A stretch of DNA of 64,000 bases from the NCBI GenBank assembly GCA_965215505.1, contig OZ244065.1, positions 1,536,001 through 1,600,000 of the forward strand, given 5' to 3'. A program made the position numbers and the translations under genes. This DNA is from Capsulimonadaceae bacterium. GTDB taxonomy: Bacteria; Armatimonadota; Armatimonadia; Armatimonadales; Capsulimonadaceae. Below the pieces are notes generated by a model. That model saw nothing but the letters and a program-made list of their open reading frames with translations, was not told where the DNA came from and did not search any database. This document shows positions 1-64,000 of the stretch, piece after piece; position 1 is the stretch's first letter, and every line of letters begins with the position of its first letter.

Positions 1-297
1 TACGTCGCCTCGCTCGCCAGCCTGTACCGCCGCGCCGAGGCGTCCGGGACCGCCCTGGAGACGCTCTACCGCCAGTTCCTCCGGGACGTCTGCGGGCGGC
101 TGGCCCTGCCGCCGGACGTGAACCTGGAGCGGCTGGCCGACGTCGCCGCCCGGCGCGGGCAGGTGAACAAGGAGAAGTTCCGCCGCCTGCTGGCGACCTG
201 CGAGATGCGGCTGGACGCGGGGAAAGTGACCGAGGCCGAACTGCTGGACCTGACCCGGCAGATGGAGAGTATCAGAAAGGAAATCGGCATTGCCTGA
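1..297 (+). CDS. 3' part of a probable DUF4350-type protein (truncated by window edge)
   Basis: Open frame 1 (YVASLASLYRRAEAS...RKEIGIA*) ending TGA at 295-297 directly before MoxR; DUF4350-MoxR adjacency is a common arrangement. Confidence 0.55.
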   Translation, partial: YVASLASLYRRAEASGTALETLYRQFLRDVCGRLALPPDVNLERLADVAARRGQVNKEKFRRLLATCEMRLDAGKVTEAELLDLTRQMESIRKEIGIA

Positions 298-304
298 AGA
301 TTTC

Positions 305-1429
305 ATGCCCGACGAGACGACAAGAACCCAGACACAGCCGACTCAACAGCAGACGCAGGAGCCGAACGCGCCGCGTGCCCCAGAGGCCGCGCAGCCCTCC
401 TGGGGGGCATCGCCTTCGGTGAACTTCTTCACCCCGCCTCCCGTCGAGACGCCCCTGACTCCCTCCTACCAGGCAGCGGGCGGTGAGGTGCAGCGGGTGG
501 CCCAGGCCATCACCGCCGAGGTCCACAAGGCCGTCGTCGGCCAGGACGAGACCATCGAGAACGCCCTCGCCGGGCTGCTGGCCGATGGCCACATCCTGCT
601 CGAAGGCGTGCCGGGGACGGCCAAAACGCTGCTCGTCCGCGCGCTGGCCGCCGCCATCTCGGGCGAGTTCAAGCGAATCCAGTTCACGCCGGACCTGATG
701 CCCTCGGACATCACGGGCACGCGCATCTTCGACCAGCAGGCGATGGAGTTCGTCTTCAAGCCCGGCCCGCTGTTCACCGGCCTGCTGCTGGCCGACGAGA
801 TCAACCGGACGCCGCCCAAGACGCAGGCGGCCCTGCTGGAAGCGATGCAGGAGCATCGGGTCACGGTGGACGGCGAGACGCACGACCTGCCCGCCGTGTT
901 CATGGTCTTCGCCACCCAGAACCCCATCGAGTTTGAAGGCACTTACCCGCTGCCCGAGGCCCAATTAGACCGGTTCCTGCTGAAGATCCTGGTCGCCTAC
1001 CCGCCGCTCGAAGCCGAGCAGATGGTCCTGCGCCGCTACCACGAGGGCTTCGACGCCAACGACCTGCACTCCGTCGGCATCCGGCCCGTCGCCGACGCCG
1101 AGACGATCCAGCGCTGCCGCGCTCTGATCAAGAAGGTCCGGGTCGAGGAAACGATGTTCCAATACATCACGCGCCTCGTCGCAGCCACGCGCGACCACCG
1201 GCAGCTCGTCCTGGGGGCCAGCCCGCGCGCCTCCATCGCCCTGCTCGGGGTTGGCAAGGCGCTGGCCGCCATGCGGGGCCGCGACTTCCTGATCCCCGAC
1301 GACGTCAAGGCTATCGCCCCCGCTACCCTGCGCCACCGGCTGCTGCTGCGGCCCGAGGCCGAGATCGAGGGCGTCAGCGCCGACCGGGTCATCGAGAACA
1401 TCCTGGACGGTCTGGAAGTGCCGCGCTGA
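305..1429 (+). CDS. moxR: MoxR-family AAA+ ATPase
   Basis: Walker A GVPGTAKT, RIQFTPDLMPSD, LLADEINRTPPKTQAALLEAMQE, ATQNPIEFEGTYPLPEAQLDRF; start 305 (ATG) or 290 (TTG). Confidence 0.95.
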   Translation: MPDETTRTQTQPTQQQTQEPNAPRAPEAAQPSWGASPSVNFFTPPPVETPLTPSYQAAGGEVQRVAQAITAEVHKAVVGQDETIENALAGLLADGHILLEGVPGTAKTLLVRALAAAISGEFKRIQFTPDLMPSDITGTRIFDQQAMEFVFKPGPLFTGLLLADEINRTPPKTQAALLEAMQEHRVTVDGETHDLPAVFMVFATQNPIEFEGTYPLPEAQLDRFLLKILVAYPPLEAEQMVLRRYHEGFDANDLHSVGIRPVADAETIQRCRALIKKVRVEETMFQYITRLVAATRDHRQLVLGASPRASIALLGVGKALAAMRGRDFLIPDDVKAIAPATLRHRLLLRPEAEIEGVSADRVIENILDGLEVPR

Positions 1430-1469
1430 CAAGTGCCACGCCCAGGGCGCGGCGGAAAAGAGTGTCCGA

Positions 1470-2339
1470 GTGAAATTCCACATCGCCCATATGACGCGCT
1501 ACGAATACGACGCCCCGCTCCTGGGCGAGTGCTTCATGGAGGCACGGCTGCGCCCGCTCACCGTGCCCGGCGAGCAGGTCTGCCGCGAGTACGCGATCAC
1601 AACCGACCCGCCGGTCCCGGTCTTCGGCTACGACCAGCTCCACCAAATGGGCCTGGTCAACCACTTCGTCCTGCGCGGTGCCCCGCACCAGTCCCTGACC
1701 ATCCAGGCCGAGTCCACGGTGGAGACCCTGCGCGACAACCCGTTCGAGGGCCTGAACCTACTGGCCGAGGACTGGCCGATGCTGGCCGACCCCGCCCTGC
1801 ACGAGCAGTTCGCCGAGTTCCTAGCCCCCACCCCCCAGGTCCCCCTCTACGGGACCTGGAGCGGCCCCGAGCCGCTGCCCGGCGTCCTGGCCTACGCCCA
1901 GGCGCTCTCGGACGAGATCTACACCCAGTTCGAGTATGTGCCCGGCTCAACGGACATCACGACGCCGCTGGCCGAGTTCATCGCCGGTCGGCGCGGCGTC
2001 TGCCAGGACTACGCCCACCTGATGCTCGCCGCCGCCCGTTCGCGCGGCGTCCCCGCCCGCTACGTCAGCGGGTACATCTACGCGGGCGCGGAGGACGGCA
2101 CGAACGGGGCGGGCGCGACCCACGCCTGGGTCGAGCTGTACCTGCCCCACGCTCAGGACTGGAAGGGCTTCGACCCGACCAACAACATCCTCGTCGCCGA
2201 CCGCCACATCAAGGTAGCAGTGGGCCGCGACTACTCCGACGTGCCGCCGACCAAGGGCCTCGTGCGGGCCGCGATGGGGAGTACCCTCCCGTCGGCGACG
2301 GCGCTAAAGGTTGAGGTGCGTGTGGAGAAGATGGAATAG
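1470..2339 (+). CDS. Transglutaminase-like protein with N-terminal bacterial transglutaminase-associated domain
   Basis: GVCQDYAH (Cys), THAWVE (His), GFDPTN (Asp), VAVGRDYSDV. Confidence 0.9.
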   Translation: MKFHIAHMTRYEYDAPLLGECFMEARLRPLTVPGEQVCREYAITTDPPVPVFGYDQLHQMGLVNHFVLRGAPHQSLTIQAESTVETLRDNPFEGLNLLAEDWPMLADPALHEQFAEFLAPTPQVPLYGTWSGPEPLPGVLAYAQALSDEIYTQFEYVPGSTDITTPLAEFIAGRRGVCQDYAHLMLAAARSRGVPARYVSGYIYAGAEDGTNGAGATHAWVELYLPHAQDWKGFDPTNNILVADRHIKVAVGRDYSDVPPTKGLVRAAMGSTLPSATALKVEVRVEKME

Positions 2340-2370
2340 CAGACGGCCCGAATTAGGAGGAGACACGGAC

Positions 2371-2961
2371 GTGACTGAGGCAGAGACACGAATCCAGCAG
2401 GAACTCGTCGCCATCGTGGATGTTCTCAGCGAACTGACGGGGCTAACGTCTCGGTGGAGCGGCGAGGTCGAACTGACACAGGACCCACGGGTTTTGGGCC
2501 GCAAACCGTTCACCTGCCGTATTGTCTTGAACGAGCGCCTGGCTGACCAACCTGTGCGCTGGCGGACACTGATACATGAGGCACTACACTCGTTCTCAGC
2601 CGGGTATAACATGACTGACTACCAAGCGTTCCTCGGCTGGGAGGAAGGCGTCGTTGAACAGACTCAGCGGCTGCTCCGCCCCACTATCCTGAAAAGGCTT
2701 GGGCTTCAGATAGACGGGGCAGTCTTCGAGCCGGTCGAGACGGCTTATTCGTTCAACAAGTACATAGGAGCGCTAGAACGGCTGCGCGGCGCTTTGCAGC
2801 GCGCGGATGAACTGGCGTTCTATATCGGCCTTCTCGCCACGCAGATCAAGCAGAGGCATAACCTTCTATTCGGTGCGGGCAACCGCCTCCCGAGCAAACA
2901 GCGTGTCGTGTTCATCACCATCTTCTCGGAAGCAAATTCTGTGTTAAAAGAGGCTCCTTAA
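2371..2961 (+). CDS. Putative HEXXH zinc metallopeptidase, toxin-like, no signal peptide
   Basis: LIHEALHS followed ~20 aa later by EEGVVE; AGGAGG RBS before GTG 2371; lower GC than backbone. Confidence 0.7.
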   Translation: MTEAETRIQQELVAIVDVLSELTGLTSRWSGEVELTQDPRVLGRKPFTCRIVLNERLADQPVRWRTLIHEALHSFSAGYNMTDYQAFLGWEEGVVEQTQRLLRPTILKRLGLQIDGAVFEPVETAYSFNKYIGALERLRGALQRADELAFYIGLLATQIKQRHNLLFGAGNRLPSKQRVVFITIFSEANSVLKEAP

Positions 2962-3194
2962 TGAACTATACTGAACACCCCGAGCGCGAGCGTATATTAG
3001 ATCAGGCACTCAGAGCTAGAACGCTCTCCGAGATCGCAACGGCAGCCCGTGAGATGGACCAGTGGGTAGAGGATCATCCTGATGACTTAGGCATTTTGGA
3101 CGCCTACGAGGTGCTGGCGAACATGCAGGAGATCGCCGAGTTCCAGCAACAGGAGGAGATGAGCCACCGACCTCTTGCTGGGGCAGTTGCCTAA
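2961..3194 (+). CDS. Small acidic helical protein (77 aa), candidate partner/antitoxin of the upstream peptidase
   Basis: TAATG stop/start overlap; paralog at 4812-5042 supports coding status. Confidence 0.75.
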   Translation: MNYTEHPERERILDQALRARTLSEIATAAREMDQWVEDHPDDLGILDAYEVLANMQEIAEFQQQEEMSHRPLAGAVA

Positions 3195-3213
3195 GTCAAA
3201 CTCGCCGTCATTT

Positions 3214-3238
3214 CCGACCGCCACGTCAAGGTCGCCGT
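3214..3238 (+). repeat. Diverged copy of a 3' segment of the transglutaminase gene (2197-2221)
   Basis: CCGACCGCCACGTCAAGGTCGCCGT vs CCGACCGCCACATCAAGGTAGCAGT, 22/25 identical (DRHVKVAV vs DRHIKVAV). Confidence 0.65.
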
Positions 3239-3493
3239 TCCCAATTAGAGGTAAGCAGCATGGCGTTAATATCCTGTCCTGACTGTGCAAAAAAAATCAG
3301 TAGCTTTGCTGAATCCTGTCCAAGTTGCGGCTATCCTCTCAAACCGGCATCGTCAACGAACATCCCGAATCACCAGTTGAGGAACTGCCGAGACTGCATA
3401 CAAGGTGAAGCCAAAGACACATGTGGCGAATGCAATGGCAGTGGAACTGAGAACTGTTTTCTTTGTAATGGTGAGGGCATCATTTACAAAGAT

Positions 3494-4308
3494 GGTAGTG
3501 GTTTCATGAGTGTTGTTGGCTGGCAGCCACGCCGGGAGCCATGTGCGTGTTGTAGTGGTGCAGGAACAGCCGCAGGCAGTCCTCATGCATCACCTCCGAC
3601 TTGCTGAACGAGAGCGTCTGCCGCACGAACCGGGCGAGGCGCTGCCGCAGCGTGTTGTTGAACCGCTCGATATGATCAGTCTGGCCGCTGCCCTTGCCGC
3701 AGGCGACGTGCTGCCCCTCCGGCACCACCTTCTGGTACGCCCCCCAGAAGTCCGTGAACGTCAGCGCCTGGCGCAGCCGACGCGGGACGCGCTCCCACAG
3801 CAGGCGGCAGGTCCGCACGCCCCGGTCCCCGAGGGCGTAGGCGACGACCTGGCGCGTCCGGCGGCACAGGGCGAGCCACACCCACCGCTTGTTCTTGCGC
3901 CGTGCGACGAACGACCAGAGTTCGTCGAGTTCCAGCACGTCATCGCGTCGGACGGGGGCCAGCGTCTCGGGGAGCGGCGGTAAGTGGCGGGCTTTTTTTT
4001 AGCCAGCCGCTCAGGGTGTTCCGCCCGATGCCGAAGAGGCGGCAGACCCCGCGCATCGAGGCGCGCTCCTGGTAGGCCGCGAGGGCGCGGGCTTGGGTTT
4101 CCGCGCGCCGGGCGCGACGGCTCGCCTGCTCCTGGGCGTCCTGGAAGGTGCGGCGGCAGTCGTGGCAGCGGTAGCGCTGGCGGTCGGCTTTGTCTTTGCC
4201 GTGGCGGATGACGTTCTGGCTCTGGCAGTGGGCGCAGTGAAGGACTTGGATGACCATGTTCGGAGTCTACCCAGCGGACGAGACAACAACATCCTTGAAA
4301 CCACTACC
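3494..4308 (-). mobile_element. IS1-family insertion sequence (815 bp)
   Basis: 25-bp terminal IRs GGTAGTGGTTTCA(T/A)G..TGTTGTTG (22/25); 8-bp TSD ACAAAGAT at 3486-3493 and 4309-4316. Confidence 0.95.
3504..4257 (-). CDS. IS1 transposase (InsA/InsB, frameshift fusion)
   Basis: InsA CxxC...CxxC plus HTH (3940-4257); InsB ELDELWSFV, TDFW, HIERFNNTLRQRLARFVR (3504-3938); A8G slippery run at 3993-4000. Confidence 0.92.
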
Positions 4309-4811
4309 ACAAAGATTATTCAGATGTCACTTGCACCATGTGCAACGGAAACTCGCGCCACACATGTGGATCGTGCGCTGGACACGGCTATATCACTTGC
4401 AGATGTCAAGTGTGTGAGGGCACAGGGCAACTCACTTTTGAGGAGTTCGATGCTCTCAACAACAAAAGGCAGGAAGAAGCAAGAGAAAAAGCGGAAGCGC
4501 AGGCCCGCGTGGCCGAGCAACGACGGGCGGAAGAGCAAAAACAACAAAAACTAAAGGAAAAGAATAAAGCCCGCCTGTTGAGAGAAGAACAGATCAGAGC
4601 AAAGTGGGAAGAGACTGAACGCGCCTTGAAGGAGCAACGCATATATGAAAAACTATGCGTCGTTTGCGGAAGACCTCTAACCTTTTTCGAGAAGCTTGGT
4701 AACAAGGAATCTCACAATAAATGTCTTTGAGTTCTTCCTCTCACACTACGTTTGAGCTATACACGGGAGCATTAGAATAGGCCAGCGCTTTGTGCTGAAA
4801 GATTTCATTCC

Positions 4812-5042
4812 ATGAACTACGCGAAAGATGGCGAACGACACCGGATCGCACATCAGGCGATGCGCGCTACAACGATGGCTGAGGTCATTCACGCAACGCG
4901 CGAACTAGACCAGTGGGTAGACGGCCACCCGGACGATCTTGGCATCATAGATGCTTATGAGATACTGGAAAACATGAAGGAGATCGTCGGAGAACAGCAG
5001 GCGGAGCGCAGCCGCGAAGCAAGGACGGAAATCGCGGCTTAA
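4812..5042 (+). CDS. Small protein, paralog of 2961-3194 (orphan copy)
   Basis: 39/65 identical aa with 2961-3194, shared DQWV..HPDDLGI.DAYE motif. Confidence 0.75.
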   Translation: MNYAKDGERHRIAHQAMRATTMAEVIHATRELDQWVDGHPDDLGIIDAYEILENMKEIVGEQQAERSREARTEIAA

Positions 5043-6472
5043 TTTAATATCGCCTTCGCCGCCGCCGAGGGCATCCGCTCGACGACGCAGACTTCGCGGC
5101 CCACGGCGCGCTCGAACTCGGCCAGGGTCATGTCGTCCAGAAACACGTCCCGATCGGGGTCGCGCAGCATGATGGACGGGAGGACCACGCGCTCGCCGAC
5201 CGCCCCGCCCATCCTGTTCAGGGCCTCGGCGATGTCGTGGCCGGTCAGCAGACCCGCGACACTGATGTTGCCCTCAAAAAAGGTGTTGTGGACGGCGCAG
5301 ACGTTGACGCTCAGGTTCTCCACCCGGTTGAAGGTGTCGGCCAAGGCCCCGACGAACGGCGCGGCCAGCTCGCCCGTCACCAATGTGGCCGAGCGCGGTG
5401 CGGCGAGCCGGGCCGGCAGGCGGCGGGCTACTTTCTGCACGTCGTCTTCGAACAGGCGCACCAGGCCGACGCCGTCTTCAAGCTGAGGGAAGCCCTCGTA
5501 CTGCCGCGCTGGCGGGACGGGCACACCGGCGCTCAGGTATAGCTCATCGCTGAGGAAGGCAAAGTTCGTGCCAAGCTCTTTGCGGAAGCCGCGCCGCCAT
5601 CCTTCGGCCTCCTGGACGAGTGCATGGGCGAAGGCGGGCGTGCAGGTCTTCAGGGCGGCCAGCCGGTCCCGGAACTGCGTCAGACCGACCGGCACGACGG
5701 CGACGGACAGGACGCCGCCATGCGTCCCGCGCGCCTCGGGGTGCAGCGCGGCCAGCTCGCGCACCGTCTGTGCAAGGACCGGACCGTCGTTGTAGCCGGG
5801 GCACAGGACGACCTGCCCGTGCACCTGGATCTTGGCATCGGCCAGCATCTGGAGGCGGGGCAGGATCGCTTCCGGCCCCTTGCGCCCCAGCATCCGCCCG
5901 CGCACTTCGGGGTCGGTGGCGTGGACCGAGACGAACAGCGGCGAGAGCTTCTGGTCTATCACGCGCTGGAACTCGTCCTCGCCCATGTTGGTCAGGGTCA
6001 GATAGTTGCCGTGCAGGAACGAGAGCCGGTAGTCGTCGTCCTTGATGTAAAGGGAAGGCCGCAGGCCCTTGGGCTGCTGGTACAGAAAGCAGAAGACGCA
6101 CTTGTTCTTGCAGATGTGGACCCGGTCGAACAGGTCGTCGCCGAACTCAATCCCCAGGTCTTCGTCGTACTCCTTGGCGATCTCGAAGTGGAGCGGGCCG
6201 ACGCCCGCGCGCTCCACGTCCAGCGTGGCCCGCTCGCCCGCCGACAGAAAGGCGAAGTCCACGATGTCTAACACGGGCTGGCCGTTGACGTGCGTGACCA
6301 CGTCCCCGACACGGACTCCCGCGCGGGCACCCGCCATGTCCGGGTCGAGAGTCAGGACGCGCGCCCGGTCGGCCTTCGCCCGCCGCGTCACGACGTTCTC
6401 GTCGGCCATCGGCAGGGCCAGCGTGCCGGCCTGCGTGTTACGCCGGACCATGTTTTCGGTATTCATTGCCAT
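5039..6472 (-). CDS. PDZ + radical-SAM-like DUF512 Fe-S protein
   Basis: N-terminal PDZ-like segment, CKNKCVFC, LYIKDDDYRLSFLHGNYLTLTN, QLEDGVGL. Confidence 0.9.
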   Translation of the reverse strand: MAMNTENMVRRNTQAGTLALPMADENVVTRRAKADRARVLTLDPDMAGARAGVRVGDVVTHVNGQPVLDIVDFAFLSAGERATLDVERAGVGPLHFEIAKEYDEDLGIEFGDDLFDRVHICKNKCVFCFLYQQPKGLRPSLYIKDDDYRLSFLHGNYLTLTNMGEDEFQRVIDQKLSPLFVSVHATDPEVRGRMLGRKGPEAILPRLQMLADAKIQVHGQVVLCPGYNDGPVLAQTVRELAALHPEARGTHGGVLSVAVVPVGLTQFRDRLAALKTCTPAFAHALVQEAEGWRRGFRKELGTNFAFLSDELYLSAGVPVPPARQYEGFPQLEDGVGLVRLFEDDVQKVARRLPARLAAPRSATLVTGELAAPFVGALADTFNRVENLSVNVCAVHNTFFEGNISVAGLLTGHDIAEALNRMGGAVGERVVLPSIMLRDPDRDVFLDDMTLAEFERAVGREVCVVERMPSAAAKAILN

Positions 6473-6586
6473 AGCGCTCTATTATACCTGAACGCGCCGG
6501 GGCATCTCCGGGTTCCTGGGCGGAGCGGCTGCAACTTTTCCCGCCGCGCCGTGTCTCACTAGTAATAGGGAAAGAATTGATGACCG

Positions 6587-7291
6587 ATGACGCCGACCGA
6601 CCGACGCCCAAGCTGGACCCACGCCCTGGCGGGCCTGCCGCGCCTGGACCCGGACGTCGCCCTCGTCCGACAGTTCCGGGCGACGGCGGACCCGGCCGTC
6701 TTTGAGATACTGTTCCGCAAGTACCAGACGCCGGTCTTCAGCCTGGTCTACCGGATGGTCAACGGTGAGGACGCCTACGATCTGACCCAGGAGGTCTTTT
6801 TGCGCGCCCTGCGCGCCCTCCCGTCGTTCAAGGGGGACGCCAAGTTCCGGACCTGGCTGCTGACCATCGCGCGCAACGTCTGCCTGAACCACCTGCGGGA
6901 CGCCAAGCTGCGGGCGGGCTTCGAGGAAGGGTCGCTCGACGAGGAGCCGGAGACGCCGGGCTACATCCCGGAGCCGGGCGACCCGTCCGCCGACATCGCC
7001 CGCATCGTCGAGGTCCGCGAATTGCAAAGGATCGTGGACCGCGTCCTGGCGGAACTGACGCCCGAACAGCGGCTCTTGATCACGCTGCGCGACCTGCAAG
7101 GGCTGTCCTATGAGGAGGTCGCCGAGATCACCGACCTGAGCCTGGTCAACGTCAAGTCCAAGCTGCACCGGGCGAGGCTGGCCTTCAAGACGAAGTTTCA
7201 GCCGTTCCTGGCCCTGGTCAGCCCGGAACTTGACCAGGCAGGACCAAAGGAACAACACAAAGAACACGCGAAGGGGGGTGAGCCGTCGTGA
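6587..7291 (+). CDS. ECF RNA polymerase sigma factor
   Basis: DLTQEVFLRA, FRTWLLTIARN (region 2); GLSYEEVAEI...VKSKLHRAR (region 4). Confidence 0.92.
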   Translation: MTPTDRRPSWTHALAGLPRLDPDVALVRQFRATADPAVFEILFRKYQTPVFSLVYRMVNGEDAYDLTQEVFLRALRALPSFKGDAKFRTWLLTIARNVCLNHLRDAKLRAGFEEGSLDEEPETPGYIPEPGDPSADIARIVEVRELQRIVDRVLAELTPEQRLLITLRDLQGLSYEEVAEITDLSLVNVKSKLHRARLAFKTKFQPFLALVSPELDQAGPKEQHKEHAKGGEPS

Positions 7292-7695
7292 CACGGGATG
7301 AGGCGCGCGCGCGCTATTCGGACTACCTGGAGGACGCCCTGGACCCGGCGGCGCGCGACGCCATGCAGGCGTTCCTGGCGCGGGAGCCGGAGGCGGCGGC
7401 CGAACTGATCGGCCTGGAGCGGACTCTGGCACGGCTGCATCGCCTGCCGCCGCGCGAGCCTGTTTTAGACATCTGGCGCGAGTTCGCGCCGCAGGTGGAG
7501 GCGTTCCGCGCCGAGCGGCGGCGGAGTCCCGCCACGCGCCTGCGGCTGCACTGGGGCGCGCTGCTGTCGCAGATCAGTGCGGGCGTCATCCTCTGGACGC
7601 ACGCCCTGGCCCACCGCGCCCACTCCGGCCTGGGCCACCACATGCACCACGAACACACGCCGCTCTTCCACGCGGAAAACCGACGGAAAGGGTAA
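7288..7695 (+). CDS. Putative anti-sigma factor (degenerate ZAS-like N-terminus, His-rich C-terminus)
   Basis: GTGA overlap with sigma gene; N-terminus YSDYLEDALD...MQAFLAREPEA. Confidence 0.7.
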   Translation: MTRDEARARYSDYLEDALDPAARDAMQAFLAREPEAAAELIGLERTLARLHRLPPREPVLDIWREFAPQVEAFRAERRRSPATRLRLHWGALLSQISAGVILWTHALAHRAHSGLGHHMHHEHTPLFHAENRRKG

Positions 7696-7699
7696 AGCC

Positions 7700-8218
7700 G
7701 TGACCGAATCGAATAAGCTGATGTACTGGCTCCTCACCATGCACCTGCGCGAGATGACGGAGCGCCTGCGTCAGATCCCGGAGGACAAGTGGGACTGGAC
7801 GTTCGCGCCGCCCGCGCCCACCCCGCGCATTCTGGCCTCCCACACCTGGCAGTGGCTCGTCTGCGACCGTCAGCACATCGAGGAGCCGGACGCCGCCAAG
7901 CACCCGCTCGTCCCCGATCCGCCCGCCGAGCCGTCCGCGATGTGCGACGCGCTGGACGCCGAAACGGACCGCTGGGAGGCGCTGCTGCGCCGCCTGACGC
8001 CCGAAGAGATGGACGCGCCCACCTTGCAGTTCAACGAGTTCCAAATGTCGGTCAAGGGCTTTGTCGGCCACATCGTCCAGAACTCGATCTACAAGCATGG
8101 GCAGCTTGCGACCCTCTACTTCGCGCTTGGGCTGGACGGCGACGCGCCGTATGACGCCCCCTTCCCCAACCCGATCTATGCGAAGCTGTACGAGATGGGA
8201 AACCATGAAACGCCTTAG
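7700..8218 (+). CDS. DinB-family protein
   Basis: Helical ~172 aa with ILASH and HIVQNSIYKHGQL. Confidence 0.7.
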   Translation: MTESNKLMYWLLTMHLREMTERLRQIPEDKWDWTFAPPAPTPRILASHTWQWLVCDRQHIEEPDAAKHPLVPDPPAEPSAMCDALDAETDRWEALLRRLTPEEMDAPTLQFNEFQMSVKGFVGHIVQNSIYKHGQLATLYFALGLDGDAPYDAPFPNPIYAKLYEMGNHETP

Positions 8219-9497
8219 AGTGAAACGCCTTAGCGTCCTCTTCGTCTTCCTGCTGCTCCTTACCGCAGGCGCAGGCCATACCGACCCGCCCCGCGTGGTC
8301 GTGATCAACGTCCACGGCACCGTCTGGCCGGGCACGGCGACCTTCGTCCGACACCAGCTCGACACCGCCTACCGGCAGGGCGCGGCGGGCGTCATCCTGG
8401 ACCTGGACACGACCGGCGGCTCGCCCGCCGCCGCCGGGGACATCAAGCAGGCGATATTAGACCACCAATCGGCCTTCCCCATCGCCGCCTTCGTCCATGA
8501 CCACGCGACCGGGCCGGGCAGCCTGATCGCCGTCGCCTGCAAGCCGCTGGCCCTCTCGCCCGGTGCCTCGCTGGGGGACGCCCCCACCGGCGTAAAATCC
8601 GAGTTCCAGGCCGCAGCCGACGCCAGCCACCGCAACCCGGCCATCGCCGCCGCCTTCGTCGCCGCTGATTCGGACCTGCCCTCCCTGGGCGTCAAGTCTG
8701 GGGACAGCCTGACCCTGACGGCGGGGCAGGCGCAGGGTGTCGGCTACGCGGACCTCATCGCCTCCTACCCCACCGACATTCTCGCCAAGATGGGACCGGG
8801 CGTGGCCGGGGCGCAGCTTTCCACGGTGGAACTCTCCCCCTGGCAGGCCGCCGCCCTGTGGATCACCCAGCCCTGGGCCACCATCCTGCTGCTGGCCCTG
8901 GGCCTGGCCCTCGTGCTGGCCGAGGTGCTGACCCTGCACACCTGGGGCGTCGCGGGCATCGCGGGGGGCCTGCTGGTCGCGCTCATCTTCGCCGCATACA
9001 TCACCGTCGGCGCGGCCACCTGGATCGGCGTCCTGCTGTTCCTGGGCGGCTGCGCCCTGCTGCTGCTGGAAACCCACGTCCTGCCCGGACACGGCTGGCC
9101 CGCCTTGACCGGCCTGGGCCTGATCTTCGTCGGCCTGTTCTACGCGCTGGGCGGCTCACAGGCCGGGGCGCTCTACCCCGCCGCCACCGCCCTATTCGTC
9201 ACCGTCGCCCTGCTGGTCGCCTTCTTCCTGTACCTCCCGAAGTCCGGCGTCTGGAAGCGCCTGGGCCAGCCGATGCGCCAGACCGCCCAGTCCGGCTATG
9301 TGTCCAGCGACGACTACACCGGGTTTTTGGGTCGTCACGGCGTCGCCGTCACCCTCCTGCGCCCGTCCGGCACGGCGGAGTTCGAGGGCGTCCGCCTGCC
9401 CGTGGTCAGTGACGGCGAGTTCGTGCCGCCCGGAACTGCCGTCCAGGTCGTGACCGTGCAAGGGAACCGGATCGTCGTCCGGCCCGAGGAGGGCTGA
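8205..9497 (+). CDS. Long-form NfeD-family membrane protein (ClpP-like N-domain, TM region, OB fold)
   Basis: Signal peptide, ILDLDTTGG, TM block, C-terminal LRPSGTAEFEG...VQGNRIVV. Confidence 0.88.
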   Translation: MKRLRVKRLSVLFVFLLLLTAGAGHTDPPRVVVINVHGTVWPGTATFVRHQLDTAYRQGAAGVILDLDTTGGSPAAAGDIKQAILDHQSAFPIAAFVHDHATGPGSLIAVACKPLALSPGASLGDAPTGVKSEFQAAADASHRNPAIAAAFVAADSDLPSLGVKSGDSLTLTAGQAQGVGYADLIASYPTDILAKMGPGVAGAQLSTVELSPWQAAALWITQPWATILLLALGLALVLAEVLTLHTWGVAGIAGGLLVALIFAAYITVGAATWIGVLLFLGGCALLLLETHVLPGHGWPALTGLGLIFVGLFYALGGSQAGALYPAATALFVTVALLVAFFLYLPKSGVWKRLGQPMRQTAQSGYVSSDDYTGFLGRHGVAVTLLRPSGTAEFEGVRLPVVSDGEFVPPGTAVQVVTVQGNRIVVRPEEG

Positions 9498-9527
9498 GGC
9501 GGGGTGTGGTAAGTCAGACAGAGAACA

Positions 9528-9562
9528 GCCCGGCCTCTCGTCGAGAGGCCGGGCCTGTTTTG
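9528..9562. terminator. Probable bidirectional intrinsic terminator
   Basis: GCCCGGCCTCTCG/CGAGAGGCCGGGC stem then T-rich tract, between convergent genes. Confidence 0.75.
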
Positions 9563-9574
9563 TTCTGTTTGCGC

Positions 9575-10498
9575 CTAATCGTAAGCTTTCAGTTCTTTCA
9601 ACACCGCTGCGCCCACCTTCTCATCGCCCAAAGCCGCCGCCTTTACATAAGCCTCTTTGGCTCCCGGCTTTTGCCTCAACTTTAGCTGCTCACCGAGGTA
9701 GAAGTAGGACACCGGCGAGTCAGGGTAGAGCCGGACCGCCTCTTGAGCTTGCGTCAGGGCATCCTTGCTGCCGAAGTTGCCTTCTTCAACGGCGATGGCG
9801 ATGTGCGCCACTGCCTGGAGGCGTGAGGGAGTGTAGGGAACCGCGTTTGGGCTGTCGTCTAACTCCGGGAGCAGGACTTTGAGGTAAGGCTTTCCACCAT
9901 TGGCGTCAGCGTCCCGGTAGTTGAGGAGGTGGGCCGCTCGGTGGTAGACCGCCAGCGCCTCCGGCGTCTGCCCAGCCTTACTCAGCAGGAGGACATACTC
10001 CATCAGGCGGGTAACATCGTTTGTCTGGGTGTTCCATTTTGTGTGCGGCGAGTTGTCAGCATAGGTAGCCGTCCGGTAATACCGGACGGCACTAGACGTG
10101 TCCCCAGCGGCATCAGCGCATTTGCCCAAGCCGTAGAGGGCGGTGGAGTTATCCGGCCAAATGTTCAGGGCTTGCTGGTAATAGGCCTGCGCTCCCTTCC
10201 AATCGCCCCCTTTAGCAGCGGCGTCACCCTGTTTAGCAAGAGCGATGCTGTTGTCCCAAGTGTTGAAAGTAGCACTGAGTTCGCGCATCTCCTCCGCGCT
10301 GAGGTCGAGCGGTGCCCCACCCGCCCCGGCTTTTCCTGGGGCGGTATGTTGGAAGCGGTGCTTGGCGGAGGCATTTTTGGCGGCGTGACTGGCGGGGTGT
10401 GCCCTCGCCGTAAGGAGTGGCACCGCGAGGATCGGCTGAGGCAGCAAAGCCCCGAACGTCAGAACTACGGCGGCTAATATGCTCGGCTGACTCTGCAT
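9575..10498 (-). CDS. Secreted TPR-repeat protein
   Basis: Signal-like N-terminus; TPR motifs (YYQQALNIWPDN, AVRLYPDSPVSYFYLG); GGAGG RBS. Confidence 0.8.
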   Translation of the reverse strand: MQSQPSILAAVVLTFGALLPQPILAVPLLTARAHPASHAAKNASAKHRFQHTAPGKAGAGGAPLDLSAEEMRELSATFNTWDNSIALAKQGDAAAKGGDWKGAQAYYQQALNIWPDNSTALYGLGKCADAAGDTSSAVRYYRTATYADNSPHTKWNTQTNDVTRLMEYVLLLSKAGQTPEALAVYHRAAHLLNYRDADANGGKPYLKVLLPELDDSPNAVPYTPSRLQAVAHIAIAVEEGNFGSKDALTQAQEAVRLYPDSPVSYFYLGEQLKLRQKPGAKEAYVKAAALGDEKVGAAVLKELKAYD

Positions 10499-10579
10499 CT
10501 GCTTTCCTCCTCTCGCCGTTCATTGCCGTTCATCAGGAGCGGTTACAAACGGTGAGGGGGCGCAGAGCGCCCCCAACCG

Positions 10580-10609
10580 AGTATATCACAGTGTATGATG
10601 TCGCGTCAA
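10580..10609 (-). promoter_or_regulatory. Sigma70-type promoter for the TPR gene
   Basis: TTGACG-N18-TATACT on minus strand, followed by a GC hairpin in the leader. Confidence 0.55.
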
Positions 10610-10628
10610 GCGCCAGTCCCACTGCGCG

Positions 10629-11981
10629 CTACAGCAGCGGCGCGCTCAGGATGCGGGAGGCGATGGCGTGGGCGTCGGGCAGGACGATGTCGTCGGGGAC
10701 CTTCTGGCCGGTCGTGATGAAGGCCAGGGGCAGGCCGTACTTGGCTTGCAGGGTCAAGAGCCGCCCGAAACAGGTGTGGTCGGAGGCCTCGTCCAGCTTC
10801 GTCAATATCACGGCGTCGGGGGTGAAGATGTGCTGGAACTTGGTGACGACGTTGTCCATCTCGCGCGGCCCCAGCACGGCGGGGAGGGTGAGGTACTTCT
10901 GCACGGACCCGACCCCTTCGAACAGGTTCGCCGTCTCGCCCAGCGGGATCATCTCATTGGGGGACCGGCCCGCCGTGTCCAGCAGGATGATCTCTTTGCC
11001 TTCCCGCGCGAAGTCGTTGAGCTGCCCGATGAGTTCCAGCTTGTCGTGGGCGATCTTCACCGGCACGCGCAGGATCTCGCCGTACTTCTGGAGCTGTTCA
11101 GCGGCCCCGATGCGCTGCGTGTCCAGGGTGATGACGCCGACCTGCCGGCGCTCCATGAGGGCATAGCGGGCGGTCAGCTTGGCGATGGTCGTGGTCTTCC
11201 CCACGCCGGTCGTGCCGATGAAGGCCAGCAGGCGCATCTTCCCCTGGGCGGGCACGGCGTCCACGCCGTTCGCGATCCGGAGGCGCTGGGAAAGGAGGGT
11301 GCGGAGGTAGGTGGCGGCGTCGGCGGCCCCCATGCCGGCGGGCACCTCGCTGATGAGCTGCCGGACCAGCGGGGCGGCGATGTCGGCGTCGAGGAGCTGC
11401 TGCGTCAGGGCCGGATAGCCCGCCTCCGGCGCGGCGGCCTCGGGCGCGGCCTCCTTGCGGCGCGAGCGGCGCGGCGCGGGGGCCGGTGGGGCGGCCTGGG
11501 CCACTAAACGGGCGACGGATTCCTGCCCCGAGAGGCCGGGTGCGGCCTGCAAGGAGGCGGGAACGAAGGGCGCTTCGGGCCGACGCGCCGCCGGCTTCGC
11601 GCTGAGGTTCTGGACGTTCTCTTTGAGGCTGGCGAGCTGCGACTCCAGTTCCTGGATGCGCGCCGCGCCGCCGTCGCCCGCCTCGGGGCTGCCGAAGCGC
11701 AGGCCGCCGTTTGCCGCGGCAGAGGGGGAGGCCATCGTGTGGCTCGGCGGCAGGTAGGTCCCAAAGGTCATTTCCACGACCTCTTTGCCGCCCCACCGGC
11801 CGAACAGCGCGCCCTTTTTGTAGCTCTTGCGGCTGACGATGATGGCGTCCGCCCCTAGCTCCTGCTTGGCTTGCAGCAGGCAGTCCGTGACCGTCTTCCC
11901 CGTGTAGGTCTTGGTCCGCAGGTTGAACTTGCCGGTCTTGTCGTATATTCCGGCGGAGGGCATCAGGGTGACATTGCTCAT
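10629..11981 (-). CDS. flhF: Flagellar SRP-type GTPase FlhF
   Basis: GTTGVGKTTTIAKL, DTAGRS, TKLDE, TTGQKVPDD; follows flhA. Confidence 0.93.
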   Translation of the reverse strand: MSNVTLMPSAGIYDKTGKFNLRTKTYTGKTVTDCLLQAKQELGADAIIVSRKSYKKGALFGRWGGKEVVEMTFGTYLPPSHTMASPSAAANGGLRFGSPEAGDGGAARIQELESQLASLKENVQNLSAKPAARRPEAPFVPASLQAAPGLSGQESVARLVAQAAPPAPAPRRSRRKEAAPEAAAPEAGYPALTQQLLDADIAAPLVRQLISEVPAGMGAADAATYLRTLLSQRLRIANGVDAVPAQGKMRLLAFIGTTGVGKTTTIAKLTARYALMERRQVGVITLDTQRIGAAEQLQKYGEILRVPVKIAHDKLELIGQLNDFAREGKEIILLDTAGRSPNEMIPLGETANLFEGVGSVQKYLTLPAVLGPREMDNVVTKFQHIFTPDAVILTKLDEASDHTCFGRLLTLQAKYGLPLAFITTGQKVPDDIVLPDAHAIASRILSAPLL

Positions 11982-12039
11982 AAGGGTGACTTCTAACTCG
12001 TGGGCTTCCTAGCTCGCAGGCTTCTGACTGGTGAAACTC

Positions 12040-14190
12040 TTAGCTCGTGACGGCACCGACGGCGCGGACCTCGGTATTGGGGACGATCTCGTTATAGGAC
12101 AGGATGACCAGGTTCGGCAGCGACCGCTCGGTCAGGCGGCGCAGCGGCAGGCGCAGGGCCGACATGCACAGCAGGACCGGCTGCTGGTAGCCCAGCGCGA
12201 TCATGCGCTCCATCTGCTGGCCCAGGTTCTGGACGAACTGCCGGGCCTGGGACGGCTCCAGGGCCATGTTCGGCATGCCGGGCGTGATGGACTCCAATAA
12301 CTGCTGCTCCAGGTTCGGGTCGAGCGTCAGGGTCTGGAGCGCCCCGCTCCCCTCGTCCACATACTGCCGGCAGATCGAGCGGGCCAATGTCGCCCGCACC
12401 CACTCGCCCAGCATGTCCACGTCTTTGGTGCGCCCCGCGTTGTCGGCCAGCGTTTCCAGGATGGTAACCAGGTCGCGGATCGAGATGCGCTCCCGCAGGA
12501 GGTGCTGCAAGACCTTCTGGACCTCGCCCACCGTCATCAGGGTCGGGATCAGCTCCTCGACGACGGCCCCGTTCGCCAGCTTGACGTGGTCGATCAGGGC
12601 GGACGTGTCCTGCCGCGTGATGATCTCGGCGGCGTGCCCCTTGATGACCTCGGCCAGGTGAGTCGTGATGACCGAGGACGGGTCTACGACCGTGTAGCCC
12701 GCCATCTCGGCCCGCTCCCGGTGCGACCGGCTGACCCACTGGGCTGGGACGCCGAAGGCGGGTTCTTTGGCGGGGATGCCGTCCGTGATCGGGTCAATGA
12801 CGCTGCCGGGATCAATGAGCATGATGGAGTTCGGGTGGACGGTCCCCGAGGCGACCGTCGCCCCTTTGAGTTTGACGGCGTAGTCGTTGGCCTTCAGGTG
12901 CAGGTCGTCGCGGATGCGGACGGTGGGGATGACCAGGCCGAGTTCCAGGGCCGTCTTCTGGCGGATGACCGTGATCCGGTCCAGCAGGTCGCCCCCGACC
13001 GTCTGGTCCACGAGCTGGAGCAGGCCGTAGCCGAAGTTCAATTCCAGCACGTCCACATTCAACAGGGGCAAGACGCTCTCGGGCGTCGCCAGCGGCGCGG
13101 GCCGGGACGCGACCGCCGTGGCCGTCGCCTGCGCCGCCGACAGCACCTGCTTCTGGTTGCGCGTCAGGATGAACCCAATCCCGGCCAGTGTGCCGGCCAC
13201 CAGCATCGTCTGCGGCAGGGGGAAGCCGAAGGGGATGAACAGGCAGACAAGGCCCGCCGTGATGAACAGGGGGCGCGGAGAGGCGAAGATCTGGCGCGCG
13301 ATGTCCCCGCCCATGGCCGTGTCCGAGGCGGCCCGCGTCACCATCAGGCCCGCCGCCGTCGAGATCAGCAGGGCGGGAATCTGAGCGACTAGGCCCTCGC
13401 CGACAGTCAGGAGGGTGTAATTTTGCAGCACCTTCAGGACGTCCTCGCCCTTGCTCAGTCCCATCGCGAAGCCGCCGATGATGTTCAGCACGATGATGAC
13501 GATGGCCGCGATGGCGTCGCCGCGCACGAACTTGTTCGCGCCGTCCATCGCGCCGAAGAAGTCCGCCTCCTGGCCGACGGTCTTGCGCCGCTCGCGCGCC
13601 TGGTCCTGGTTGATGATGCCCGCGTTCAGGTCGGCGTCGATCGCCATCTGCTTGCCCGGCATGGCGTCCAGGGTGAACCGGGCGGCGACCTCGGCGACCC
13701 GGCCCGCGCCGGACGTGATGACGACGAACTGGACGACGACCAGCAGCAGGAATACGATGATGCCGACGACGTAGTTGCCGCCGATGACCACCTGCCCGAA
13801 GGTGGCGATGACGTGCCCCGCGCTGCCCGTGCCGATGATCAGCTTCATCGCCGACACTTCCAAAGCCAGACGGAACAGCGTCGTCACCAGCAAGAGGGCG
13901 GGGAACACGGAAAATTGCAGCGGCTCGGTGGTGTAAAGCGCGGTCAGGAGGATCAGCACCGCCCCCGTCAGGTTCAGGACCAGGCCGAGGTCGAGGAGCG
14001 GCTCCGGCAGTGGCAGGATCAGCATCGCCACCATGCCGATCAGGGCCATCGCCATCGCGATGTCGGTCTGCTGGGCGGCCCTCGTCAAAAAGCCCATGAG
14101 GCCGCCGCCGTTAGGATTGCTGGGGGTCTGCCCCGGTCGGAGTTGAACTGCCACGCCGGGATTATTCCACGCCGTCCCTAAAGAATCCAA
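12040..14190 (-). CDS. flhA: Flagellar export protein FlhA (start uncertain)
   Basis: RVAEVAARFTLDAMPGKQMAIDADL, FFGAMDGANKFVRGDAIA. Confidence 0.96.
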   Translation of the reverse strand: MDSLGTAWNNPGVAVQLRPGQTPSNPNGGGLMGFLTRAAQQTDIAMAMALIGMVAMLILPLPEPLLDLGLVLNLTGAVLILLTALYTTEPLQFSVFPALLLVTTLFRLALEVSAMKLIIGTGSAGHVIATFGQVVIGGNYVVGIIVFLLLVVVQFVVITSGAGRVAEVAARFTLDAMPGKQMAIDADLNAGIINQDQARERRKTVGQEADFFGAMDGANKFVRGDAIAAIVIIVLNIIGGFAMGLSKGEDVLKVLQNYTLLTVGEGLVAQIPALLISTAAGLMVTRAASDTAMGGDIARQIFASPRPLFITAGLVCLFIPFGFPLPQTMLVAGTLAGIGFILTRNQKQVLSAAQATATAVASRPAPLATPESVLPLLNVDVLELNFGYGLLQLVDQTVGGDLLDRITVIRQKTALELGLVIPTVRIRDDLHLKANDYAVKLKGATVASGTVHPNSIMLIDPGSVIDPITDGIPAKEPAFGVPAQWVSRSHRERAEMAGYTVVDPSSVITTHLAEVIKGHAAEIITRQDTSALIDHVKLANGAVVEELIPTLMTVGEVQKVLQHLLRERISIRDLVTILETLADNAGRTKDVDMLGEWVRATLARSICRQYVDEGSGALQTLTLDPNLEQQLLESITPGMPNMALEPSQARQFVQNLGQQMERMIALGYQQPVLLCMSALRLPLRRLTERSLPNLVILSYNEIVPNTEVRAVGAVTS

Positions 14191-14220
14191 CGAAAGATTC
14201 CGATACTGTGCTTGGCAGCT

Positions 14221-14550
14221 CTACAGCACACCGTCTCCCGCCTCGCCCGTGCGGATGCGCCTCGCCTCCAGCGCGGGCAGGACGAAGATCTTGCCGTCGC
14301 CCTCCTCGCCGGTGCGGGCGTGACTCAGGAGGATGTCGATCACCCCTTCCACGGCCTCGTCGCGCACGGTCAGTTCCAGCCTGACCTGGGGCGGCAGGGA
14401 CAGGACCGGACGCTCCCCCCGGAACGGGTCGGGGTTCCGTCCCGTCCCGCGCACGTCGCTGACGGTCATGCTCGCGATCCCCGCCTCGGCCAGCGCCTCT
14501 TTGACCGCCCCCAGCCGCGCGGGCCGGAGGATCGCCTCGATTTTCTTCAT
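14221..14550 (-). CDS. Divergent P-II family protein
   Basis: MKKIEAILRP, ARTGEEGDGKIFV, RRIRTGE; altered T-loop. Confidence 0.88.
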   Translation of the reverse strand: MKKIEAILRPARLGAVKEALAEAGIASMTVSDVRGTGRNPDPFRGERPVLSLPPQVRLELTVRDEAVEGVIDILLSHARTGEEGDGKIFVLPALEARRIRTGEAGDGVL

Positions 14551-14657
14551 GCCCGCCTCCTCGCCTGCGTTCTCTTTGGGGTTTCATCGGGTAAAATAAG
14601 GGCATCTCCCAGATGTGCGTGTGCCTCTTGTGGGAGGCGCGAAAGGAACCCCGATTT

Positions 14658-15827
14658 ATGCATCGCCTGTCTCGATGCCTGCTGACCCTCGGTGCCGCCG
14701 TGACCGCCGGCGGCTCTCTCCTGATCTCTCATCCAGCCCTCGCTCAGACCGGTGCCGATAGCGCGGCCCCTCCGGCAGCGCCCGCGCCGTCCGGGCACCG
14801 GCTGAACGCCAGGTTGCGGCTCGGCGACGGCCGGCAGACGTGGCACCCATCGCGCAAGCAGCTCGGCATCAGCTACGCCCCCGGCAGCACGGACGCCAGC
14901 CCGGCGGGCCAGATCAAGTTCGTCGTGGACCGCGCCAAGGCGCGCGCCTACTTTGACAGCATCGCCCCCTACGTCCGGCGCGCGCCCAAGAACGCCCACG
15001 TCGCCCTGGTGGAAGCCAACGCCAGTGACGAAGGCACGGAGCAGGTGCCCGCCCAGGTCGTCCCCGGATATGACGGGGCCGCCCTTGACGTGAGCGCCGC
15101 CGTGGACCTGGTCCAGAAGACTTTGGAATCCAATCCGACCGTCATCCACATCATCCTGCCGGTCAAGAGCAAGCCTGCCAAGGTTTCCGCCGCCAAGCTC
15201 GAGGGGATAGACGCCCGCGTCGGCTACTTCGTGACGCGGTTCAACCCCGGCGACGAAGGCCGCACCGCCACCGTCCGCCGCGCCATCTCCATCATTGACG
15301 GCACCATCGTCCCGCCCGGCGGCGTCTTCTCCGTGGACAAGACGGTCGGCCCGCGCGACCCGGAACACGGCTTCACCGGCAAAGGCCATGTCTTCATAGA
15401 CGGGCACATGGAGCTCCAGAGCGGCGGCGGCATGTGCCAGGTCGCGACCACCCTCTTCAACGCCGCCATGCTCGCGAACCTCAAGATCGTGGAGCGGCAT
15501 CAGCACGTCCGCACCGTCCCCTATGTGGACCCAGGGCGCGACGCTACTATCTACCACGGCCAGAAGGATTTCAAGATCCAGAACAACACCAACGCGCCGC
15601 TGCTGATCTCCTACCGGACGAACCGCAGCCACGCCATCGTGTCGCTGTTCGGCAAGGGCGTCCCCGGCCGCAAGGTGCGGCTCGTCGCCTCCCACGAGCG
15701 GCTGGGCGAGCGCCACTACATCGGGACCTTCAACCGCGTCGTCTACGAGCCGGGCAGCGCGCCGCAGAAGGGTCAGCCCTTCCACAGCGACTACAAATGG
15801 CCGGAGACGCTGGACTATAGCCGCTAG
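14658..15827 (+). CDS. Secreted VanW-family protein
   Basis: Signal peptide; GGGMCQVATTLFNA, ERHQH, YVDPGRDATI. Confidence 0.88.
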   Translation: MHRLSRCLLTLGAAVTAGGSLLISHPALAQTGADSAAPPAAPAPSGHRLNARLRLGDGRQTWHPSRKQLGISYAPGSTDASPAGQIKFVVDRAKARAYFDSIAPYVRRAPKNAHVALVEANASDEGTEQVPAQVVPGYDGAALDVSAAVDLVQKTLESNPTVIHIILPVKSKPAKVSAAKLEGIDARVGYFVTRFNPGDEGRTATVRRAISIIDGTIVPPGGVFSVDKTVGPRDPEHGFTGKGHVFIDGHMELQSGGGMCQVATTLFNAAMLANLKIVERHQHVRTVPYVDPGRDATIYHGQKDFKIQNNTNAPLLISYRTNRSHAIVSLFGKGVPGRKVRLVASHERLGERHYIGTFNRVVYEPGSAPQKGQPFHSDYKWPETLDYSR

Positions 15828-15841
15828 GCACAGAAAGCGAA

Positions 15842-15869
15842 AAGGGGCGCGAGTTTACTCGCGCCCCTT
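15842..15869. terminator. Hairpin between convergent genes, overlapping the GT2 stop codon
   Basis: 13-bp arms AAGGGGCGCGAGT/ACTCGCGCCCCTT with A/T-rich flanks. Confidence 0.6.
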
Positions 15870-16613
15870 CTTCTTGTTCTTACTCTTGTCTTTCTTGCTC
15901 TTCCTGTGTCCCCGCCGTCCCAATTGGAACTGAAGCATCTGCCAGTACATCCGGGAGCGGGAGGCCGCCCCGCGCGCCCAGCCCAGCTTTTCCTCTTTCA
16001 TCGGGTGCGTCACGCCGCGCAGCGTGACGTCCTTTCGGATCATCCCCTGGCTGTGGACGTAGTCGTTGATCGCCAGCTCGATCCCGTAACCCACCGACTC
16101 CAGATCGGGGATGTGCAGGAAAACGTCGCGCCGGATCGCCCGCTGCCCGGTGATGGCGGGCGCGAAGAACTGCGCCATGTCGGTCCACAAGCGCCCGCCC
16201 TTGAAGATGCCCATCGCCATGGTCGCCTCGCCCGAGCAGACCGGGGCGAGAAGGTCCTGCACATGCCGAGGCGTCAGCCCGACCAGATCGGCGTCGAAGA
16301 ACAACAGGACATCGGCGTCCGTCCGCGTCGCGCCCTCGCGCATCGCCCCGCCTTTGCCTTTGTTGCGCGGCAGCGTGACCACCCGCACGCCCTTGATTGC
16401 CGAAGCCGCCTGGGCCGTGCCGTCCGTCGAGCCGTCGTTGACGACGATCACCTCATCCACCGCCGCCACGCCGGTGACGGCGTGCAGGACGGCAGCGATG
16501 CGGGCTTCTTCATTGTAAGCCGGAATGATGGCCGCCACCCTCATGGGCGTCCTCCCGGCGGGCGGCGGTTTGGGTCGGTATTTCGGCAGGAGCGTGGCAA
16601 ACGGCGAACTCAC
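15855..16613 (-). CDS. Family 2 glycosyltransferase
   Basis: IPAYNEE, VNDGSTD, NKGKGGA, FFDADL. Confidence 0.9.
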   Translation of the reverse strand: MSSPFATLLPKYRPKPPPAGRTPMRVAAIIPAYNEEARIAAVLHAVTGVAAVDEVIVVNDGSTDGTAQAASAIKGVRVVTLPRNKGKGGAMREGATRTDADVLLFFDADLVGLTPRHVQDLLAPVCSGEATMAMGIFKGGRLWTDMAQFFAPAITGQRAIRRDVFLHIPDLESVGYGIELAINDYVHSQGMIRKDVTLRGVTHPMKEEKLGWARGAASRSRMYWQMLQFQLGRRGHRKSKKDKSKNKKKGRE

Positions 16614-16633
16614 TTATAAGGTCCCCAGGCGAC

Positions 16634-17548
16634 TTACTGGTGTTTGGTGTCCGAAGAGGCCATGACGGCGGCCGGCGTCGGCATCTTGGTAGACAGGAGC
16701 AGGGTCGGATAGTCTATGCCGTTCTTCTCGGCGGCCAGCTTATCCTCGCCGGGCTGATAAAGCTCCTGGATGTAAGCCCCCTTGTTCGCGCGCAGCTCGC
16801 GGAGCTGTTCTTCCGCCCGCAGGATGCGGTTCTCGTTGATCGGGTGGTCCTGCGAATAGGGGACGGGCTGGCCGGGGTGCTTCTTGTCCTCGGCCTCGAA
16901 GATCTGGAAGGTGCGGATCATCCCGCTCGGGTCGTACCCGGCGTTGTAGGCGAACTTCTCGCCCCAGCGGTCCGCCTCATACTCGGCGATGCGGCTGTAA
17001 TGGAGCTGGTCCAGCTCGAACAGCGCGCCGCCCGCCTGGCTGACCGCGTTGCTGCGGCTCAGGACGGAGGCCAGGTCCACCAGGAAGCCCTTGGTCTCCG
17101 AGTCGGCGATGGACTTCACCACATGGCGGCGGACGACGTGCGAGGCCTCGTGGCCGATGACGCAGGCGAGGGCGTCGTCGTCCTTGCCGATCTTGTCGTA
17201 TAATCCCCGGTAAAGGTAGACGTAGCCGCCGGGGATGGAGAAGGCGTTCAGCTCGGGGCTGTCAATGACGCGGATGCGGAACGAGACGTCCGGCCGGTCC
17301 TTCTGCGCCTGGGCGAAGATCGGCGTGGCGATATCCAGGACGCGCCGGTTGATCTTGCCGTCCATGACGAACTTGGCCTGATTGTCTATCTGGAGCGCGT
17401 AATCCCGGCCCAATTCGTTCTCTTGGGACGAGTTCATCACGTTATTGTGGACCTGTCCGCTCTGGCAGCCCGCGCCCGCCAGCAGGGCGGCGAGGGCGGC
17501 ACCCATCACGAGGAGGGGGCGGAACGGCCTACGGGTTTTAATGTTCAT
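16634..17548 (-). CDS. M48-family zinc metalloprotease lipoprotein
   Basis: Lipobox-like GAGC; NAFSIPGG, GHEASH, EYEAD, DHP. Confidence 0.88.
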   Translation of the reverse strand: MNIKTRRPFRPLLVMGAALAALLAGAGCQSGQVHNNVMNSSQENELGRDYALQIDNQAKFVMDGKINRRVLDIATPIFAQAQKDRPDVSFRIRVIDSPELNAFSIPGGYVYLYRGLYDKIGKDDDALACVIGHEASHVVRRHVVKSIADSETKGFLVDLASVLSRSNAVSQAGGALFELDQLHYSRIAEYEADRWGEKFAYNAGYDPSGMIRTFQIFEAEDKKHPGQPVPYSQDHPINENRILRAEEQLRELRANKGAYIQELYQPGEDKLAAEKNGIDYPTLLLSTKMPTPAAVMASSDTKHQ

Positions 17549-17594
17549 GGGGGTCTTTCTTGCTGGTCAAGCCGCTTCCCACACTGCCGAAAAG

Positions 17595-17927
17595 TCAAGG
17601 TGAGTGGCGGTCGGTCACGGAGCGGGCCTCGCGCCAGAGCGCGTCGGCCTGCCGACGGAGTTGTTCGGTCCGCGCTTGCAGGTCGCGCAGACTGCGCCGC
17701 GACTGCGGCGACCGGGCACCGTCCAGGGCATTCTTTAAACCGTTCGCGCCGCTCCGGAGTTCCTGCCCCGTCGGGGGCCAGCCCAGGTCGGGCGGGCGGC
17801 TGTGTACGGCGAGCCGCGCCCTCAGGTCGCCGACCTCGGCCTGCAACCGGCGCACTTGCAGCCAGTTGTACCCACAGGCGGTGAGGAGCGCGACCATCAA
17901 AATCCGGGTGAAAGAGCGGCGTATCAC
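17595..17927 (-). CDS. Small membrane-anchored hypothetical protein
   Basis: GTG start just after the GNAT stop; hydrophobic N-terminus plus coiled-coil-like segment. Confidence 0.5.
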   Translation of the reverse strand: MIRRSFTRILMVALLTACGYNWLQVRRLQAEVGDLRARLAVHSRPPDLGWPPTGQELRSGANGLKNALDGARSPQSRRSLRDLQARTEQLRRQADALWREARSVTDRHSP

Positions 17928-17929
17928 GG

Positions 17930-19063
17930 TTAGCCCTTCTTCCGCCGCATCCAGGCCTTGCCGCGCCGCTCCACCGTGTCTTCCAGACCCTGCGCGTTCC
18001 GGGCCAGCGGCCCGAACGGCGTCCCCGCCCGCGTGATGATCCGCCGCGCGTTCACCCGCGCCGCTCCGGTCCACTTGGCCTTGTACGGCTCGTCCCCGCG
18101 CAGAAAGTCGAAGACCTGACGCCCCTCGGCGATGGCCGACTGGATCGCCCGCGCCGTCAGCACCGTGCCCAGACTAAGCCGCGCCAGGGTCGGCTCAAAC
18201 CCGCCCTGATAATAACACAGCCGGTCGCCGTAAGCAAAGCAGTAAAGGGAGGCCTGCGTCAGCCCGTCCAGCTTCAGCGAGAACAGCCGCAGCCAGCCCT
18301 GCCGGAGCAGCCGCCGGGCGGCGTCCCGGTGGAACGCCTGCACGCGCCCCCCTCCGAATACGCCCGGAAGCCACCGCTGGTTCCACCGACGCTGGTGCAG
18401 CTCGAACAGGTGGCTCAGTTCGTCGTCCAGCGCGTCCTCGTCCGTCACCGGCCCGACCTCGACCGCGTAGACTTTGTGCAGGGCGCGGTCATAGTACCCG
18501 ACGTTCGCCCGCGTCTTCTTCCCCAGCCCTTGCAGCAGCATGTCCCAGGCGGACGGCAGCGCGAGGTACGGGCACGGCTCGCCCGGCGCATCGAAGCTCG
18601 CCAGCCGCCCGCCCTCCGGGGGCCGATGCTCGCGCAGATACCCGCCGTCGCGTAGCTGCTGGAAGTCCGCGATCTGCCAGCCCCCGGCGTGCTCCAAATA
18701 CCCGTACAGCCCCTCGGAGATGGCGTCCTCCCACCCCGGCGCGGCCAGCACGTCCAGATAGTCCGAGGTCCCCGTCCCCAGGAACGAAAGCCGCCGAAGG
18801 GCCGTCGCGTACCAGAACGAGGTCATCAGCGGTGCCAGCCCGACTAAAACGCCTTCACCGTTCCGGAACGTCACGACGCGCAGCATCCGCCCCGGCGTCC
18901 CTCCGAAGTGCCGCCACCACGCCGCGTTCCACTCCCACGTCTGAAAGACCGTGCCGGTAGGGCACTCGGAGGCCAGGCGCTGCCACTCCGGCTCCAGCGC
19001 GGCCAGCCCCGCCGCCCGGCGCACGTCGGCCACCCGCACCCGCTCCGTTCCTGTCCACTTCAT
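17930..19063 (-). CDS. GNAT-family acetyltransferase (CelD/BcsL-like)
   Basis: VFQTWEW, VGLAPL, SDYLD, FDFLRGDEPYKAKW. Confidence 0.87.
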   Translation of the reverse strand: MKWTGTERVRVADVRRAAGLAALEPEWQRLASECPTGTVFQTWEWNAAWWRHFGGTPGRMLRVVTFRNGEGVLVGLAPLMTSFWYATALRRLSFLGTGTSDYLDVLAAPGWEDAISEGLYGYLEHAGGWQIADFQQLRDGGYLREHRPPEGGRLASFDAPGEPCPYLALPSAWDMLLQGLGKKTRANVGYYDRALHKVYAVEVGPVTDEDALDDELSHLFELHQRRWNQRWLPGVFGGGRVQAFHRDAARRLLRQGWLRLFSLKLDGLTQASLYCFAYGDRLCYYQGGFEPTLARLSLGTVLTARAIQSAIAEGRQVFDFLRGDEPYKAKWTGAARVNARRIITRAGTPFGPLARNAQGLEDTVERRGKAWMRRKKG

Positions 19064-19142
19064 TCCGGCCTCGTCACGCGCTCATTATAGCAGAATCGGG
19101 GGGAGCGTGTAAAGGCGGCAGGCGTGAGGCAGAGGCACTGAT

Positions 19143-19166
19143 GTGGGGGCGCGATGAATCGCGCCC
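19143..19166 (+). repeat. REP-like palindrome (GTAG family variant)
   Basis: GTGGGGGCGCGATGAATCGCGCCC, related to copies at 39850, 41214 and 54857. Confidence 0.7.
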
Positions 19167-19182
19167 TCTTGATATTGGCGAG

Positions 19183-19662
19183 TTAATACCCCATGTCGAG
19201 TTCCTGCGCTTGCGCTGTCAGCTCGTCAAGGGCTGCTAGTCTGACCTCATCATCACGCTTCTTGTACTCCATCAAATCGCTGCGAAGAATGTAGCGTTGG
19301 GTCCCAACGATGCGGAAAGGTAGCTGACCCTCCGTGAGCAGGCCGATGAGGTAAGCTTGGGACACCTTGAGAATCCAAGCCGCCTCCTGGGTCGTTAGTT
19401 CCGCGCTCACCGGAGTAATGGCGATGGCGTTCCCCTGCCCCATCTGCGTTAGGATGTCTAATAACAGCCGAGAGGCGGTGGCAGTAAGCTCAACGACCTC
19501 ATCTGGTTTGCCACCCTTAGCGAGTTGAAGAGTGAGGCTAGGATGTGACAGCAAATATACCGCAATGCGCCGACTGGCTTCTTTAGCTTGTCGGCGTTCG
19601 TCTTCAGTGGACACGGGTGGCGATGTCGAAAAGCTGACGGGGTTTACAGGATCATTGTTCAT
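19183..19662 (-). CDS. Excisionase-type HTH DNA-binding protein (antitoxin-like)
   Basis: ELTTQEAAWILKVSQAYLIGLL...LDELTAQAQELDMGY, the pattern of HTH partners of PIN toxins. Confidence 0.82.
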   Translation of the reverse strand: MNNDPVNPVSFSTSPPVSTEDERRQAKEASRRIAVYLLSHPSLTLQLAKGGKPDEVVELTATASRLLLDILTQMGQGNAIAITPVSAELTTQEAAWILKVSQAYLIGLLTEGQLPFRIVGTQRYILRSDLMEYKKRDDEVRLAALDELTAQAQELDMGY

Positions 19663-20193
19663 CTAGTACTGGTTTTTGAACTCCAGCGGATTCTCGTCAT
19701 GCGGTATGCCCTGAGCCAAACACAAATAGTTTTTCGTGGCCTTCGGCGTCATGGGTATTGATCTTGCGCTGGCAAGAGAAGAAAGCAGCCCAAAATACGC
19801 ATCGAAAGTTGCATCCTCCAGGGCCACGGCGACCCAAGCTGCTTTAGCCCCCTTTGCATCTTCCGCCGACTTCGCGAACTCAGCGTCACCACCTTGAATC
19901 AAGTTGTATGCGGGATTGAGTTTCCCATTCGCTGTGTATTTGTTGCGGGTCTTGACGCTGATGACGTAGCGCACACCATCCTTCTCTGCGTAGATATCTG
20001 CATACTTGTGATTGGCATGCGTCTTGTTCAGGTTTTCAATGTTTACAAATCCGTTAGTCGCCAGAGCTTGCTCTGCAAGCTTTTCGCCGATCTTTCCGTT
20101 GCTCCGGCTTCTAGCGGCTGTTGATGCGTCCTGGACGCAGATGTAGTTTCTCAAAGCTTCCCCCAGAAATAACTCTCGCCCTATACGGCTCAT
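19663..20193 (-). CDS. Putative PD-(D/E)XK nuclease (start uncertain)
   Basis: GKIGEKLA...ADIYAEK...ISVKTR fits an E...D...(S)xK catalytic layout; low GC. Confidence 0.65.
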   Translation of the reverse strand: MSRIGRELFLGEALRNYICVQDASTAARSRSNGKIGEKLAEQALATNGFVNIENLNKTHANHKYADIYAEKDGVRYVISVKTRNKYTANGKLNPAYNLIQGGDAEFAKSAEDAKGAKAAWVAVALEDATFDAYFGLLSSLASARSIPMTPKATKNYLCLAQGIPHDENPLEFKNQY

Positions 20194-20349
20194 CGGGCGG
20201 TTCCGCTGCGTCTACGTTCCATGCACGACTGCCGTTCTCCTGCCTATCACCTCCCCACACCTACCACCCGAAAAGCAGGACTCCACCGCACCGAACGCCA
20301 ATAGGGGCACAAGCCCTTTGGGGCGCATGTTCTTCTTGGGAGGTACTCT

Positions 20350-21276
20350 GTGGAGAAGTTGATCAAAGCCAAAGTCGAAGCGGGCCGCGTGGCGATCCAC
20401 TGGCTCGGCCAGGGCGGGTTCGCCTTCAAGGACCACGCCGGGGACGTCATCGTCGTGGACCCCTACCTATCGGACAGCGCGAACGCCGACGGCAGCGCGG
20501 CCCGGCTCGTGGACATCCCCGTCCGGCCCAAAGAGGTGAGGCTGGACTATCTGTTCCTGACGCACGACCACCAGGACCACACCGACCCGCACTCCGCCCC
20601 GGCCATCGCGCAGGCGAACCCCGAGGCCCCCATCATCTGCCCGCCCTCTTCGTGCCACCACCTGACCAAGCTGGGCGTGCCGTCCTCGCAGATCACCACG
20701 GCCATGCCGGGGCAGTCCCTGGCCTTCCCGAACTTCGTGGCCCATGTGGTCGCCGCCCAGCATTCCGAGGACAGCGTGGGCTTCGTCTTCGAGTTCGGCA
20801 ACGAGGGCAGCAACTCGGACACGGTCTCGGTCTACATCACCGGGGACACCGAGTACAACGATGGCCTGGCTGCCGCTGTCGAGGAATACGGCCCGGAAGT
20901 CCTGCTGGTGCCCATCAACGGCCGCTGGGGCAACATGAGTGCCGCCGACGCCGCGAAGCTCTCCGCCCTCATCGCCCCGCGCGAGGTGATCCCGATGCAC
21001 TACGGCATGTTCGCCGAGAACACGGCTGACCCCAGCGACTTCGTCAGCGCCTTAGCCGAGGCGACGGACTCCAGTCCCGACACCGTCGCGGTCGTGATGA
21101 AGCACAACGCCTGCCACATCTACTGCCCTGCCGAGGCCGTCCAGGGCAAGCACGCCCGGACAGAGGCCCGCGCGGCCCGCGCCAGGGCCGCTCGCGTCAG
21201 CCACCAGCACCAGGACGGCCTGCGCGGCCCGAACGGTGGCAGCGGCGTCAACCGGGGCGGGGGCAGGGCGCACTAA
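20350..21276 (+). CDS. MBL-fold metallo-hydrolase (UlaG-like)
   Basis: WLGQGGF, THDHQDH, YITGDT, IPMHYGMF. Confidence 0.88.
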   Translation: MEKLIKAKVEAGRVAIHWLGQGGFAFKDHAGDVIVVDPYLSDSANADGSAARLVDIPVRPKEVRLDYLFLTHDHQDHTDPHSAPAIAQANPEAPIICPPSSCHHLTKLGVPSSQITTAMPGQSLAFPNFVAHVVAAQHSEDSVGFVFEFGNEGSNSDTVSVYITGDTEYNDGLAAAVEEYGPEVLLVPINGRWGNMSAADAAKLSALIAPREVIPMHYGMFAENTADPSDFVSALAEATDSSPDTVAVVMKHNACHIYCPAEAVQGKHARTEARAARARAARVSHQHQDGLRGPNGGSGVNRGGGRAH

Positions 21277-21291
21277 GAGGTCCTGGTGACG

Positions 21292-21330
21292 GACGCAGGC
21301 CCCGGCACTTCCTGTGCCGGGGCCTGCGTC
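21292..21330. terminator. Bidirectional terminator
   Basis: 17-bp stem GACGCAGGCCCCGGCAC/GTGCCGGGGCCTGCGTC between convergent genes. Confidence 0.75.
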
Positions 21331-21337
21331 GTTGTTT

Positions 21338-21997
21338 CTAGCGCGCCGAGGCGCTCTGCGCGGCCGTGGCAGCCGTCGCCTTCGTGATGGCGTCGGCGAG
21401 GTCGGTCGTCGGGCCGCCGTAGCCGACGAAGCTGGTGACCACCTTGCCGTCCTTGCCGATGACGTACTGGGTCGGGATGCCGGAGACGTGGTACAGGTGG
21501 CCGGTCGCGTTCGGGTCGCCCCGCTTGGACGGGTCAATGGCGAACGTGATGGAGTCATATTCCGGATGCTGCGGCAGCCAGCCGTCGAACGCGGTCTGGG
21601 TGTCCGACACGCAGACGGCCAGCACGACCACCCCCTTGTCGGCGAACTGCTTGGCGACCTCGTTGGTGTGCGGCAGGGATCGCCGGCACGGCGGGCACCA
21701 GGTCGCCCAAAAGTCCAGGACGACGACCTTCCCCTTGTAATCCGAGAGCTTGACGGGGCCGCCTTTTTTGTCCTGGACCGTGAAGTCCGGCGCGGGCGTC
21801 CCCGTCGCCAGCAGGGCGGGCCGCGCGGCCGGTGCGGTCGGTGGGACCTTCAAGTGCTTGGCGTGGGCCGCCGCCTTGGTCGGAGCCGGCGCGGGGGCGG
21901 CCCCCACCGCCGAAGGCAGGAAGGCGAGGGCGGACAGGAGCAAAACGGGCGCGAGCGGTGCGGGGAACGACCGGCGGACCCTGGGACGCAGTAACAT
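21338..21997 (-). CDS. TlpA-family thiol-disulfide oxidoreductase
   Basis: Signal peptide; APDFT, LDFWATWCPPC. Confidence 0.9.
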   Translation of the reverse strand: MLLRPRVRRSFPAPLAPVLLLSALAFLPSAVGAAPAPAPTKAAAHAKHLKVPPTAPAARPALLATGTPAPDFTVQDKKGGPVKLSDYKGKVVVLDFWATWCPPCRRSLPHTNEVAKQFADKGVVVLAVCVSDTQTAFDGWLPQHPEYDSITFAIDPSKRGDPNATGHLYHVSGIPTQYVIGKDGKVVTSFVGYGGPTTDLADAITKATAATAAQSASAR

Positions 21998-22123
21998 GGC
22001 AGTGTTTCTCCTCGGCGGGCGAATGAAGTCTTGGAGCGTAGTACTGGAGTCACTATAGCACACGCCCGTGAGGCTGTCAACGAAGTGGCGGGCCAGACTA
22101 GGGATAGCAGGTATAATAGGCGC

Positions 22124-23317
22124 ATGAACGACCAGTACGACGTGATCATCTGTGGGGCGGGGCCGGCGGGGGCCTGCGCGGGTTACGAGGCCGCCTCGGC
22201 GGGGCTGAAGGCGCTGATCTTAGAGAAGCGGACACTGCCACGCTACAAGACCTGCGGCGGGGGCGTCCCGCTGACGGTCGCGAACGACCTGCCCAAACTC
22301 GTCCCCGAGGCGTTCGTCGAGGCGACCGTCACCCACCTGCGGCACACCTGGGACTTCGAGGACGCCCACGTCGCGCCGCTGAACCCGGACCCGGACCAGC
22401 CGCCGATGAGCCTGTGGATGGTGCAGCGGAGCGTCTTCGACAACGCCCTCACCGAACGGGCCGCGCGGGCGGGCTGCGACGTGCGCGACGGCGTCTCGGT
22501 CAAGTCGGTCGAGCCGGAAGGCGAGACGCGCGTTCGCGTGATGACGGCGGGCGGCGAGGTCTACCACGCCGCCCATGTCGTCGGCGCGGACGGTGCGAAC
22601 GGCATCGTCGCGCGCATGGCCGGCCTCCGCCCTCAGCGGCTGCTGGCGATCGCCCTGGAGGCCGAGATCCCGCACGAGTGGGGCCGAGGCCACGAGACGC
22701 TGCGGCCCCACGTCGCTCACCTGGAATACGCGGTTAAGCAGGGCTACGCCTGGGTCTTCCCCAAGGCCGGACACCTCTCAGTCGGCGCGGGCACTTTCGG
22801 GCGGCGCTCGGCGGAAGGGAAAGGCGAGGCCAGTAAGGAGGAGCTGGCGCGCTGGATCGTCGGCTACCTGGAGGCACTGGGCGTGCCGACGCGGCGCGAG
22901 GAGATCGAGTTCCACGGCCACCCCCTGCCGATCTGGGGCGGGGCGGATCCCGTCACCGCCTGGGGCGGGCGCGTCCTGCTGGCGGGGGACGCCGCTGGGC
23001 TGGTCAACCCGCTCTTCGGCGACGGTATTTCCTATGCCTGCCGGTCGGGCGCTCTGGCGGGCCGGGCCGTCGCGGCGGGCGAGGCCGCCCGGTGGACCGA
23101 GGCGCTGCGGGCGGAACTCGGGGCGAGCCACGACGCCGCACTTTCCATCGCCAAATTCTTCTACCAGTTCCCGCGCGTCTGCTACACAATGGGCGTCAAG
23201 AGTCCCACCGGGACGCGCACGGCGGGCCGGCTGATCGGCGGCGACCTCCGCTTCGACAGCATCCTGGAGCGCCTGCCCTGGAAGCGGATGATGGCCGGGT
23301 CAAAGCTTGCCTGGTGA
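22124..23317 (+). CDS. Geranylgeranyl-reductase-family flavoprotein
   Basis: GAGPAG, KTCGGG, GADGANG, LAGDAAGLVNPLFGDGI. Confidence 0.88.
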   Translation: MNDQYDVIICGAGPAGACAGYEAASAGLKALILEKRTLPRYKTCGGGVPLTVANDLPKLVPEAFVEATVTHLRHTWDFEDAHVAPLNPDPDQPPMSLWMVQRSVFDNALTERAARAGCDVRDGVSVKSVEPEGETRVRVMTAGGEVYHAAHVVGADGANGIVARMAGLRPQRLLAIALEAEIPHEWGRGHETLRPHVAHLEYAVKQGYAWVFPKAGHLSVGAGTFGRRSAEGKGEASKEELARWIVGYLEALGVPTRREEIEFHGHPLPIWGGADPVTAWGGRVLLAGDAAGLVNPLFGDGISYACRSGALAGRAVAAGEAARWTEALRAELGASHDAALSIAKFFYQFPRVCYTMGVKSPTGTRTAGRLIGGDLRFDSILERLPWKRMMAGSKLAW

Positions 23318-23433
23318 GGCCGAAAAAATCTTCGGGCCTGAGAAGGAAACCGTTTGGCGAATGCGGAAATAGGACCCGGAACGACCGGCCGAGGCTCCCG
23401 CCCGGCGGCAGCCACCACAGAGAGGACAGGAAC

Positions 23434-23628
23434 ATGGCTTTCAGCGTCAAAAGCAAGAAGAACGGCACGGAGTACTATCTGCACGGGAGGGACGCCGCCA
23501 ACGGCAAAACCAAGCTCTATTTCTTTTCCAAAGAAGTGAAAGACGGGTCTATGGATGCGCTGCCCGAAGGCTACGAGGTGTCCGAGAACTCACTCACCGG
23601 CCTCCCCATCCTCAAGAAGAAGAAGTAA
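23434..23628 (+). CDS. Small hypothetical protein (64 aa)
   Basis: AGGA RBS, host-like codon usage, YYLH...LYFFSK...LPEGYEV.EN..TGLPILKK. Confidence 0.7.
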   Translation: MAFSVKSKKNGTEYYLHGRDAANGKTKLYFFSKEVKDGSMDALPEGYEVSENSLTGLPILKKKK

Positions 23629-23707
23629 TCATCCGTGTCCCATTGCTGGCGCAAGACATTCGCGCCAGCAACCCGTTCTCCTAAAACAGCAATAGAAAGC
23701 CGTCGTC

Positions 23708-24145
23708 ATGCTCGCCCCCGATGGCCGCCCCCCGACCTTCCGCTTGCCGGACGGGCGAGGGCAGACGGCGGCGCTCGCCGACTTCCTCGGTCGCCGCCGG
23801 ATCGTCCTGGCCTTCAACCCCGACGGCACAGCCGCCGACGCCCTCGCGGGGGAGACCGACGGCCTGAACGACCGTGACATGGTCGCACTCATCATCCTGC
23901 CGCCCGGTCACCCCCTTTCCTCCGCCTCATCCCCTCCGCCGATATGGACTCTGATTGATGAAGGCAGCCGTGTGGCCGCCGCCTACGGCGCACCCGCTGA
24001 GGGTTCGCTCTTCTGCCTCATCGGCAAAGACGGCACGATCAAGCAGAGCGGCCCGACGGTTCCGACACCGGCTGAACTGTTCGAGACGGTTGACGTCATG
24101 CCCATGCGGCGGCGGGAGATGCGGGAAAAAGGCGGGCACGGCTAA
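23708..24145 (+). CDS. Thioredoxin-like / DUF4174-type protein
   Basis: LADFLGRRRIVL, LIGKDGTIK, VDVMPMRRREM. Confidence 0.6.
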   Translation: MLAPDGRPPTFRLPDGRGQTAALADFLGRRRIVLAFNPDGTAADALAGETDGLNDRDMVALIILPPGHPLSSASSPPPIWTLIDEGSRVAAAYGAPAEGSLFCLIGKDGTIKQSGPTVPTPAELFETVDVMPMRRREMREKGGHG

Positions 24146-25794
24146 CGCGGCGGCTTGCTCAAAATCTGGCTCACCGGGCGGTAGACCAGGGCCGGGTCAA
24201 TCGTGGCAGGCGGGTCGCTCGGGTCCTGGATGACCCAGACCAGGTAGTACTGATCCAGGACGGACGGCGGCATCTGCGGGGGGTGCGAGAAGGCGATAAT
24301 GGCGGTCGGGCGGCGGCGCTTCAGGATCTGATAGAGCGGGTCACCGGGGAACATCCAGCGCTCGTCGTCCACGCCCCAGGTCCCCTTGTAAGACGCCGGG
24401 AGGCGGGCGATCTCGGGGTCGGTCAGCCCGCGCACGTCGATAAACTTTTTGTCCAGGTTCTTATACCCGGCGTAGCCCATCTCGGAGTAGGCGATGACGC
24501 CGCCTGCGGGCAGCACATCATGGATGTAGTGGTTCGCGGCGATCCACTTGCGCCCCAAAGCATTGTCGGCGGGCAGCAAGTCGGCGCTCGCCGTCGAGAA
24601 TCGGGCGTTCGCCCAGGGGTCGTGTGGGGATACGGCCGCGCAGACGACCCAGAGGGCGAACACGAAGACCGGCGCGGCGGCCGTTCTTATCAGTCCAGAC
24701 CCGCGCAGCCGGCGCAGGCCCAGCACCTGCAAGACGGCCAGCAGCGGCACGACCGTCACGACGAACCGCCAGCCCGGCATCCAGTCGCCCCCGAAGTGCA
24801 GCACGAACGCGATCTGCGCCAGAACGGCGGCGGGCAGCACGAGCCGCCACCATCCCCCACCCCGGCGCGCGCAGCCGGCCAGGGCCAGCCCCCAAAAAAC
24901 CACCGTACCCGCCGCCTGCCACTGCGTGGACCAGAGCGGTACGGGGAAGGTGAGGTAATTCCAGGCGACCCAGACCGGCGACAGCGGGTGCAGCAGGTAC
25001 AATGGCCCCCACAGCCAGGCGTACTGCGACGTCACCTGCTTGGCATAATAGGTGTTCGGCACGACCTGCCCGTAATAGGCGAAGCGCGCCAGGAGCAGGC
25101 CCACCGCCGGCAGCAGGAGCGCCGAGGCCCAGCCCATCAGGTCCCACCAAGGCAGTCGCTTCCGTGCTGTCAAGAACAGCCGCACCAGGAGCAAAGCGGC
25201 GAACAGCCCCGCCGCGTCGGGCCGCGCCAGGAGTGCCAGGAAGAGCAGGCCCGCCGAGCGGACGCCGCCGCGTCCTTCCACCTCACGCCCGAAGGCCAGG
25301 ACGGAACCCAGCACGAGGCACACGGCCAGTGTCGTCTCCATGCCGTTGACGGCGGCCAGGGCGAAGTTGTTGCTGACGGCGACGAGCGCCTGTGCCAGCA
25401 CGCCCTCGCCGCCCGACAGGCCCACGGCGCGGGCCAGCCGCCCCGTCTGCCACAGGGCCAATGCGGCCAGAGCCAGGCCCAGCAGCTTCGCTTTGAAGAG
25501 GATGTCTATGGAGGGGGCGAGCTTCAGGAGCAGCGCCATGAGCAGCAGGTGGAGCGGGCTGGAAAAACCTTCCACCCGCTCGCCGACGTTGAAGACCGGC
25601 CCATGACCGGCGAGGAGGTTGGCGGCGTAGCGGTAGGTGATGAACGGGTCATCCGTCGTGACACAGAAGACCGAGTTGGCCCCCACAAAGAGGGCGAGGT
25701 ACGGAACGGCAAAGGCCGCCCCTCGGAGGGCGGCCTTCGGCGTCAGCCGCGCCGGGACAACGGTGGGGATGTCCAGGCTAGGCGACATACTCAT
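24142..25794 (-). CDS. Polytopic GT-C-type membrane glycosyltransferase (AftB-like)
   Basis: DDPFITYRYAANL, GERVEGFSSPL, GMET, PNTYYAK, GGDWMPGWRF. Confidence 0.75.
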   Translation of the reverse strand: MSMSPSLDIPTVVPARLTPKAALRGAAFAVPYLALFVGANSVFCVTTDDPFITYRYAANLLAGHGPVFNVGERVEGFSSPLHLLLMALLLKLAPSIDILFKAKLLGLALAALALWQTGRLARAVGLSGGEGVLAQALVAVSNNFALAAVNGMETTLAVCLVLGSVLAFGREVEGRGGVRSAGLLFLALLARPDAAGLFAALLLVRLFLTARKRLPWWDLMGWASALLLPAVGLLLARFAYYGQVVPNTYYAKQVTSQYAWLWGPLYLLHPLSPVWVAWNYLTFPVPLWSTQWQAAGTVVFWGLALAGCARRGGGWWRLVLPAAVLAQIAFVLHFGGDWMPGWRFVVTVVPLLAVLQVLGLRRLRGSGLIRTAAAPVFVFALWVVCAAVSPHDPWANARFSTASADLLPADNALGRKWIAANHYIHDVLPAGGVIAYSEMGYAGYKNLDKKFIDVRGLTDPEIARLPASYKGTWGVDDERWMFPGDPLYQILKRRRPTAIIAFSHPPQMPPSVLDQYYLVWVIQDPSDPPATIDPALVYRPVSQILSKPPR

Positions 25795-26899
25795 ACCGGG
25801 TATTGCGGCGGCGGGCGGTGTAACCGGCGTCCGTGATCAGCCGCTCGATCTCCTCGATGGGCACGGTGAAGACGCAGCCCGCCGTGGAAACGACGTTCTC
25901 CTCCATCATCGTGCTGCCGAAGTCATTGACCCCGTAGCGCAGCGAGAGCTGCCCGATGCGCGGCCCCTGCGTCACCCACGAGGCCTGGATGTTCGGGAAG
26001 TTGTCCAGGAAGATGCGCGAGATCGCAATGGTCCGCATGTAGTCGAAGGCCGAGGCGCGCGTCCCGCCAAGCTCCGTCCCGTCCGGCTGGTAGTTCCACG
26101 CGATGAAGGCGGTAAAGGCCGCGGGCGCACCCGCCAGCGACTCGTCCTGCAAGTCGCGCAGCTTCTGCAAATGCTCCACGCGGTCTTCCAGGGTATCCAC
26201 CGAGCCGTACATCATGGTCGCCGACGACCGCAGGCCGACCTTGTGGGCGACTCGCATGCAGTCCAGCCACTCCTCCGCTGAGTCCTTATAGGGGGCGATC
26301 CACTGCCGCACCCGGTCCGTCAGCACTTCCGCCCCGCCGCCGGGGACAGAGTGCAGGCCGGCGGCCTTGAGCCGCGTCAGGGTCTCCTCCATCGTCAGCT
26401 TGTTCAGCTTCTTGATGTAGATGATCTCGGCCGGCGAAAGGGCGTGCAGGATGACGTTCGGGAACCGCTCCATGATCGCCCGGAACAGGTCTTCGTACCA
26501 ATCTATCTTGAGCTTGGGGTTCAGACCGCCCTGCATCAGTATCTCGATGCCGCCGACGTCCACCATCTCCTGTATCTTCTGGAAAATGGTTTCGCGCGGC
26601 AGGATGTAGCCGCCCTCCGCGCCGGGGATGCGGTAAAAGTTGCAGAAGCTGCACCGGACGTAGCAGACGTTGGTGTAGTTGATGTTGCGCCCGACGATAT
26701 AGGAGACGCTGTTCTCCGGGTGCTTCTGCGTCCGCACGAAGTCGGCGAGCTGCCCTAGCTCCACGATGTTCGGGTGGTGGAACAGCCGCAGGGCGTCCGC
26801 ACCCGTGATCCTTTCGCCGGCATAGACCTTGTCGGCGATGTCGTCAATGCCGCTCACTAAGGGGGCAGCAAGTTCCAGTTCTCGTTCCAAAAGTGCCAT
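25778..26899 (-). CDS. mqnC: Cyclic dehypoxanthinyl futalosine synthase (radical SAM)
   Basis: NINYTNVCYVRCSFCNF, NIQASWVTQG, GVNDFGSTMMEENVV. Confidence 0.9.
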   Translation of the reverse strand: MALLERELELAAPLVSGIDDIADKVYAGERITGADALRLFHHPNIVELGQLADFVRTQKHPENSVSYIVGRNINYTNVCYVRCSFCNFYRIPGAEGGYILPRETIFQKIQEMVDVGGIEILMQGGLNPKLKIDWYEDLFRAIMERFPNVILHALSPAEIIYIKKLNKLTMEETLTRLKAAGLHSVPGGGAEVLTDRVRQWIAPYKDSAEEWLDCMRVAHKVGLRSSATMMYGSVDTLEDRVEHLQKLRDLQDESLAGAPAAFTAFIAWNYQPDGTELGGTRASAFDYMRTIAISRIFLDNFPNIQASWVTQGPRIGQLSLRYGVNDFGSTMMEENVVSTAGCVFTVPIEEIERLITDAGYTARRRNTRYEYVA

Positions 26900-26918
26900 C
26901 AGGAGTCACCTTTCCAGA

Positions 26919-28115
26919 CTACGCCATCGCCAGGGGAATCGCCGCCGCCTTGCGGGCCACGTCATCGTGCCGCACCGGGTCGTTCAGCTCGTCCTCGGCG
27001 TCAGGCCGAATGACCTCGTTGTAGAAGCTGTCGCGCTCGACCGGCGTCCGCCCGGCCTCCACGATGAGGTTGACCAGTTGGGGCCGCGTCAGGACTTGCT
27101 GCTTGTTGCCCTGCTCGCCGTCCTTGTAGGTGATCTCGTACTCGTGGATCGTGCCGTCGAGGTCGTCCGCGCCGTACCACTGGGCGAGCTGCGAGACCTG
27201 GGGCGTGTTCATGATCCAGAACGTCTTGACGTGCTGGAAGTTGTCCAGCATCAGCCGCGAGATCGCGATGTTCCGCAGGTCGCCGTCGCCGGTCGGGTGC
27301 GGCAGGTCCGCGAGCTGCGTCCCCTCCGGATGGAACGAGAGCGGGGTGAACGTGACGAAGTGCCCCGTCTCATCCTGCAAGGCGCGCATCTTGACCAGAT
27401 GCTCGACGCGCTCGGGGATCGTCTCGATGTGGCCGTAGAGCATCGTCGCGTACTGCGGCAGGCCCGCCGCCGCCGCCGCCTTGGAGATGTCAATCCACTG
27501 GTCCCCGGACAGCTTGCGCCCGAACAGCTCCATATGGACCCGCTCGGAAAGAATCTCGATGCCGCCGCCCGGCAACGAGTCCAGCCCGGCCTCTTGGAGA
27601 TCGGCGAAGACTTCGGGCAGCGGCTTGTTCGCCTGCCGCTGGATCTCGGCGATCTCGACGCAGGTGAACGCCTTGATGTGGACGTCGGGCCGGATGGCCT
27701 TGACACCCCGCAGCAGGTCCAGATAATACTGATACGGCAGCTTGGGGTTGATCCCCGCCACCATATGCACTTCCTTGATGGGGATGTCCAGGTGTGCCCG
27801 CAGGCGGTTCTGGACGTCCAGGATGCTCATGGTGTACGGGTCCGGCCCGCCCTTCTGCGCGTAGAAGGCGCAGAACTTGCAGCCCTTGTTGCAGACATTG
27901 GTGTAGTTGATGTGCTGGTTGCGGACGTAGTACGTCTTGTCCCCGTTCATCCGCTCCCGCACGATGTTCGCCAGCGCCCCGACCGCGTTCAGGTCCGGGT
28001 TCTCGTACAAGGCCAGCCCGTCGGCGGCGTCGAGACGCTGCCCGTCCATGACCTTGTCATAGATCCGGGTCAGCCCCGCCGTCCCGACCAGCTTCTCCGT
28101 CATTCGTCTGCTCAT
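26919..28115 (-). CDS. mqnE: Aminofutalosine synthase (radical SAM)
   Basis: HINYTNVCNKGCKFCAF, HIKAFTCVEI, HVKTFWIM, GRTPVERD. Confidence 0.88.
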   Translation of the reverse strand: MSRRMTEKLVGTAGLTRIYDKVMDGQRLDAADGLALYENPDLNAVGALANIVRERMNGDKTYYVRNQHINYTNVCNKGCKFCAFYAQKGGPDPYTMSILDVQNRLRAHLDIPIKEVHMVAGINPKLPYQYYLDLLRGVKAIRPDVHIKAFTCVEIAEIQRQANKPLPEVFADLQEAGLDSLPGGGIEILSERVHMELFGRKLSGDQWIDISKAAAAAGLPQYATMLYGHIETIPERVEHLVKMRALQDETGHFVTFTPLSFHPEGTQLADLPHPTGDGDLRNIAISRLMLDNFQHVKTFWIMNTPQVSQLAQWYGADDLDGTIHEYEITYKDGEQGNKQQVLTRPQLVNLIVEAGRTPVERDSFYNEVIRPDAEDELNDPVRHDDVARKAAAIPLAMA

Positions 28116-28304
28116 GCGGCTTCTTCCATTCTAGGACAATGCTCGCCCAAAGGGCGACATTGTGAATAAAGGCACAAAGTATTTTACCACATTATAACAC
28201 CGATACGATCCGAAATGTTCGCCCGCACATATACCTTATTTCGGTGGCTGCATCATAGGTGACAGACGGAGTATTCGGGGCCGCTCTGTATGGAGGGCAA
28301 ATGC

Positions 28305-28347
28305 GTCCAACAACTCCTACGGCTATAAGCCGTAGGAGTTGTTGGAC
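28305..28347. repeat. Perfect 20-bp inverted repeat with 3-nt spacer
   Basis: GTCCAACAACTCCTACGGCT-ATA-AGCCGTAGGAGTTGTTGGAC. Confidence 0.9.
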
Positions 28348-28823
28348 CCGGTACTAGTGATAGCAGTGCCTCGGGCGGTCTGCTTAGTCCAAGTCACATG
28401 GTTTCCCGTACCAGTCATTTGGATGCTGGACGTACTGCCGATGATGCGAAGGCGGTCATCGCTCCCACTGACCACGACCTTATCGCTTTCGCCATTCAAT
28501 GTGGTAATGTTTTGGCTTCCACAAAGCTCGATGCTGGTACAAGTGCCCCTCAAAGAGAGCCTGTTCTCACTTCCGCTAAGTTGAACTGTGCTGTGCTTGC
28601 AAAGGTAAGTCCACCGTTGGCCACTACCAACGAGGTTCAACGCGCGCCCTGCGGAACCCCCTCCATGCGCTCCAGTGTGTCTGACGATGTTGCGTTTCTG
28701 TCCGTTACCGGCATGAACAAAGCTACCAAAAGCAACAAGACCAGACAGCATGGCTGTGACAAGGAATCTGGTATGACGCAATATTCGAGGATGCGTAAGA
28801 TTTTGCAGGGCTGAAGGCTTCAA
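28323..28823 (-). CDS. Secreted beta-solenoid-like protein (DUF3060-like; start uncertain)
   Basis: Repeating xSGSxNxLxLxG units, hydrophobic leader, low GC. Confidence 0.6.
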   Translation of the reverse strand: MKPSALQNLTHPRILRHTRFLVTAMLSGLVAFGSFVHAGNGQKRNIVRHTGAHGGGSAGRALNLVGSGQRWTYLCKHSTVQLSGSENRLSLRGTCTSIELCGSQNITTLNGESDKVVVSGSDDRLRIIGSTSSIQMTGTGNHVTWTKQTARGTAITSTGSNNSYGL

Positions 28824-28846
28824 TCTGCGTATCTATCCATACTGGC

Positions 28847-29219
28847 TCAAGTTATCGGCTCGATTGTAACCTCACCGCCATCAATCACCCGGATACGCAG
28901 GACGCTCCCGTAGAGCAAGGACATCCCGACCAACGCGCCGCCTTCGGTGGCGTGAACGTAGATTAAGCGCCACTGATCGTGCCACAAGACCTCGGCTCGG
29001 TAGACCGCGACCTGTACCTCGCTCCCGTCTCCGAGTACGACCTGTGCCGTGTGGACCTGTTTCAAACCCAGACGGGCGATTACCTGCGATGAGAGTGTTA
29101 AACACTCCGTGAACCCGGTGTCCAGGACCGCTGCGAAATCTTCTTGCTGTTCCTCAGCGCCGCGAATCCTCGATAGGAATGACTGCTTCGCGGTCTGCGG
29201 TGACTTTGCCTGTGATTAA
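28847..29219 (-). pseudogene. Clan AA (retropepsin-like) aspartic protease, frameshifted
   Basis: (L)ITGKVTADREAVIPI / frameshift near 29171 / RIRG...VLDTGFTE...ALVGMSLL; TTA where the start codon is expected. Confidence 0.75.
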
Positions 29220-29231
29220 AATACCGGCCCC

Positions 29232-29504
29232 TCATCTCCGTGCGGGCGTGTAACGGCCGCCGATACGGCCCACCGAGCGGTAGCCGACACGGAGGGCGTA
29301 TAGCACGGCGTCGGGGCTTTTTGCCAGAAGCCGCTCCGTCGGTTGGATGTAGTCCTGCCCCATCTCGTAGTCACCCGTATTCACGTCAACGACGAGGAAC
29401 TCACCGATATGAGCCGGCTCTACCTGTTGCTTCAGATGGCGCTCGTACCAATCTTCACCTCGCGCGGCGACTTCGCGTGAACCCAATTCTGTCTCGGATG
29501 TCAT
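29232..29504 (-). CDS. Small protein of the type paired with clan AA proteases
   Basis: ARGEDWYE...GEFLVVDVNTGDYE...LRVGY; directly upstream of the protease remnant. Confidence 0.7.
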   Translation of the reverse strand: MTSETELGSREVAARGEDWYERHLKQQVEPAHIGEFLVVDVNTGDYEMGQDYIQPTERLLAKSPDAVLYALRVGYRSVGRIGGRYTPARR

Positions 29505-29521
29505 GTCTTTGCTCCCCTGTA

Positions 29522-31819
29522 TCAATCCACCGGGTCTTCGTTCGCGCCCAATCTGTGAATGTCCATGACGTCCGAGAGCCGCTGCAAGCGGGTGATCATG
29601 GCGTTGATGTGGTCGGTGTCCACGGCATCGAAACTGATCTGCATGACGGCGGTGTGGTTCGGGTAGGAGCGCGTGCGGATGGCCTGGATGAACGTCTTGA
29701 CCTCGCTGAACAGCTTGCCGATGTCTTCCAGCAGGCCCAGCCGGTCCACAAGCTCGATCTTGATGTCGGTGGAGTAGCGCTGGTTCGGGTCCGAGGGCTT
29801 CCAGTCCACCTCGATCAGCCGTTCCGGCTCGGTCTGCTGGTAGTGGGCGACATTCGCGCAGCCGTGCCGGTGCAGGGCGATCCCCTTGCCGCGCGTCATG
29901 TAGCCTACCACCTCATCGCCCGGCACGGGCTGGCAGCACTTGGCGCGGATGATAGCGACGTCTTCCAGGTCACCCCCAACCTGGAGTTTGCCGGTATTGA
30001 CCCCCTTGCGCTCGAACGACCGCGCCTCCTCGTGCGGCGTCCCCTCTTGGGCCAGCGCCCGCAGGCGCGTGACGACCGAGCCGATGGGTGCCTCGCCGTA
30101 GCCGATGGCCGCCAGCAGGTCCTCCTGCCCGTGGGAGTTCATCTGCTCGGCGATCTTGTTCAGGATCTCCGGGGACATCAGGTGGCGGGTATCCAGGTGC
30201 AGCCGCTCCAGTTCCTTTTGCAGCAGCTCGCGGCCCCGCGTGACGTTGGAAGCGAAGCGCAGCTTGCGGAAGTATGCCTTGATCTTCGTGCGCGCGTGGC
30301 TGGTCTTGGCCGCCGCCAGCCAGTCCAGGGAGGGGTTCGCGCTGGGGCGGGACAGGATCTCGACGATGTCGCCGTTCTTGAAGTGATAGGTGAGCGGGAC
30401 GATCTTGCCGTTGACCTTGGCCCCGGCGCAGTGCAGGCCAAGGTCGGAGTGAATTCGGTAGGCGGCATCAATCGGAGTCGCGCCGACCGGGAAGTCCAGG
30501 ACGTCGCCCTTGGGGGTGAAAACAAACACCTGGTCGGTGAACAGGTCGCTGACCACCCCGCGCAGGAACTCGCCGGGTTCCTTGGCATCGGATTGCCAGT
30601 CAAAAAGCTGCTGGCGCAGCAGGGTCATCTTCTTGTCGAACCGTTTATCCGCGCCCGGACTCCGGCCCTTGCCGCCGTTTTCCTTGTACTGCCAGTGGGC
30701 GGCGATGCCAAAGTCTGCCGTCCGGTGCATGTCGGTCGTGCGGATCTGAATCTCCAGCGGCTCGCCGGTCGGCCCGATCACTTTGGTGTGGAGTGACTGG
30801 TAGCCGTTGGACTTGACCTTGGCGATGTAGTCATCGAACCGGCCCGGCAGCGGCAGCCAGACCTGATGGACGATCCCCAGGGCATGGTAGCAGTCCGCGA
30901 CGGTGGGGACGACGACGCGCAGGGCGATCAGGTCGTAGATCTCACCCAGGTCGAGCGTCTGCTTCTGCATCTTGTTGTAGATGGAATACAGGTGCTTGGG
31001 CCGCCCCTGGAAGTCCGCATGGATTCCCTCTTCGGCCAGCCGCGTTTTCAGAAGCTCCGTCGCGGTGGCGATGTCCTTCTCGCGCTGCGACCGCGTCTTG
31101 TCCAGCTTCTGCTTTATCTCGTTGTAGGCCTCGGGGTTGATGTACTTGAAGGCCAGGTCTTCGAGCTGCCACTTGATCTGCCAGATGCCCAGGCGGTGGG
31201 CGAGTGGGGCAAAGATCTGCAATGTCTCCTGAGCGACCTTCTTCTGCCGGTGTTCCGGCATGGCCGCCAGTGTCCGCATGTTGTGCAGGCGGTCGGCCAG
31301 CTTGATGACCATGACCCGCAGGTCTTTCGCCATCGCCAGCAAAATCTTACGCAGGTTCGCGGCGCTCTTGCTGGTTTCGCCGTGCCGCTTCTTGCGGGCG
31401 ATCGCCTCCGGCCCTTCGGGGGCGGCCGGCTCGGCGGCGGGCGGCGCGTCCACCCGCGCGCCAGGCTCCGCCTCGTTCCGGGCCTCGAAGTCGGCCAGCT
31501 TCAGCTTCGTGACGCCGTCCACGAGGTCGGCGATCTCCTCGCCGAACTCCTCGGCGATCTGCTCGCGCGAGACGCCGCAGTCCTCGACGACGTCATGCAG
31601 GAGGCCCGCCGCCAGCGTGGCGTCGTCCATTTCGAGTTCGGTCAGGATGGTGGCGACGGCAAGGGGGTGCGTGATGTAGGGTTCGCCGGAGCGACGGGAC
31701 TGGCCCTCGTGCTTCTCGGCGGCGTAGGCGTAGGCGCGGCGCAGCAGGTCCGCATCCACGTCGGGATGGTAGACCCGCGCCTTCTCGATCAGGGGTTCGA
31801 CCACGTCTCCGTCTGCCAT
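29522..31819 (-). CDS. rel: Bifunctional (p)ppGpp synthetase/hydrolase (long RSH)
   Basis: HEGQSRRSGEPYITHP, LLHDVVED, GRPKHLYSI, YQSLHT, EIQIRT, TGS, CCQP and ACT regions; start 31819 or further upstream. Confidence 0.96.
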   Translation of the reverse strand: MADGDVVEPLIEKARVYHPDVDADLLRRAYAYAAEKHEGQSRRSGEPYITHPLAVATILTELEMDDATLAAGLLHDVVEDCGVSREQIAEEFGEEIADLVDGVTKLKLADFEARNEAEPGARVDAPPAAEPAAPEGPEAIARKKRHGETSKSAANLRKILLAMAKDLRVMVIKLADRLHNMRTLAAMPEHRQKKVAQETLQIFAPLAHRLGIWQIKWQLEDLAFKYINPEAYNEIKQKLDKTRSQREKDIATATELLKTRLAEEGIHADFQGRPKHLYSIYNKMQKQTLDLGEIYDLIALRVVVPTVADCYHALGIVHQVWLPLPGRFDDYIAKVKSNGYQSLHTKVIGPTGEPLEIQIRTTDMHRTADFGIAAHWQYKENGGKGRSPGADKRFDKKMTLLRQQLFDWQSDAKEPGEFLRGVVSDLFTDQVFVFTPKGDVLDFPVGATPIDAAYRIHSDLGLHCAGAKVNGKIVPLTYHFKNGDIVEILSRPSANPSLDWLAAAKTSHARTKIKAYFRKLRFASNVTRGRELLQKELERLHLDTRHLMSPEILNKIAEQMNSHGQEDLLAAIGYGEAPIGSVVTRLRALAQEGTPHEEARSFERKGVNTGKLQVGGDLEDVAIIRAKCCQPVPGDEVVGYMTRGKGIALHRHGCANVAHYQQTEPERLIEVDWKPSDPNQRYSTDIKIELVDRLGLLEDIGKLFSEVKTFIQAIRTRSYPNHTAVMQISFDAVDTDHINAMITRLQRLSDVMDIHRLGANEDPVD

Positions 31820-32017
31820 CGTCGCTTTCGCCCGCATTCCGTACTGCGTCCACACCCGCGTCAGCAGCGCCGCTCCCCGATTCTTACCCAAACCCTCAGT
31901 GGTTTGTCCCACGCTTATGCTTTCGCCTTTCCGTTCCCTTGCTACGTCTACCCTTATTGTGCATTATTTAGACGATTTCTGTACGCCCTTGTTCCCTTGG
32001 CCTGATAATTTGATAAT

Positions 32018-32044
32018 AAAACGCCCCCGGCACCTGCCGGGGGC
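32018..32044 (-). terminator. Intrinsic terminator
   Basis: GCCCCCGGCA/TGCCGGGGGC stem with T-run on minus strand. Confidence 0.7.
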
Positions 32045-32054
32045 CTGCAACGCC

Positions 32055-32549
32055 TCACTCCGCGCCCTCTTTTCCCGCCGCTTCCTTCTCCTCCCGCTCC
32101 TTCTCCTCCCGCTGCTCCTTCTCGGACATTTCTACCGCCTGCTCCGGCGAGAGGATCTGGCCGCCGAAGCGCAGCTCCAGCAGCCGGGCGTCGTCCAGCA
32201 CCTTGGGATTGAGCGTGACGAACGAGGCTTTGGAGTAGATGCTAGTCAGGAAGTGGTGGAACGAGTCGCCATACTCATCGTGGTAATGCGCGCACAGACG
32301 CTTGTACTCGGCCTCGTCGCGGACCTTCTTGCTGGTGATGGCCCACGTCTTGATCTTCTCGCGCTCCTTGCTGGCGGCGCTCTGAAGCTCGACCATCAGC
32401 CCCCGGTGCTTGCGCTCGAACTCGGCCTGCGTGATGCGCCCCGACTCCAGGTTGTCGCCCAGCGCCTTCATCTTCTTGAACCACGGGTTGTCGTTCAGCG
32501 GGTGCCCGACGGGTTCGTTATCGCTGTCTTGTTCGTTCTTTTGTGCCAT
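32055..32549 (-). CDS. Hypothetical charged helical protein
   Basis: Long ORF with host-like codon usage followed by a terminator. Confidence 0.65.
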   Translation of the reverse strand: MAQKNEQDSDNEPVGHPLNDNPWFKKMKALGDNLESGRITQAEFERKHRGLMVELQSAASKEREKIKTWAITSKKVRDEAEYKRLCAHYHDEYGDSFHHFLTSIYSKASFVTLNPKVLDDARLLELRFGGQILSPEQAVEMSEKEQREEKEREEKEAAGKEGAE

Positions 32550-33048
32550 GGGAGAAGTTCCATTCCGGTTCGAGTTCAGCCCCGCAGACCGTGCAGGTGA
32601 ACTCACCCTCTTTTACGATGTTCGTCTGACCGCAGCCTTCACAAAGGCGACACAGGAAGGCCCGTGTGAAGCCATCAGGATGCGGAATGCCCACTTTATC
32701 TAAAGCCGCCGCGACCACAGGCCAGGACTCAGGTTCCGGGCAGTACCCGGTGGACTGGTTGGTAACATCAGTGACCAGAACGTCCCCGCCACCAACTTCA
32801 AACGTCATCTCTCCGGCAGAAAGTACGTCCCCACCACGGGCGCAGGCCACATGCTCGGAGTGCCGGTCTGCGATCCACAGTGAGATGTTGACATCTACAA
32901 CGAAGGTAGCAACGAAAATAAAGGCTTTTCGGGTCGGCTGTGTGCTGTTTCCCCAAGCCAAAACATCGGCTTTCTTGTTGACACGCGTTCTCCGTGTAGT
33001 GTCCCAACCAAACGCCTTCAGATCGCATGGGCCTATGTATTGGTACAC
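32518..33048 (-). CDS. Hypothetical protein with C-terminal Zn ribbon
   Basis: ADRHSEHVACARGGDVLSAGE, NQSTGYCPEPESW, CxxC...CxxC. Confidence 0.7.
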   Translation of the reverse strand: MYQYIGPCDLKAFGWDTTRRTRVNKKADVLAWGNSTQPTRKAFIFVATFVVDVNISLWIADRHSEHVACARGGDVLSAGEMTFEVGGGDVLVTDVTNQSTGYCPEPESWPVVAAALDKVGIPHPDGFTRAFLCRLCEGCGQTNIVKEGEFTCTVCGAELEPEWNFSHGTKERTRQR

Positions 33049-33052
33049 GGCA

Positions 33053-33388
33053 TCAGACCCTTATCAGTGCGTTTATTTTGGCGACTACTTCTTTCAATAC
33101 GGAGATAGGGAGGCCGCAAATGTACGTCGTGTCCCTTGTCGTCCAATCCAGACACTTGACTTGATCCGCCAGTATCACGCCATATACGGCGTATCCAAGA
33201 GGCACAGGCACCTCGAAGTTGTAGCCTTTTGCCCGCTTTGTGATTGGGCACATGACCGCAAGCCCTGTGGAGTCGTTGTACACTGAATTTGACAAAACGA
33301 GTGCAGGCCGCCGCCCGGCCTGCTCATGGCCTGATTGCGGGTCGAAATCTATCGAGATCACGTCGCCGCGCGCTGGAATGAAGGCCAT
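33053..33388 (-). CDS. mazF: MazF/PemK endoribonuclease toxin
   Basis: RGDV, FDPQSGHEQAGRRPALVLS, CPIT, ILADQVKCLDW. Confidence 0.93.
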   Translation of the reverse strand: MAFIPARGDVISIDFDPQSGHEQAGRRPALVLSNSVYNDSTGLAVMCPITKRAKGYNFEVPVPLGYAVYGVILADQVKCLDWTTRDTTYICGLPISVLKEVVAKINALIRV

Positions 33389-33393
33389 CAGCT

Positions 33394-33636
33394 TCACCAG
33401 ACCTCATTGCCGACGGGTCGCCCTGTGCTGATCTCCGGATGCCTGTTCTCCTCAGTGATGCCTTCCAGCAGCTCCTCAATAGTATAGTACGGTTCCTCTG
33501 GATCGGTCACGATGATCTTGCCGTTTTCCAGGGCGATATTCACAACGCTGTTTTCTTTCAGATCTGAAGCGGACGCCAGCATCTCAGGAACGGGGATCAT
33601 CAGTCCCTCATCCGTTTTGCGAATTTGTACTTGCAT
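33394..33636 (-). CDS. mazE: MazE/AbrB-type antitoxin
   Basis: YTIEELLEGITEENRHPEI...PVGNEVW; own TATAAT (33657-33662) and GAGGAG RBS. Confidence 0.9.
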   Translation of the reverse strand: MQVQIRKTDEGLMIPVPEMLASASDLKENSVVNIALENGKIIVTDPEEPYYTIEELLEGITEENRHPEISTGRPVGNEVW

Positions 33637-33740
33637 GGGTCATTCTCCTCACGTTCATTATACACATGCTTCATCGCCTTTCGGTTTAACAATAGGCTTG
33701 CCAGAGCAAGGGCATTGCCGGACCAGCACCCAATAACGAA

Positions 33741-33765
33741 ACGCCCGCTCCAATGGAGCGGGCGT
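33741..33765 (-). terminator. Terminator downstream of csrA
   Basis: ACGCCCGCTCCA/TGGAGCGGGCGT stem. Confidence 0.7.
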
Positions 33766-33781
33766 CTTCGTGGGCCGGTCG

Positions 33782-34027
33782 CTATTTGATCTTGCCTTGC
33801 TTCGTGATCGCGTCCCCCAAGGCGTCCAGGTCGGAGGCGTCGGGCGCGGCGGAGGCGGCCCGGTTCTCCTGCTGGATTTGCAGGTAGACTTCCTTGCGGT
33901 GGACGGAAACGTCGCGCGGGGCGGTGACGCCCAGACGGACCTGATCCCCACGGACCTCGATGACCGTGATCTCGATCTCGTCGCCGATCTTGATGCTCTG
34001 GTTTAATCTTCGTGTCAGAACTAACAT
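33782..34027 (-). CDS. csrA: Carbon storage regulator CsrA
   Basis: [16 protein letters not shown]...[19 protein letters not shown]. Confidence 0.96.
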
Positions 34028-34087
34028 TTGGCCCTCCCTGGCACGACGCGGCGGAACGATTACCGTGGCGCATGCAAGTGATACGCC

Positions 34088-34117
34088 ATTTTACTGTTTA
34101 TTCTTTCCCATTGTCAA
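34088..34117 (-). promoter_or_regulatory. Sigma70-type promoter for csrA
   Basis: TTGACA-N18-TAAAAT. Confidence 0.6.
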
Positions 34118-34144
34118 GGGGAAGTCTAAAGTTTATCGGCAGAC

Positions 34145-34615
34145 CTACTCGCCCGGCAGCAGGCGGTGGCGCAGGCCGTACTGGTCCGTGTTCAGGACCA
34201 CCTGCTTCGCCACGCGCGCGCGGGTGTTCACCACGACCGGGGCCATCAGGTTCGCCGTGATGCCGGCGGGGTCCCCCGAGGGGATGGTCAGCAGCGAATA
34301 CAGGCGGGGCCGGGCGGCCTCCTCGCCCTCCTCCTTACCGATCAGGGCCAGCGCCTCCATCTCGGCGCGCGGGACGCGCGGGGCATAATCGGGGAAGGCT
34401 TGGTGCGGCTCCATCGCGAGGAACGCCAGGCCGCCGTCTTCCAGGGACTGGAGCCAGACGAACGGGCTGCCCTTGCCGCCCTCCGCCGTGTGGTGCGGGA
34501 CGAGGGTGAACCGCCGGTGGTCCTCGAAGCCGGGCAGCCCGTCCGGGAAGGTGAGGACCTTGCGCTCCTCCACGTCGAGGGCGCCGAAGCGGGTGGTTTC
34601 GATATGCATGAACAT
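34145..34615 (-). CDS. fliW: Flagellar assembly factor FliW
   Basis: ETTRFG, FPDGLPGFE, WLQSL, TANLMAPVVVN; precedes csrA. Confidence 0.93.
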   Translation of the reverse strand: MFMHIETTRFGALDVEERKVLTFPDGLPGFEDHRRFTLVPHHTAEGGKGSPFVWLQSLEDGGLAFLAMEPHQAFPDYAPRVPRAEMEALALIGKEEGEEAARPRLYSLLTIPSGDPAGITANLMAPVVVNTRARVAKQVVLNTDQYGLRHRLLPGE

Positions 34616-34630
34616 GATTACTCCTGGGTG

Positions 34631-34664
34631 GGTCCGATGCCGATTCTGGTCCGATGCCGATTCT
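34631..34664. repeat. 17-bp tandem duplication at the flgL stop
   Basis: GGTCCGATGCCGATTCT x2. Confidence 0.85.
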
Positions 34665-35547
34665 AGTGCAGATAGTCCGCGAGGCTGTACTGGGTCGCCT
34701 TGGCGGTGGTCGCGAGCGAGGCCTGATAAACATTCTGGGCGCCCTGGAGCTGCACATAGGCCGTGGCCAGGTCTACGTCCTCGATGTTCGAGATCGCGGC
34801 CTGATATCCGGTCTGCGCCTGCGTCAACTGCCGTTTGACGGAATCGGCCTCGGTACTCTTGGCCCCCACGGTCGCCTGGGCGGTGCTGATCGAAGTCAGC
34901 CCCGAGTCCACCTGCGCGATGTCGCCGGAGAGGCTGGTGAAGGCACCCGCCGTCCCTGCGGCGGCGGCCGTGAGGTGCTGCTTCAGCGACTGGAGCGCGG
35001 CGAAAGTGGGGCCGAAGACGGCGCTCCCGACAGCGCTCGTCTGGATAGAATAGCCCGGCCCGATGGTCGCCGAGAGCGGCTGGGCGTCGCCCTGGTAGTT
35101 CTGGGACGAGTCGTAAGGGGGGGTCTTCGTCTGCGTTCCCCCGAAGACATAGGTCCCGTGCAGGTCGGTGTTGGCGAGCTGCGTGACCTGCTGGATGATG
35201 CCGTCCACCTGGCTGCTCAGGGCGCTGAGGCTGGCCGGGGACTGGCTGGAGTTTGCGGCCTGGACGGCGATCTGACGCGCCGACTGGACGACCGTGGTGA
35301 CGTTCGTTAGGGCGGCGTCGGCGGCGGACAGGTAGGACTTGGCCGAGTCGGCGTCGCGCTGGTACTGCGTGTTGTCCGCCGCCGCGCTGCGGAGCGAGAG
35401 CGACTGGGAAGCTCCGGCCGGGTCGTCCGCGAAGCTCGTGAGCTTTTTGCCGCTCGAGATCTGCCCCTGAACTGCGGTGAAGTTCTCCAGGCTGGTCTCG
35501 ATATTCTGCTGGAGGTCGCCGTACTGAAGACTGTTGGTGATCCGCAT
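34663..35547 (-). CDS. flgL: Hook-filament junction protein FlgL
   Basis: MRITN...QISSGKK...DDP, YVFGG, EDVDLA...SLADYL. Confidence 0.92.
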   Translation of the reverse strand: MRITNSLQYGDLQQNIETSLENFTAVQGQISSGKKLTSFADDPAGASQSLSLRSAAADNTQYQRDADSAKSYLSAADAALTNVTTVVQSARQIAVQAANSSQSPASLSALSSQVDGIIQQVTQLANTDLHGTYVFGGTQTKTPPYDSSQNYQGDAQPLSATIGPGYSIQTSAVGSAVFGPTFAALQSLKQHLTAAAAGTAGAFTSLSGDIAQVDSGLTSISTAQATVGAKSTEADSVKRQLTQAQTGYQAAISNIEDVDLATAYVQLQGAQNVYQASLATTAKATQYSLADYLH

Positions 35548-35584
35548 CGTGTCCTGCCTTCTCTCTTTATTCCCGATCCTCGCG

Positions 35585-35634
35585 GATTAGTTCGATGATT
35601 AGTTCGATGATTAGTTCGATGATTAGTTCGATGA
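35585..35634. repeat. 12-bp tandem repeat x4 containing the flgK stop codon
   Basis: GATTAGTTCGAT x4. Confidence 0.9.
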
Positions 35635-37026
35635 GAACAAGTTGTTAATCAGCGTCCCCACCATATCGTCCATCGTCTGCACGACGCGGGCGGAGGCCTG
35701 ATAGGCGCGCTGATATTTCAGCATGTTGACCATCTCCGAGTCGGTGGAGACGCCCGTCACCGACTCGCGCTGCTGGGTGAGCTGCGTGAGCGTCGCCCCT
35801 GCGCTGGCCGAGGCGGACGTGGCGCTCGCGGCCCGCCCGCCGGCGTCGGAGACGGTCTGCTGGTAGAAACCCTGGAGCGTCGTGTTGTAGAGCGCATCAC
35901 CCGGCGTCGTGTCCGTCTTGCTCCCCAAAGCGGCGAGCAGGGTGGCGTTGGCGGCGTCCCCCTGAGGCGGGAGCGGTGGGGCCGGGGGGACGGGCAGGGC
36001 CGCCGCCGCCAGCTTCTCCGGGTGGCCCTCCAGGGCCGGGTTGACGGCGATGGTGGAGGCCTCCTTGCCCGCCGTGACGGTGAAGAAGGCCAGACCCGTC
36101 GTCCCGTCCAGCCCCGCCCCGCCCTGGTGTACGGCGTTGACCTGGGACGCCAGCGAGGCGGCCAGCGTGTCGAGCTTCCCCTGGTAGCCGGCGACCTCGC
36201 CCTGGCCCTGGATCAGGCCGGCCAGCTCGCCCTGCTTCAAGTCGCCCTGGGCGGTCAGGCTGCCCTGTGTGACGGCGTAGGGGTTCGTCCCGACCACGAG
36301 CGCCTGATTCCCGACGGAGACGTTGACCGTGCCGTCTGAGTTGGCCGTCGTGGAGACGTTCGCCAGGGCCGAGGCCTTGTCCAGAAGCAGGTCCCGCTGG
36401 TCCAGCAGCCCGTTGACCGGGTGCCCGCCCGCGCTCTGCTGCCGGATGGTGACGTTCAGCGCGGCGATCTGGCTGCCGTAGTCGTTCAGGTTCTGCACGT
36501 CGGTGGCGATGTGCTGGGTCAGGGTGGTGCCGGCCGCCGTGAGCTGCTGCTGGACTCCTTGGAACCGCTGCGCCAGCGCATCCCCCTTTTGGACGGTCGT
36601 CGCGCGGATGCCCAGGTCGTCCGGGTTGTTGGCGAGGTCGTGGAAGCCGTTGAAGAACGCGCTCAGGGCCGAGTTCAGCCCCGTGTCCGAAGGCTCGCCG
36701 AAGGCGGCATCCACCTGGGTCAGCGCGCTCTGGAGTGTGGACTGGTAATTCTTCGCCCCGGTCGCCCCGCGCACCTGGGTGTCCAGGAACTGGTCGCGGG
36801 CGCGCTGGATGCTGCCGATCGCGACGCCCGTGCCCAGCCCTTCCCCGATTGGGACCGCGCTGTGATCGTCCGAGGCGATCGAGTCGGTCGCCACCTGATC
36901 CACCGACTGCACCGAGTAGCCCGCCGTGCCGGCGTTTGCGATGTTGTTGCCCGTGACGTCCTGGCCGACCTGTGCGGCGGCGAGGCCGGTGCGTCCGATC
37001 TCTATCCCGAAAAATGTACCCGGCAT
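35623..37026 (-). CDS. flgK: Hook-associated protein FlgK
   Basis: GNNIANAGTAGYS, LLDQRD, GVSTDSEMVNMLKYQRAYQASA. Confidence 0.93.
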   Translation of the reverse strand: MPGTFFGIEIGRTGLAAAQVGQDVTGNNIANAGTAGYSVQSVDQVATDSIASDDHSAVPIGEGLGTGVAIGSIQRARDQFLDTQVRGATGAKNYQSTLQSALTQVDAAFGEPSDTGLNSALSAFFNGFHDLANNPDDLGIRATTVQKGDALAQRFQGVQQQLTAAGTTLTQHIATDVQNLNDYGSQIAALNVTIRQQSAGGHPVNGLLDQRDLLLDKASALANVSTTANSDGTVNVSVGNQALVVGTNPYAVTQGSLTAQGDLKQGELAGLIQGQGEVAGYQGKLDTLAASLASQVNAVHQGGAGLDGTTGLAFFTVTAGKEASTIAVNPALEGHPEKLAAAALPVPPAPPLPPQGDAANATLLAALGSKTDTTPGDALYNTTLQGFYQQTVSDAGGRAASATSASASAGATLTQLTQQRESVTGVSTDSEMVNMLKYQRAYQASARVVQTMDDMVGTLINNLFSSN

Positions 37027-37054
37027 GATGAGTCCTCCCTATGGCGGGTCTGTG

Positions 37055-37525
37055 CTAGGCCCGGCGGTCGAGCATCAGGCGGCCCGTCATCCGGCCCCGC
37101 CCGCCGTAGCCGTTGTCGGCCGTGCGCCCCGCCTCCACAAAGAGGTCCAGCGTGAACGCAAGGTAATTCAATTCGTTCTGGATAAGGCCCCGGTTTGAGC
37201 GGGTCAGCGCCTGCACCCGGTCCAGAGTCCGTCGCAGGTTGTTTTCCAGTGTCGGCAAGCCGCGCAGGCTCGCCGCCGGCAGCATCTCCTTCAGGGCTGA
37301 GAGCGTGAGCGGTGCCCCCGCCTCGTCCACCAATGCGGCACGGCGCGCGTCGTCCTGCCTCTCCAGGGCGGCCAGCATCGCGCAGTGCTGCTCCTGAAGG
37401 GCCGCGAAGCGCGCCCGGTCGCAGGACAGGAGGGCCTGCTCCTGGGCCTCCAGCAGCTTGCAGTGGCGCGTTTGCAGCGCCAGCTCATCGCGCAGGACCT
37501 GCAAGATGTGTTTCACGTCGGTCAT
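37055..37525 (-). CDS. flgN: Flagellar chaperone FlgN
   Basis: Helical 156 aa upstream of flgK, ends LDRRA. Confidence 0.75.
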   Translation of the reverse strand: MTDVKHILQVLRDELALQTRHCKLLEAQEQALLSCDRARFAALQEQHCAMLAALERQDDARRAALVDEAGAPLTLSALKEMLPAASLRGLPTLENNLRRTLDRVQALTRSNRGLIQNELNYLAFTLDLFVEAGRTADNGYGGRGRMTGRLMLDRRA

Positions 37526-37530
37526 TGTCT

Positions 37531-37854
37531 TTAGGCCTTCTTGTCGGTCTGCACCCCGGCGGGCGGGACGCTGCCCCCGAGCGACGGCGCGAGCTGGTCG
37601 TACATCATCTTCGCGATGCCGACGTCGCCCCGCTTGGACATCGAATCGGTCAGGCTCTGGTCCATCATGTCCCGGAACGTCGCCTGGCCGTTGCCCTGGT
37701 CGCCGAGCAGCTTATCGTCGGGGACGGTCTTCCGCATCTCCTTGAGAAGCTCATGCAGGAAGTATCCTTCGAACTGTTGCGTTGCCTTCTGGAGGTCCAG
37801 GTGCTTCTTGTCCAGCGCGGGCGGGGCATTCGTTTCAATGCGGAGCATGGTCAC
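37531..37854 (-). CDS. flgJ: Short rod-binding FlgJ (no muramidase domain)
   Basis: LQKATQQFEGYF...EMRKTV...GIAKMMYDQL. Confidence 0.85.
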   Translation of the reverse strand: MTMLRIETNAPPALDKKHLDLQKATQQFEGYFLHELLKEMRKTVPDDKLLGDQGNGQATFRDMMDQSLTDSMSKRGDVGIAKMMYDQLAPSLGGSVPPAGVQTDKKA

Positions 37855-38960
37855 TGCACCTCGATCTCGGCATGGAGCGCGCCGGCTTCCTTCATGGCCT
37901 GCAAGATGGCGATGAGGTCGCGCGGCGTCACGCCCAAGGCGTTCAGGGAGTGGACGACCTTGTCCAGTGTCGTGCTTTTCGGGATGGGGATCAATCGCTC
38001 GTCGCCCTCATGGACGGTGACGGCCTTGCCCGGCGCGGTCACGGTGACGCCCTTGGACAGTGGGGCGGGCTGCGAGATGATCGGGTCGTTAGCGATGGAG
38101 ACGGTGAGGCTTCCGTGCGCCACGGCACAGGCCGTGACCTCCACGTCCCCGCCCATGACCACGGTGCCCGTGCGCTCGTTGATGACGACCTTGGCGACCT
38201 CATCCGTCTCGACCGGCACGGACTCCAGGGCGGCGATCAGCGAGACGGGCGGCGTGCCAGGCGCGAAGGACACGCGGACCGTCGCCGCGTCTTCCGCATC
38301 GGCCCCAGTCGCGCCGGCAGGCCGGTGGGCGTTGATGGCGGCGGCCAGCCGGGCCGCCGTGGTGAAATCGGGGTGGTTCAGGGTCACTTCCAGCGCCCCG
38401 GACGCGCCGCCAAGCAGCGTCGTCGGCACGTCCTGTTCCACTAGGGCACCGCCGGGGATACGGCCCACCGTGACGAAGTTCTTGGTGACGCCGCCGCCCG
38501 CCCCGCCGCCGGCCAGGAACCCGCCCACCGAGAGCGGCCCCTGGGCGACCGCATAGACGCGGTTGTTGGCCGCCTGCAAGGGCGTCTGGAGCAGCGTCCC
38601 GCCTTGCAGCGAGGAGGCGTCGCCGAGGCTGCTGACCGTGACATCAATGGCGCTGCCGTTCTTGACATAGGCGGGCAGGGTGGCCGTGACCATGACGGCG
38701 GCCACGTTCTTGAGCTTCAGGGCACCCGGCGGGACGGTGACGCCAAACTTCTGGAGCAGCGAAGCGACCGACTGCGGCGTGAACGTCGCCCCGGTCCCGT
38801 CGCCCGTCCCGCTCAGGCCGACGATCAGGCCGTACCCGACGAGCTGATTGCCCCGAACGCCTTGCACGGCGGCGATGTCTTTCAGCCGCGTCTGCGCCTG
38901 CGCGGCGGGTGCCAGAGCGGCGAGGGCGAGGGCCAACGAAATGATCTGAGGTGTCTTCAT
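37851..38960 (-). CDS. flgI: P-ring protein FlgI
   Basis: RLKDIA..QGVRGNQLVGYGLIVGL, NERTGTVV, LQAMKEAGALHA. Confidence 0.95.
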   Translation of the reverse strand: MKTPQIISLALALAALAPAAQAQTRLKDIAAVQGVRGNQLVGYGLIVGLSGTGDGTGATFTPQSVASLLQKFGVTVPPGALKLKNVAAVMVTATLPAYVKNGSAIDVTVSSLGDASSLQGGTLLQTPLQAANNRVYAVAQGPLSVGGFLAGGGAGGGVTKNFVTVGRIPGGALVEQDVPTTLLGGASGALEVTLNHPDFTTAARLAAAINAHRPAGATGADAEDAATVRVSFAPGTPPVSLIAALESVPVETDEVAKVVINERTGTVVMGGDVEVTACAVAHGSLTVSIANDPIISQPAPLSKGVTVTAPGKAVTVHEGDERLIPIPKSTTLDKVVHSLNALGVTPRDLIAILQAMKEAGALHAEIEVQ

Positions 38961-39010
38961 AGATGAGCCTGGTATATTTATCGGCTGCCTCGCACTCAAA
39001 CAAGAGGCAT

Positions 39011-39634
39011 TCAGAACAGGAACTTGAAGACGCGGCTGATGAGGCCGTCGTGCTGCTTGTCGCCGACCGGGCCGCGCCCGCCGTATTTGATCTGGGCGTC
39101 GGCGATCAGCGGCGACTGGATCGTGTTGTCATAGGCGATGTCCTGGGGGCGGACGACGCCGGTGAGGGTGATCTCCTGCGTCTCGGCGTTCATGCCCACC
39201 TTGCGCTTGCCCTCGATGGCGAGGTTGCCGTTCGGCAGCACCTGCGTGACGGTGACGGCGATGCTGGCCGTCAGGTTATCAGTCCGGTTCGTGCTGCCGG
39301 TGGCGTTGCTGCCGATGCTGCCGTTCAGCCCAAACGCCGGGATGTTGTGCAGGATCGGCCCCAGCCCCGGCCCGTAGCTCAGGTTCTCGGTCTTGGAGTT
39401 CTTGGTCGCGGCCTGGGACGTGGCGGAGGCGTTCTCGTTGATCACGATGGTCAGGGTGTCGCCGACGTGCCGGGCCTTGTTGTCCGAGAACAGCGAGACG
39501 GAAGCCGCGCTGGCCTTGGCGACATCCGTGCTGCTGCCGGGGAAGAGCGAGTCGGCCTGGACGGACGCGGCCAGCGTCGCGGCGATGGCGAGCAGGGCCA
39601 GCGATTTCAGCAGGGTATTGGGAAAGGATTGCAT
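39011..39634 (-). CDS. flgH: L-ring protein FlgH
   Basis: LFSDNKARHVGDTLTI, VLPNGNL, GVVRPQDI. Confidence 0.9.
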   Translation of the reverse strand: MQSFPNTLLKSLALLAIAATLAASVQADSLFPGSSTDVAKASAASVSLFSDNKARHVGDTLTIVINENASATSQAATKNSKTENLSYGPGLGPILHNIPAFGLNGSIGSNATGSTNRTDNLTASIAVTVTQVLPNGNLAIEGKRKVGMNAETQEITLTGVVRPQDIAYDNTIQSPLIADAQIKYGGRGPVGDKQHDGLISRVFKFLF

Positions 39635-39638
39635 GGGT

Positions 39639-40298
39639 TCAGATCTCCAGATGCACAGTCTGTGCATCCATAACTCGGACGGAAAGGTCGGTCATCACGC
39701 CCTCGCGGTGGACACGGATCGTCTGCCCCGCGCCACCGCCCTCGCGGGCCACGCCCGGCGCGGTGATGGTGAGCGGGCCGGTTTGGATGACGATGGTGAC
39801 GGGGTCACCCCGGCGGATAAGAAGGCTTGGGGGTGGCAACGGGGTCTGCGTAGGGGCGCGATTCATCGCGCCCTCTGTTCTTATCGCGCCCTCTGTTCTG
39901 CCTCCCTGTGTGGCAGGGGCAGAGGGCGCGGCAAGAGGCACCCCTACGGGAACGGCATCCTCCACCCTCGTCACCTCCGCCGCGTCCGCGCCTTCCAGCA
40001 CGGCGGCCTTGTCAGGGTCGCACCCGGCCTGCCGCAGTTTCAGGGCCAGGTCGCCGCGCGTCACGCGGCGGCTCTCGCCGGACAGGGGGGCGCGGCCGAT
40101 GGGGATGGCGGCGAGGCGCGTTCGCAGGGCCGCGCCGCCGCCGGAAACGTCGGCCACGGCCCCCAGCGTGAAGAAGCCGTCGGCATCGGCCGACACGGCG
40201 GCGGCCGGTTTCAGGGCGACGTGGACGGGACTCGAGGCGGCGGGGCAGGCCAGCGCAGCCAGCAGGAAGCCGGCGCATCGGAGGGAAGCGGTCTTCAT
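39639..40298 (-). CDS. flgA: Short FlgA-like P-ring assembly chaperone
   Basis: Position flgG-X-flgH; C-terminal IRRGDPVTI...G.AREGG..GQTIRV. Confidence 0.75.
   Translation of the reverse strand: MKTASLRCAGFLLAALACPAASSPVHVALKPAAAVSADADGFFTLGAVADVSGGGAALRTRLAAIPIGRAPLSGESRRVTRGDLALKLRQAGCDPDKAAVLEGADAAEVTRVEDAVPVGVPLAAPSAPATQGGRTEGAIRTEGAMNRAPTQTPLPPPSLLIRRGDPVTIVIQTGPLTITAPGVAREGGGAGQTIRVHREGVMTDLSVRVMDAQTVHLEI
39850..39947. repeat. Inverted REP doublet (REPIN-like) inside flgA
   Basis: GTAGGGGCGCGATTCATCGCGCCC (+, 39850-39873) and GTAGGGGTGCCTCTTGCCGCGCCC (-, 39924-39947). Confidence 0.8.
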
Positions 40299-40315
40299 GG
40301 CGCGTCTCCCCTGCC

Positions 40316-41104
40316 CTAGCGCTTGAGCTGGTTGGCGGTCTGGAGCATCTCGTCGGACGTCTGGATGGCTTTGGAGTTGACCTCGTAAGCGCGCTGGGCG
40401 GTGATCATGTTGACCATCTCCTGCACGATCTGGACGTTGGACATTTCCAGAGTGCCCTGCGCGAGCTGGCCGAAGCCGGCCTGGCCGGGCGTGCCGTCGG
40501 TCGGGGAACCGGAGGCGGGTGTCTCCTGGAAATTGTTGCCGCCGAGGTGCTTGAGGCCCGCAGGGTTGGAAAACCGCGTCAGGGTGATCTTGCCGACCGC
40601 CTCCGGGGTGTTGCTGCTGCCGCGCGTGATGTTGACCGTGCCGTCCTTGCCGATGGCGATGGAGGTGGCGTCGGCAGGGATGGTGATCTCCGGCTGGATG
40701 GCGAGGCCGTCCGAGTTGACCAGCTTGCCCTGGACGTCGCGCTTGAACGCGCCGTCGCGGGTGTAGCCATTGGTGCCGTCGGGCAGGAGGACTTTGTAGA
40801 AGCCGTCGCCCTCGATAGCGACGTCCAGGTTGTTGCCGGTCTCCTGGAGCGTCCCCTGGTCGAACATCGTCTCGGTCGAGCCGGGCTTGACGCCCAGGCC
40901 GACTTCCAGCCCGGTGGGCGTGGTCGCGCCCTGGGCGACGGTCGCGCCGGCGGGGCGCATCTCCTGGTACAGAAGATCCTGGAAGTCCGCCCGGCTCTTC
41001 TTGAAGCCGACCGTGTTGACGTTGGCGAGGTTGTTGGCGATGACGTCCATGTTGAGCTGCTGGGCCTGCATCCCGGTCGCCGCCGTGTAGAGTGAGCGCA
41101 TCAT
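40316..41104 (-). CDS. flgG: Distal rod protein FlgG
   Basis: [42 protein letters not shown]. Confidence 0.95.
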
Positions 41105-41213
41105 AGTGCGTGTTTCTCCTGATGCCCCCTCGGTCGGAGGGGGCGGGTCGTCGGCTTCCGTCAGCGGCCCGTTGAGGCGTTAGACAGTCCAGCCGTATTG
41201 TCTTATTGTCTTC

Positions 41214-41237
41214 GTAGGGGTGCGATCCATCGCGCCC
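41214..41237 (+). repeat. REP-like palindrome
   Basis: GTAGGGGTGCGATCCATCGCGCCC between flgF and flgG. Confidence 0.75.
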
Positions 41238-41260
41238 TTTTATCTATCGCGCCTGTCGCG

Positions 41261-42010
41261 TCAGACCTTGCTGACTTCGTTGGCCGCCTTGCCGGTCGCG
41301 TCGTCCTCGGACTGCATCATCTTCTGATTGGTCTCGTAGGCACGCATGATCGCGATCATCGAGACCATCTCTTTGACGACGTTCACGTTGGACGCCTCCA
41401 AATACCCCTGCTTGACCGAGGCCGCCGCCGAAGCGGGCCGCAGGGCGGCGACGCGGAACTGGTTGTCGCCCATCTTGACCGGGTTGTCCGAGGCCGCAAG
41501 CCCCGCCAGCCGCAGGCGGCCCACCTTGACTCCGTCCGCCGTGACCTCGCCGCGCGGGCCGATCAGGATGGCCTTCGTCTTGGCTGGGATACGGATGGGT
41601 TGGTTGGTGTCGCCCAGGACCGGCAGGCTGCCGTTCGTCTGGACCAGTGTCCCCGCCGCGCCCATGCTGAGTGAGCCGTCGCGGGTCAGGCGCAGCCCCT
41701 GCGGAGTCTGCACCACTAGGGCGGCGTCGCCGGTCAGGGCGACGTCCAGCGGGTTGCCGGACCGTTCCAGGCCGCCGTCGGCGAAGTTTGTCGTCGTATC
41801 CTTCAGCCCCGCCCCGCCGCCCAGCGAGCCGATGGAAGCCCGGTCTTCCGGGGAGAGACGCGTGGCGAGCGCCTCCTGGAACGACTCGAAGCGGGGGATG
41901 TCTTCCTTGTAGCCGGTCGTGCCGGCATTCGCGAGGTTCTGCGCGATCGCGTCCTGGGCCGCCTGGTTCGCCAGCATCCCGGCGGCGGCGGTGTAGACTC
42001 CACGGGTCAT
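41261..42010 (-). CDS. flgF: Rod protein FlgF (FlgF/G family)
   Basis: AQNLANAGTTGYK, GNPLDVAL, LEASNVNVVKEM; upstream of flgG. Confidence 0.85.
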   Translation of the reverse strand: MTRGVYTAAAGMLANQAAQDAIAQNLANAGTTGYKEDIPRFESFQEALATRLSPEDRASIGSLGGGAGLKDTTTNFADGGLERSGNPLDVALTGDAALVVQTPQGLRLTRDGSLSMGAAGTLVQTNGSLPVLGDTNQPIRIPAKTKAILIGPRGEVTADGVKVGRLRLAGLAASDNPVKMGDNQFRVAALRPASAAASVKQGYLEASNVNVVKEMVSMIAIMRAYETNQKMMQSEDDATGKAANEVSKV

Positions 42011-42068
42011 AAAGTTTCTTCTGCCTTTGCTCCGATGTAAAATCCGCTTTGAAGTCCGTCTGAGACTA

Positions 42069-42076
42069 TTATCGGC
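42069..42076 (-). promoter_or_regulatory. Sigma28-type -10 element upstream of flgF
   Basis: GCCGATAA; same octamer upstream of flgI (38978-38985) and csrA (34133-34140); -35 weak. Confidence 0.5.
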
Positions 42077-42145
42077 AGGGGCATGAGGTTTTTGCAGGGG
42101 AGAGAAATACGGGGGTTTTCGCCCGAATCCGGGTACGATTCAGGC

Positions 42146-42442
42146 ATGGCACACACGGACACCGACCAGATCGTGGAAGAGTTTTTGGGAGATGCGCCGC
42201 GCGCCGCCGAGTGGCGGGAGCTGCGGCAGGCGCTCCTGGACCGGCGGCGCGGTTTGCGCGGGCAGCGGACGGTCGAGGCAGACCCGGCGGCACTGGCCGT
42301 CCTCGACACGCAGATCGCCGGCCTGAGCCGTCAGATCGCGACCCTGGAGACGGAGGAAGTGGTGGCGCGCTTCGTCGAAGACTCGGTGCGGGCCAGCCTC
42401 GCACGGGCGCCGCGCCTGGGGGAAGAGGATTTCGAGGAGTAA
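42146..42442 (+). CDS. Small coiled-coil hypothetical protein
   Basis: ATG 6 nt after TACGAT; host-like codon usage; ends before a hairpin. Confidence 0.65.
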   Translation: MAHTDTDQIVEEFLGDAPRAAEWRELRQALLDRRRGLRGQRTVEADPAALAVLDTQIAGLSRQIATLETEEVVARFVEDSVRASLARAPRLGEEDFEE

Positions 42443-42449
42443 GCTAGAC

Positions 42450-42555
42450 ACAAAATCGCCGCCCGGTGCGGGGATACACCGGGCGGCGATCTCTACGGGT
42501 GCGGGGGAGCGCACCGTTGTGGGTTGCATTGCTCGCCGGTCTTTGGCCCGGCGCT
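42450..42555 (-). ncRNA. Candidate small RNA (~105 nt, three hairpins)
   Basis: Between a near-consensus promoter and a 14-bp-stem terminator with T4; no ORF or RBS seen. Confidence 0.55.
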
Positions 42556-42561
42556 GAGTCA

Positions 42562-42590
42562 ACTATAACACAGGTTCGCCGCCCTGTCAA
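42562..42590 (-). promoter_or_regulatory. Near-consensus sigma70 promoter
   Basis: TTGACA-N17-TATAGT. Confidence 0.75.
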
Positions 42591-42632
42591 GAGACTTTTC
42601 GGACTATTTTTGGGGACGTAAGGATTACTACC

Positions 42633-43340
42633 ATGTGCGGACGATTCACACTGCACCACTCGCTGGAAGAGCTGGAAGAGCGGTTCGACGCCCGGCCCGA
42701 AGCGCCGACGACTGCCGAGGCCGCGCCGCGCTACAACATCGCGCCGACGCAGGATATTTTGGTCGTGACGCAGAACGGCGCACGGCACCTGCAAGGCTAC
42801 CACTGGGGCCTGATCCCCTCGTGGGCCAAGGACCCGGCTATTGGGAACAAGATGATCAACGCCCGTGCCGAGACATTGGCCGAAAAGCCGTCCTTCCGGA
42901 CGGCCCTGTCGCGCCGCCGCTGCCTCATCCCCGCCGACGGCTTCTACGAGTGGCGGGACGCGACCGCCGATCTGCCCTCCGGCAAGAAGGCCCCACGGAC
43001 GCCCATGCACATCCGGCTTCAGGACGGCGGCCTGTTCGCCTTCGCGGGTTTGTGGGACGAGTGGCACGCGCCGGACGGCTCGCCCCTGCGCTCCTGCACC
43101 ATCATTACGATCGCGCCGAACGCCGTCACCGCCCCCATCCACGACCGGATGCCGGTCATCCTTCGCCCCGAAGACGAGGCGCTGTGGCTCGACCGCTCCG
43201 TCTCCGACACCTCCGCCCTACTGCCCCTGCTGGTCCCCTACCCCGCCGAAGTCATGGAAGCCTACGCCGTCTCTCGCTCGGTCAATGCGCCGACCGTAGA
43301 CGACCCCGGATTGATCACACCCGCCGACCCGGTTCAGTAA
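42633..43340 (+). CDS. SOS response-associated peptidase (SRAP/YedK-HMCES family)
   Basis: MCGRF, RYNIAPTQ, INARAET, GFYEW, IHDRMPVIL. Confidence 0.94.
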   Translation: MCGRFTLHHSLEELEERFDARPEAPTTAEAAPRYNIAPTQDILVVTQNGARHLQGYHWGLIPSWAKDPAIGNKMINARAETLAEKPSFRTALSRRRCLIPADGFYEWRDATADLPSGKKAPRTPMHIRLQDGGLFAFAGLWDEWHAPDGSPLRSCTIITIAPNAVTAPIHDRMPVILRPEDEALWLDRSVSDTSALLPLLVPYPAEVMEAYAVSRSVNAPTVDDPGLITPADPVQ

Positions 43341-44116
43341 ACCAGCCGTACCCCCGTGATGACCGGGTGGTCCGTGTTGGCCGCCGACAGGTTCGTATCG
43401 TGAATCTGGCCGTAGCCGACGAAGAAGACGGTCTGCGGCGACAGGAAGATGCCCGGCTCGATCCAATAGTCCGCGTAGCCACCCTTGCCCCCGCTGCCCG
43501 TGGCGGCGTGGAAGTCCGTCCGCAACTGAAGGCGGTGGCGGCGGAACGCGCCCAATGCCGTCTCGCCCTGCACGTCAACGTCGTGGTGGTAGGAGGACGC
43601 GAGCTGATGCACATGGACATACTCGCCCAAGGTCGCCGACAGTAGGGTCGCCCCGAGCGGCTTCTGGTAGCGCAGGGCCGCCATGTCCCAGCTCCCTTGG
43701 AACAAGTCATCCCGGTCTATGTAGTGCGCGGATTCATGCCGCACCAGCACGGAAAGCGGCTGGACCCCGAACAGGCTTCGCGCGCCCAGCTCGAACGTCC
43801 CGACCAGGCGGTCCGGCTGGAACTTGCCGTGGGCGCTATCTTCCAGCGCCTCCACGTCCACGTCGGCGAACCCGTACAGCGGCGAGCCGGCCACGCGGGC
43901 GAAGTTGGTGGCGACGTCATACTCCCCGTGGTAGCGGTAGGTATGAGTGGAAGCATAATAGCCCAGCCGGACCTGCCCGTGGACCGTGCCGATCTGCGTA
44001 TCCGGGGGCGGGAGCTGCGGCCCTTCGGGCGTCTGCGCCCGCGCCGCGCCGGGGAGCAGCACGGCGGCGAAGCCAAAGACGAATGCGGCCAGGGGGAAGC
44101 GAGGAAGGAAAGGCAT
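43334..44116 (-). CDS. Putative outer-membrane beta-barrel protein
   Basis: Signal peptide (ARA-Q), amphipathic strands, C-terminal GVRLVY. Confidence 0.6.
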   Translation of the reverse strand: MPFLPRFPLAAFVFGFAAVLLPGAARAQTPEGPQLPPPDTQIGTVHGQVRLGYYASTHTYRYHGEYDVATNFARVAGSPLYGFADVDVEALEDSAHGKFQPDRLVGTFELGARSLFGVQPLSVLVRHESAHYIDRDDLFQGSWDMAALRYQKPLGATLLSATLGEYVHVHQLASSYHHDVDVQGETALGAFRRHRLQLRTDFHAATGSGGKGGYADYWIEPGIFLSPQTVFFVGYGQIHDTNLSAANTDHPVITGVRLVY

Positions 44117-44164
44117 GGAGGCTCCTAGAGTGTTAAACTGCCTGTGATGAGGCCGGGCCGGGGT

Positions 44165-45565
44165 TCATTTCCCCGCCTCGAACCGCGCGACCAGATCGCG
44201 CGTCGCCGCCTCCATGTCCGGCGCGGCGACCACGGCGGACACCACGGCGGCGGCGTCCGCCCCCGCCTGGGCGACGAGAGCGATGTTCTCGGCATTGATG
44301 CCCCCGATGGCGACGATGGGGATGTCCGGGAAGGCCGCCTTGATCTCCCATATCCGCTCGACGCCGATGGCCGCTCCCGCGTCCAGCTTCGTCTTGGAGC
44401 CGAAGATCGCCCCGACGCCGAAGTAGGAGGCATACGGCGCGGCGGCGCGGGCCTCCTCCACCGAGGCGACCGAGACGCCGACCAGCTTATCCGGGCCGAG
44501 CAGCCGCCGGGCGTCGGCAGGCGTCATGTCGTCCGGGCCAAGGTGAACGCCATCAGCGTCCGAGGCGAGGGCGACATCAACGCGGTCATTAACGATAAAC
44601 AATGTTTGGGCATCACGGGCGGCAAGGCGGAATCGCTTTGACAGTTCGAGCAACCGAGATGTGGATAAATGCTTCTCCCGCAACTGGATTGCACAGGCAC
44701 TACCCGCGATAGCCTCCTCCACGATCTGAGGCAGCAGACGGTCAGGCTTGATCTGGGTGTCAGTCACCACATACACGCCTCGCAACATCCCCTTCCGCTC
44801 GACATGCCTGCGCCCCACGAATTGTATTCGCTCGGAAACGGATAACCGTACTTGCGGATAGCCCCGTCCCCGACCTATCACCGTCGGCTCACGCAGAGAC
44901 GCAGTCAGCATGTTCTTGGACTCAGCAATGGCATCGAAGAGGGAAGAACCTCGTGCAAGCAGGACCGCGATCAAAGAAGAAAGTAAGCAGCCTGTCCCAT
45001 GAGTGTGTTCCGTTCCAATACGGTAGCCCCCGAACTCCCGGATGCTGCCCCCTGGAAGGGTCAGCCGGTCTACAGGCTCGCCGGACAGATGACCACCCTT
45101 CACCAGCACGGCACGAGCGTTCATCACTCCAAGCGCCTTCGCCTCGTCCATATTCGGCGTCACCAGATCGCACAGCGGCATCAGCTCCGTCAGCAGGGTG
45201 GCGCGGCCTTCTTCGTCCAGCAAGGGAACACCGCCGGTGGAGGCGAGGACGGGGTCGAGGACGACGTTCGGCGGGGCATGCTTGCGGAGGGCGGCGGCGA
45301 CGGCGCGGACCTGGTCGGCCCCGCCGAGCATTCCGATCTTGACGGCCTGGACCTTCGTATCGCTCAGGATGGCCTCAAGCTGGGCCGCCAGCACGTCGGC
45401 GGGGACCGGGTGAACGCCTTGAACGCCAAGGCTGTTCTGCACCGTCAGGGCCGTGATGACCGAGACGCCGATGACGCCCAGGGCGGCGAAGGTCCGCAGG
45501 TCCGCTTGGATCCCGGCCCCGCCGCTTGGGTCCGAGCCGGCGATGGTCAGTGCAACGACGGTCAT
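44165..45565 (-). CDS. thiDE: ThiD-ThiE fusion (HMP-P kinase / thiamine-phosphate synthase)
   Basis: [22 protein letters not shown] (ThiD); [23 protein letters not shown] (ThiE). Confidence 0.9.
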
Positions 45566-46674
45566 AGGGCCTCCGAGAAGCGGGCGGGGTCGAAGGCGGC
45601 GGGGAGCGGCGCGTCGTGCAGGAGGTGGTCGGCCATCAGTGCGCCCGTGATCGGTGTCAGCAGGATGCCGTTGCGCCCATGCCCGGTCGCGAGGTGGACG
45701 TTGTCCCAGCCCGGTACACGCCCCAGCAGGGGCAGGCCGTCCGCGCTGACGGGCCGCAGGCCCGCCCAGGCGCTTTGCAGGGGCCAGTCAGCCAGCGCGG
45801 GGACCAGGGCGGACGCCTCGGCACGCAGGCCCGCAATCGCCGCGTCGTCCGTTGTGATGGCAAACCCGGCCCATTCCTCGGTCGCCCCGGCCACGATGCG
45901 GCCGTCGGCGCGCGGCACGAGGTAAGCGCCGTGCGTGTAGAGCGTATGGGAGAACGGCGCGGGCGACTGCGGGCCGAGGGCGAGGATCTGGCCCCGAAGC
46001 GGCGCGACGGGGATGTCGAAGGCGAGTTGCTGGCCGAGGGCGCGGCTCCACGCCCCGGCGGCGAGGACCAGCGTCCCGAACGTGTGCCGAGTTGGGCCGG
46101 ACAAGACGGCATGGGCGCGGCTCGCCGTCGCTTCCAGGCCAGTTGCCGGGCTGTGCGCGATGAGTTCGACGCCCTGAGCGCGGCAGGCAGTCGTCAATGC
46201 CGCCAGCAGAGGGCGCGGCTCGACGTGTTTCTCGGCGGGAGACAGCACGGCGGCTTGGACGTTCCCACCCAGGCCCGGCTCCAGGCGGCGCGCGTCGGCC
46301 CCCGTCAGCCGGTGTAGCGGCAGGCCTAGAGGCGGCTGCCAGGACAATGCGCGGCAGAGGGCCGCGTCTTCGGCTTCCGTCCGGGCGACGCGCAGCATCC
46401 CCGGTCCTTGCAGGCTTACGTCAGCCCCGCCCGCGTCGCGCAGGGCGGCGGCGAAGGCCGGGTAATGGCGCAGGCTGTCCAGGGCCAGGTCAAGGAACGG
46501 CCCCGGCTCGCTCGCCTCGGCCAGCGGTGCCAGCATCCCGGCGGCAGCCGACGACGCCTGCCCCGGCTCCCCCGCGTCCAGCACAGTCACCGACGCCCCC
46601 TGAAGGCTCAGGTGGTAGGCGACCGAAAGGCCGATGACGCCGCCGCCGAGGATAAGAAAATCGGACGCCGCCAA
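45562..46674 (-). CDS. thiO: Glycine oxidase ThiO
   Basis: [32 protein letters not shown]. Confidence 0.92.
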
Positions 46675-46678
46675 GCCC

Positions 46679-46879
46679 CTACCCTCCGGCCATCATCTGG
46701 ACGATTTCCAGCACGTCGCCGGTCGCAAGCGGCGTCTCGTCGTACAACCCGCGCGGGACGATCTCGCCGTTCCGCTCCACGACCACCATCTTGGCGTTCA
46801 GGTTGCGCGAGGCCAGAAGCGCGCCGACCGTCGGCGTGTCCTCCACGTCGCGCACGTCCCCGTTCACGATGATCTGCAT
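46679..46879 (-). CDS. thiS: Sulfur carrier ThiS
   Basis: 66 aa, VERNGEIV, C-terminal GG. Confidence 0.95.
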   Translation of the reverse strand: MQIIVNGDVRDVEDTPTVGALLASRNLNAKMVVVERNGEIVPRGLYDETPLATGDVLEIVQMMAGG

Positions 46880-47505
46880 TCCCGTTCCTCCCAGGCGGCA
46901 TCTAAGGCCGCCCGATACTCCTGCGCGGCGGCCTTCGGGTCGGCGGACCGCATGATGGGCGACAGCACGGCCACGCCCGCCGCGCCCGCTTCAACACACG
47001 CGCCCAGGTTCTCCGGCGTCACCCCGCCGATGGCGAGTACGGGGACGGAGACGGCGGCGCAGACGTCCCGCAGGAAGTCCAGCCCCGCCGGCTCGACGTC
47101 CGGGTGGCTGGGCGAGGCGAAGATGGTCCCGGCGATGATATAGTCCGCGCCCTGCGAGGCGGCTTTCAGGGCGGCCTCGACGGAGTGGGCGGACTTGCCG
47201 ACCAGCGCCCCCGACCCCAGGTGGTGGCGGATGACTCCCACCGGCGCGGACTGCTCGGGCAGGTGGATGTGGCGCGCGCCGAAGCCGACAGCCCGCTGCC
47301 AGTCCGCGTTGACGGTGACGATGGTTCCCGAACGCAGAGCCTGCCCCAACGCTTTGAACGTCAGCCTCAGCCCGTGGGCGGCGGCCCGCTTGTCCCGGAG
47401 CTGCACCACGTTGACCCCGCCCCCGACCGCCTCGCCCGCGATCTGCGGCAGGCGCGGCGACGGCTCGGTGACCAGCATCAGGCAGGGCGTCGGCAGGTTC
47501 GTCAA
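46864..47505 (-). CDS. Second ThiE/TenI-family protein
   Basis: VQLRDK, IHLPE, GKSAHS, SPSHP, AIGGV; TTG start overlapping the thiG stop. Confidence 0.8.
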
Positions 47506-48332
47506 CGCACGACGCCTTCCAGCGGGCTGCTGGCGCTGGCATAGGGCAGGACCGGCATCCTGCCCGCGAGGAACGCCCTGCGGCCCGCCTCGACGCCCAT
47601 CCGCATGGCCTCGCCCATCAGGGCGGGGTCGGCGGCGCGGGCGATGGCCGTGTTGACCAGGCAGGCCGACGCGCCCATCTCCATCGCCGCCGAGGCTTCG
47701 GAGGGGACGCCGATGCCCGCATCCACGACGACCGGGGCGGTGGCCTGCTCCAAGATGATCCGTATCTGCTCGCGCGTCTTCATCCCCTGGCCGCTGCCGA
47801 TGGGCGAGGCCAGCGGCATGACCGTGTGCGTCCCGATTTCTTGAAGGCGCAAGGCAAGGGCGGGGTCGGCGTTGATGTACGGCAGGACGACAAATCCCTC
47901 GGCCACGAGTATCTTGCACGCCTCAAAGGTGCCGATGGGGTCCGGCAGCAGGTACTTGGGGTCGGGGATGACCTCGACCTTGATCCAGTCCGACAGCCCC
48001 ATCGCCCGCGCCAGCCGCGCCGTCCGCACCGCCTCGTCGGCGGTCCGCGCCCCGGCCGTGTTGGGCAGGATGTGGTAGCGCTTCCAGTCTATCTCGTCCA
48101 GGATGCTGCGCGTCGGCGCGTCCAGGTCAATGCGTCGCAGGGCGACAGTGACGATCTCGCAGCCCGAGGACTCCAGGGCCGCGTTCATCTCCTCGGCGTT
48201 GCGGTACTTGCCCGTGCCGAGCATCAGCCGCGACCGGAAGGTCTTCCCGCCGATTGTCAGCAAGTCGTCCGGGTTCGTTTTGACAATTTCGTGTGCCTGC
48301 GCGGCAGGCGCCAGCGCCTCCATGAGTGCCAT
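47502..48332 (-). CDS. thiG: Thiazole synthase ThiG
   Basis: [38 protein letters not shown]. Confidence 0.96.
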
Positions 48333-48335
48333 TTC

Positions 48336-48917
48336 CTACTCCTCGATACGAAAAATGTCATCCAGGGCTGGGGTCAGGTCGGGGAACGTCAGCGACTGCA
48401 CTGCTTGGCCCATCCCATACAGTGCAACCCGCTCCGGGCCGTCCGGCGTAAGACGCAGCACCTCGACGGTTTGCGCGTCTGTGTTCACGACCCAACACTC
48501 GGCAACGCCAACGGCGCAATAGTCGGTGATTTTGCCTTCGCGGATACTGCGAGTTTCGCTCGGAGATAGCACCTCCACGGCAAGTTCCGGCGCTGGGGAC
48601 AGCGGTTCTGCGCTCCGCGAGTTCCGCCCCCCATAACGTTCCCAGCCGATGAACAACACGTCAGGCTGGCGCGTCCGCAACGGCCTTCGTCCCACTAGAA
48701 CATCGCAGGGAGCAAGCATTGCTTTCCCCGCTCTGGTCCGGCGCTGATAAGCCCGGAGCAGTTCATAGATGTTGCCGACGGTGTCTTGATGCCCGTCCGT
48801 AGGCGATGCCATATAAATGCGCTCCCCATCAATGATGTCATAACGGCGGTTGATCTCACCCTCCGCCATGTAGTCCTCGTAGGTCAGCAGCCCGGTCGGG
48901 GCTTCCGCAAGAGCCAT
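48336..48917 (-). CDS. Uma2-family (DUF820) endonuclease-like protein
   Basis: IIDGE, RQPDVLF, PELAVEVLSPS, K..DY...GV.ECWVV. Confidence 0.88.
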   Translation of the reverse strand: MALAEAPTGLLTYEDYMAEGEINRRYDIIDGERIYMASPTDGHQDTVGNIYELLRAYQRRTRAGKAMLAPCDVLVGRRPLRTRQPDVLFIGWERYGGRNSRSAEPLSPAPELAVEVLSPSETRSIREGKITDYCAVGVAECWVVNTDAQTVEVLRLTPDGPERVALYGMGQAVQSLTFPDLTPALDDIFRIEE

Positions 48918-48945
48918 CGTCAGCCTCCACTTTGCTGTCGTCTCA

Positions 48946-49173
48946 TCAGGTAACTTCCGCCGTCAGCCAAACGCCATTCTTGAGCGAGCGGGCGGCGTAT
49001 TGAAACGCCGCCTCCACATCCTCCCGCGTCAGACGCGGGTACGCTTGAACGATTTCATCTCGCGAAGCGCCCGAGGCGGCAAGCTCCAGCAGGAACTCCA
49101 CGCTGAGGCGTGTGCCTTTGATGCAGGGCCAGCCGCCAAGGATGGCGGGGTCGGACACGATCCGCTTGAACAT
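48946..49173 (-). CDS. DUF433-domain antitoxin-like protein
   Basis: RIVSDPAILGGWPCIKGTRLSV...AYPRLTREDVEAA. Confidence 0.9.
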   Translation of the reverse strand: MFKRIVSDPAILGGWPCIKGTRLSVEFLLELAASGASRDEIVQAYPRLTREDVEAAFQYAARSLKNGVWLTAEVT

Positions 49174-49186
49174 CGCGGCCTCCCCC

Positions 49187-49227
49187 ACTTGTAAATCTCT
49201 CCGCCCTGTTCGCGGAACTCCTTCGCC
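49187..49227 (-). repeat. Diverged copy of the thiC 3' end (50178-50218)
   Basis: 37/41 nt identical; AKEFREQGGEIYK vs [13 protein letters not shown]. Confidence 0.9.
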
Positions 49228-49236
49228 AGCCCAGCA

Positions 49237-50154
49237 TCAAGCGGAGGCGCCGACGGTCGGGCGGTGTTCGCGCCGGAAATCTTCGCGCCGCCGCGCGATC
49301 TCTTGCTCGGACTCGCCGCCGGGCCAGGGACCGGTCCACGCTTTCGCGAAGACCCAGATCGGCGGCTCCTTCTGTTCTTCTTCTGTTTCCAGTTCCCGGC
49401 AGAACGCCTCTATCTGTGGATACTGGTCAAGATTCGTGACGTACACCCACAACTCGGTGTGGCCTGGATCGGTGCGTGTGGAGAACTGCACGACCGCGCC
49501 GGGGAATCGCGTGTTGATGGCCTGGGCAAGTGCCTCGGCCCTCTGTTTCGCGTCTGAAGTAGCCATTGTCGCCTCCAACAGAAATACCACTTTTTCTGCC
49601 GCCGTCAACAGCCTTTCGGCAAGCCCGATGTTGGAATCGGCGGCGATTCGCCAGTCCAGGCCGGTGATCGGAAAGATGCCGATGCCGCCGGTTCTTCGCG
49701 AAAGATCATAGGGCGAATAGTCGGCGACTTCGCGGTTGTCGCGCGCTTCGCTGATTTCCTTGACGATTTCCGGCATCAGCCCGGAGACGCGCTGGAAGCC
49801 AGCGTCACCCAGCAGTTTCCTGAACTGTTCGATGCTTTCCCCATGCCCATCCGGGTCCCACTGGTTGCGGCGGAGGCACATGGCACGGACGGAGTGATGC
49901 ACGGAGTAGTAGCCACGGCTGATCGCTGCCCGCAGCGCCTCGTTGCCGATCGCAGCGGCCGCAAGCGATTTGGCGACTTCCAGACAGCCTTGCGCTCGAA
50001 TCAGCCTGTCCAGACAGACGTCCTCGACCGCTTGGCGCAGCCGAGTCCGCAAATCGGCTCCGGGCCAAATCTCGGCAAGAGAATAGATCTCCCCTTTCTC
50101 CGACTGCGACAGCCGCGACACATGGATCAAGTGCCGTTTCACATCGTCCGCCAT
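49237..50154 (-). CDS. HEPN-domain protein fused to a second ~109-aa module
   Basis: AISRGYYSVHH, H in DPDGHG, REVADY (HEPN pattern); internal GGAGG-N5-ATG at 49566. Confidence 0.72.
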   Translation of the reverse strand: MADDVKRHLIHVSRLSQSEKGEIYSLAEIWPGADLRTRLRQAVEDVCLDRLIRAQGCLEVAKSLAAAAIGNEALRAAISRGYYSVHHSVRAMCLRRNQWDPDGHGESIEQFRKLLGDAGFQRVSGLMPEIVKEISEARDNREVADYSPYDLSRRTGGIGIFPITGLDWRIAADSNIGLAERLLTAAEKVVFLLEATMATSDAKQRAEALAQAINTRFPGAVVQFSTRTDPGHTELWVYVTNLDQYPQIEAFCRELETEEEQKEPPIWVFAKAWTGPWPGGESEQEIARRREDFRREHRPTVGASA

Positions 50155-50175
50155 CCCTAGCCTCCTTCACGCCGA

Positions 50176-52098
<1,923 letters not shown>

Positions 52099-52217
52099 CT
52101 ACCACCAAAGCCTGTGCCTGCCGAACACGAACATAAACACGAAAAGGCCGCCGCTCCATGGAAACACGGAACGGCGGCCTGTGCAGGGTTTTCGAATTAA
52201 ACCGCCCACGCCTCGCG

Positions 52218-52314
52218 CCCGCTTCCCTCCGCCGGCATGACCCGGATCAGGTTGATTGGGGTTGGCGCGCGACACGCGCCTCTCAGCCGGGACACAGCCC
52301 GGCACCCCCAGCGG
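52218..52314 (-). ncRNA. TPP riboswitch
   Basis: GGGGTGC...GCTGAGA...AACCC...ACCTGATCCGGGTCATGCCGGCGGAGGGAAG upstream of thiC. Confidence 0.93.
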
Positions 52315-52336
52315 CCTCACAAAGTTGTCTGGTCGT

Positions 52337-52365
52337 ATTATAGTCGGTCCGCGCGGACCTGTCAA
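52337..52365 (-). promoter_or_regulatory. Consensus sigma70 promoter of the thi operon
   Basis: TTGACA-N17-TATAAT. Confidence 0.85.
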
Positions 52366-52387
52366 GTCAGGCGCAAAAAAGCGCCCC
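52361..52387. repeat. Boundary repeat B (second copy 54794-54821)
   Basis: GTCAAGTCAG(G)GCGCAAAAAAGCGCCCC, identical apart from one extra G. Confidence 0.85.
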
Positions 52388-52400
52388 CATCGCTTGAAGA

Positions 52401-52898
52401 TCAGGCAGCTTCGGCTCCCCCCGTCCACCGGTGAACGAGCAGGGCCGTGACAGGGCCCCAGATGAAGTGGGCGGCAATCATGACCGCGTTCCGGCGCGGG
52501 GGGTGCTGGGTCGCTGGGGTCAGGATGCCCAGGAGCGGCAGCCAGCCCAGGTAGCTGGCCGCCCAGAGCGCCAGGCCGAAAGCAAGGCCCCGCAGTGCCG
52601 GCCGCGCGGCACCCGGCGGGGTCAGCGCTGCGTAAGCCGCGCCGGACGCCGCGCCGTAGCCGAAGTGGGCCAGCACGGCGACGGTATCCAGCGGCTTCCC
52701 CGGCTCCGGCGGCGATGCCGCGTCTCGGTCATCGTGGCCGCCCGCCTGGTCCGCGACCGCGTCTATGATCTCCACCTGCGGCAAGGCGTACTGCTCGCTT
52801 TTCGGCAAGCCTCGGTAAAGCGCAAGCATCACCAGGGTCATGGGGACCGTGGCTGTCAACCCGGCAAGGCCGCCCACGAGGAGGCGAGGGAGCGTCAT
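52401..52898 (-). CDS. Membrane protein (DUF1440-like)
   Basis: About four hydrophobic segments; HFGYG, SYLGWLP, AHFIWG. Confidence 0.75.
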   Translation of the reverse strand: MTLPRLLVGGLAGLTATVPMTLVMLALYRGLPKSEQYALPQVEIIDAVADQAGGHDDRDAASPPEPGKPLDTVAVLAHFGYGAASGAAYAALTPPGAARPALRGLAFGLALWAASYLGWLPLLGILTPATQHPPRRNAVMIAAHFIWGPVTALLVHRWTGGAEAA

Positions 52899-52928
52899 TT
52901 CGGCACCTCAAAGGCCCGGCAGCCGGCG

Positions 52929-53468
52929 TCAGTCCTGCGCCGGAGCGGCGTCCCTTCCCCGTCGCAGGTAGGCGACGGCGGCGGACGCGAGGAGTGTGCC
53001 GACGAGGACTCGCGTTACAAAACCTTTCCGGTTGTATCTCCACTCCGCCTTCCAGCCGAGTTCCGCCACGATGTTGGGGATGTGGCCGTGCGCGAGGTCG
53101 CCCAGGATGCCTTCCGCCACGCCCACACGGTCTGCCGCCATCAGGGGCAGCCAGTGTCCGTAGCTGGACTCGCTGAACGTGAAGGCGAAACGGCGCAGCA
53201 TGCCGCTCAGGCCGGAGGGCGGCGTCGAGGTCCCGAACACGGCCGAAACATTAGGCCGCTCGTTGGAGTGCAGGACCTCTACAGTAAGCGGCTGCTGGGG
53301 CGGGCGCTCCCAACTGTAGCCCGTGTGTTCGTCCCCGACGTGCTTTTTCATCGGATAGGTGGGGTCGTTCTTCGGGTCGGCGTCCACGCCCCAACCCTTG
53401 ATCTGCGCGGTGTTCAGCACCGCCTGCTTCGGCGCGCTCTCCGCCGCCTTTTCTTCTCTGTTGTTCAT
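52929..53468 (-). CDS. Hypothetical protein typical of Zn-ADH gene neighbourhoods
   Basis: GWGVDAD, WERPPQQ, HSNERP, VFGTSTPP, C-terminal TM. Confidence 0.75.
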   Translation of the reverse strand: MNNREEKAAESAPKQAVLNTAQIKGWGVDADPKNDPTYPMKKHVGDEHTGYSWERPPQQPLTVEVLHSNERPNVSAVFGTSTPPSGLSGMLRRFAFTFSESSYGHWLPLMAADRVGVAEGILGDLAHGHIPNIVAELGWKAEWRYNRKGFVTRVLVGTLLASAAVAYLRRGRDAAPAQD

Positions 53469-53478
53469 GAGGGTTTTC

Positions 53479-54633
53479 CTAGCTCCGGACTGAAGGTGGG
53501 AGCAGCACCGGCTTGATGCAGTTGTCGAGTTTCGCGGAGAAGATCCGGTATCCGTCCGACACATACTCCAAAGGGATGCGGTGAGTAATCAGCGCCTTCG
53601 GGTCGAGGACGCCGCTCTGGACGTGCGCGATCAGGCGCGGGAGCAGCCGCTTCACCGAGGCCTGGTTGGCCCGGATGGTCAAGCCCTTGTTCACCACGTT
53701 CCCGATGGGGACGAGGGCGTCTATGGGGCCGTACACGCCGACGATGGAGACGACCCCGCCCTTCCGCACGGAGTTGATCGCCCAGTGGAGCGATGTGGCC
53801 GCTCCGCCCACCAGCTTCATCCCCCGGCCGAGGACCGCCTGTGCCACGCTGCCGTTTGCCTCCGCCCCCACCGCGTCGATGCAGACGTCCGCGCCAAGCC
53901 CGTCGGTCGCCTTCTTCATGAACAGCACGGGGTCGCCGATCTCCTTGAAGTTGTAGGCCTCACAGGGCGCGTAGTTCCGCACGAAGTCCAGCCGGTAATC
54001 CACCTGGTCTATCACGATGACCCGGCCCGCCCCGAAGAGCCAGGCGGACCGGGCCGCCATGATGCCCACCGGCCCGGCCCCGAAGACCGCGACCGTGTCG
54101 CCGGGCTGGATGCCGCCCATCTCGGCGGCCTGATAGCCGGTCGGCACCACGTCGGCGAGCATCACCGCGTCGTCCGGGTCCATGCCGTGGGGGATGACCG
54201 TGGGGCCGACATCCGCATAGGGGACACGGACGTACTCCGCCTGCCCGCCGTCGTAGCCGCCCGCCGTGTGCGAGTAGCCGAAGATGCCGCCGACCGCCGT
54301 GGCCTGGGGGTTGGACTCGTGGCAGTTCCCGTACAGCTCCTGCCGGCAGAAGACGCACTTCCCGCAGGCGATGTTGAACGGCACGATGACGTGGTCGCCG
54401 ACCTTCAGCTTTTGCACGTCGGGGCCGATCTGCTCCACCACGCCGGTGACCTCGTGCCCGAACGTCATCCCCACCCGCGTGTCCGGCACGGACCCGTTGT
54501 ACAGGTGCAGGTCGGACCCGCAGATGCAGGCGCGCGTCACCCGGACGATGGCGTCCTCCGGGTGCAGTATCTCCGGCATGGGTTTGTGGTCGATGCGGAC
54601 CCGCTGAGGCCCCCGGAAGTTCATCGCAAGCAT
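53479..54633 (-). CDS. Zn-dependent alcohol/formaldehyde dehydrogenase-like (MDR)
   Basis: CICGSDLH, GHE, CGKCVFC...C, GAGPVG. Confidence 0.92.
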   Translation of the reverse strand: MLAMNFRGPQRVRIDHKPMPEILHPEDAIVRVTRACICGSDLHLYNGSVPDTRVGMTFGHEVTGVVEQIGPDVQKLKVGDHVIVPFNIACGKCVFCRQELYGNCHESNPQATAVGGIFGYSHTAGGYDGGQAEYVRVPYADVGPTVIPHGMDPDDAVMLADVVPTGYQAAEMGGIQPGDTVAVFGAGPVGIMAARSAWLFGAGRVIVIDQVDYRLDFVRNYAPCEAYNFKEIGDPVLFMKKATDGLGADVCIDAVGAEANGSVAQAVLGRGMKLVGGAATSLHWAINSVRKGGVVSIVGVYGPIDALVPIGNVVNKGLTIRANQASVKRLLPRLIAHVQSGVLDPKALITHRIPLEYVSDGYRIFSAKLDNCIKPVLLPPSVRS

Positions 54634-54691
54634 GGTGGCTCCTTCTCTCATGTCCCGCCGCCCGCCGCCTTCATTGTCGCCGCGCGCCGCT

Positions 54692-54788
54692 GTCCTGCAA
54701 ATACCCACCCCACCCTGCCGCAAAACGGAGGCGGCACACAGTAACGGCATCAGCCGCCTTGCATCAGCCGCCGCAGCGCGGAGCCGGG
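54692..54788. repeat. Boundary repeat A': diverged copy of the mtlD-like 3' end plus downstream spacer (59216-59312)
   Basis: Ungapped 77/97 nt identity; PGSALRRLMQGG* vs PGSALWRLMQSH*. Confidence 0.9.
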
Positions 54789-54808
54789 GGCCCGTCAAGT
54801 CAGGGCGC

Positions 54809-54834
54809 AAAAAAGCGCCCCGATGGGGCGCTTT
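54809..54834 (-). terminator. Intrinsic terminator overlapping repeat B'
   Basis: AAAGCGCCCC-GAT-GGGGCGCTTT with T6 on minus strand. Confidence 0.7.
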
Positions 54835-54856
54835 CGCTGTTAGAAGTGCCTAGGCT

Positions 54857-54879
54857 GTAGGGGCGGGATCCCCGCGCCC
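54857..54879 (+). repeat. Degenerate REP-like element
   Basis: GTAGGGGCGGGATCCCCGCGCCC. Confidence 0.55.
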
Positions 54880-54909
54880 TCTTTCCCTGCCCCGCCCTCC
54901 TTCCCTGCC

Positions 54910-55231
54910 TGGCCCCGTCGCTCACCAGCGCGAACTGCCCCGTGCTGTCGGTCTTGGCGACGCGCTGGCCCAAGCCATTGTAGAGGAAGGTGTCGTTCTG
55001 GCCGACGGAGTTGGTCACCGCCGTCAGCCGGTCCGCGTCGTCGAAGGTGAAGGTGTAGAAGGTGCCGTAGTAGTTCAGCCCGGTCTGGTTGCCGTTGGCG
55101 TCGTAGCCGTAAACTTCGCCCCCTGCGTTCCCGCTCGCCAGCTTGTCGTGCGCGTCGTAGACGAACGACTGGGACGGCTGGCCCCCGCTGGTCTGCGTCA
55201 GCCGGTTGCCGTTGTGGTCAAGGCTGAACTC
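54910..55231 (-). pseudogene. Orphan Rhs/YD-repeat fragment
   Basis: DHNGNRLTQT...YDAHDKL...YDANGN...FDDADRL...YNGLGQR, paralogous to ~58330-58630; no credible start and no toxin tip. Confidence 0.8.
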
Positions 55232-55284
55232 CGAGCTGGGTGCTACTAATTCGTCAAGGAATGCTGTAGTACTAGGCGTAGGTT

Positions 55285-56055
55285 TTAAGCGGATTCCTCT
55301 TGACCATCGAGCGCATCCTGCAAGTTGAGCTGTAACTCGGCGTCACCCGGAACAAAATCCAGCCCATGACGACAGGCGGACGCAGCTTCCTCATGGCGGC
55401 CCAGATCATTCAAGGTCAGGCCAAGATTATTGTATGCGTCTGCATAATCTGGCTTGATTCTGATAGCAGTTTGGTATTCGCCAACGGCTTCTTCCAACCG
55501 ATCTAGCTGCCTTAGAGCGTTTCCTAAGCTGTAATGTATGTCAGGCTCATTCGGGGCGAGGCGTAGGGCTTTGCGATAGGTCGCAACCGCCTCATGAAAC
55601 CGACCAGCCTCTTTCAACCTGACGGCCAGATTGTAGTGGTTATCAACATCCGGGTCAAGGCGAAGAGCTTCCTGGTAACAAGGGATGGCCTGGTTGAAAT
55701 CCCCCTTGGCTGCGAAGATATTTCCCATCATTTCATGCGCGAAGGCATCCTCCGGAGTCAGCCTAAGAAGCTCATGCCCTATAAGAAGCGCCTCATCCAG
55801 CTCACCATTGTCTTCCAGAGCCATGATTAACTTAGACAGAGTTAGGCTGAAATCAGGGTCTTGACGATTGGGGTCCTGATGTTCAGTGGCTTGATGTAGT
55901 GCCTCTTTGTACTCCAGGACGGCCTCCCTTATGTTGCCTTGCTCTCTGAAGTAGTCCCCTCGGTCAAAATGGTGCTGAAAGCGATTGCTGGCGTCGCTAA
56001 TCATTACATCTTTGCCTTTCACACGAACTGCCCTCACGGGGAAGCTTAAAACCAT
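55285..56055 (-). CDS. TPR-repeat protein in the immunity-gene position (start 56055 or 56004)
   Basis: Multiple TPRs (YQEALRLDP, YRKALRLAPNEP, AIRIKPDYADAYNNLG); low GC. Confidence 0.82.
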   Translation of the reverse strand: MVLSFPVRAVRVKGKDVMISDASNRFQHHFDRGDYFREQGNIREAVLEYKEALHQATEHQDPNRQDPDFSLTLSKLIMALEDNGELDEALLIGHELLRLTPEDAFAHEMMGNIFAAKGDFNQAIPCYQEALRLDPDVDNHYNLAVRLKEAGRFHEAVATYRKALRLAPNEPDIHYSLGNALRQLDRLEEAVGEYQTAIRIKPDYADAYNNLGLTLNDLGRHEEAASACRHGLDFVPGDAELQLNLQDALDGQEESA

Positions 56056-56228
56056 CCGAAGGGGTCAAACTCAGGCTCGACCGTCCCCTCGCCTTCACCC
56101 TCATACACCTCACCCTCACCCAAAGGTTGCCGATAGCCCCTCATCTTGAGCAATTCCTCCTCCCCCTCGTTCCTTTCTTGAGCCTCCCTCATACGCTTTA
56201 TGGACCCGTCAGGATCGCGAGTTGATTT
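56046..56228 (-). pseudogene. Severed C-terminal fragment, probably of the Rhs toxin
   Basis: Open frame KSTRDPDG...DPFGWF* abutting the IS end, in frame with the Rhs ORF if the IS is removed. Confidence 0.55.
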
Positions 56229-56294
56229 TGACCTTTCCCCCAAAAACTGTACCATTCGCAAGGTGAGTATTGACCCGAAAGGTAGAATACTCGA

Positions 56295-56561
56295 ATGCAG
56301 AAGAGCCAGTTCACCGACGCGCAGATCGTCGCCATCTTGCAGCAGGCCGAGAAGGGCGAACAGACTATCGCCGAAGTCTGCCGCCAGCACAACGTCTCCG
56401 AGAACAGCTTCTACCGCTGGCGCTCGCGCTTCGGCAGTGCGACCGTCAATGAAGCCGCCCGCCTGCGCGAGCTGGAAAAAGAGAACGCCCGCCTCAAGCG
56501 CCTGCTCGCCGAGCGCGACCTGGAGGTCGACATCATCAAGGAGATCCTGCAAAAAAAGTAG
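56295..56561 (+). CDS. IS3 transposase OrfA (HTH)
   Basis: FTDAQIVAIL...FYRWR...LRELEKENARLKRLLA; A7G slippery site at 56551-56558. Confidence 0.92.
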   Translation: MQKSQFTDAQIVAILQQAEKGEQTIAEVCRQHNVSENSFYRWRSRFGSATVNEAARLRELEKENARLKRLLAERDLEVDIIKEILQKK

Positions 56562-56596
56562 CCGAGGCCGCCGACCCGCTGGCCGAGGGGCGCGCG

Positions 56597-57418
56597 GTGG
56601 TCTCGCAGGCGGTGGAGCGCGGCCTCTCACAGCGCCAAGCCTGCCGCCTGGCGAAAATCTCGCGTTCCAGCGCCCGCTACCAGGCGCACCCGCGTGACGA
56701 CCAGCCGCTCCGGGAGCAGCTTGAGCGGATCAAGCGGAAGCACCCGCGCTTCGGCATCCCGCGCGCCCACGCGCTCTTGCGGGCGGGCGGCCACCTCGTC
56801 AACCGCAAGCGCGTGGAGCGCGTCTGGCGAAAGAGCGGCCTGCAAGTGCCGCAGTGCCCGAAGAAGCGCAAGGTCAGGGCGGGGCGGCGCGTGCCCTGCC
56901 AGGCGGAGCACCCCGACCACGTCTGGAGCTACGACTTCCAGGAGGACGGGCTGCTCTCTGGTCGCAAGATCCGCCTGCTGAACATCCTGGACGAGTTCAC
57001 GCGCGAGTGGCTGTCCGTGACGGTGGGCGTGTCCCTGACCAGCGGGGCAGTGCTTGCCGCCTTGAAGCCGTTGTTCGCTGTGCGCGGCGTCCCGCGCTTC
57101 GTCCGCAGCGACAACGGTCCCGAGTTCATCGCGGGCGAGGTCCAGAGCCTGCTTTCGAGCAGCGGCTCCGCGCCGCACTACATCGACCCTGGCTGCCCGT
57201 GGCAGAACGGGTTCCAGGAGAGCTTCCACGGCAAACTGCGCGACGAGTTGCTTGACCGCGAGGTCTTCGCCTCGGTTCAGGACGCCCAGGTGCGGCTGGG
57301 AGCGCATCGGCTCTGGTACAATGAGGAGCGTCCGCACAGCAGCCTGAAGTATGTGCCGCCCGCCGCGTATGCGCGGGCCTGGCAACGGGAGCAGGCGGAA
57401 AAGAAGCCGCCCGGCTAG
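56597..57418 (+). CDS. IS3 transposase OrfB (DDE)
   Basis: WSYDF, RSDNGPEF, PWQNGFQESFHG, YNEERPHSSL. Confidence 0.92.
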   Translation: MVSQAVERGLSQRQACRLAKISRSSARYQAHPRDDQPLREQLERIKRKHPRFGIPRAHALLRAGGHLVNRKRVERVWRKSGLQVPQCPKKRKVRAGRRVPCQAEHPDHVWSYDFQEDGLLSGRKIRLLNILDEFTREWLSVTVGVSLTSGAVLAALKPLFAVRGVPRFVRSDNGPEFIAGEVQSLLSSSGSAPHYIDPGCPWQNGFQESFHGKLRDELLDREVFASVQDAQVRLGAHRLWYNEERPHSSLKYVPPAAYARAWQREQAEKKPPG

Positions 57419-57469
57419 ACAACAGAAGCGCTCACTCTGCCCGTGGTGCATAAAACGGGGGAAACGTCA

Positions 57470-59224
57470 CATTCCTGCCGCGATCTCACCAAACTTGAGA
57501 TTGAGACGTAGCCCGGCTAGCATGGCCCCAAATCCATAATCGCCTAAAACATCGTAAGCATGATACAAGGGGTTTTTCCCTAAGCCGACCAGCCTGTTTT
57601 TCGGATCGCCACTTGATGTCGGATGAAAATGGGTGTAGGCATACCGCACTTTGTCAGCAAAAGTGGGCATTATCTTGAAGGACGCAGAGCCAATGTGGAA
57701 TGAGAATAGAGGGGTGTTTGCGAAATTCCGCGCCGCATTGAAGCTGTTAGTCACATTGTAGCCAGTGATGTTGTGACTCATGCTAACTTGTGAGCCGACC
57801 GTGAACTGGAAGAGGACATTCCCGTTTTTGTCGGTCTCTTTGTAGACATCACCAACCTCGGTGTTCGGGTCTGACATCACACGGTTGACTATGTCCGTCT
57901 CCGACATGCCACTTGAGTTGAAGGGCGCGCATACTAAGCCACTGGGATCAGACCGATTCAAGGGACTGTTGCCGCAGTAGGCGTACCAGTTGTTCCCCGC
58001 CTCCACCGGGTCCTGAGAGATGAACCGCCCCGTCCGGCTGTCATAGTACCGATGCCCCAGCAGCTTCAAGCCGCTGTCCCCGTCCGACTGATACCCCGCC
58101 TCCCCGTTCCACGCAAAAGCCGTCGGGTTGTTCCCGAACCGGCTCACGCTGTTGCCGAAGGCGTCCCAGTTATACCCGTCCGTCGCACTCTGCCCGCCGT
58201 CCAGCAGGCCCCGGCTGTTGCCCTGCGCGTCCGCGACGTAGAACCGGCTCCCCAGGGCGTTGTACTCGCTGATGCCCGGCGTGAACGTCGTGTGCGCGTC
58301 CGAAAGCACGTCCGAGGCGGGGGAAACGCCGTCGGCCAGGTACGAGTAGCTGCCCGTCGGGTCGCTCTTGGACAGACGCATCCCCACACCCGTGTACCCG
58401 TAGCTGTCGCCGTGGCCGTCGGGGAACTGCTGGCTGACCAGCCGGTCCTCGTCGTCCCACACGAAGGTCGTCGTCTGCCCGTTCACCGTCTGCGAGATCA
58501 GGTTCCCGTTCGGGTCGTAGCCCTCGCTCTCGTTCAGGCCCCCCGTCAGCTTGTCGTGCGCGTCGTAGCTGAACTGCTGCACCAAGGCCCCGTTCACCGT
58601 CTGCGTCAGCCGGTTGCCGTTGTGGTCGTAGCTGTACTCGTGGTCGAAGGCCACCGGACCCGTCCGCACCTCCGAAAGAAGCTGGTTCATCCCGTCATAC
58701 AGGAACGTGTTCACGCCCCCGTCGCTCTCCGAGCGCGACGCCAGGCTGCCGGCGGGCGTGTAGGTGTAGTGGTGGCTGTACGAGCCGCCCACAGCCGGGT
58801 AGCCGAACTGGAGGTCCTTCAGCAGCCCGCTCAGGGGGTCGTATCCGTAGCTGATCGTCGCGCTGTTCCCCAGCGTCTTCTGCCGCACCGTCCCGTCGTC
58901 GTTGTAGGCGAACGTGGTCGTCTCCCCGAACGGGTTCTGGAGGGTATACAGCCGGTCGCCCGCGTCATAGACGTAGGTGTAGGCAGCCATCGAGTTGGAC
59001 GGGTTGAGGCCCGGTGCCCTCATGGTCTTGCGCTCCCCGCCCGCGTAGTAGGAGTAGTACACATCCCCCCGGCCGCTGTTGAGGTGCGTCAGGTGCAGCC
59101 CGTCGTCATAGTACCAGGTCGTCGTCCCGTTCCCGTTCGCGTCGTAGCCGTTCGTCGGGGTCGTGCCGATGCTCTCGCTCGTGCCGTCCTGGTAGGCGGC
59201 TCGTTGCGGGCCATCGTCTTGCAA
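57470..59224 (-). pseudogene. N-terminally truncated Rhs core with toxin tip, cut by IS3
   Basis: YD repeats, RYYDSRTGRFISQDP, N.YAYCGNSP...DPSGL; GC drop after the core. Confidence 0.85.
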
Positions 59225-59273
59225 GTACCCAGCCTACCGCGCCGCAAAACGGGGACGGCACCTACCGCCGGCA

Positions 59274-60422
59274 TCAGTGGCTTTGCATCAGCCGCCACAA
59301 TGCGGAGCCGGGCGCGATGCCGGTCACGGCTTCCAGGGCGGCGTCATCCCCCTCTTTCTGCCTTCGGGCCTGTAGCTCCTGCGCGCTCGGGTCATCGGGG
59401 GCATCGTAGTGGAACGCGGCTTGGATGACCTGTGCCAGCGCGTCCGGGGCGATGGAGTGTTTGAGGCAAAGGGCGGCAGCCCCGACGAGCCGGTCGTCGG
59501 GCCGGAGTTTGCGGAGCGGGTCGGCGGCGACGCGGGCGACGGTGTCGCCGAGGGCGCGGCAAGCGAAGCGGCGCAGGAGGTCGTCGGCGAAAGCCGTGAG
59601 GTCGGCCCGCGACAGCCCGTACTCGGCGATCAGGGCCGATACGGCTTCGGCCAGGGCGGCGCGGCAGACGGCGGAGACGGCCGGGTCGGCGGCGCACTGC
59701 CAGATGAACTCGTGGCCGCGCGCATGGCCCAGGTAGGCCAGGGCGGCGTGGCTCATGTTGTGGACGTAGAGCTTGCGCGCCTCATACGCTTCAAAGTCGG
59801 CGGCCAGAATCAGGCCGGGCAGGGCGGGCGGGTCCGAGCGGAGCATGGCCCGCGCGATGGGCAGTTCTTTGTACGGCTCGGCGACGACCAGCAGCGGGTC
59901 CTCGGCGCGCTGCTGGTCGGTGGCCATCGGGACCATGCGCCCGATGACGGTCTCGACCAGGCCGACCCGCGTGTCGAAATACGCCCGCGCCTCGGGGGCG
60001 ATGTGTGGGAGGAGCAGGCCGCGCACCGTGGCGGCGGCGTGCCACTGGTTCTCGCACAGCAGGATGTCAAGGGGGCCACTGTTGGCTGCCGCGCGGGCGT
60101 TGATGCCGGCGGCCAGGGCGGGCGCGACGCGGGGCAGGATGCTGACGCCGACGGCGACGCTGACGAGGTCCGCCCCGGTGACCGCCCGCGTGACTGCGTC
60201 GGCGTCCCGCCGGGCGTCCAAAGCGCGCAGGCGGCCCATAGACAAATCCCGCGTCCCGGCATCAGACACCAGGCGCAGCGGGTACGCACCGCGCGCGCTC
60301 AGGGCGTCCACCAGGGCCGTGTCGGTGTCCACGAACGTCGTATGGTAGCCGGCCTCGAACAGCAGTTGGCCGAGGAAGCCGCGCCCGATCTTGCCCGCAC
60401 CGAACTGGACGGCCTCTCTCAT
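59274..60422 (-). CDS. mtlD: Mannitol-1-phosphate 5-dehydrogenase-like protein
   Basis: QFGAGKIGRGF, LLCEN, IGRMVP, RKLYVHNMSHA, DPLRKL...DRL. Confidence 0.82.
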   Translation of the reverse strand: MREAVQFGAGKIGRGFLGQLLFEAGYHTTFVDTDTALVDALSARGAYPLRLVSDAGTRDLSMGRLRALDARRDADAVTRAVTGADLVSVAVGVSILPRVAPALAAGINARAAANSGPLDILLCENQWHAAATVRGLLLPHIAPEARAYFDTRVGLVETVIGRMVPMATDQQRAEDPLLVVAEPYKELPIARAMLRSDPPALPGLILAADFEAYEARKLYVHNMSHAALAYLGHARGHEFIWQCAADPAVSAVCRAALAEAVSALIAEYGLSRADLTAFADDLLRRFACRALGDTVARVAADPLRKLRPDDRLVGAAALCLKHSIAPDALAQVIQAAFHYDAPDDPSAQELQARRQKEGDDAALEAVTGIAPGSALWRLMQSH

Positions 60423-60433
60423 GGTGGTTTCCC

Positions 60434-60463
60434 TTGACATTCGGCCTACGCGCGGCCTATAAT
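60434..60463 (+). promoter_or_regulatory. Consensus sigma70 promoter, probably giving a leaderless mRNA
   Basis: TTGACA-N18-TATAAT, then 7 nt to ATG 60471. Confidence 0.75.
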
Positions 60464-60470
60464 GTCTGAA

Positions 60471-61238
60471 ATGTCCGTCTCCGTGATTATACCCGCCTTC
60501 AACGAGGCGGAACGCCTGCCGCTGACCCTGAGCGCGACCGTGGACTACTTCGCGGCCCGCCCCGAGCCGTTCGAGCTGCTTGTCGTGGATGACGGCAGCA
60601 CGGACGCCACGGCCCAGGTCGTCGAGGACTTCGCCCGGCAGCACCCCGCCTTCTCGATCCAGTGCCTCGGCTACGGCGGCAACCGGGGCAAGGGGTACGC
60701 GGTGCGCTATGGGATGCTGCGCGCGGGTGGCGACACGCGCCTGTTCTGCGACGCGGACCTTGCGACCCCCGCCGAGGAGTACGAGGTCGTGCGGGCGGCG
60801 ATGGAGCGGGACGGGACCCCCATCGGGATCGGCTCGCGCCCCCTGCGGGCCTCCAGCCTCCTGGTGCATCAGCCCTGGTATCGGGAGTGGCTGGGGCGCG
60901 GCTTCAACAAGGCCGTGCAGATTTTGGCCGTGCCGGGCATCGCCGACACGCAGTGCGGGTTCAAAGTGTTCACGGCGGAGGCCGCGACGGACGTCTTCTC
61001 GCGCTGCCGGCTGGACGGGTTCGCCTTCGACAGCGAGGCGCTTTACATCGCCCGGCGGCTCGGTTACGGCATCTCCGAGGTGCCGATCCGCTGGTCGCAC
61101 AAGGACGGCTCCAAGGTCAGCATGGTCCGCGACGGCCTGCGTATGCTCCGCGACCTGTCCCTCATCCGCTGGACACACCGCCGACTACAGAAAGAGACGA
61201 AGCCCCGGACCGCCCCCACCGCCCACCCCAAAGCATGA
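60471..61238 (+). CDS. GT2 polyprenyl-phosphate glycosyltransferase (DPG-synthase-like)
   Basis: IPAFNE, VDDGSTD, NRGKG, CDADL, DTQCGFK, FAFD. Confidence 0.9.
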   Translation: MSVSVIIPAFNEAERLPLTLSATVDYFAARPEPFELLVVDDGSTDATAQVVEDFARQHPAFSIQCLGYGGNRGKGYAVRYGMLRAGGDTRLFCDADLATPAEEYEVVRAAMERDGTPIGIGSRPLRASSLLVHQPWYREWLGRGFNKAVQILAVPGIADTQCGFKVFTAEAATDVFSRCRLDGFAFDSEALYIARRLGYGISEVPIRWSHKDGSKVSMVRDGLRMLRDLSLIRWTHRRLQKETKPRTAPTAHPKA

Positions 61239-62017
61239 AACACGAAGAATACGAGCGGATGTACCGCTTCGAGGACCGCTACTGGTGGTTCGTCGCCCGC
61301 CGCCACCTGATCACCAGCCTGCTCCGGTCGCACTACCCCCAGGACGGACGCTTGCAGATCCTGGACATCGGCTGCGGGACCGGCGCGATGCTGGACGAAT
61401 TGGCCCACTTCGGCCACGTCGTCGGCGCGGACTATGCGCCCGAGGCCTTGCAGTTCTGCATCACCCGCAATGTCGGCGCGGACCTCGCCCGCGCCGACGT
61501 CCGCCGGCTGCCCTTCGCGGACGCCTCGTTTGACGTGGTGACCGCCATGGACATCGTCGAACACATTGACGACGACAAGGCCGCCTCCTGCGAGGTCTTC
61601 CGCGTCCTGAAGCCCGGCGGCCGGCTGCTCGTGACCGTCCCCGCCTTCCCCTCCCTGTGGAGCGAACACGACGAGGCCCTGCACCACTTCCGCCGCTACA
61701 CCGCGCCGCACCTGCGGGACTTGTTCCAGCGCGTCGGACTGGCCGTGGACAAGGTCTCCTACACCGTCACCACCCTGTTCCCGCTGATCTGGGTGTTCCG
61801 CCAGGTCAGCAACCTGCTCCCCAAGCGGCGCGGCGAGGGCGAGAAGCAGGCGAACCTGATCAACTTCGCCGGCCCGGTCAACGCCGCCCTGCTGGCCCTC
61901 TCGCGCTGGGAGACGGGCCTCGTCGCCCGTCAGGACCTCCCCTTCGGCGTCACCGTCGTCTGCGTCGCCCGCAAGCCCGAGGGCGCGGCGGGCGGCGTCC
62001 GGAAGGCGCTGCCATGA
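61235..62017 (+). CDS. Class I SAM-dependent methyltransferase
   Basis: EDRYWWF, LDIGCGTG, LPFADASFD, WSEHD...HFRRY; ATGA overlap. Confidence 0.9.
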   Translation: MKHEEYERMYRFEDRYWWFVARRHLITSLLRSHYPQDGRLQILDIGCGTGAMLDELAHFGHVVGADYAPEALQFCITRNVGADLARADVRRLPFADASFDVVTAMDIVEHIDDDKAASCEVFRVLKPGGRLLVTVPAFPSLWSEHDEALHHFRRYTAPHLRDLFQRVGLAVDKVSYTVTTLFPLIWVFRQVSNLLPKRRGEGEKQANLINFAGPVNAALLALSRWETGLVARQDLPFGVTVVCVARKPEGAAGGVRKALP

Positions 62018-62892
62018 GCCGCCCGCCGCTGCCGGTCCTGGGCGCGCTGGCCGGGGCCTCCGCCCTGCTGGCCTACGCGGTCGGCGTCGAGCCGTACCTC
62101 ATCGAGACGGTCCATTTGGACCTCTACGCCCCGCGCCTGCCCGAAGCCTTCGAGGGCTATACCATCGTCCAGGTTTCGGACCTGCACATGAGTCAGATCG
62201 GCCGCCGCGAGCGCCTTCTGGAGCGCCTCGCCGCCGCCCTGCCGCCCGCCGACCTTCTGGCCTTCACCGGCGACATGATCCACACCTCGGCGGGGGCCGA
62301 GCCGTTCTTCCGGCTCGCCCGGTCCTTCCCCGCCCGCGACGGCGCGCATGCCATCTTCGGCAATTCGGAACACAAAAACGGCGTCCGCCCCTACGCCTTC
62401 TCCCGCGCCCTGGCCGAACACGACATCACGCCCCTCCTGAACCGCCACGTCGTCCTGGAGCGCGCCGGGGCGCGGATCGCTCTGGCCGGCGTGGACGACC
62501 CCGTGAACGACCTGGACCGCCTGGACGAAGCTTTGGCGGGCGTCCCCGATGACCTCTTCACCCTCCTGCTGATGCACTCCCCCGACGGCATCGCCGAGGC
62601 CGTCGTGCGCGGCGTGGACGTCGTGCTGGCCGGCCACACCCACGGCGGCCAGGTGCGCCTGCCCTACTTCGGCGCCCCCTACACCCACTCCCTGCTGGGC
62701 CGACGCATGAGCGACGGCTACTACAGCCGGGGCCGCCTGCGCCGCGCCATCGGCATCCGCCCCGGCCGCACCCAGCTCTACGTCACCCGCGGCATCGGCG
62801 TCAGCGGCCTGGCCCTGCGATTCCTGACCCGCCCCGAGTTGACCGTCCTCACCCTGCGGCGCGGCGCCCCGCACATGAAGCGCGTCTCCTGA
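62014..62892 (+). CDS. Metallophosphoesterase (YkuE-like)
   Basis: SDLH, TGD, GNSE, AGHTHGGQ; ATGA overlap. Confidence 0.88.
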   Translation: MSRPPLPVLGALAGASALLAYAVGVEPYLIETVHLDLYAPRLPEAFEGYTIVQVSDLHMSQIGRRERLLERLAAALPPADLLAFTGDMIHTSAGAEPFFRLARSFPARDGAHAIFGNSEHKNGVRPYAFSRALAEHDITPLLNRHVVLERAGARIALAGVDDPVNDLDRLDEALAGVPDDLFTLLLMHSPDGIAEAVVRGVDVVLAGHTHGGQVRLPYFGAPYTHSLLGRRMSDGYYSRGRLRRAIGIRPGRTQLYVTRGIGVSGLALRFLTRPELTVLTLRRGAPHMKRVS

Positions 62893-62938
62893 AAAGTGCC
62901 GAGCGAACCCTTTCGCCTCCGTTCCGCGTTAGGACCGC

Positions 62939-64000
62939 ATGAAGAAACGCTGGATCGCGTTAGCGTTCGTTGCTTTTGCGGTGGGTACAGGGCTGTATGC
63001 GGGCAGACGCCCGCCGGACCTTCCGCCACCGCTTACCATCCACAGCGGGGGCAGAGTGGCGGACCTGGCCCTATCGCCGGATGGACGGCTTCTGGCCGAC
63101 TCCGCCATCGTCTCGGGCCGGGTGATCCTCTACGACACGGCAACAGGGCAGCAGTCTTACGCCCTCCCCGTCCGCACGAGACTTCTGCTCTTCTCCCCGG
63201 ACGGCCGCCGCTTGCTGACCGAGAACACGTGCGCTGCGCCCACCAACCCGAACGGAAGCATACAGATTTGGGACACGGCGACGGGCGCGCAGCTCTCGCG
63301 GTTCGTCGCCCCGATGAGTAAGGCGAGTCAGGTCCGGGGCTGGGGGCCGGGCATCGCCGCGATTTCCCGCGACCTAAGCTGGACAGTCATGGACGATGGG
63401 GCAGGCGATACCGTCTACGACACGGCAACAGGGAACATCGTCAAGACTCTGCCCCTGCCGCCGGGGAGGTCCCAGGCCATGTTCTCGCCCGACCGGGGCC
63501 TGCTCGCGATCAGCAGCGGCACGGCGGAAAACCTCAAGGTCTGGGACACGAAGACGTGGCAGCCCGTCCGCGTACTGGGCGGTCCGATCTCCGGCGTCAC
63601 CGGCATCCACTTTTCGCCGGACGGGACGCGGCTGGTCGTGGGGAGTAAAGCCGGGCTGGCCTGGTTGGACACCCGCACTTGGAAGCCAGGGGGCAGGTTC
63701 GCCTTCCCGAATCCGTATGGCCTTACCGGCGACTACTTCCACTTCTCCTCCGATGGCCGCTCGCTGCTGGTGAGCGAGGTAGAGCCGGCTTCCGGGATGC
63801 ACCAGGTGGACTGCGGCACCAGCCATGAGACGCGCAGGGTGCCGAGACAGAAACTCCAGCACGTCAGCACGGTGGGAAACCGGGCCGAGGCCGAGGTCCT
63901 GCCGACGAGCTGGGGTTTCTTTTCTCTTGACAAGAGGAACACTTACTGCATCTGGGACACGACCAACGAAAAACCGCTCTACCAGATTGCAGTCCCGCTT
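62939..64000 (+). CDS. Exported WD40/beta-propeller protein (truncated by window edge)
   Basis: MKKRWIALAF signal; repeats of (L/F)SPDG...(W/Y)DT.TG. Confidence 0.75.
   Translation, partial: MKKRWIALAFVAFAVGTGLYAGRRPPDLPPPLTIHSGGRVADLALSPDGRLLADSAIVSGRVILYDTATGQQSYALPVRTRLLLFSPDGRRLLTENTCAAPTNPNGSIQIWDTATGAQLSRFVAPMSKASQVRGWGPGIAAISRDLSWTVMDDGAGDTVYDTATGNIVKTLPLPPGRSQAMFSPDRGLLAISSGTAENLKVWDTKTWQPVRVLGGPISGVTGIHFSPDGTRLVVGSKAGLAWLDTRTWKPGGRFAFPNPYGLTGDYFHFSSDGRSLLVSEVEPASGMHQVDCGTSHETRRVPRQKLQHVSTVGNRAEAEVLPTSWGFFSLDKRNTYCIWDTTNEKPLYQIAVPL

Follow-up and report, generated by a model that had tools for sequence, protein, structure and literature searches.

How do small accessory genes come to lie directly behind conserved genes, with a second copy of the conserved gene's 3' end beyond them? 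The first-pass annotation of a 64,000-nucleotide stretch (the window) of a 6.18-Mb Armatimonadota genome described this arrangement at three loci, behind a transglutaminase gene, thiC and an mtlD-like gene. We reproduced the identities reported for the three repeat pairs (22/25, 37/41 and 77/97, respectively). The thiC and mtlD-like pairs are real, but the transglutaminase pair is at chance level and does not sit at a 3' end.

Gene-end repeats in the window

The thiC slot lies wholly on the minus strand. Its host gene, thiC (50176..52083; Pfam ThiC_Rad_SAM, 1e-185), ends in a direct repeat (50176..50239, from the self-match and direct reading), within which 50178-50218 matches 49187-49227 at 37 of 41 positions (E 4e-8 within the window). 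Read directly, the match covers about 51 nt, in which the downstream copy has lost 9 nt in frame and reads TGG in place of the stop codon TAG. The resulting scar, a decaying copy of the thiC 3' end (49185..49235; nhmmer E 2.6e-10), stands directly ahead of the ribosome-binding site of a DUF433 antitoxin-like gene (48946..49188, likely ATG near 49173; Pfam 5e-24). Between host gene and scar lies a HEPN-domain gene fused to a partner of about 110 aa (49237..50154; Pfam HEPN); its homologue in the relative G031 is 88% identical and is divided by a TAG into two ORFs. The DUF433 gene forms older cargo and here stands without a DUF5615 partner, while G012 has thiC-DUF433-DUF5615 with the same spacer. 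The oldest cargo, a Uma2-family nuclease-like gene (48336..48917; Pfam Uma2, 4e-26), adjoins thiG (47502..48332; Pfam ThiG, 4e-106), the far flank of the slot.

The mtlD-like slot is larger and, except for one insertion sequence, is also on the minus strand. Its host is a mannitol-dehydrogenase-family gene (59274..61178, start uncertain; Pfam Mannitol_dh and Mannitol_dh_C), and the repeat pair 59216-59312 and 54692-54788 (77/97, E 1e-12) is the strongest off-diagonal match of the window. Local alignment lengthens it to about 130 nt (59201-59330 against 54677-54806), in which the last ~55 nt of coding sequence and the stop codon are followed by ~73 nt of spacer. The resident repeat (59201..59330) thus runs from the gene end through the stop and the spacer to the start of an RHS-repeat gene (57467..59224; Pfam RHS_repeat), whose 3' side is cut by an IS3-family insertion sequence (56226..57469, plus strand; HTH_Tnp_1 and rve) that is also present, at 100% identity, at two other sites in the genome. 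The cargo continues with a TPR-repeat gene (55285..56022; Pfam TPR families) and an RHS-like gene fragment (54913..55219), 67% identical to an RHS-like gene of G012. A terminator-like hairpin with a T-run, read from the alignment (54794..54821), marks the end of this cargo just ahead of the scar (54677..54806, from self-match and alignment), which holds the host 3' end (APGSALRRLMQGG, then stop) and spacer. Beyond it lies older cargo, a zinc alcohol dehydrogenase gene (53479..54624; Pfam ADH_N and ADH_zinc_N) with 85-86% identity to genomes of another family. Two further observations concern this slot: the RHS-like fragment shares short repeats with 58478-58636, and the hairpin has a second copy at 52361-52387.

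At the third locus, the plus-strand transglutaminase-like gene (1470..2339; Pfam Transglut_core) shares 2197-2221 with 3214-3238 at 22 of 25 positions, with a BLAST core of 18/19 and an E value of 1.4. Direct matches of at least 22/25 at spacings of 200-5000 nt number 11 in the window, 1-2 in each of eight codon-shuffled windows (mean 1.25) and 0 in three Markov-1 windows. The resident copy lies away from the gene end, 118-142 nt ahead of the stop, and aligning the 3' ends from G015 and G009 to 2340-5040 did not lengthen the match. With about one chance match expected per window and the wrong position in the gene, we rejected this locus as a 3'-end scar; its slot is empty in G015 and G009. It also carries an IS1-family element (3479..4310, minus strand; InsA 3940-4257, InsB 3504-3938) that is absent from the otherwise collinear G011 locus.

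Chance, paralogy or chimeric assembly could in principle produce such repeats, and chance does account for the transglutaminase pair. For the other two pairs we find these explanations very improbable. Both are among the top self-matches of the window at the E values given above, each occurs in the genome solely as that pair, and both scars are in frame with the host gene end. Moreover, the same thiC-HEPN-scar junction recurs in the independently assembled genome of G031, and assembled contigs from runs of two studies cross the thiC junctions (48975-50272) with 0-2 differences.

A genome-wide excess of 3'-end scars

We called 5218 genes in the genome and compared it with itself by BLAST in 24-kb chunks, keeping direct pairs of 30-400 nt with E<=1e-4 that lie 150 nt to 12 kb apart. 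Twenty pairs joined a gene's 3' end to a downstream copy, and in 15 of these the second copy was intergenic. The 15 scar loci compare with 6 in the mirror class of 5' ends and with 3 and 3 in the two wrong-side classes, an excess of the kind that the first-pass annotation had anticipated (P(>=15 of 27 at p=0.25) = 7e-4).

All 15 loci have the same form: an intact host gene, then cargo of low codon score, then an intergenic copy of the host 3' end. Median codon score is 0.28 for cargo and 0.35 for all genes (MWU p 0.003), and the cargo consists mostly of toxin-antitoxin, restriction-modification or polymorphic-toxin genes. Host genes are varied and include thiC, the mtlD-like gene, uvrB, ftsK, smc, a DinG-like helicase gene and a sulfite reductase gene, among others. 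Repeat length also varies, from 39 to 158 nt, at 79-95% identity.

Recombinases, junctions and competence genes

Target-site duplications of transposons usually span 2-14 bp. The 39-158 nt repeats of variable length do not fit transposon or insertion-sequence target-site duplication, nor does the lack of any transposase in the cargo except the unrelated IS3-family copy. Pfam searches likewise found no integrase or recombinase in cargo, whether at the two window loci, at the 13 other loci or in the smc slots of G035, G015, G001 and G007. The earlier statement that no integrase or recombinase gene lies at any of the three sites therefore holds for integrases in cargo, but not for the IS1 element at the transglutaminase locus and the IS3-family element at the mtlD-like locus, both of which look like later, unrelated insertions.

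These results bear on the classical alternative that the repeats are attL and attR, formed by an attP that mimics the target 3' end, with the integrase since lost by decay or acting in trans, as for cis-mobilisable elements or stacked, degenerate tycheposons. Direct repeats of the target 3' end do flank the inserted DNA, which is the classic mark of integrase-borne islands, and tycheposon work describes stacked integrations that leave partial targets (bioRxiv 10.1101/2020.12.28.424599). Against this, the genome encodes only 5 tyrosine recombinases (PF00589), the closest lying ~10 kb from one locus and none adjoining 14 of the 15 loci, while each of at least 15 different target genes would call for a specificity of its own. 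Nor do the junctions share a motif: counts of 7-mers common to the 15 junctions (17 left, 7 right) fell within the null (mean 14.1, 95th percentile 23), and the same k-mer comparison found no shared sequence of the integron attC type.

A search for competence genes, proposed together with that for recombinases, gave a divided answer. ComEC is present, but dprA is split by an insert of about 17 kb, which makes present-day natural transformation doubtful.

Slot contents in related genomes

Slots behind conserved genes differ between relatives, as the first-pass annotation had expected. The thiC-thiG slot is empty in 3/8 relatives and otherwise filled in 5/8; a Uma2-like gene adjoins thiG in five of the eight (G012, G015, G009, G006 and G002). 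A different gene follows mtlD in G012, G015 and G007. We found at most one scar per thiC slot, and most cargo in the relatives' thiC slots has none, so the route that leaves scars is not the sole route of entry.

One family of HEPN pairs links different slots: its members lie behind thiC in two genomes, this one (G000) and G031, and behind smc in three, G017, G013 and G008, and in every case repeats of the local host gene's 3' end flank them. Of 24 genomes of the genus, 8 carry an additional copy of the smc end downstream of the gene, and the smc slot of G035 holds two scars in series. The proposal that cassettes stack is thus borne out behind smc in G035, but not in the thiC slots, with their single scars and scarless cargo.

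Across genomes the smc repeats start at about -158, -131, -109, -90, -64 and -54 nt from the stop, as read from repeat and ORF coordinates, and all overlap a conserved block encoding GMQVP. This spread counts against an att site, as does the lack of integrases in the smc slots searched. In contrast, boundaries are nearly the same for the two scars of G035, and likewise for G001 and G008, which would also be expected from a fixed att-like site and so weighs against RecA-type recombination. The resident and scar copies of smc share a sharply bounded core and have unlike tails past the GMQVP block, a further feature in favor of att sites. Weighing both sides, we regard the att explanation as tentative and somewhat unlikely.

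The smc tails and downstream regions are variable among relatives. The tails of resident and scar copies are exchanged between G017 and G013, suggesting transfer between lineages, and the resident tail of G017 is unlike those of its nearest relatives and foreign to its clade.

Divergence between scars and resident gene ends

These exchanged and foreign tails favor strict homology-facilitated illegitimate recombination (HFIR), in which linear DNA from a relative would be anchored at one end in the host gene and join illegitimately at the other, within the recipient's gene end; the resident copy would then be the donor's allele and the scar the recipient's. The presence of ComEC fits such an event, and on our reading, where operons are tightly packed a join would have to fall within the redundant gene end to spare the ribosome-binding site of the next gene. 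In G000, however, the scars point elsewhere. With relatives as outgroups, of 34 differences between scar and resident copies, 22 could be assigned to the scar lineage and 9 to the resident lineage, leaving 3 ambiguous. The resident ends of G000 match relatives and look native, giving no support there for an imported foreign gene end, and the polarization indicates that both copies derive from native-like sequence. Similarly, the identity of G000 uvrB to those of G011, G031 and G012 shows no clear drop at the 3' end.

The thiC scars of G000 and G031 are about 75% alike (12 differences in 48 common nt, counted by eye), against 90% for their flanking genes. Together with the excess of changes on the scar lineage, this contrast means that neutral decay explains the divergence, and the earlier suggestion that the scars are alleles from related strains finds no support in this genome. 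Recurrent identical boundaries, too, would not be expected from independent illegitimate joins. HFIR is also reported to couple insertion with deletion, and in the E. coli experiments of Amarir-Bouhram et al. (2011; PMC3240628) it was rarer than the duplicating single crossover (4 versus 56 of 60). We therefore judge strict HFIR quite unlikely here.

Discussion

We favor, with about even confidence, a reading in which the loci are old integrase-free insertions behind conserved genes, made by the cell's own RecA-type homologous recombination. The observations behind it are the repeats, the 3'-end excess, slots that vary between relatives, the absence of recombinase genes and of any common junction motif, the decay of scars and the stacking in a relative; from these we infer the dependence on RecA, the circular or linear form of donors and the route of DNA entry. 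As judged from sequence, this lies close to the mechanism first proposed, namely transformation with HFIR or a recombinase in trans. Two points against it are that homology arms of 40-160 nt come close to the minimum for efficient recombination by RecA, and that the assembled contigs showed no donor molecule, circle or excision product.

The donor would carry cargo beside a short piece (~40-160 nt) of conserved sequence from the 3' end of the host gene, either as a non-replicating circle that enters by a single Campbell-type crossover, or as a linear piece with a long arm in the host gene and a short arm that becomes the scar. Crossover in the gene-end piece would keep the host gene intact and place the cargo between it and a useless second gene end, free to decay neutrally. 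Because only pieces bearing a gene end would leave the gene intact, selection would keep scars at gene ends. New cargo would enter beside the host gene and displace older cargo outward, and the unit of gene end, cargo and scar, once formed, could be excised as a loop or pass by copying to any relative with the same gene.

The scar might itself be a working part of a recombinase-free mobile unit, either by supplying a second homology arm that travels with the cargo or by providing the site at which an excised circle crosses over. Toxin-antitoxin, restriction-modification and polymorphic-toxin cassettes would then spread by RecA alone and stack by arrival into distributed mini-arrays, as behind smc in G035; or an unrecognized trans-acting system might read conserved 3' coding blocks. 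We think this improbable.

Hotspots that lack any mobile-element gene are common, and how their DNA enters is mostly a matter of inference. Here the decaying host-gene ends look like readable footprints of that entry, present at 15 loci in this genome and also in many relatives, and they suggest that recombination was anchored in strongly conserved 3' coding blocks (smc, uvrB, ftsK, thiC). Should the scars also act as homology arms, small defense and toxin cassettes could move without encoding mobility functions, searches for them would look for gene-end scars rather than integrases, and the scars would form a datable record of arrival order.

Several known systems resemble these loci. Closest in structure is the Campbell integration described in E. 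coli (Amarir-Bouhram et al, 2011; PMC3240628), in which, as here, an intact gene, an insert and a duplicated partial gene end arise with no dedicated recombinase, and repeat length equals that of the homologous piece. With one-sided homology, 56 of 60 recombinants there were single crossovers of circular DNA and 4 were HFIR, and 14 sequenced recombinants had 109-950 bp of the gene end duplicated. Our loci likewise show a continuous stretch of native gene in direct orientation, with one intact and one truncated copy. Unlike the laboratory case, they are natural and old (79-95% identity), have repeats of 39-158 nt, involve many genes and recur across the genus with toxin-antitoxin, restriction-modification and polymorphic-toxin genes making up most of the cargo. 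HFIR shares the one-sided homologous anchor in a conserved gene, the adjoining foreign DNA and the absence of a recombinase, but typically brings deletion rather than duplication in that account (PMC3240628), and its illegitimate joins would not repeat boundaries.

Integrase islands of the tycheposon type also have partial targets flanking cargo, newcomers that displace older insertions and leftovers that mark earlier events; those described carry tyrosine recombinases and target tRNA genes (bioRxiv 10.1101/2020.12.28.424599), whereas here there are no integrases, the targets are many different protein-gene ends and repeat boundaries vary. Integron cassette arrays are similar in being small, often promoterless single-gene units, stacked by arrival and rich in toxin-antitoxin genes, but our loci have no attC-like junction sequence in common by the k-mer comparison, have no adjoining integron integrase and occupy scattered slots rather than one platform. 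Hotspots free of mobile-element genes, or minimal mobile elements, likewise hold variable accessory genes between core genes without integrases, and raised recombination in the flanking core genes is documented for them and proposed as their driver, as we propose here (Oliveira et al, 2017; PMC5635113). Our slots share their varying gene content between conserved flanks across relatives. A double crossover in both flanks leaves no duplication, whereas in our slots one of the flanks is present twice, and the extra copy may in turn act as a second arm. On our best reading, these loci would be a variant of the known integrase-free hotspots.

Two of three repeat pairs in the window are gene-end scars

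The genome under study (G000) is a single 6.18-Mb contig of 66.5% G+C, and the window covers G000:C1:1536001-1600000. The first-pass annotation had reported three loci in the window at which a host gene's 3' end recurs beyond cargo. All three sequence pairs are present as reported; two are real scars, that is, decaying copies of a host gene's end lying downstream of cargo, and the third is a chance match. In a self-BLAST of the window, the pair at an mtlD-like gene (59216-59312 versus 54692-54788, 77/97 identical) is the top off-diagonal match (E = 1e-12), and the pair at thiC (50178-50218 versus 49187-49227, 37/41) is recovered with E = 4e-8. Neither has a further copy anywhere in the genome. 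In the same search, only an 18/19 core of the pair at a transglutaminase gene (1470-2339) is recovered (E = 1.4), on a par with dozens of other matches. Direct matches of at least 22/25 spaced 200-5000 nt number 11 in the window, the majority being paralogues or RHS or WD40 repeats, against one or two per codon-shuffled window (mean 1.25, n = 8) and none in Markov-1 windows (n = 3). Moreover, this pair lies 118-142 nt upstream of the transglutaminase stop codon and aligning the native 3' ends of two relatives, G015 and G009, to the downstream region did not extend it. On match counts, position and this lack of extension, we take it as chance. What stands at this locus is a variable slot: G015 and G009 have 52-62 nt before the convergent radical-SAM gene where G000 has ~2.7 kb, and the locus in a third relative, G011, is collinear with G000 apart from an IS1 at 3479-4310. 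More direct repeats of 22-47 nt, ~1.2-1.4 kb apart, at 26016-27915 and 39844-41253 are probably tandem paralogous genes.

The mtlD-like host, a mannitol-dehydrogenase-family gene, ends at 59274 and is followed by a spacer and by an RHS-repeat gene (59224-57467) truncated by a 1244-bp IS3-family element (56226-57469), which recurs in the genome twice at 100% identity (729611-730854 and 5580999-5582239) and once at 84%. A TPR gene lies between this element and an RHS-like fragment (54913-55219), and a terminator-like hairpin (54794-54821) separates that fragment from the scar (54806-54677), which repeats ~130 nt of host gene end and spacer and encodes APGSALRRLMQGG*. The hairpin has a 27/28 identical copy at 52361-52387, and the two close neighbouring cargo blocks. 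Beyond the scar, a zinc alcohol dehydrogenase gene (53479-54624) is 85-86% identical to its counterparts in G012 and in two genomes of another family (G029 and G030), and was therefore itself acquired; its DNA homology to the latter two begins at the ribosome-binding site (RBS), and by sequence likeness it looks like a recent horizontal transfer. The mtlD-like gene has a different next gene in G012, G015 and G007 and other sequence in G011, where a 14-nt tandem repeat array follows it and reaches the contig end.

Cargo in the thiC-thiG slot fits successive arrivals

On the minus strand, thiC (52083-50176) is followed by a 21-nt spacer carrying an RBS, a 305-aa HEPN-domain ORF (50154-49237) and a thiC-end scar (49235-49185), which begins 1 nt past the HEPN stop and encodes AGLA and, after a 9-nt deletion, KEFREQGGEIYKW. 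An RBS and DUF433 gene, a Uma2-family gene, and then thiG, thiE and thiO complete the order. Eight relatives carry the thiC end and thiG start on one contig. The slot is empty in three of them (G014, G001 and G004; gap 73-98 nt), and it holds a single Uma2-like gene in G009 and G002, two in G006, two plus an IS1-like element in G015, and DUF433-DUF5615-DUF6308-Uma2 in G012. The passage from scar to DUF433 in G000 is matched exactly in G012 by that from the thiC stop and spacer to DUF433; thus the HEPN gene arrived last, and what stays joined to DUF433 as the scar is the former end of thiC. The independently assembled relative G031 shares the thiC-HEPN-scar-DUF433 junction (90% identity), with a 72-nt scar, and its contig also holds a Uma2 3' fragment. 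A thiC-end profile run over ten slots found one scar each in G000 and G031, and no further ones beside DUF433, Uma2 or other cargo. Cargo distribution is nested, with Uma2 adjoining thiG in six genomes (G000, G012, G015, G009, G006 and G002), DUF433 in three and HEPN in two, and this fits entry beside thiC with older cargo shifted outward. The proposal that cargo occupies variable slots behind conserved genes is borne out, since the slots at thiC, the mtlD-like gene and the transglutaminase gene are empty or otherwise filled in relatives.

In G031 the cargo is interrupted by a TAG codon, which leaves a 199-aa HEPN protein and a separate 109-aa partner that has an RBS of its own. Judged by this comparison, the 305-aa ORF (49237-50154) is a fusion of what are two ORFs in G031 and in homologues from G017, G013 and G008. 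The partner matches no Pfam family, and the HEPN protein, used as a query for related loci, returned only one close relative.

Uma2 genes in the slot begin MA(V/L)(L/A)EAE, and in this genus an unusual N-terminal extension of thiG begins MA(L/I/V)(M/S)EA (48917 and 48332). The first ~17 nt of the Uma2 and thiG starts are alike, and about 3 of the 8 other Uma2-like genes in G000 begin similarly; the likeness may stem from duplication of a short 5' stretch or from capture of a Uma2 start. The thiC-thiG gap of G001 contains a 21-nt tandem duplication spanning the thiG RBS and start.

Assembled contigs from public sequencing runs support the junctions. Those of X21 and X22 span DUF433, scar, HEPN and thiC end with 0 differences, and a contig of X24, from another study, covers DUF433 through the thiC end (48975-50299) with 2 differences. 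In short low-depth contigs of X22 and X24 (48917-50177), the thiC end directly abuts either the Uma2 start or the scar and DUF433. We set these aside as evidence of excision: their shorter side is 23-35 nt at 90% likeness, and they probably come from other strains. Related strains with different slot contents probably co-occur in the X22 and X24 samples.

Scars recur behind smc and are stacked in one relative

Distant homologues of the HEPN pair (46% amino-acid identity) lie behind smc in G017, G013 and G008, flanked by smc-end repeats of 41, 41 and 80 nt, respectively. At least one extra downstream smc-end copy is present on the same contig in 8 of 24 genus genomes searched (G000, G001, G007, G008, G013, G015, G017 and G035) and on a separate contig in G031; the repeats begin between about -158 and -54 nt relative to the stop, as derived from repeat and ORF coordinates. 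The stacking proposed by the first-pass annotation is seen in G035, where smc is followed by a 317-aa ORF, a C5 methylase, a 118-nt scar (94%), a ParE-toxin block and a 122-nt scar (92%), two scars in series; no recombinase was found in this slot. Past the conserved GMQVP block, the resident and scar tails read AAS* and TTN* in G017, and TAN* and AATA* in G013, and the nearest relative, G016, has TASS*. These tails suggest transfer between lineages.

Gene-end scars are in excess genome-wide

For a genome-wide census, 5218 genes were called in G000 with a codon log-odds ORF picker, and the genome was self-compared by BLAST in 24-kb chunks for direct pairs of 30-400 nt (E <= 1e-4) with copies 150 nt to 12 kb apart, after removal of paralogous pairs, whose two copies both fall on the same kind of gene end. 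Twenty pairs join a 3' end including the stop to a downstream copy, which is intergenic in 15, inside a gene in 4 and on a 5' end in 1. The mirror class (5' end plus upstream intergenic copy) has 6 members and the wrong-side classes 3 and 3. A self-alignment of this kind, proposed in the first pass, thus returned an excess of 3'-end scars, 15 versus 6, 3 and 3 (P of at least 15 of 27 at p = 0.25, 7e-4). Host genes include uvrB, ftsK, smc, thiC, a DinG-like helicase, sulfite reductase and an ABC transporter.

Cargo at these loci includes DUF3800, PIN/Phd, a C5 methylase with its partner, HEPN and RHS genes, and also SodA, TetR/ADH and TldD/PmbA, so only about half is conflict-type; the first-pass annotation had described most cargo at its three loci as toxin-antitoxin or conflict genes. 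Its median codon score is below that of the genome (0.28 versus 0.35, p = 0.003). The reported absence of integrases holds for the cargo: no recombinase domain was found in cargo proteins of the window or the other census loci, and none of the five tyrosine recombinases in G000 adjoins 14 of the 15 scar loci. K-mer sharing among the junctions, 15 left and 15 right, did not exceed the null.

Relatives match the resident ends better than the scars

The scars had been read as alleles from related strains. Across 14 ungapped scars, 93 coding mismatches were counted, 17 of them at codon position 1, 19 at position 2 and 57 at position 3; this bias is not decisive for allelic origin, as synonymous resident change plus GC-biased scar decay would, by rough estimate, place about half at position 3. 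In the resident-scar sequence pairs, five scars have a stop codon unlike the resident's and four of the five keep a stop, a suggestive hint only, as it may be the resident lineage that changed. Relatives then served as outgroups to polarise 34 scar-resident differences in uvrB, ftsK, smc and thiC: the scar lineage accounts for 22 and the resident lineage for 9, 3 are ambiguous, and the uvrB resident-lineage changes are synonymous and third-position. Relatives are therefore closer to the resident than to the scar, the opposite of the allelic reading in G000. Of the 48 positions shared by the thiC scars of G000 and G031, 12 differ (counted by eye), with surrounding genes 90% alike; neutral decay therefore explains the ~10% scar-resident divergence. 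Sliding identity against G011, G031 and G012 (the G015 row, misaligned by indels, was left out) showed no clear foreign tract or identity drop at the G000 uvrB 3' end.

Proposed entry through conserved gene ends

The earlier interpretation survives in its slots, absence of integrases, scar excess and stacking, and falls on allelic origin in G000 and on the transglutaminase pair as a scar. From the arrangement of the loci, we favor RecA-type integration with conserved gene ends as its anchor, at about an even chance. A circle carrying a piece of a gene's end would, by a single homologous crossover with the chromosome, give the observed structure, the textbook product; selection would retain only events that leave the gene intact, and units of gene end, cargo and scar could propagate among relatives. 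In an E. coli test of one-sided homology, 56 of 60 recombinants are reported as single crossovers with a circle, and duplications of 109-950 bp were confirmed in sequenced recombinants (n = 14; PMC3240628). The same report assigns 4 of 60 to homology-facilitated illegitimate recombination, which in strict form we regard as quite improbable here. Hotspots that lack mobile-element genes and whose flanks show elevated recombination are also reported (PMC5635113). The single-crossover-like structure, the E. coli precedent and these hotspots are our grounds for favoring RecA-type integration. Site-specific integration by integrases since lost or acting in trans is a serious rival because certain repeat boundaries recur, and stacked partial targets are described in tycheposons (bioRxiv 10.1101/2020.12.28.424599); we consider it possible but unlikely.

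As for DNA uptake, transformation is reported to insert DNA also through alternative repeat pairing on sister chromatids (PMC3784515). G000 has ComEC, but an insert of ~17 kb appears to interrupt its dprA. The dprA (DNA_processg_A) matches lie outside the window in two halves (G000:C1:607903-608226 and 625395-625706), apparently split by an inserted phage-like region with DnaB/DUF3987, Mu Gam and CsrA genes that also holds scar locus 3; a tyrosine recombinase lies at G000:C1:631484-632011.

In the PMC and bioRxiv literature we found no description of natural gene-end duplications beside integrase-free cargo, and one may still be in print. Integrase-free hotspots are already known; here they come with readable entry scars.
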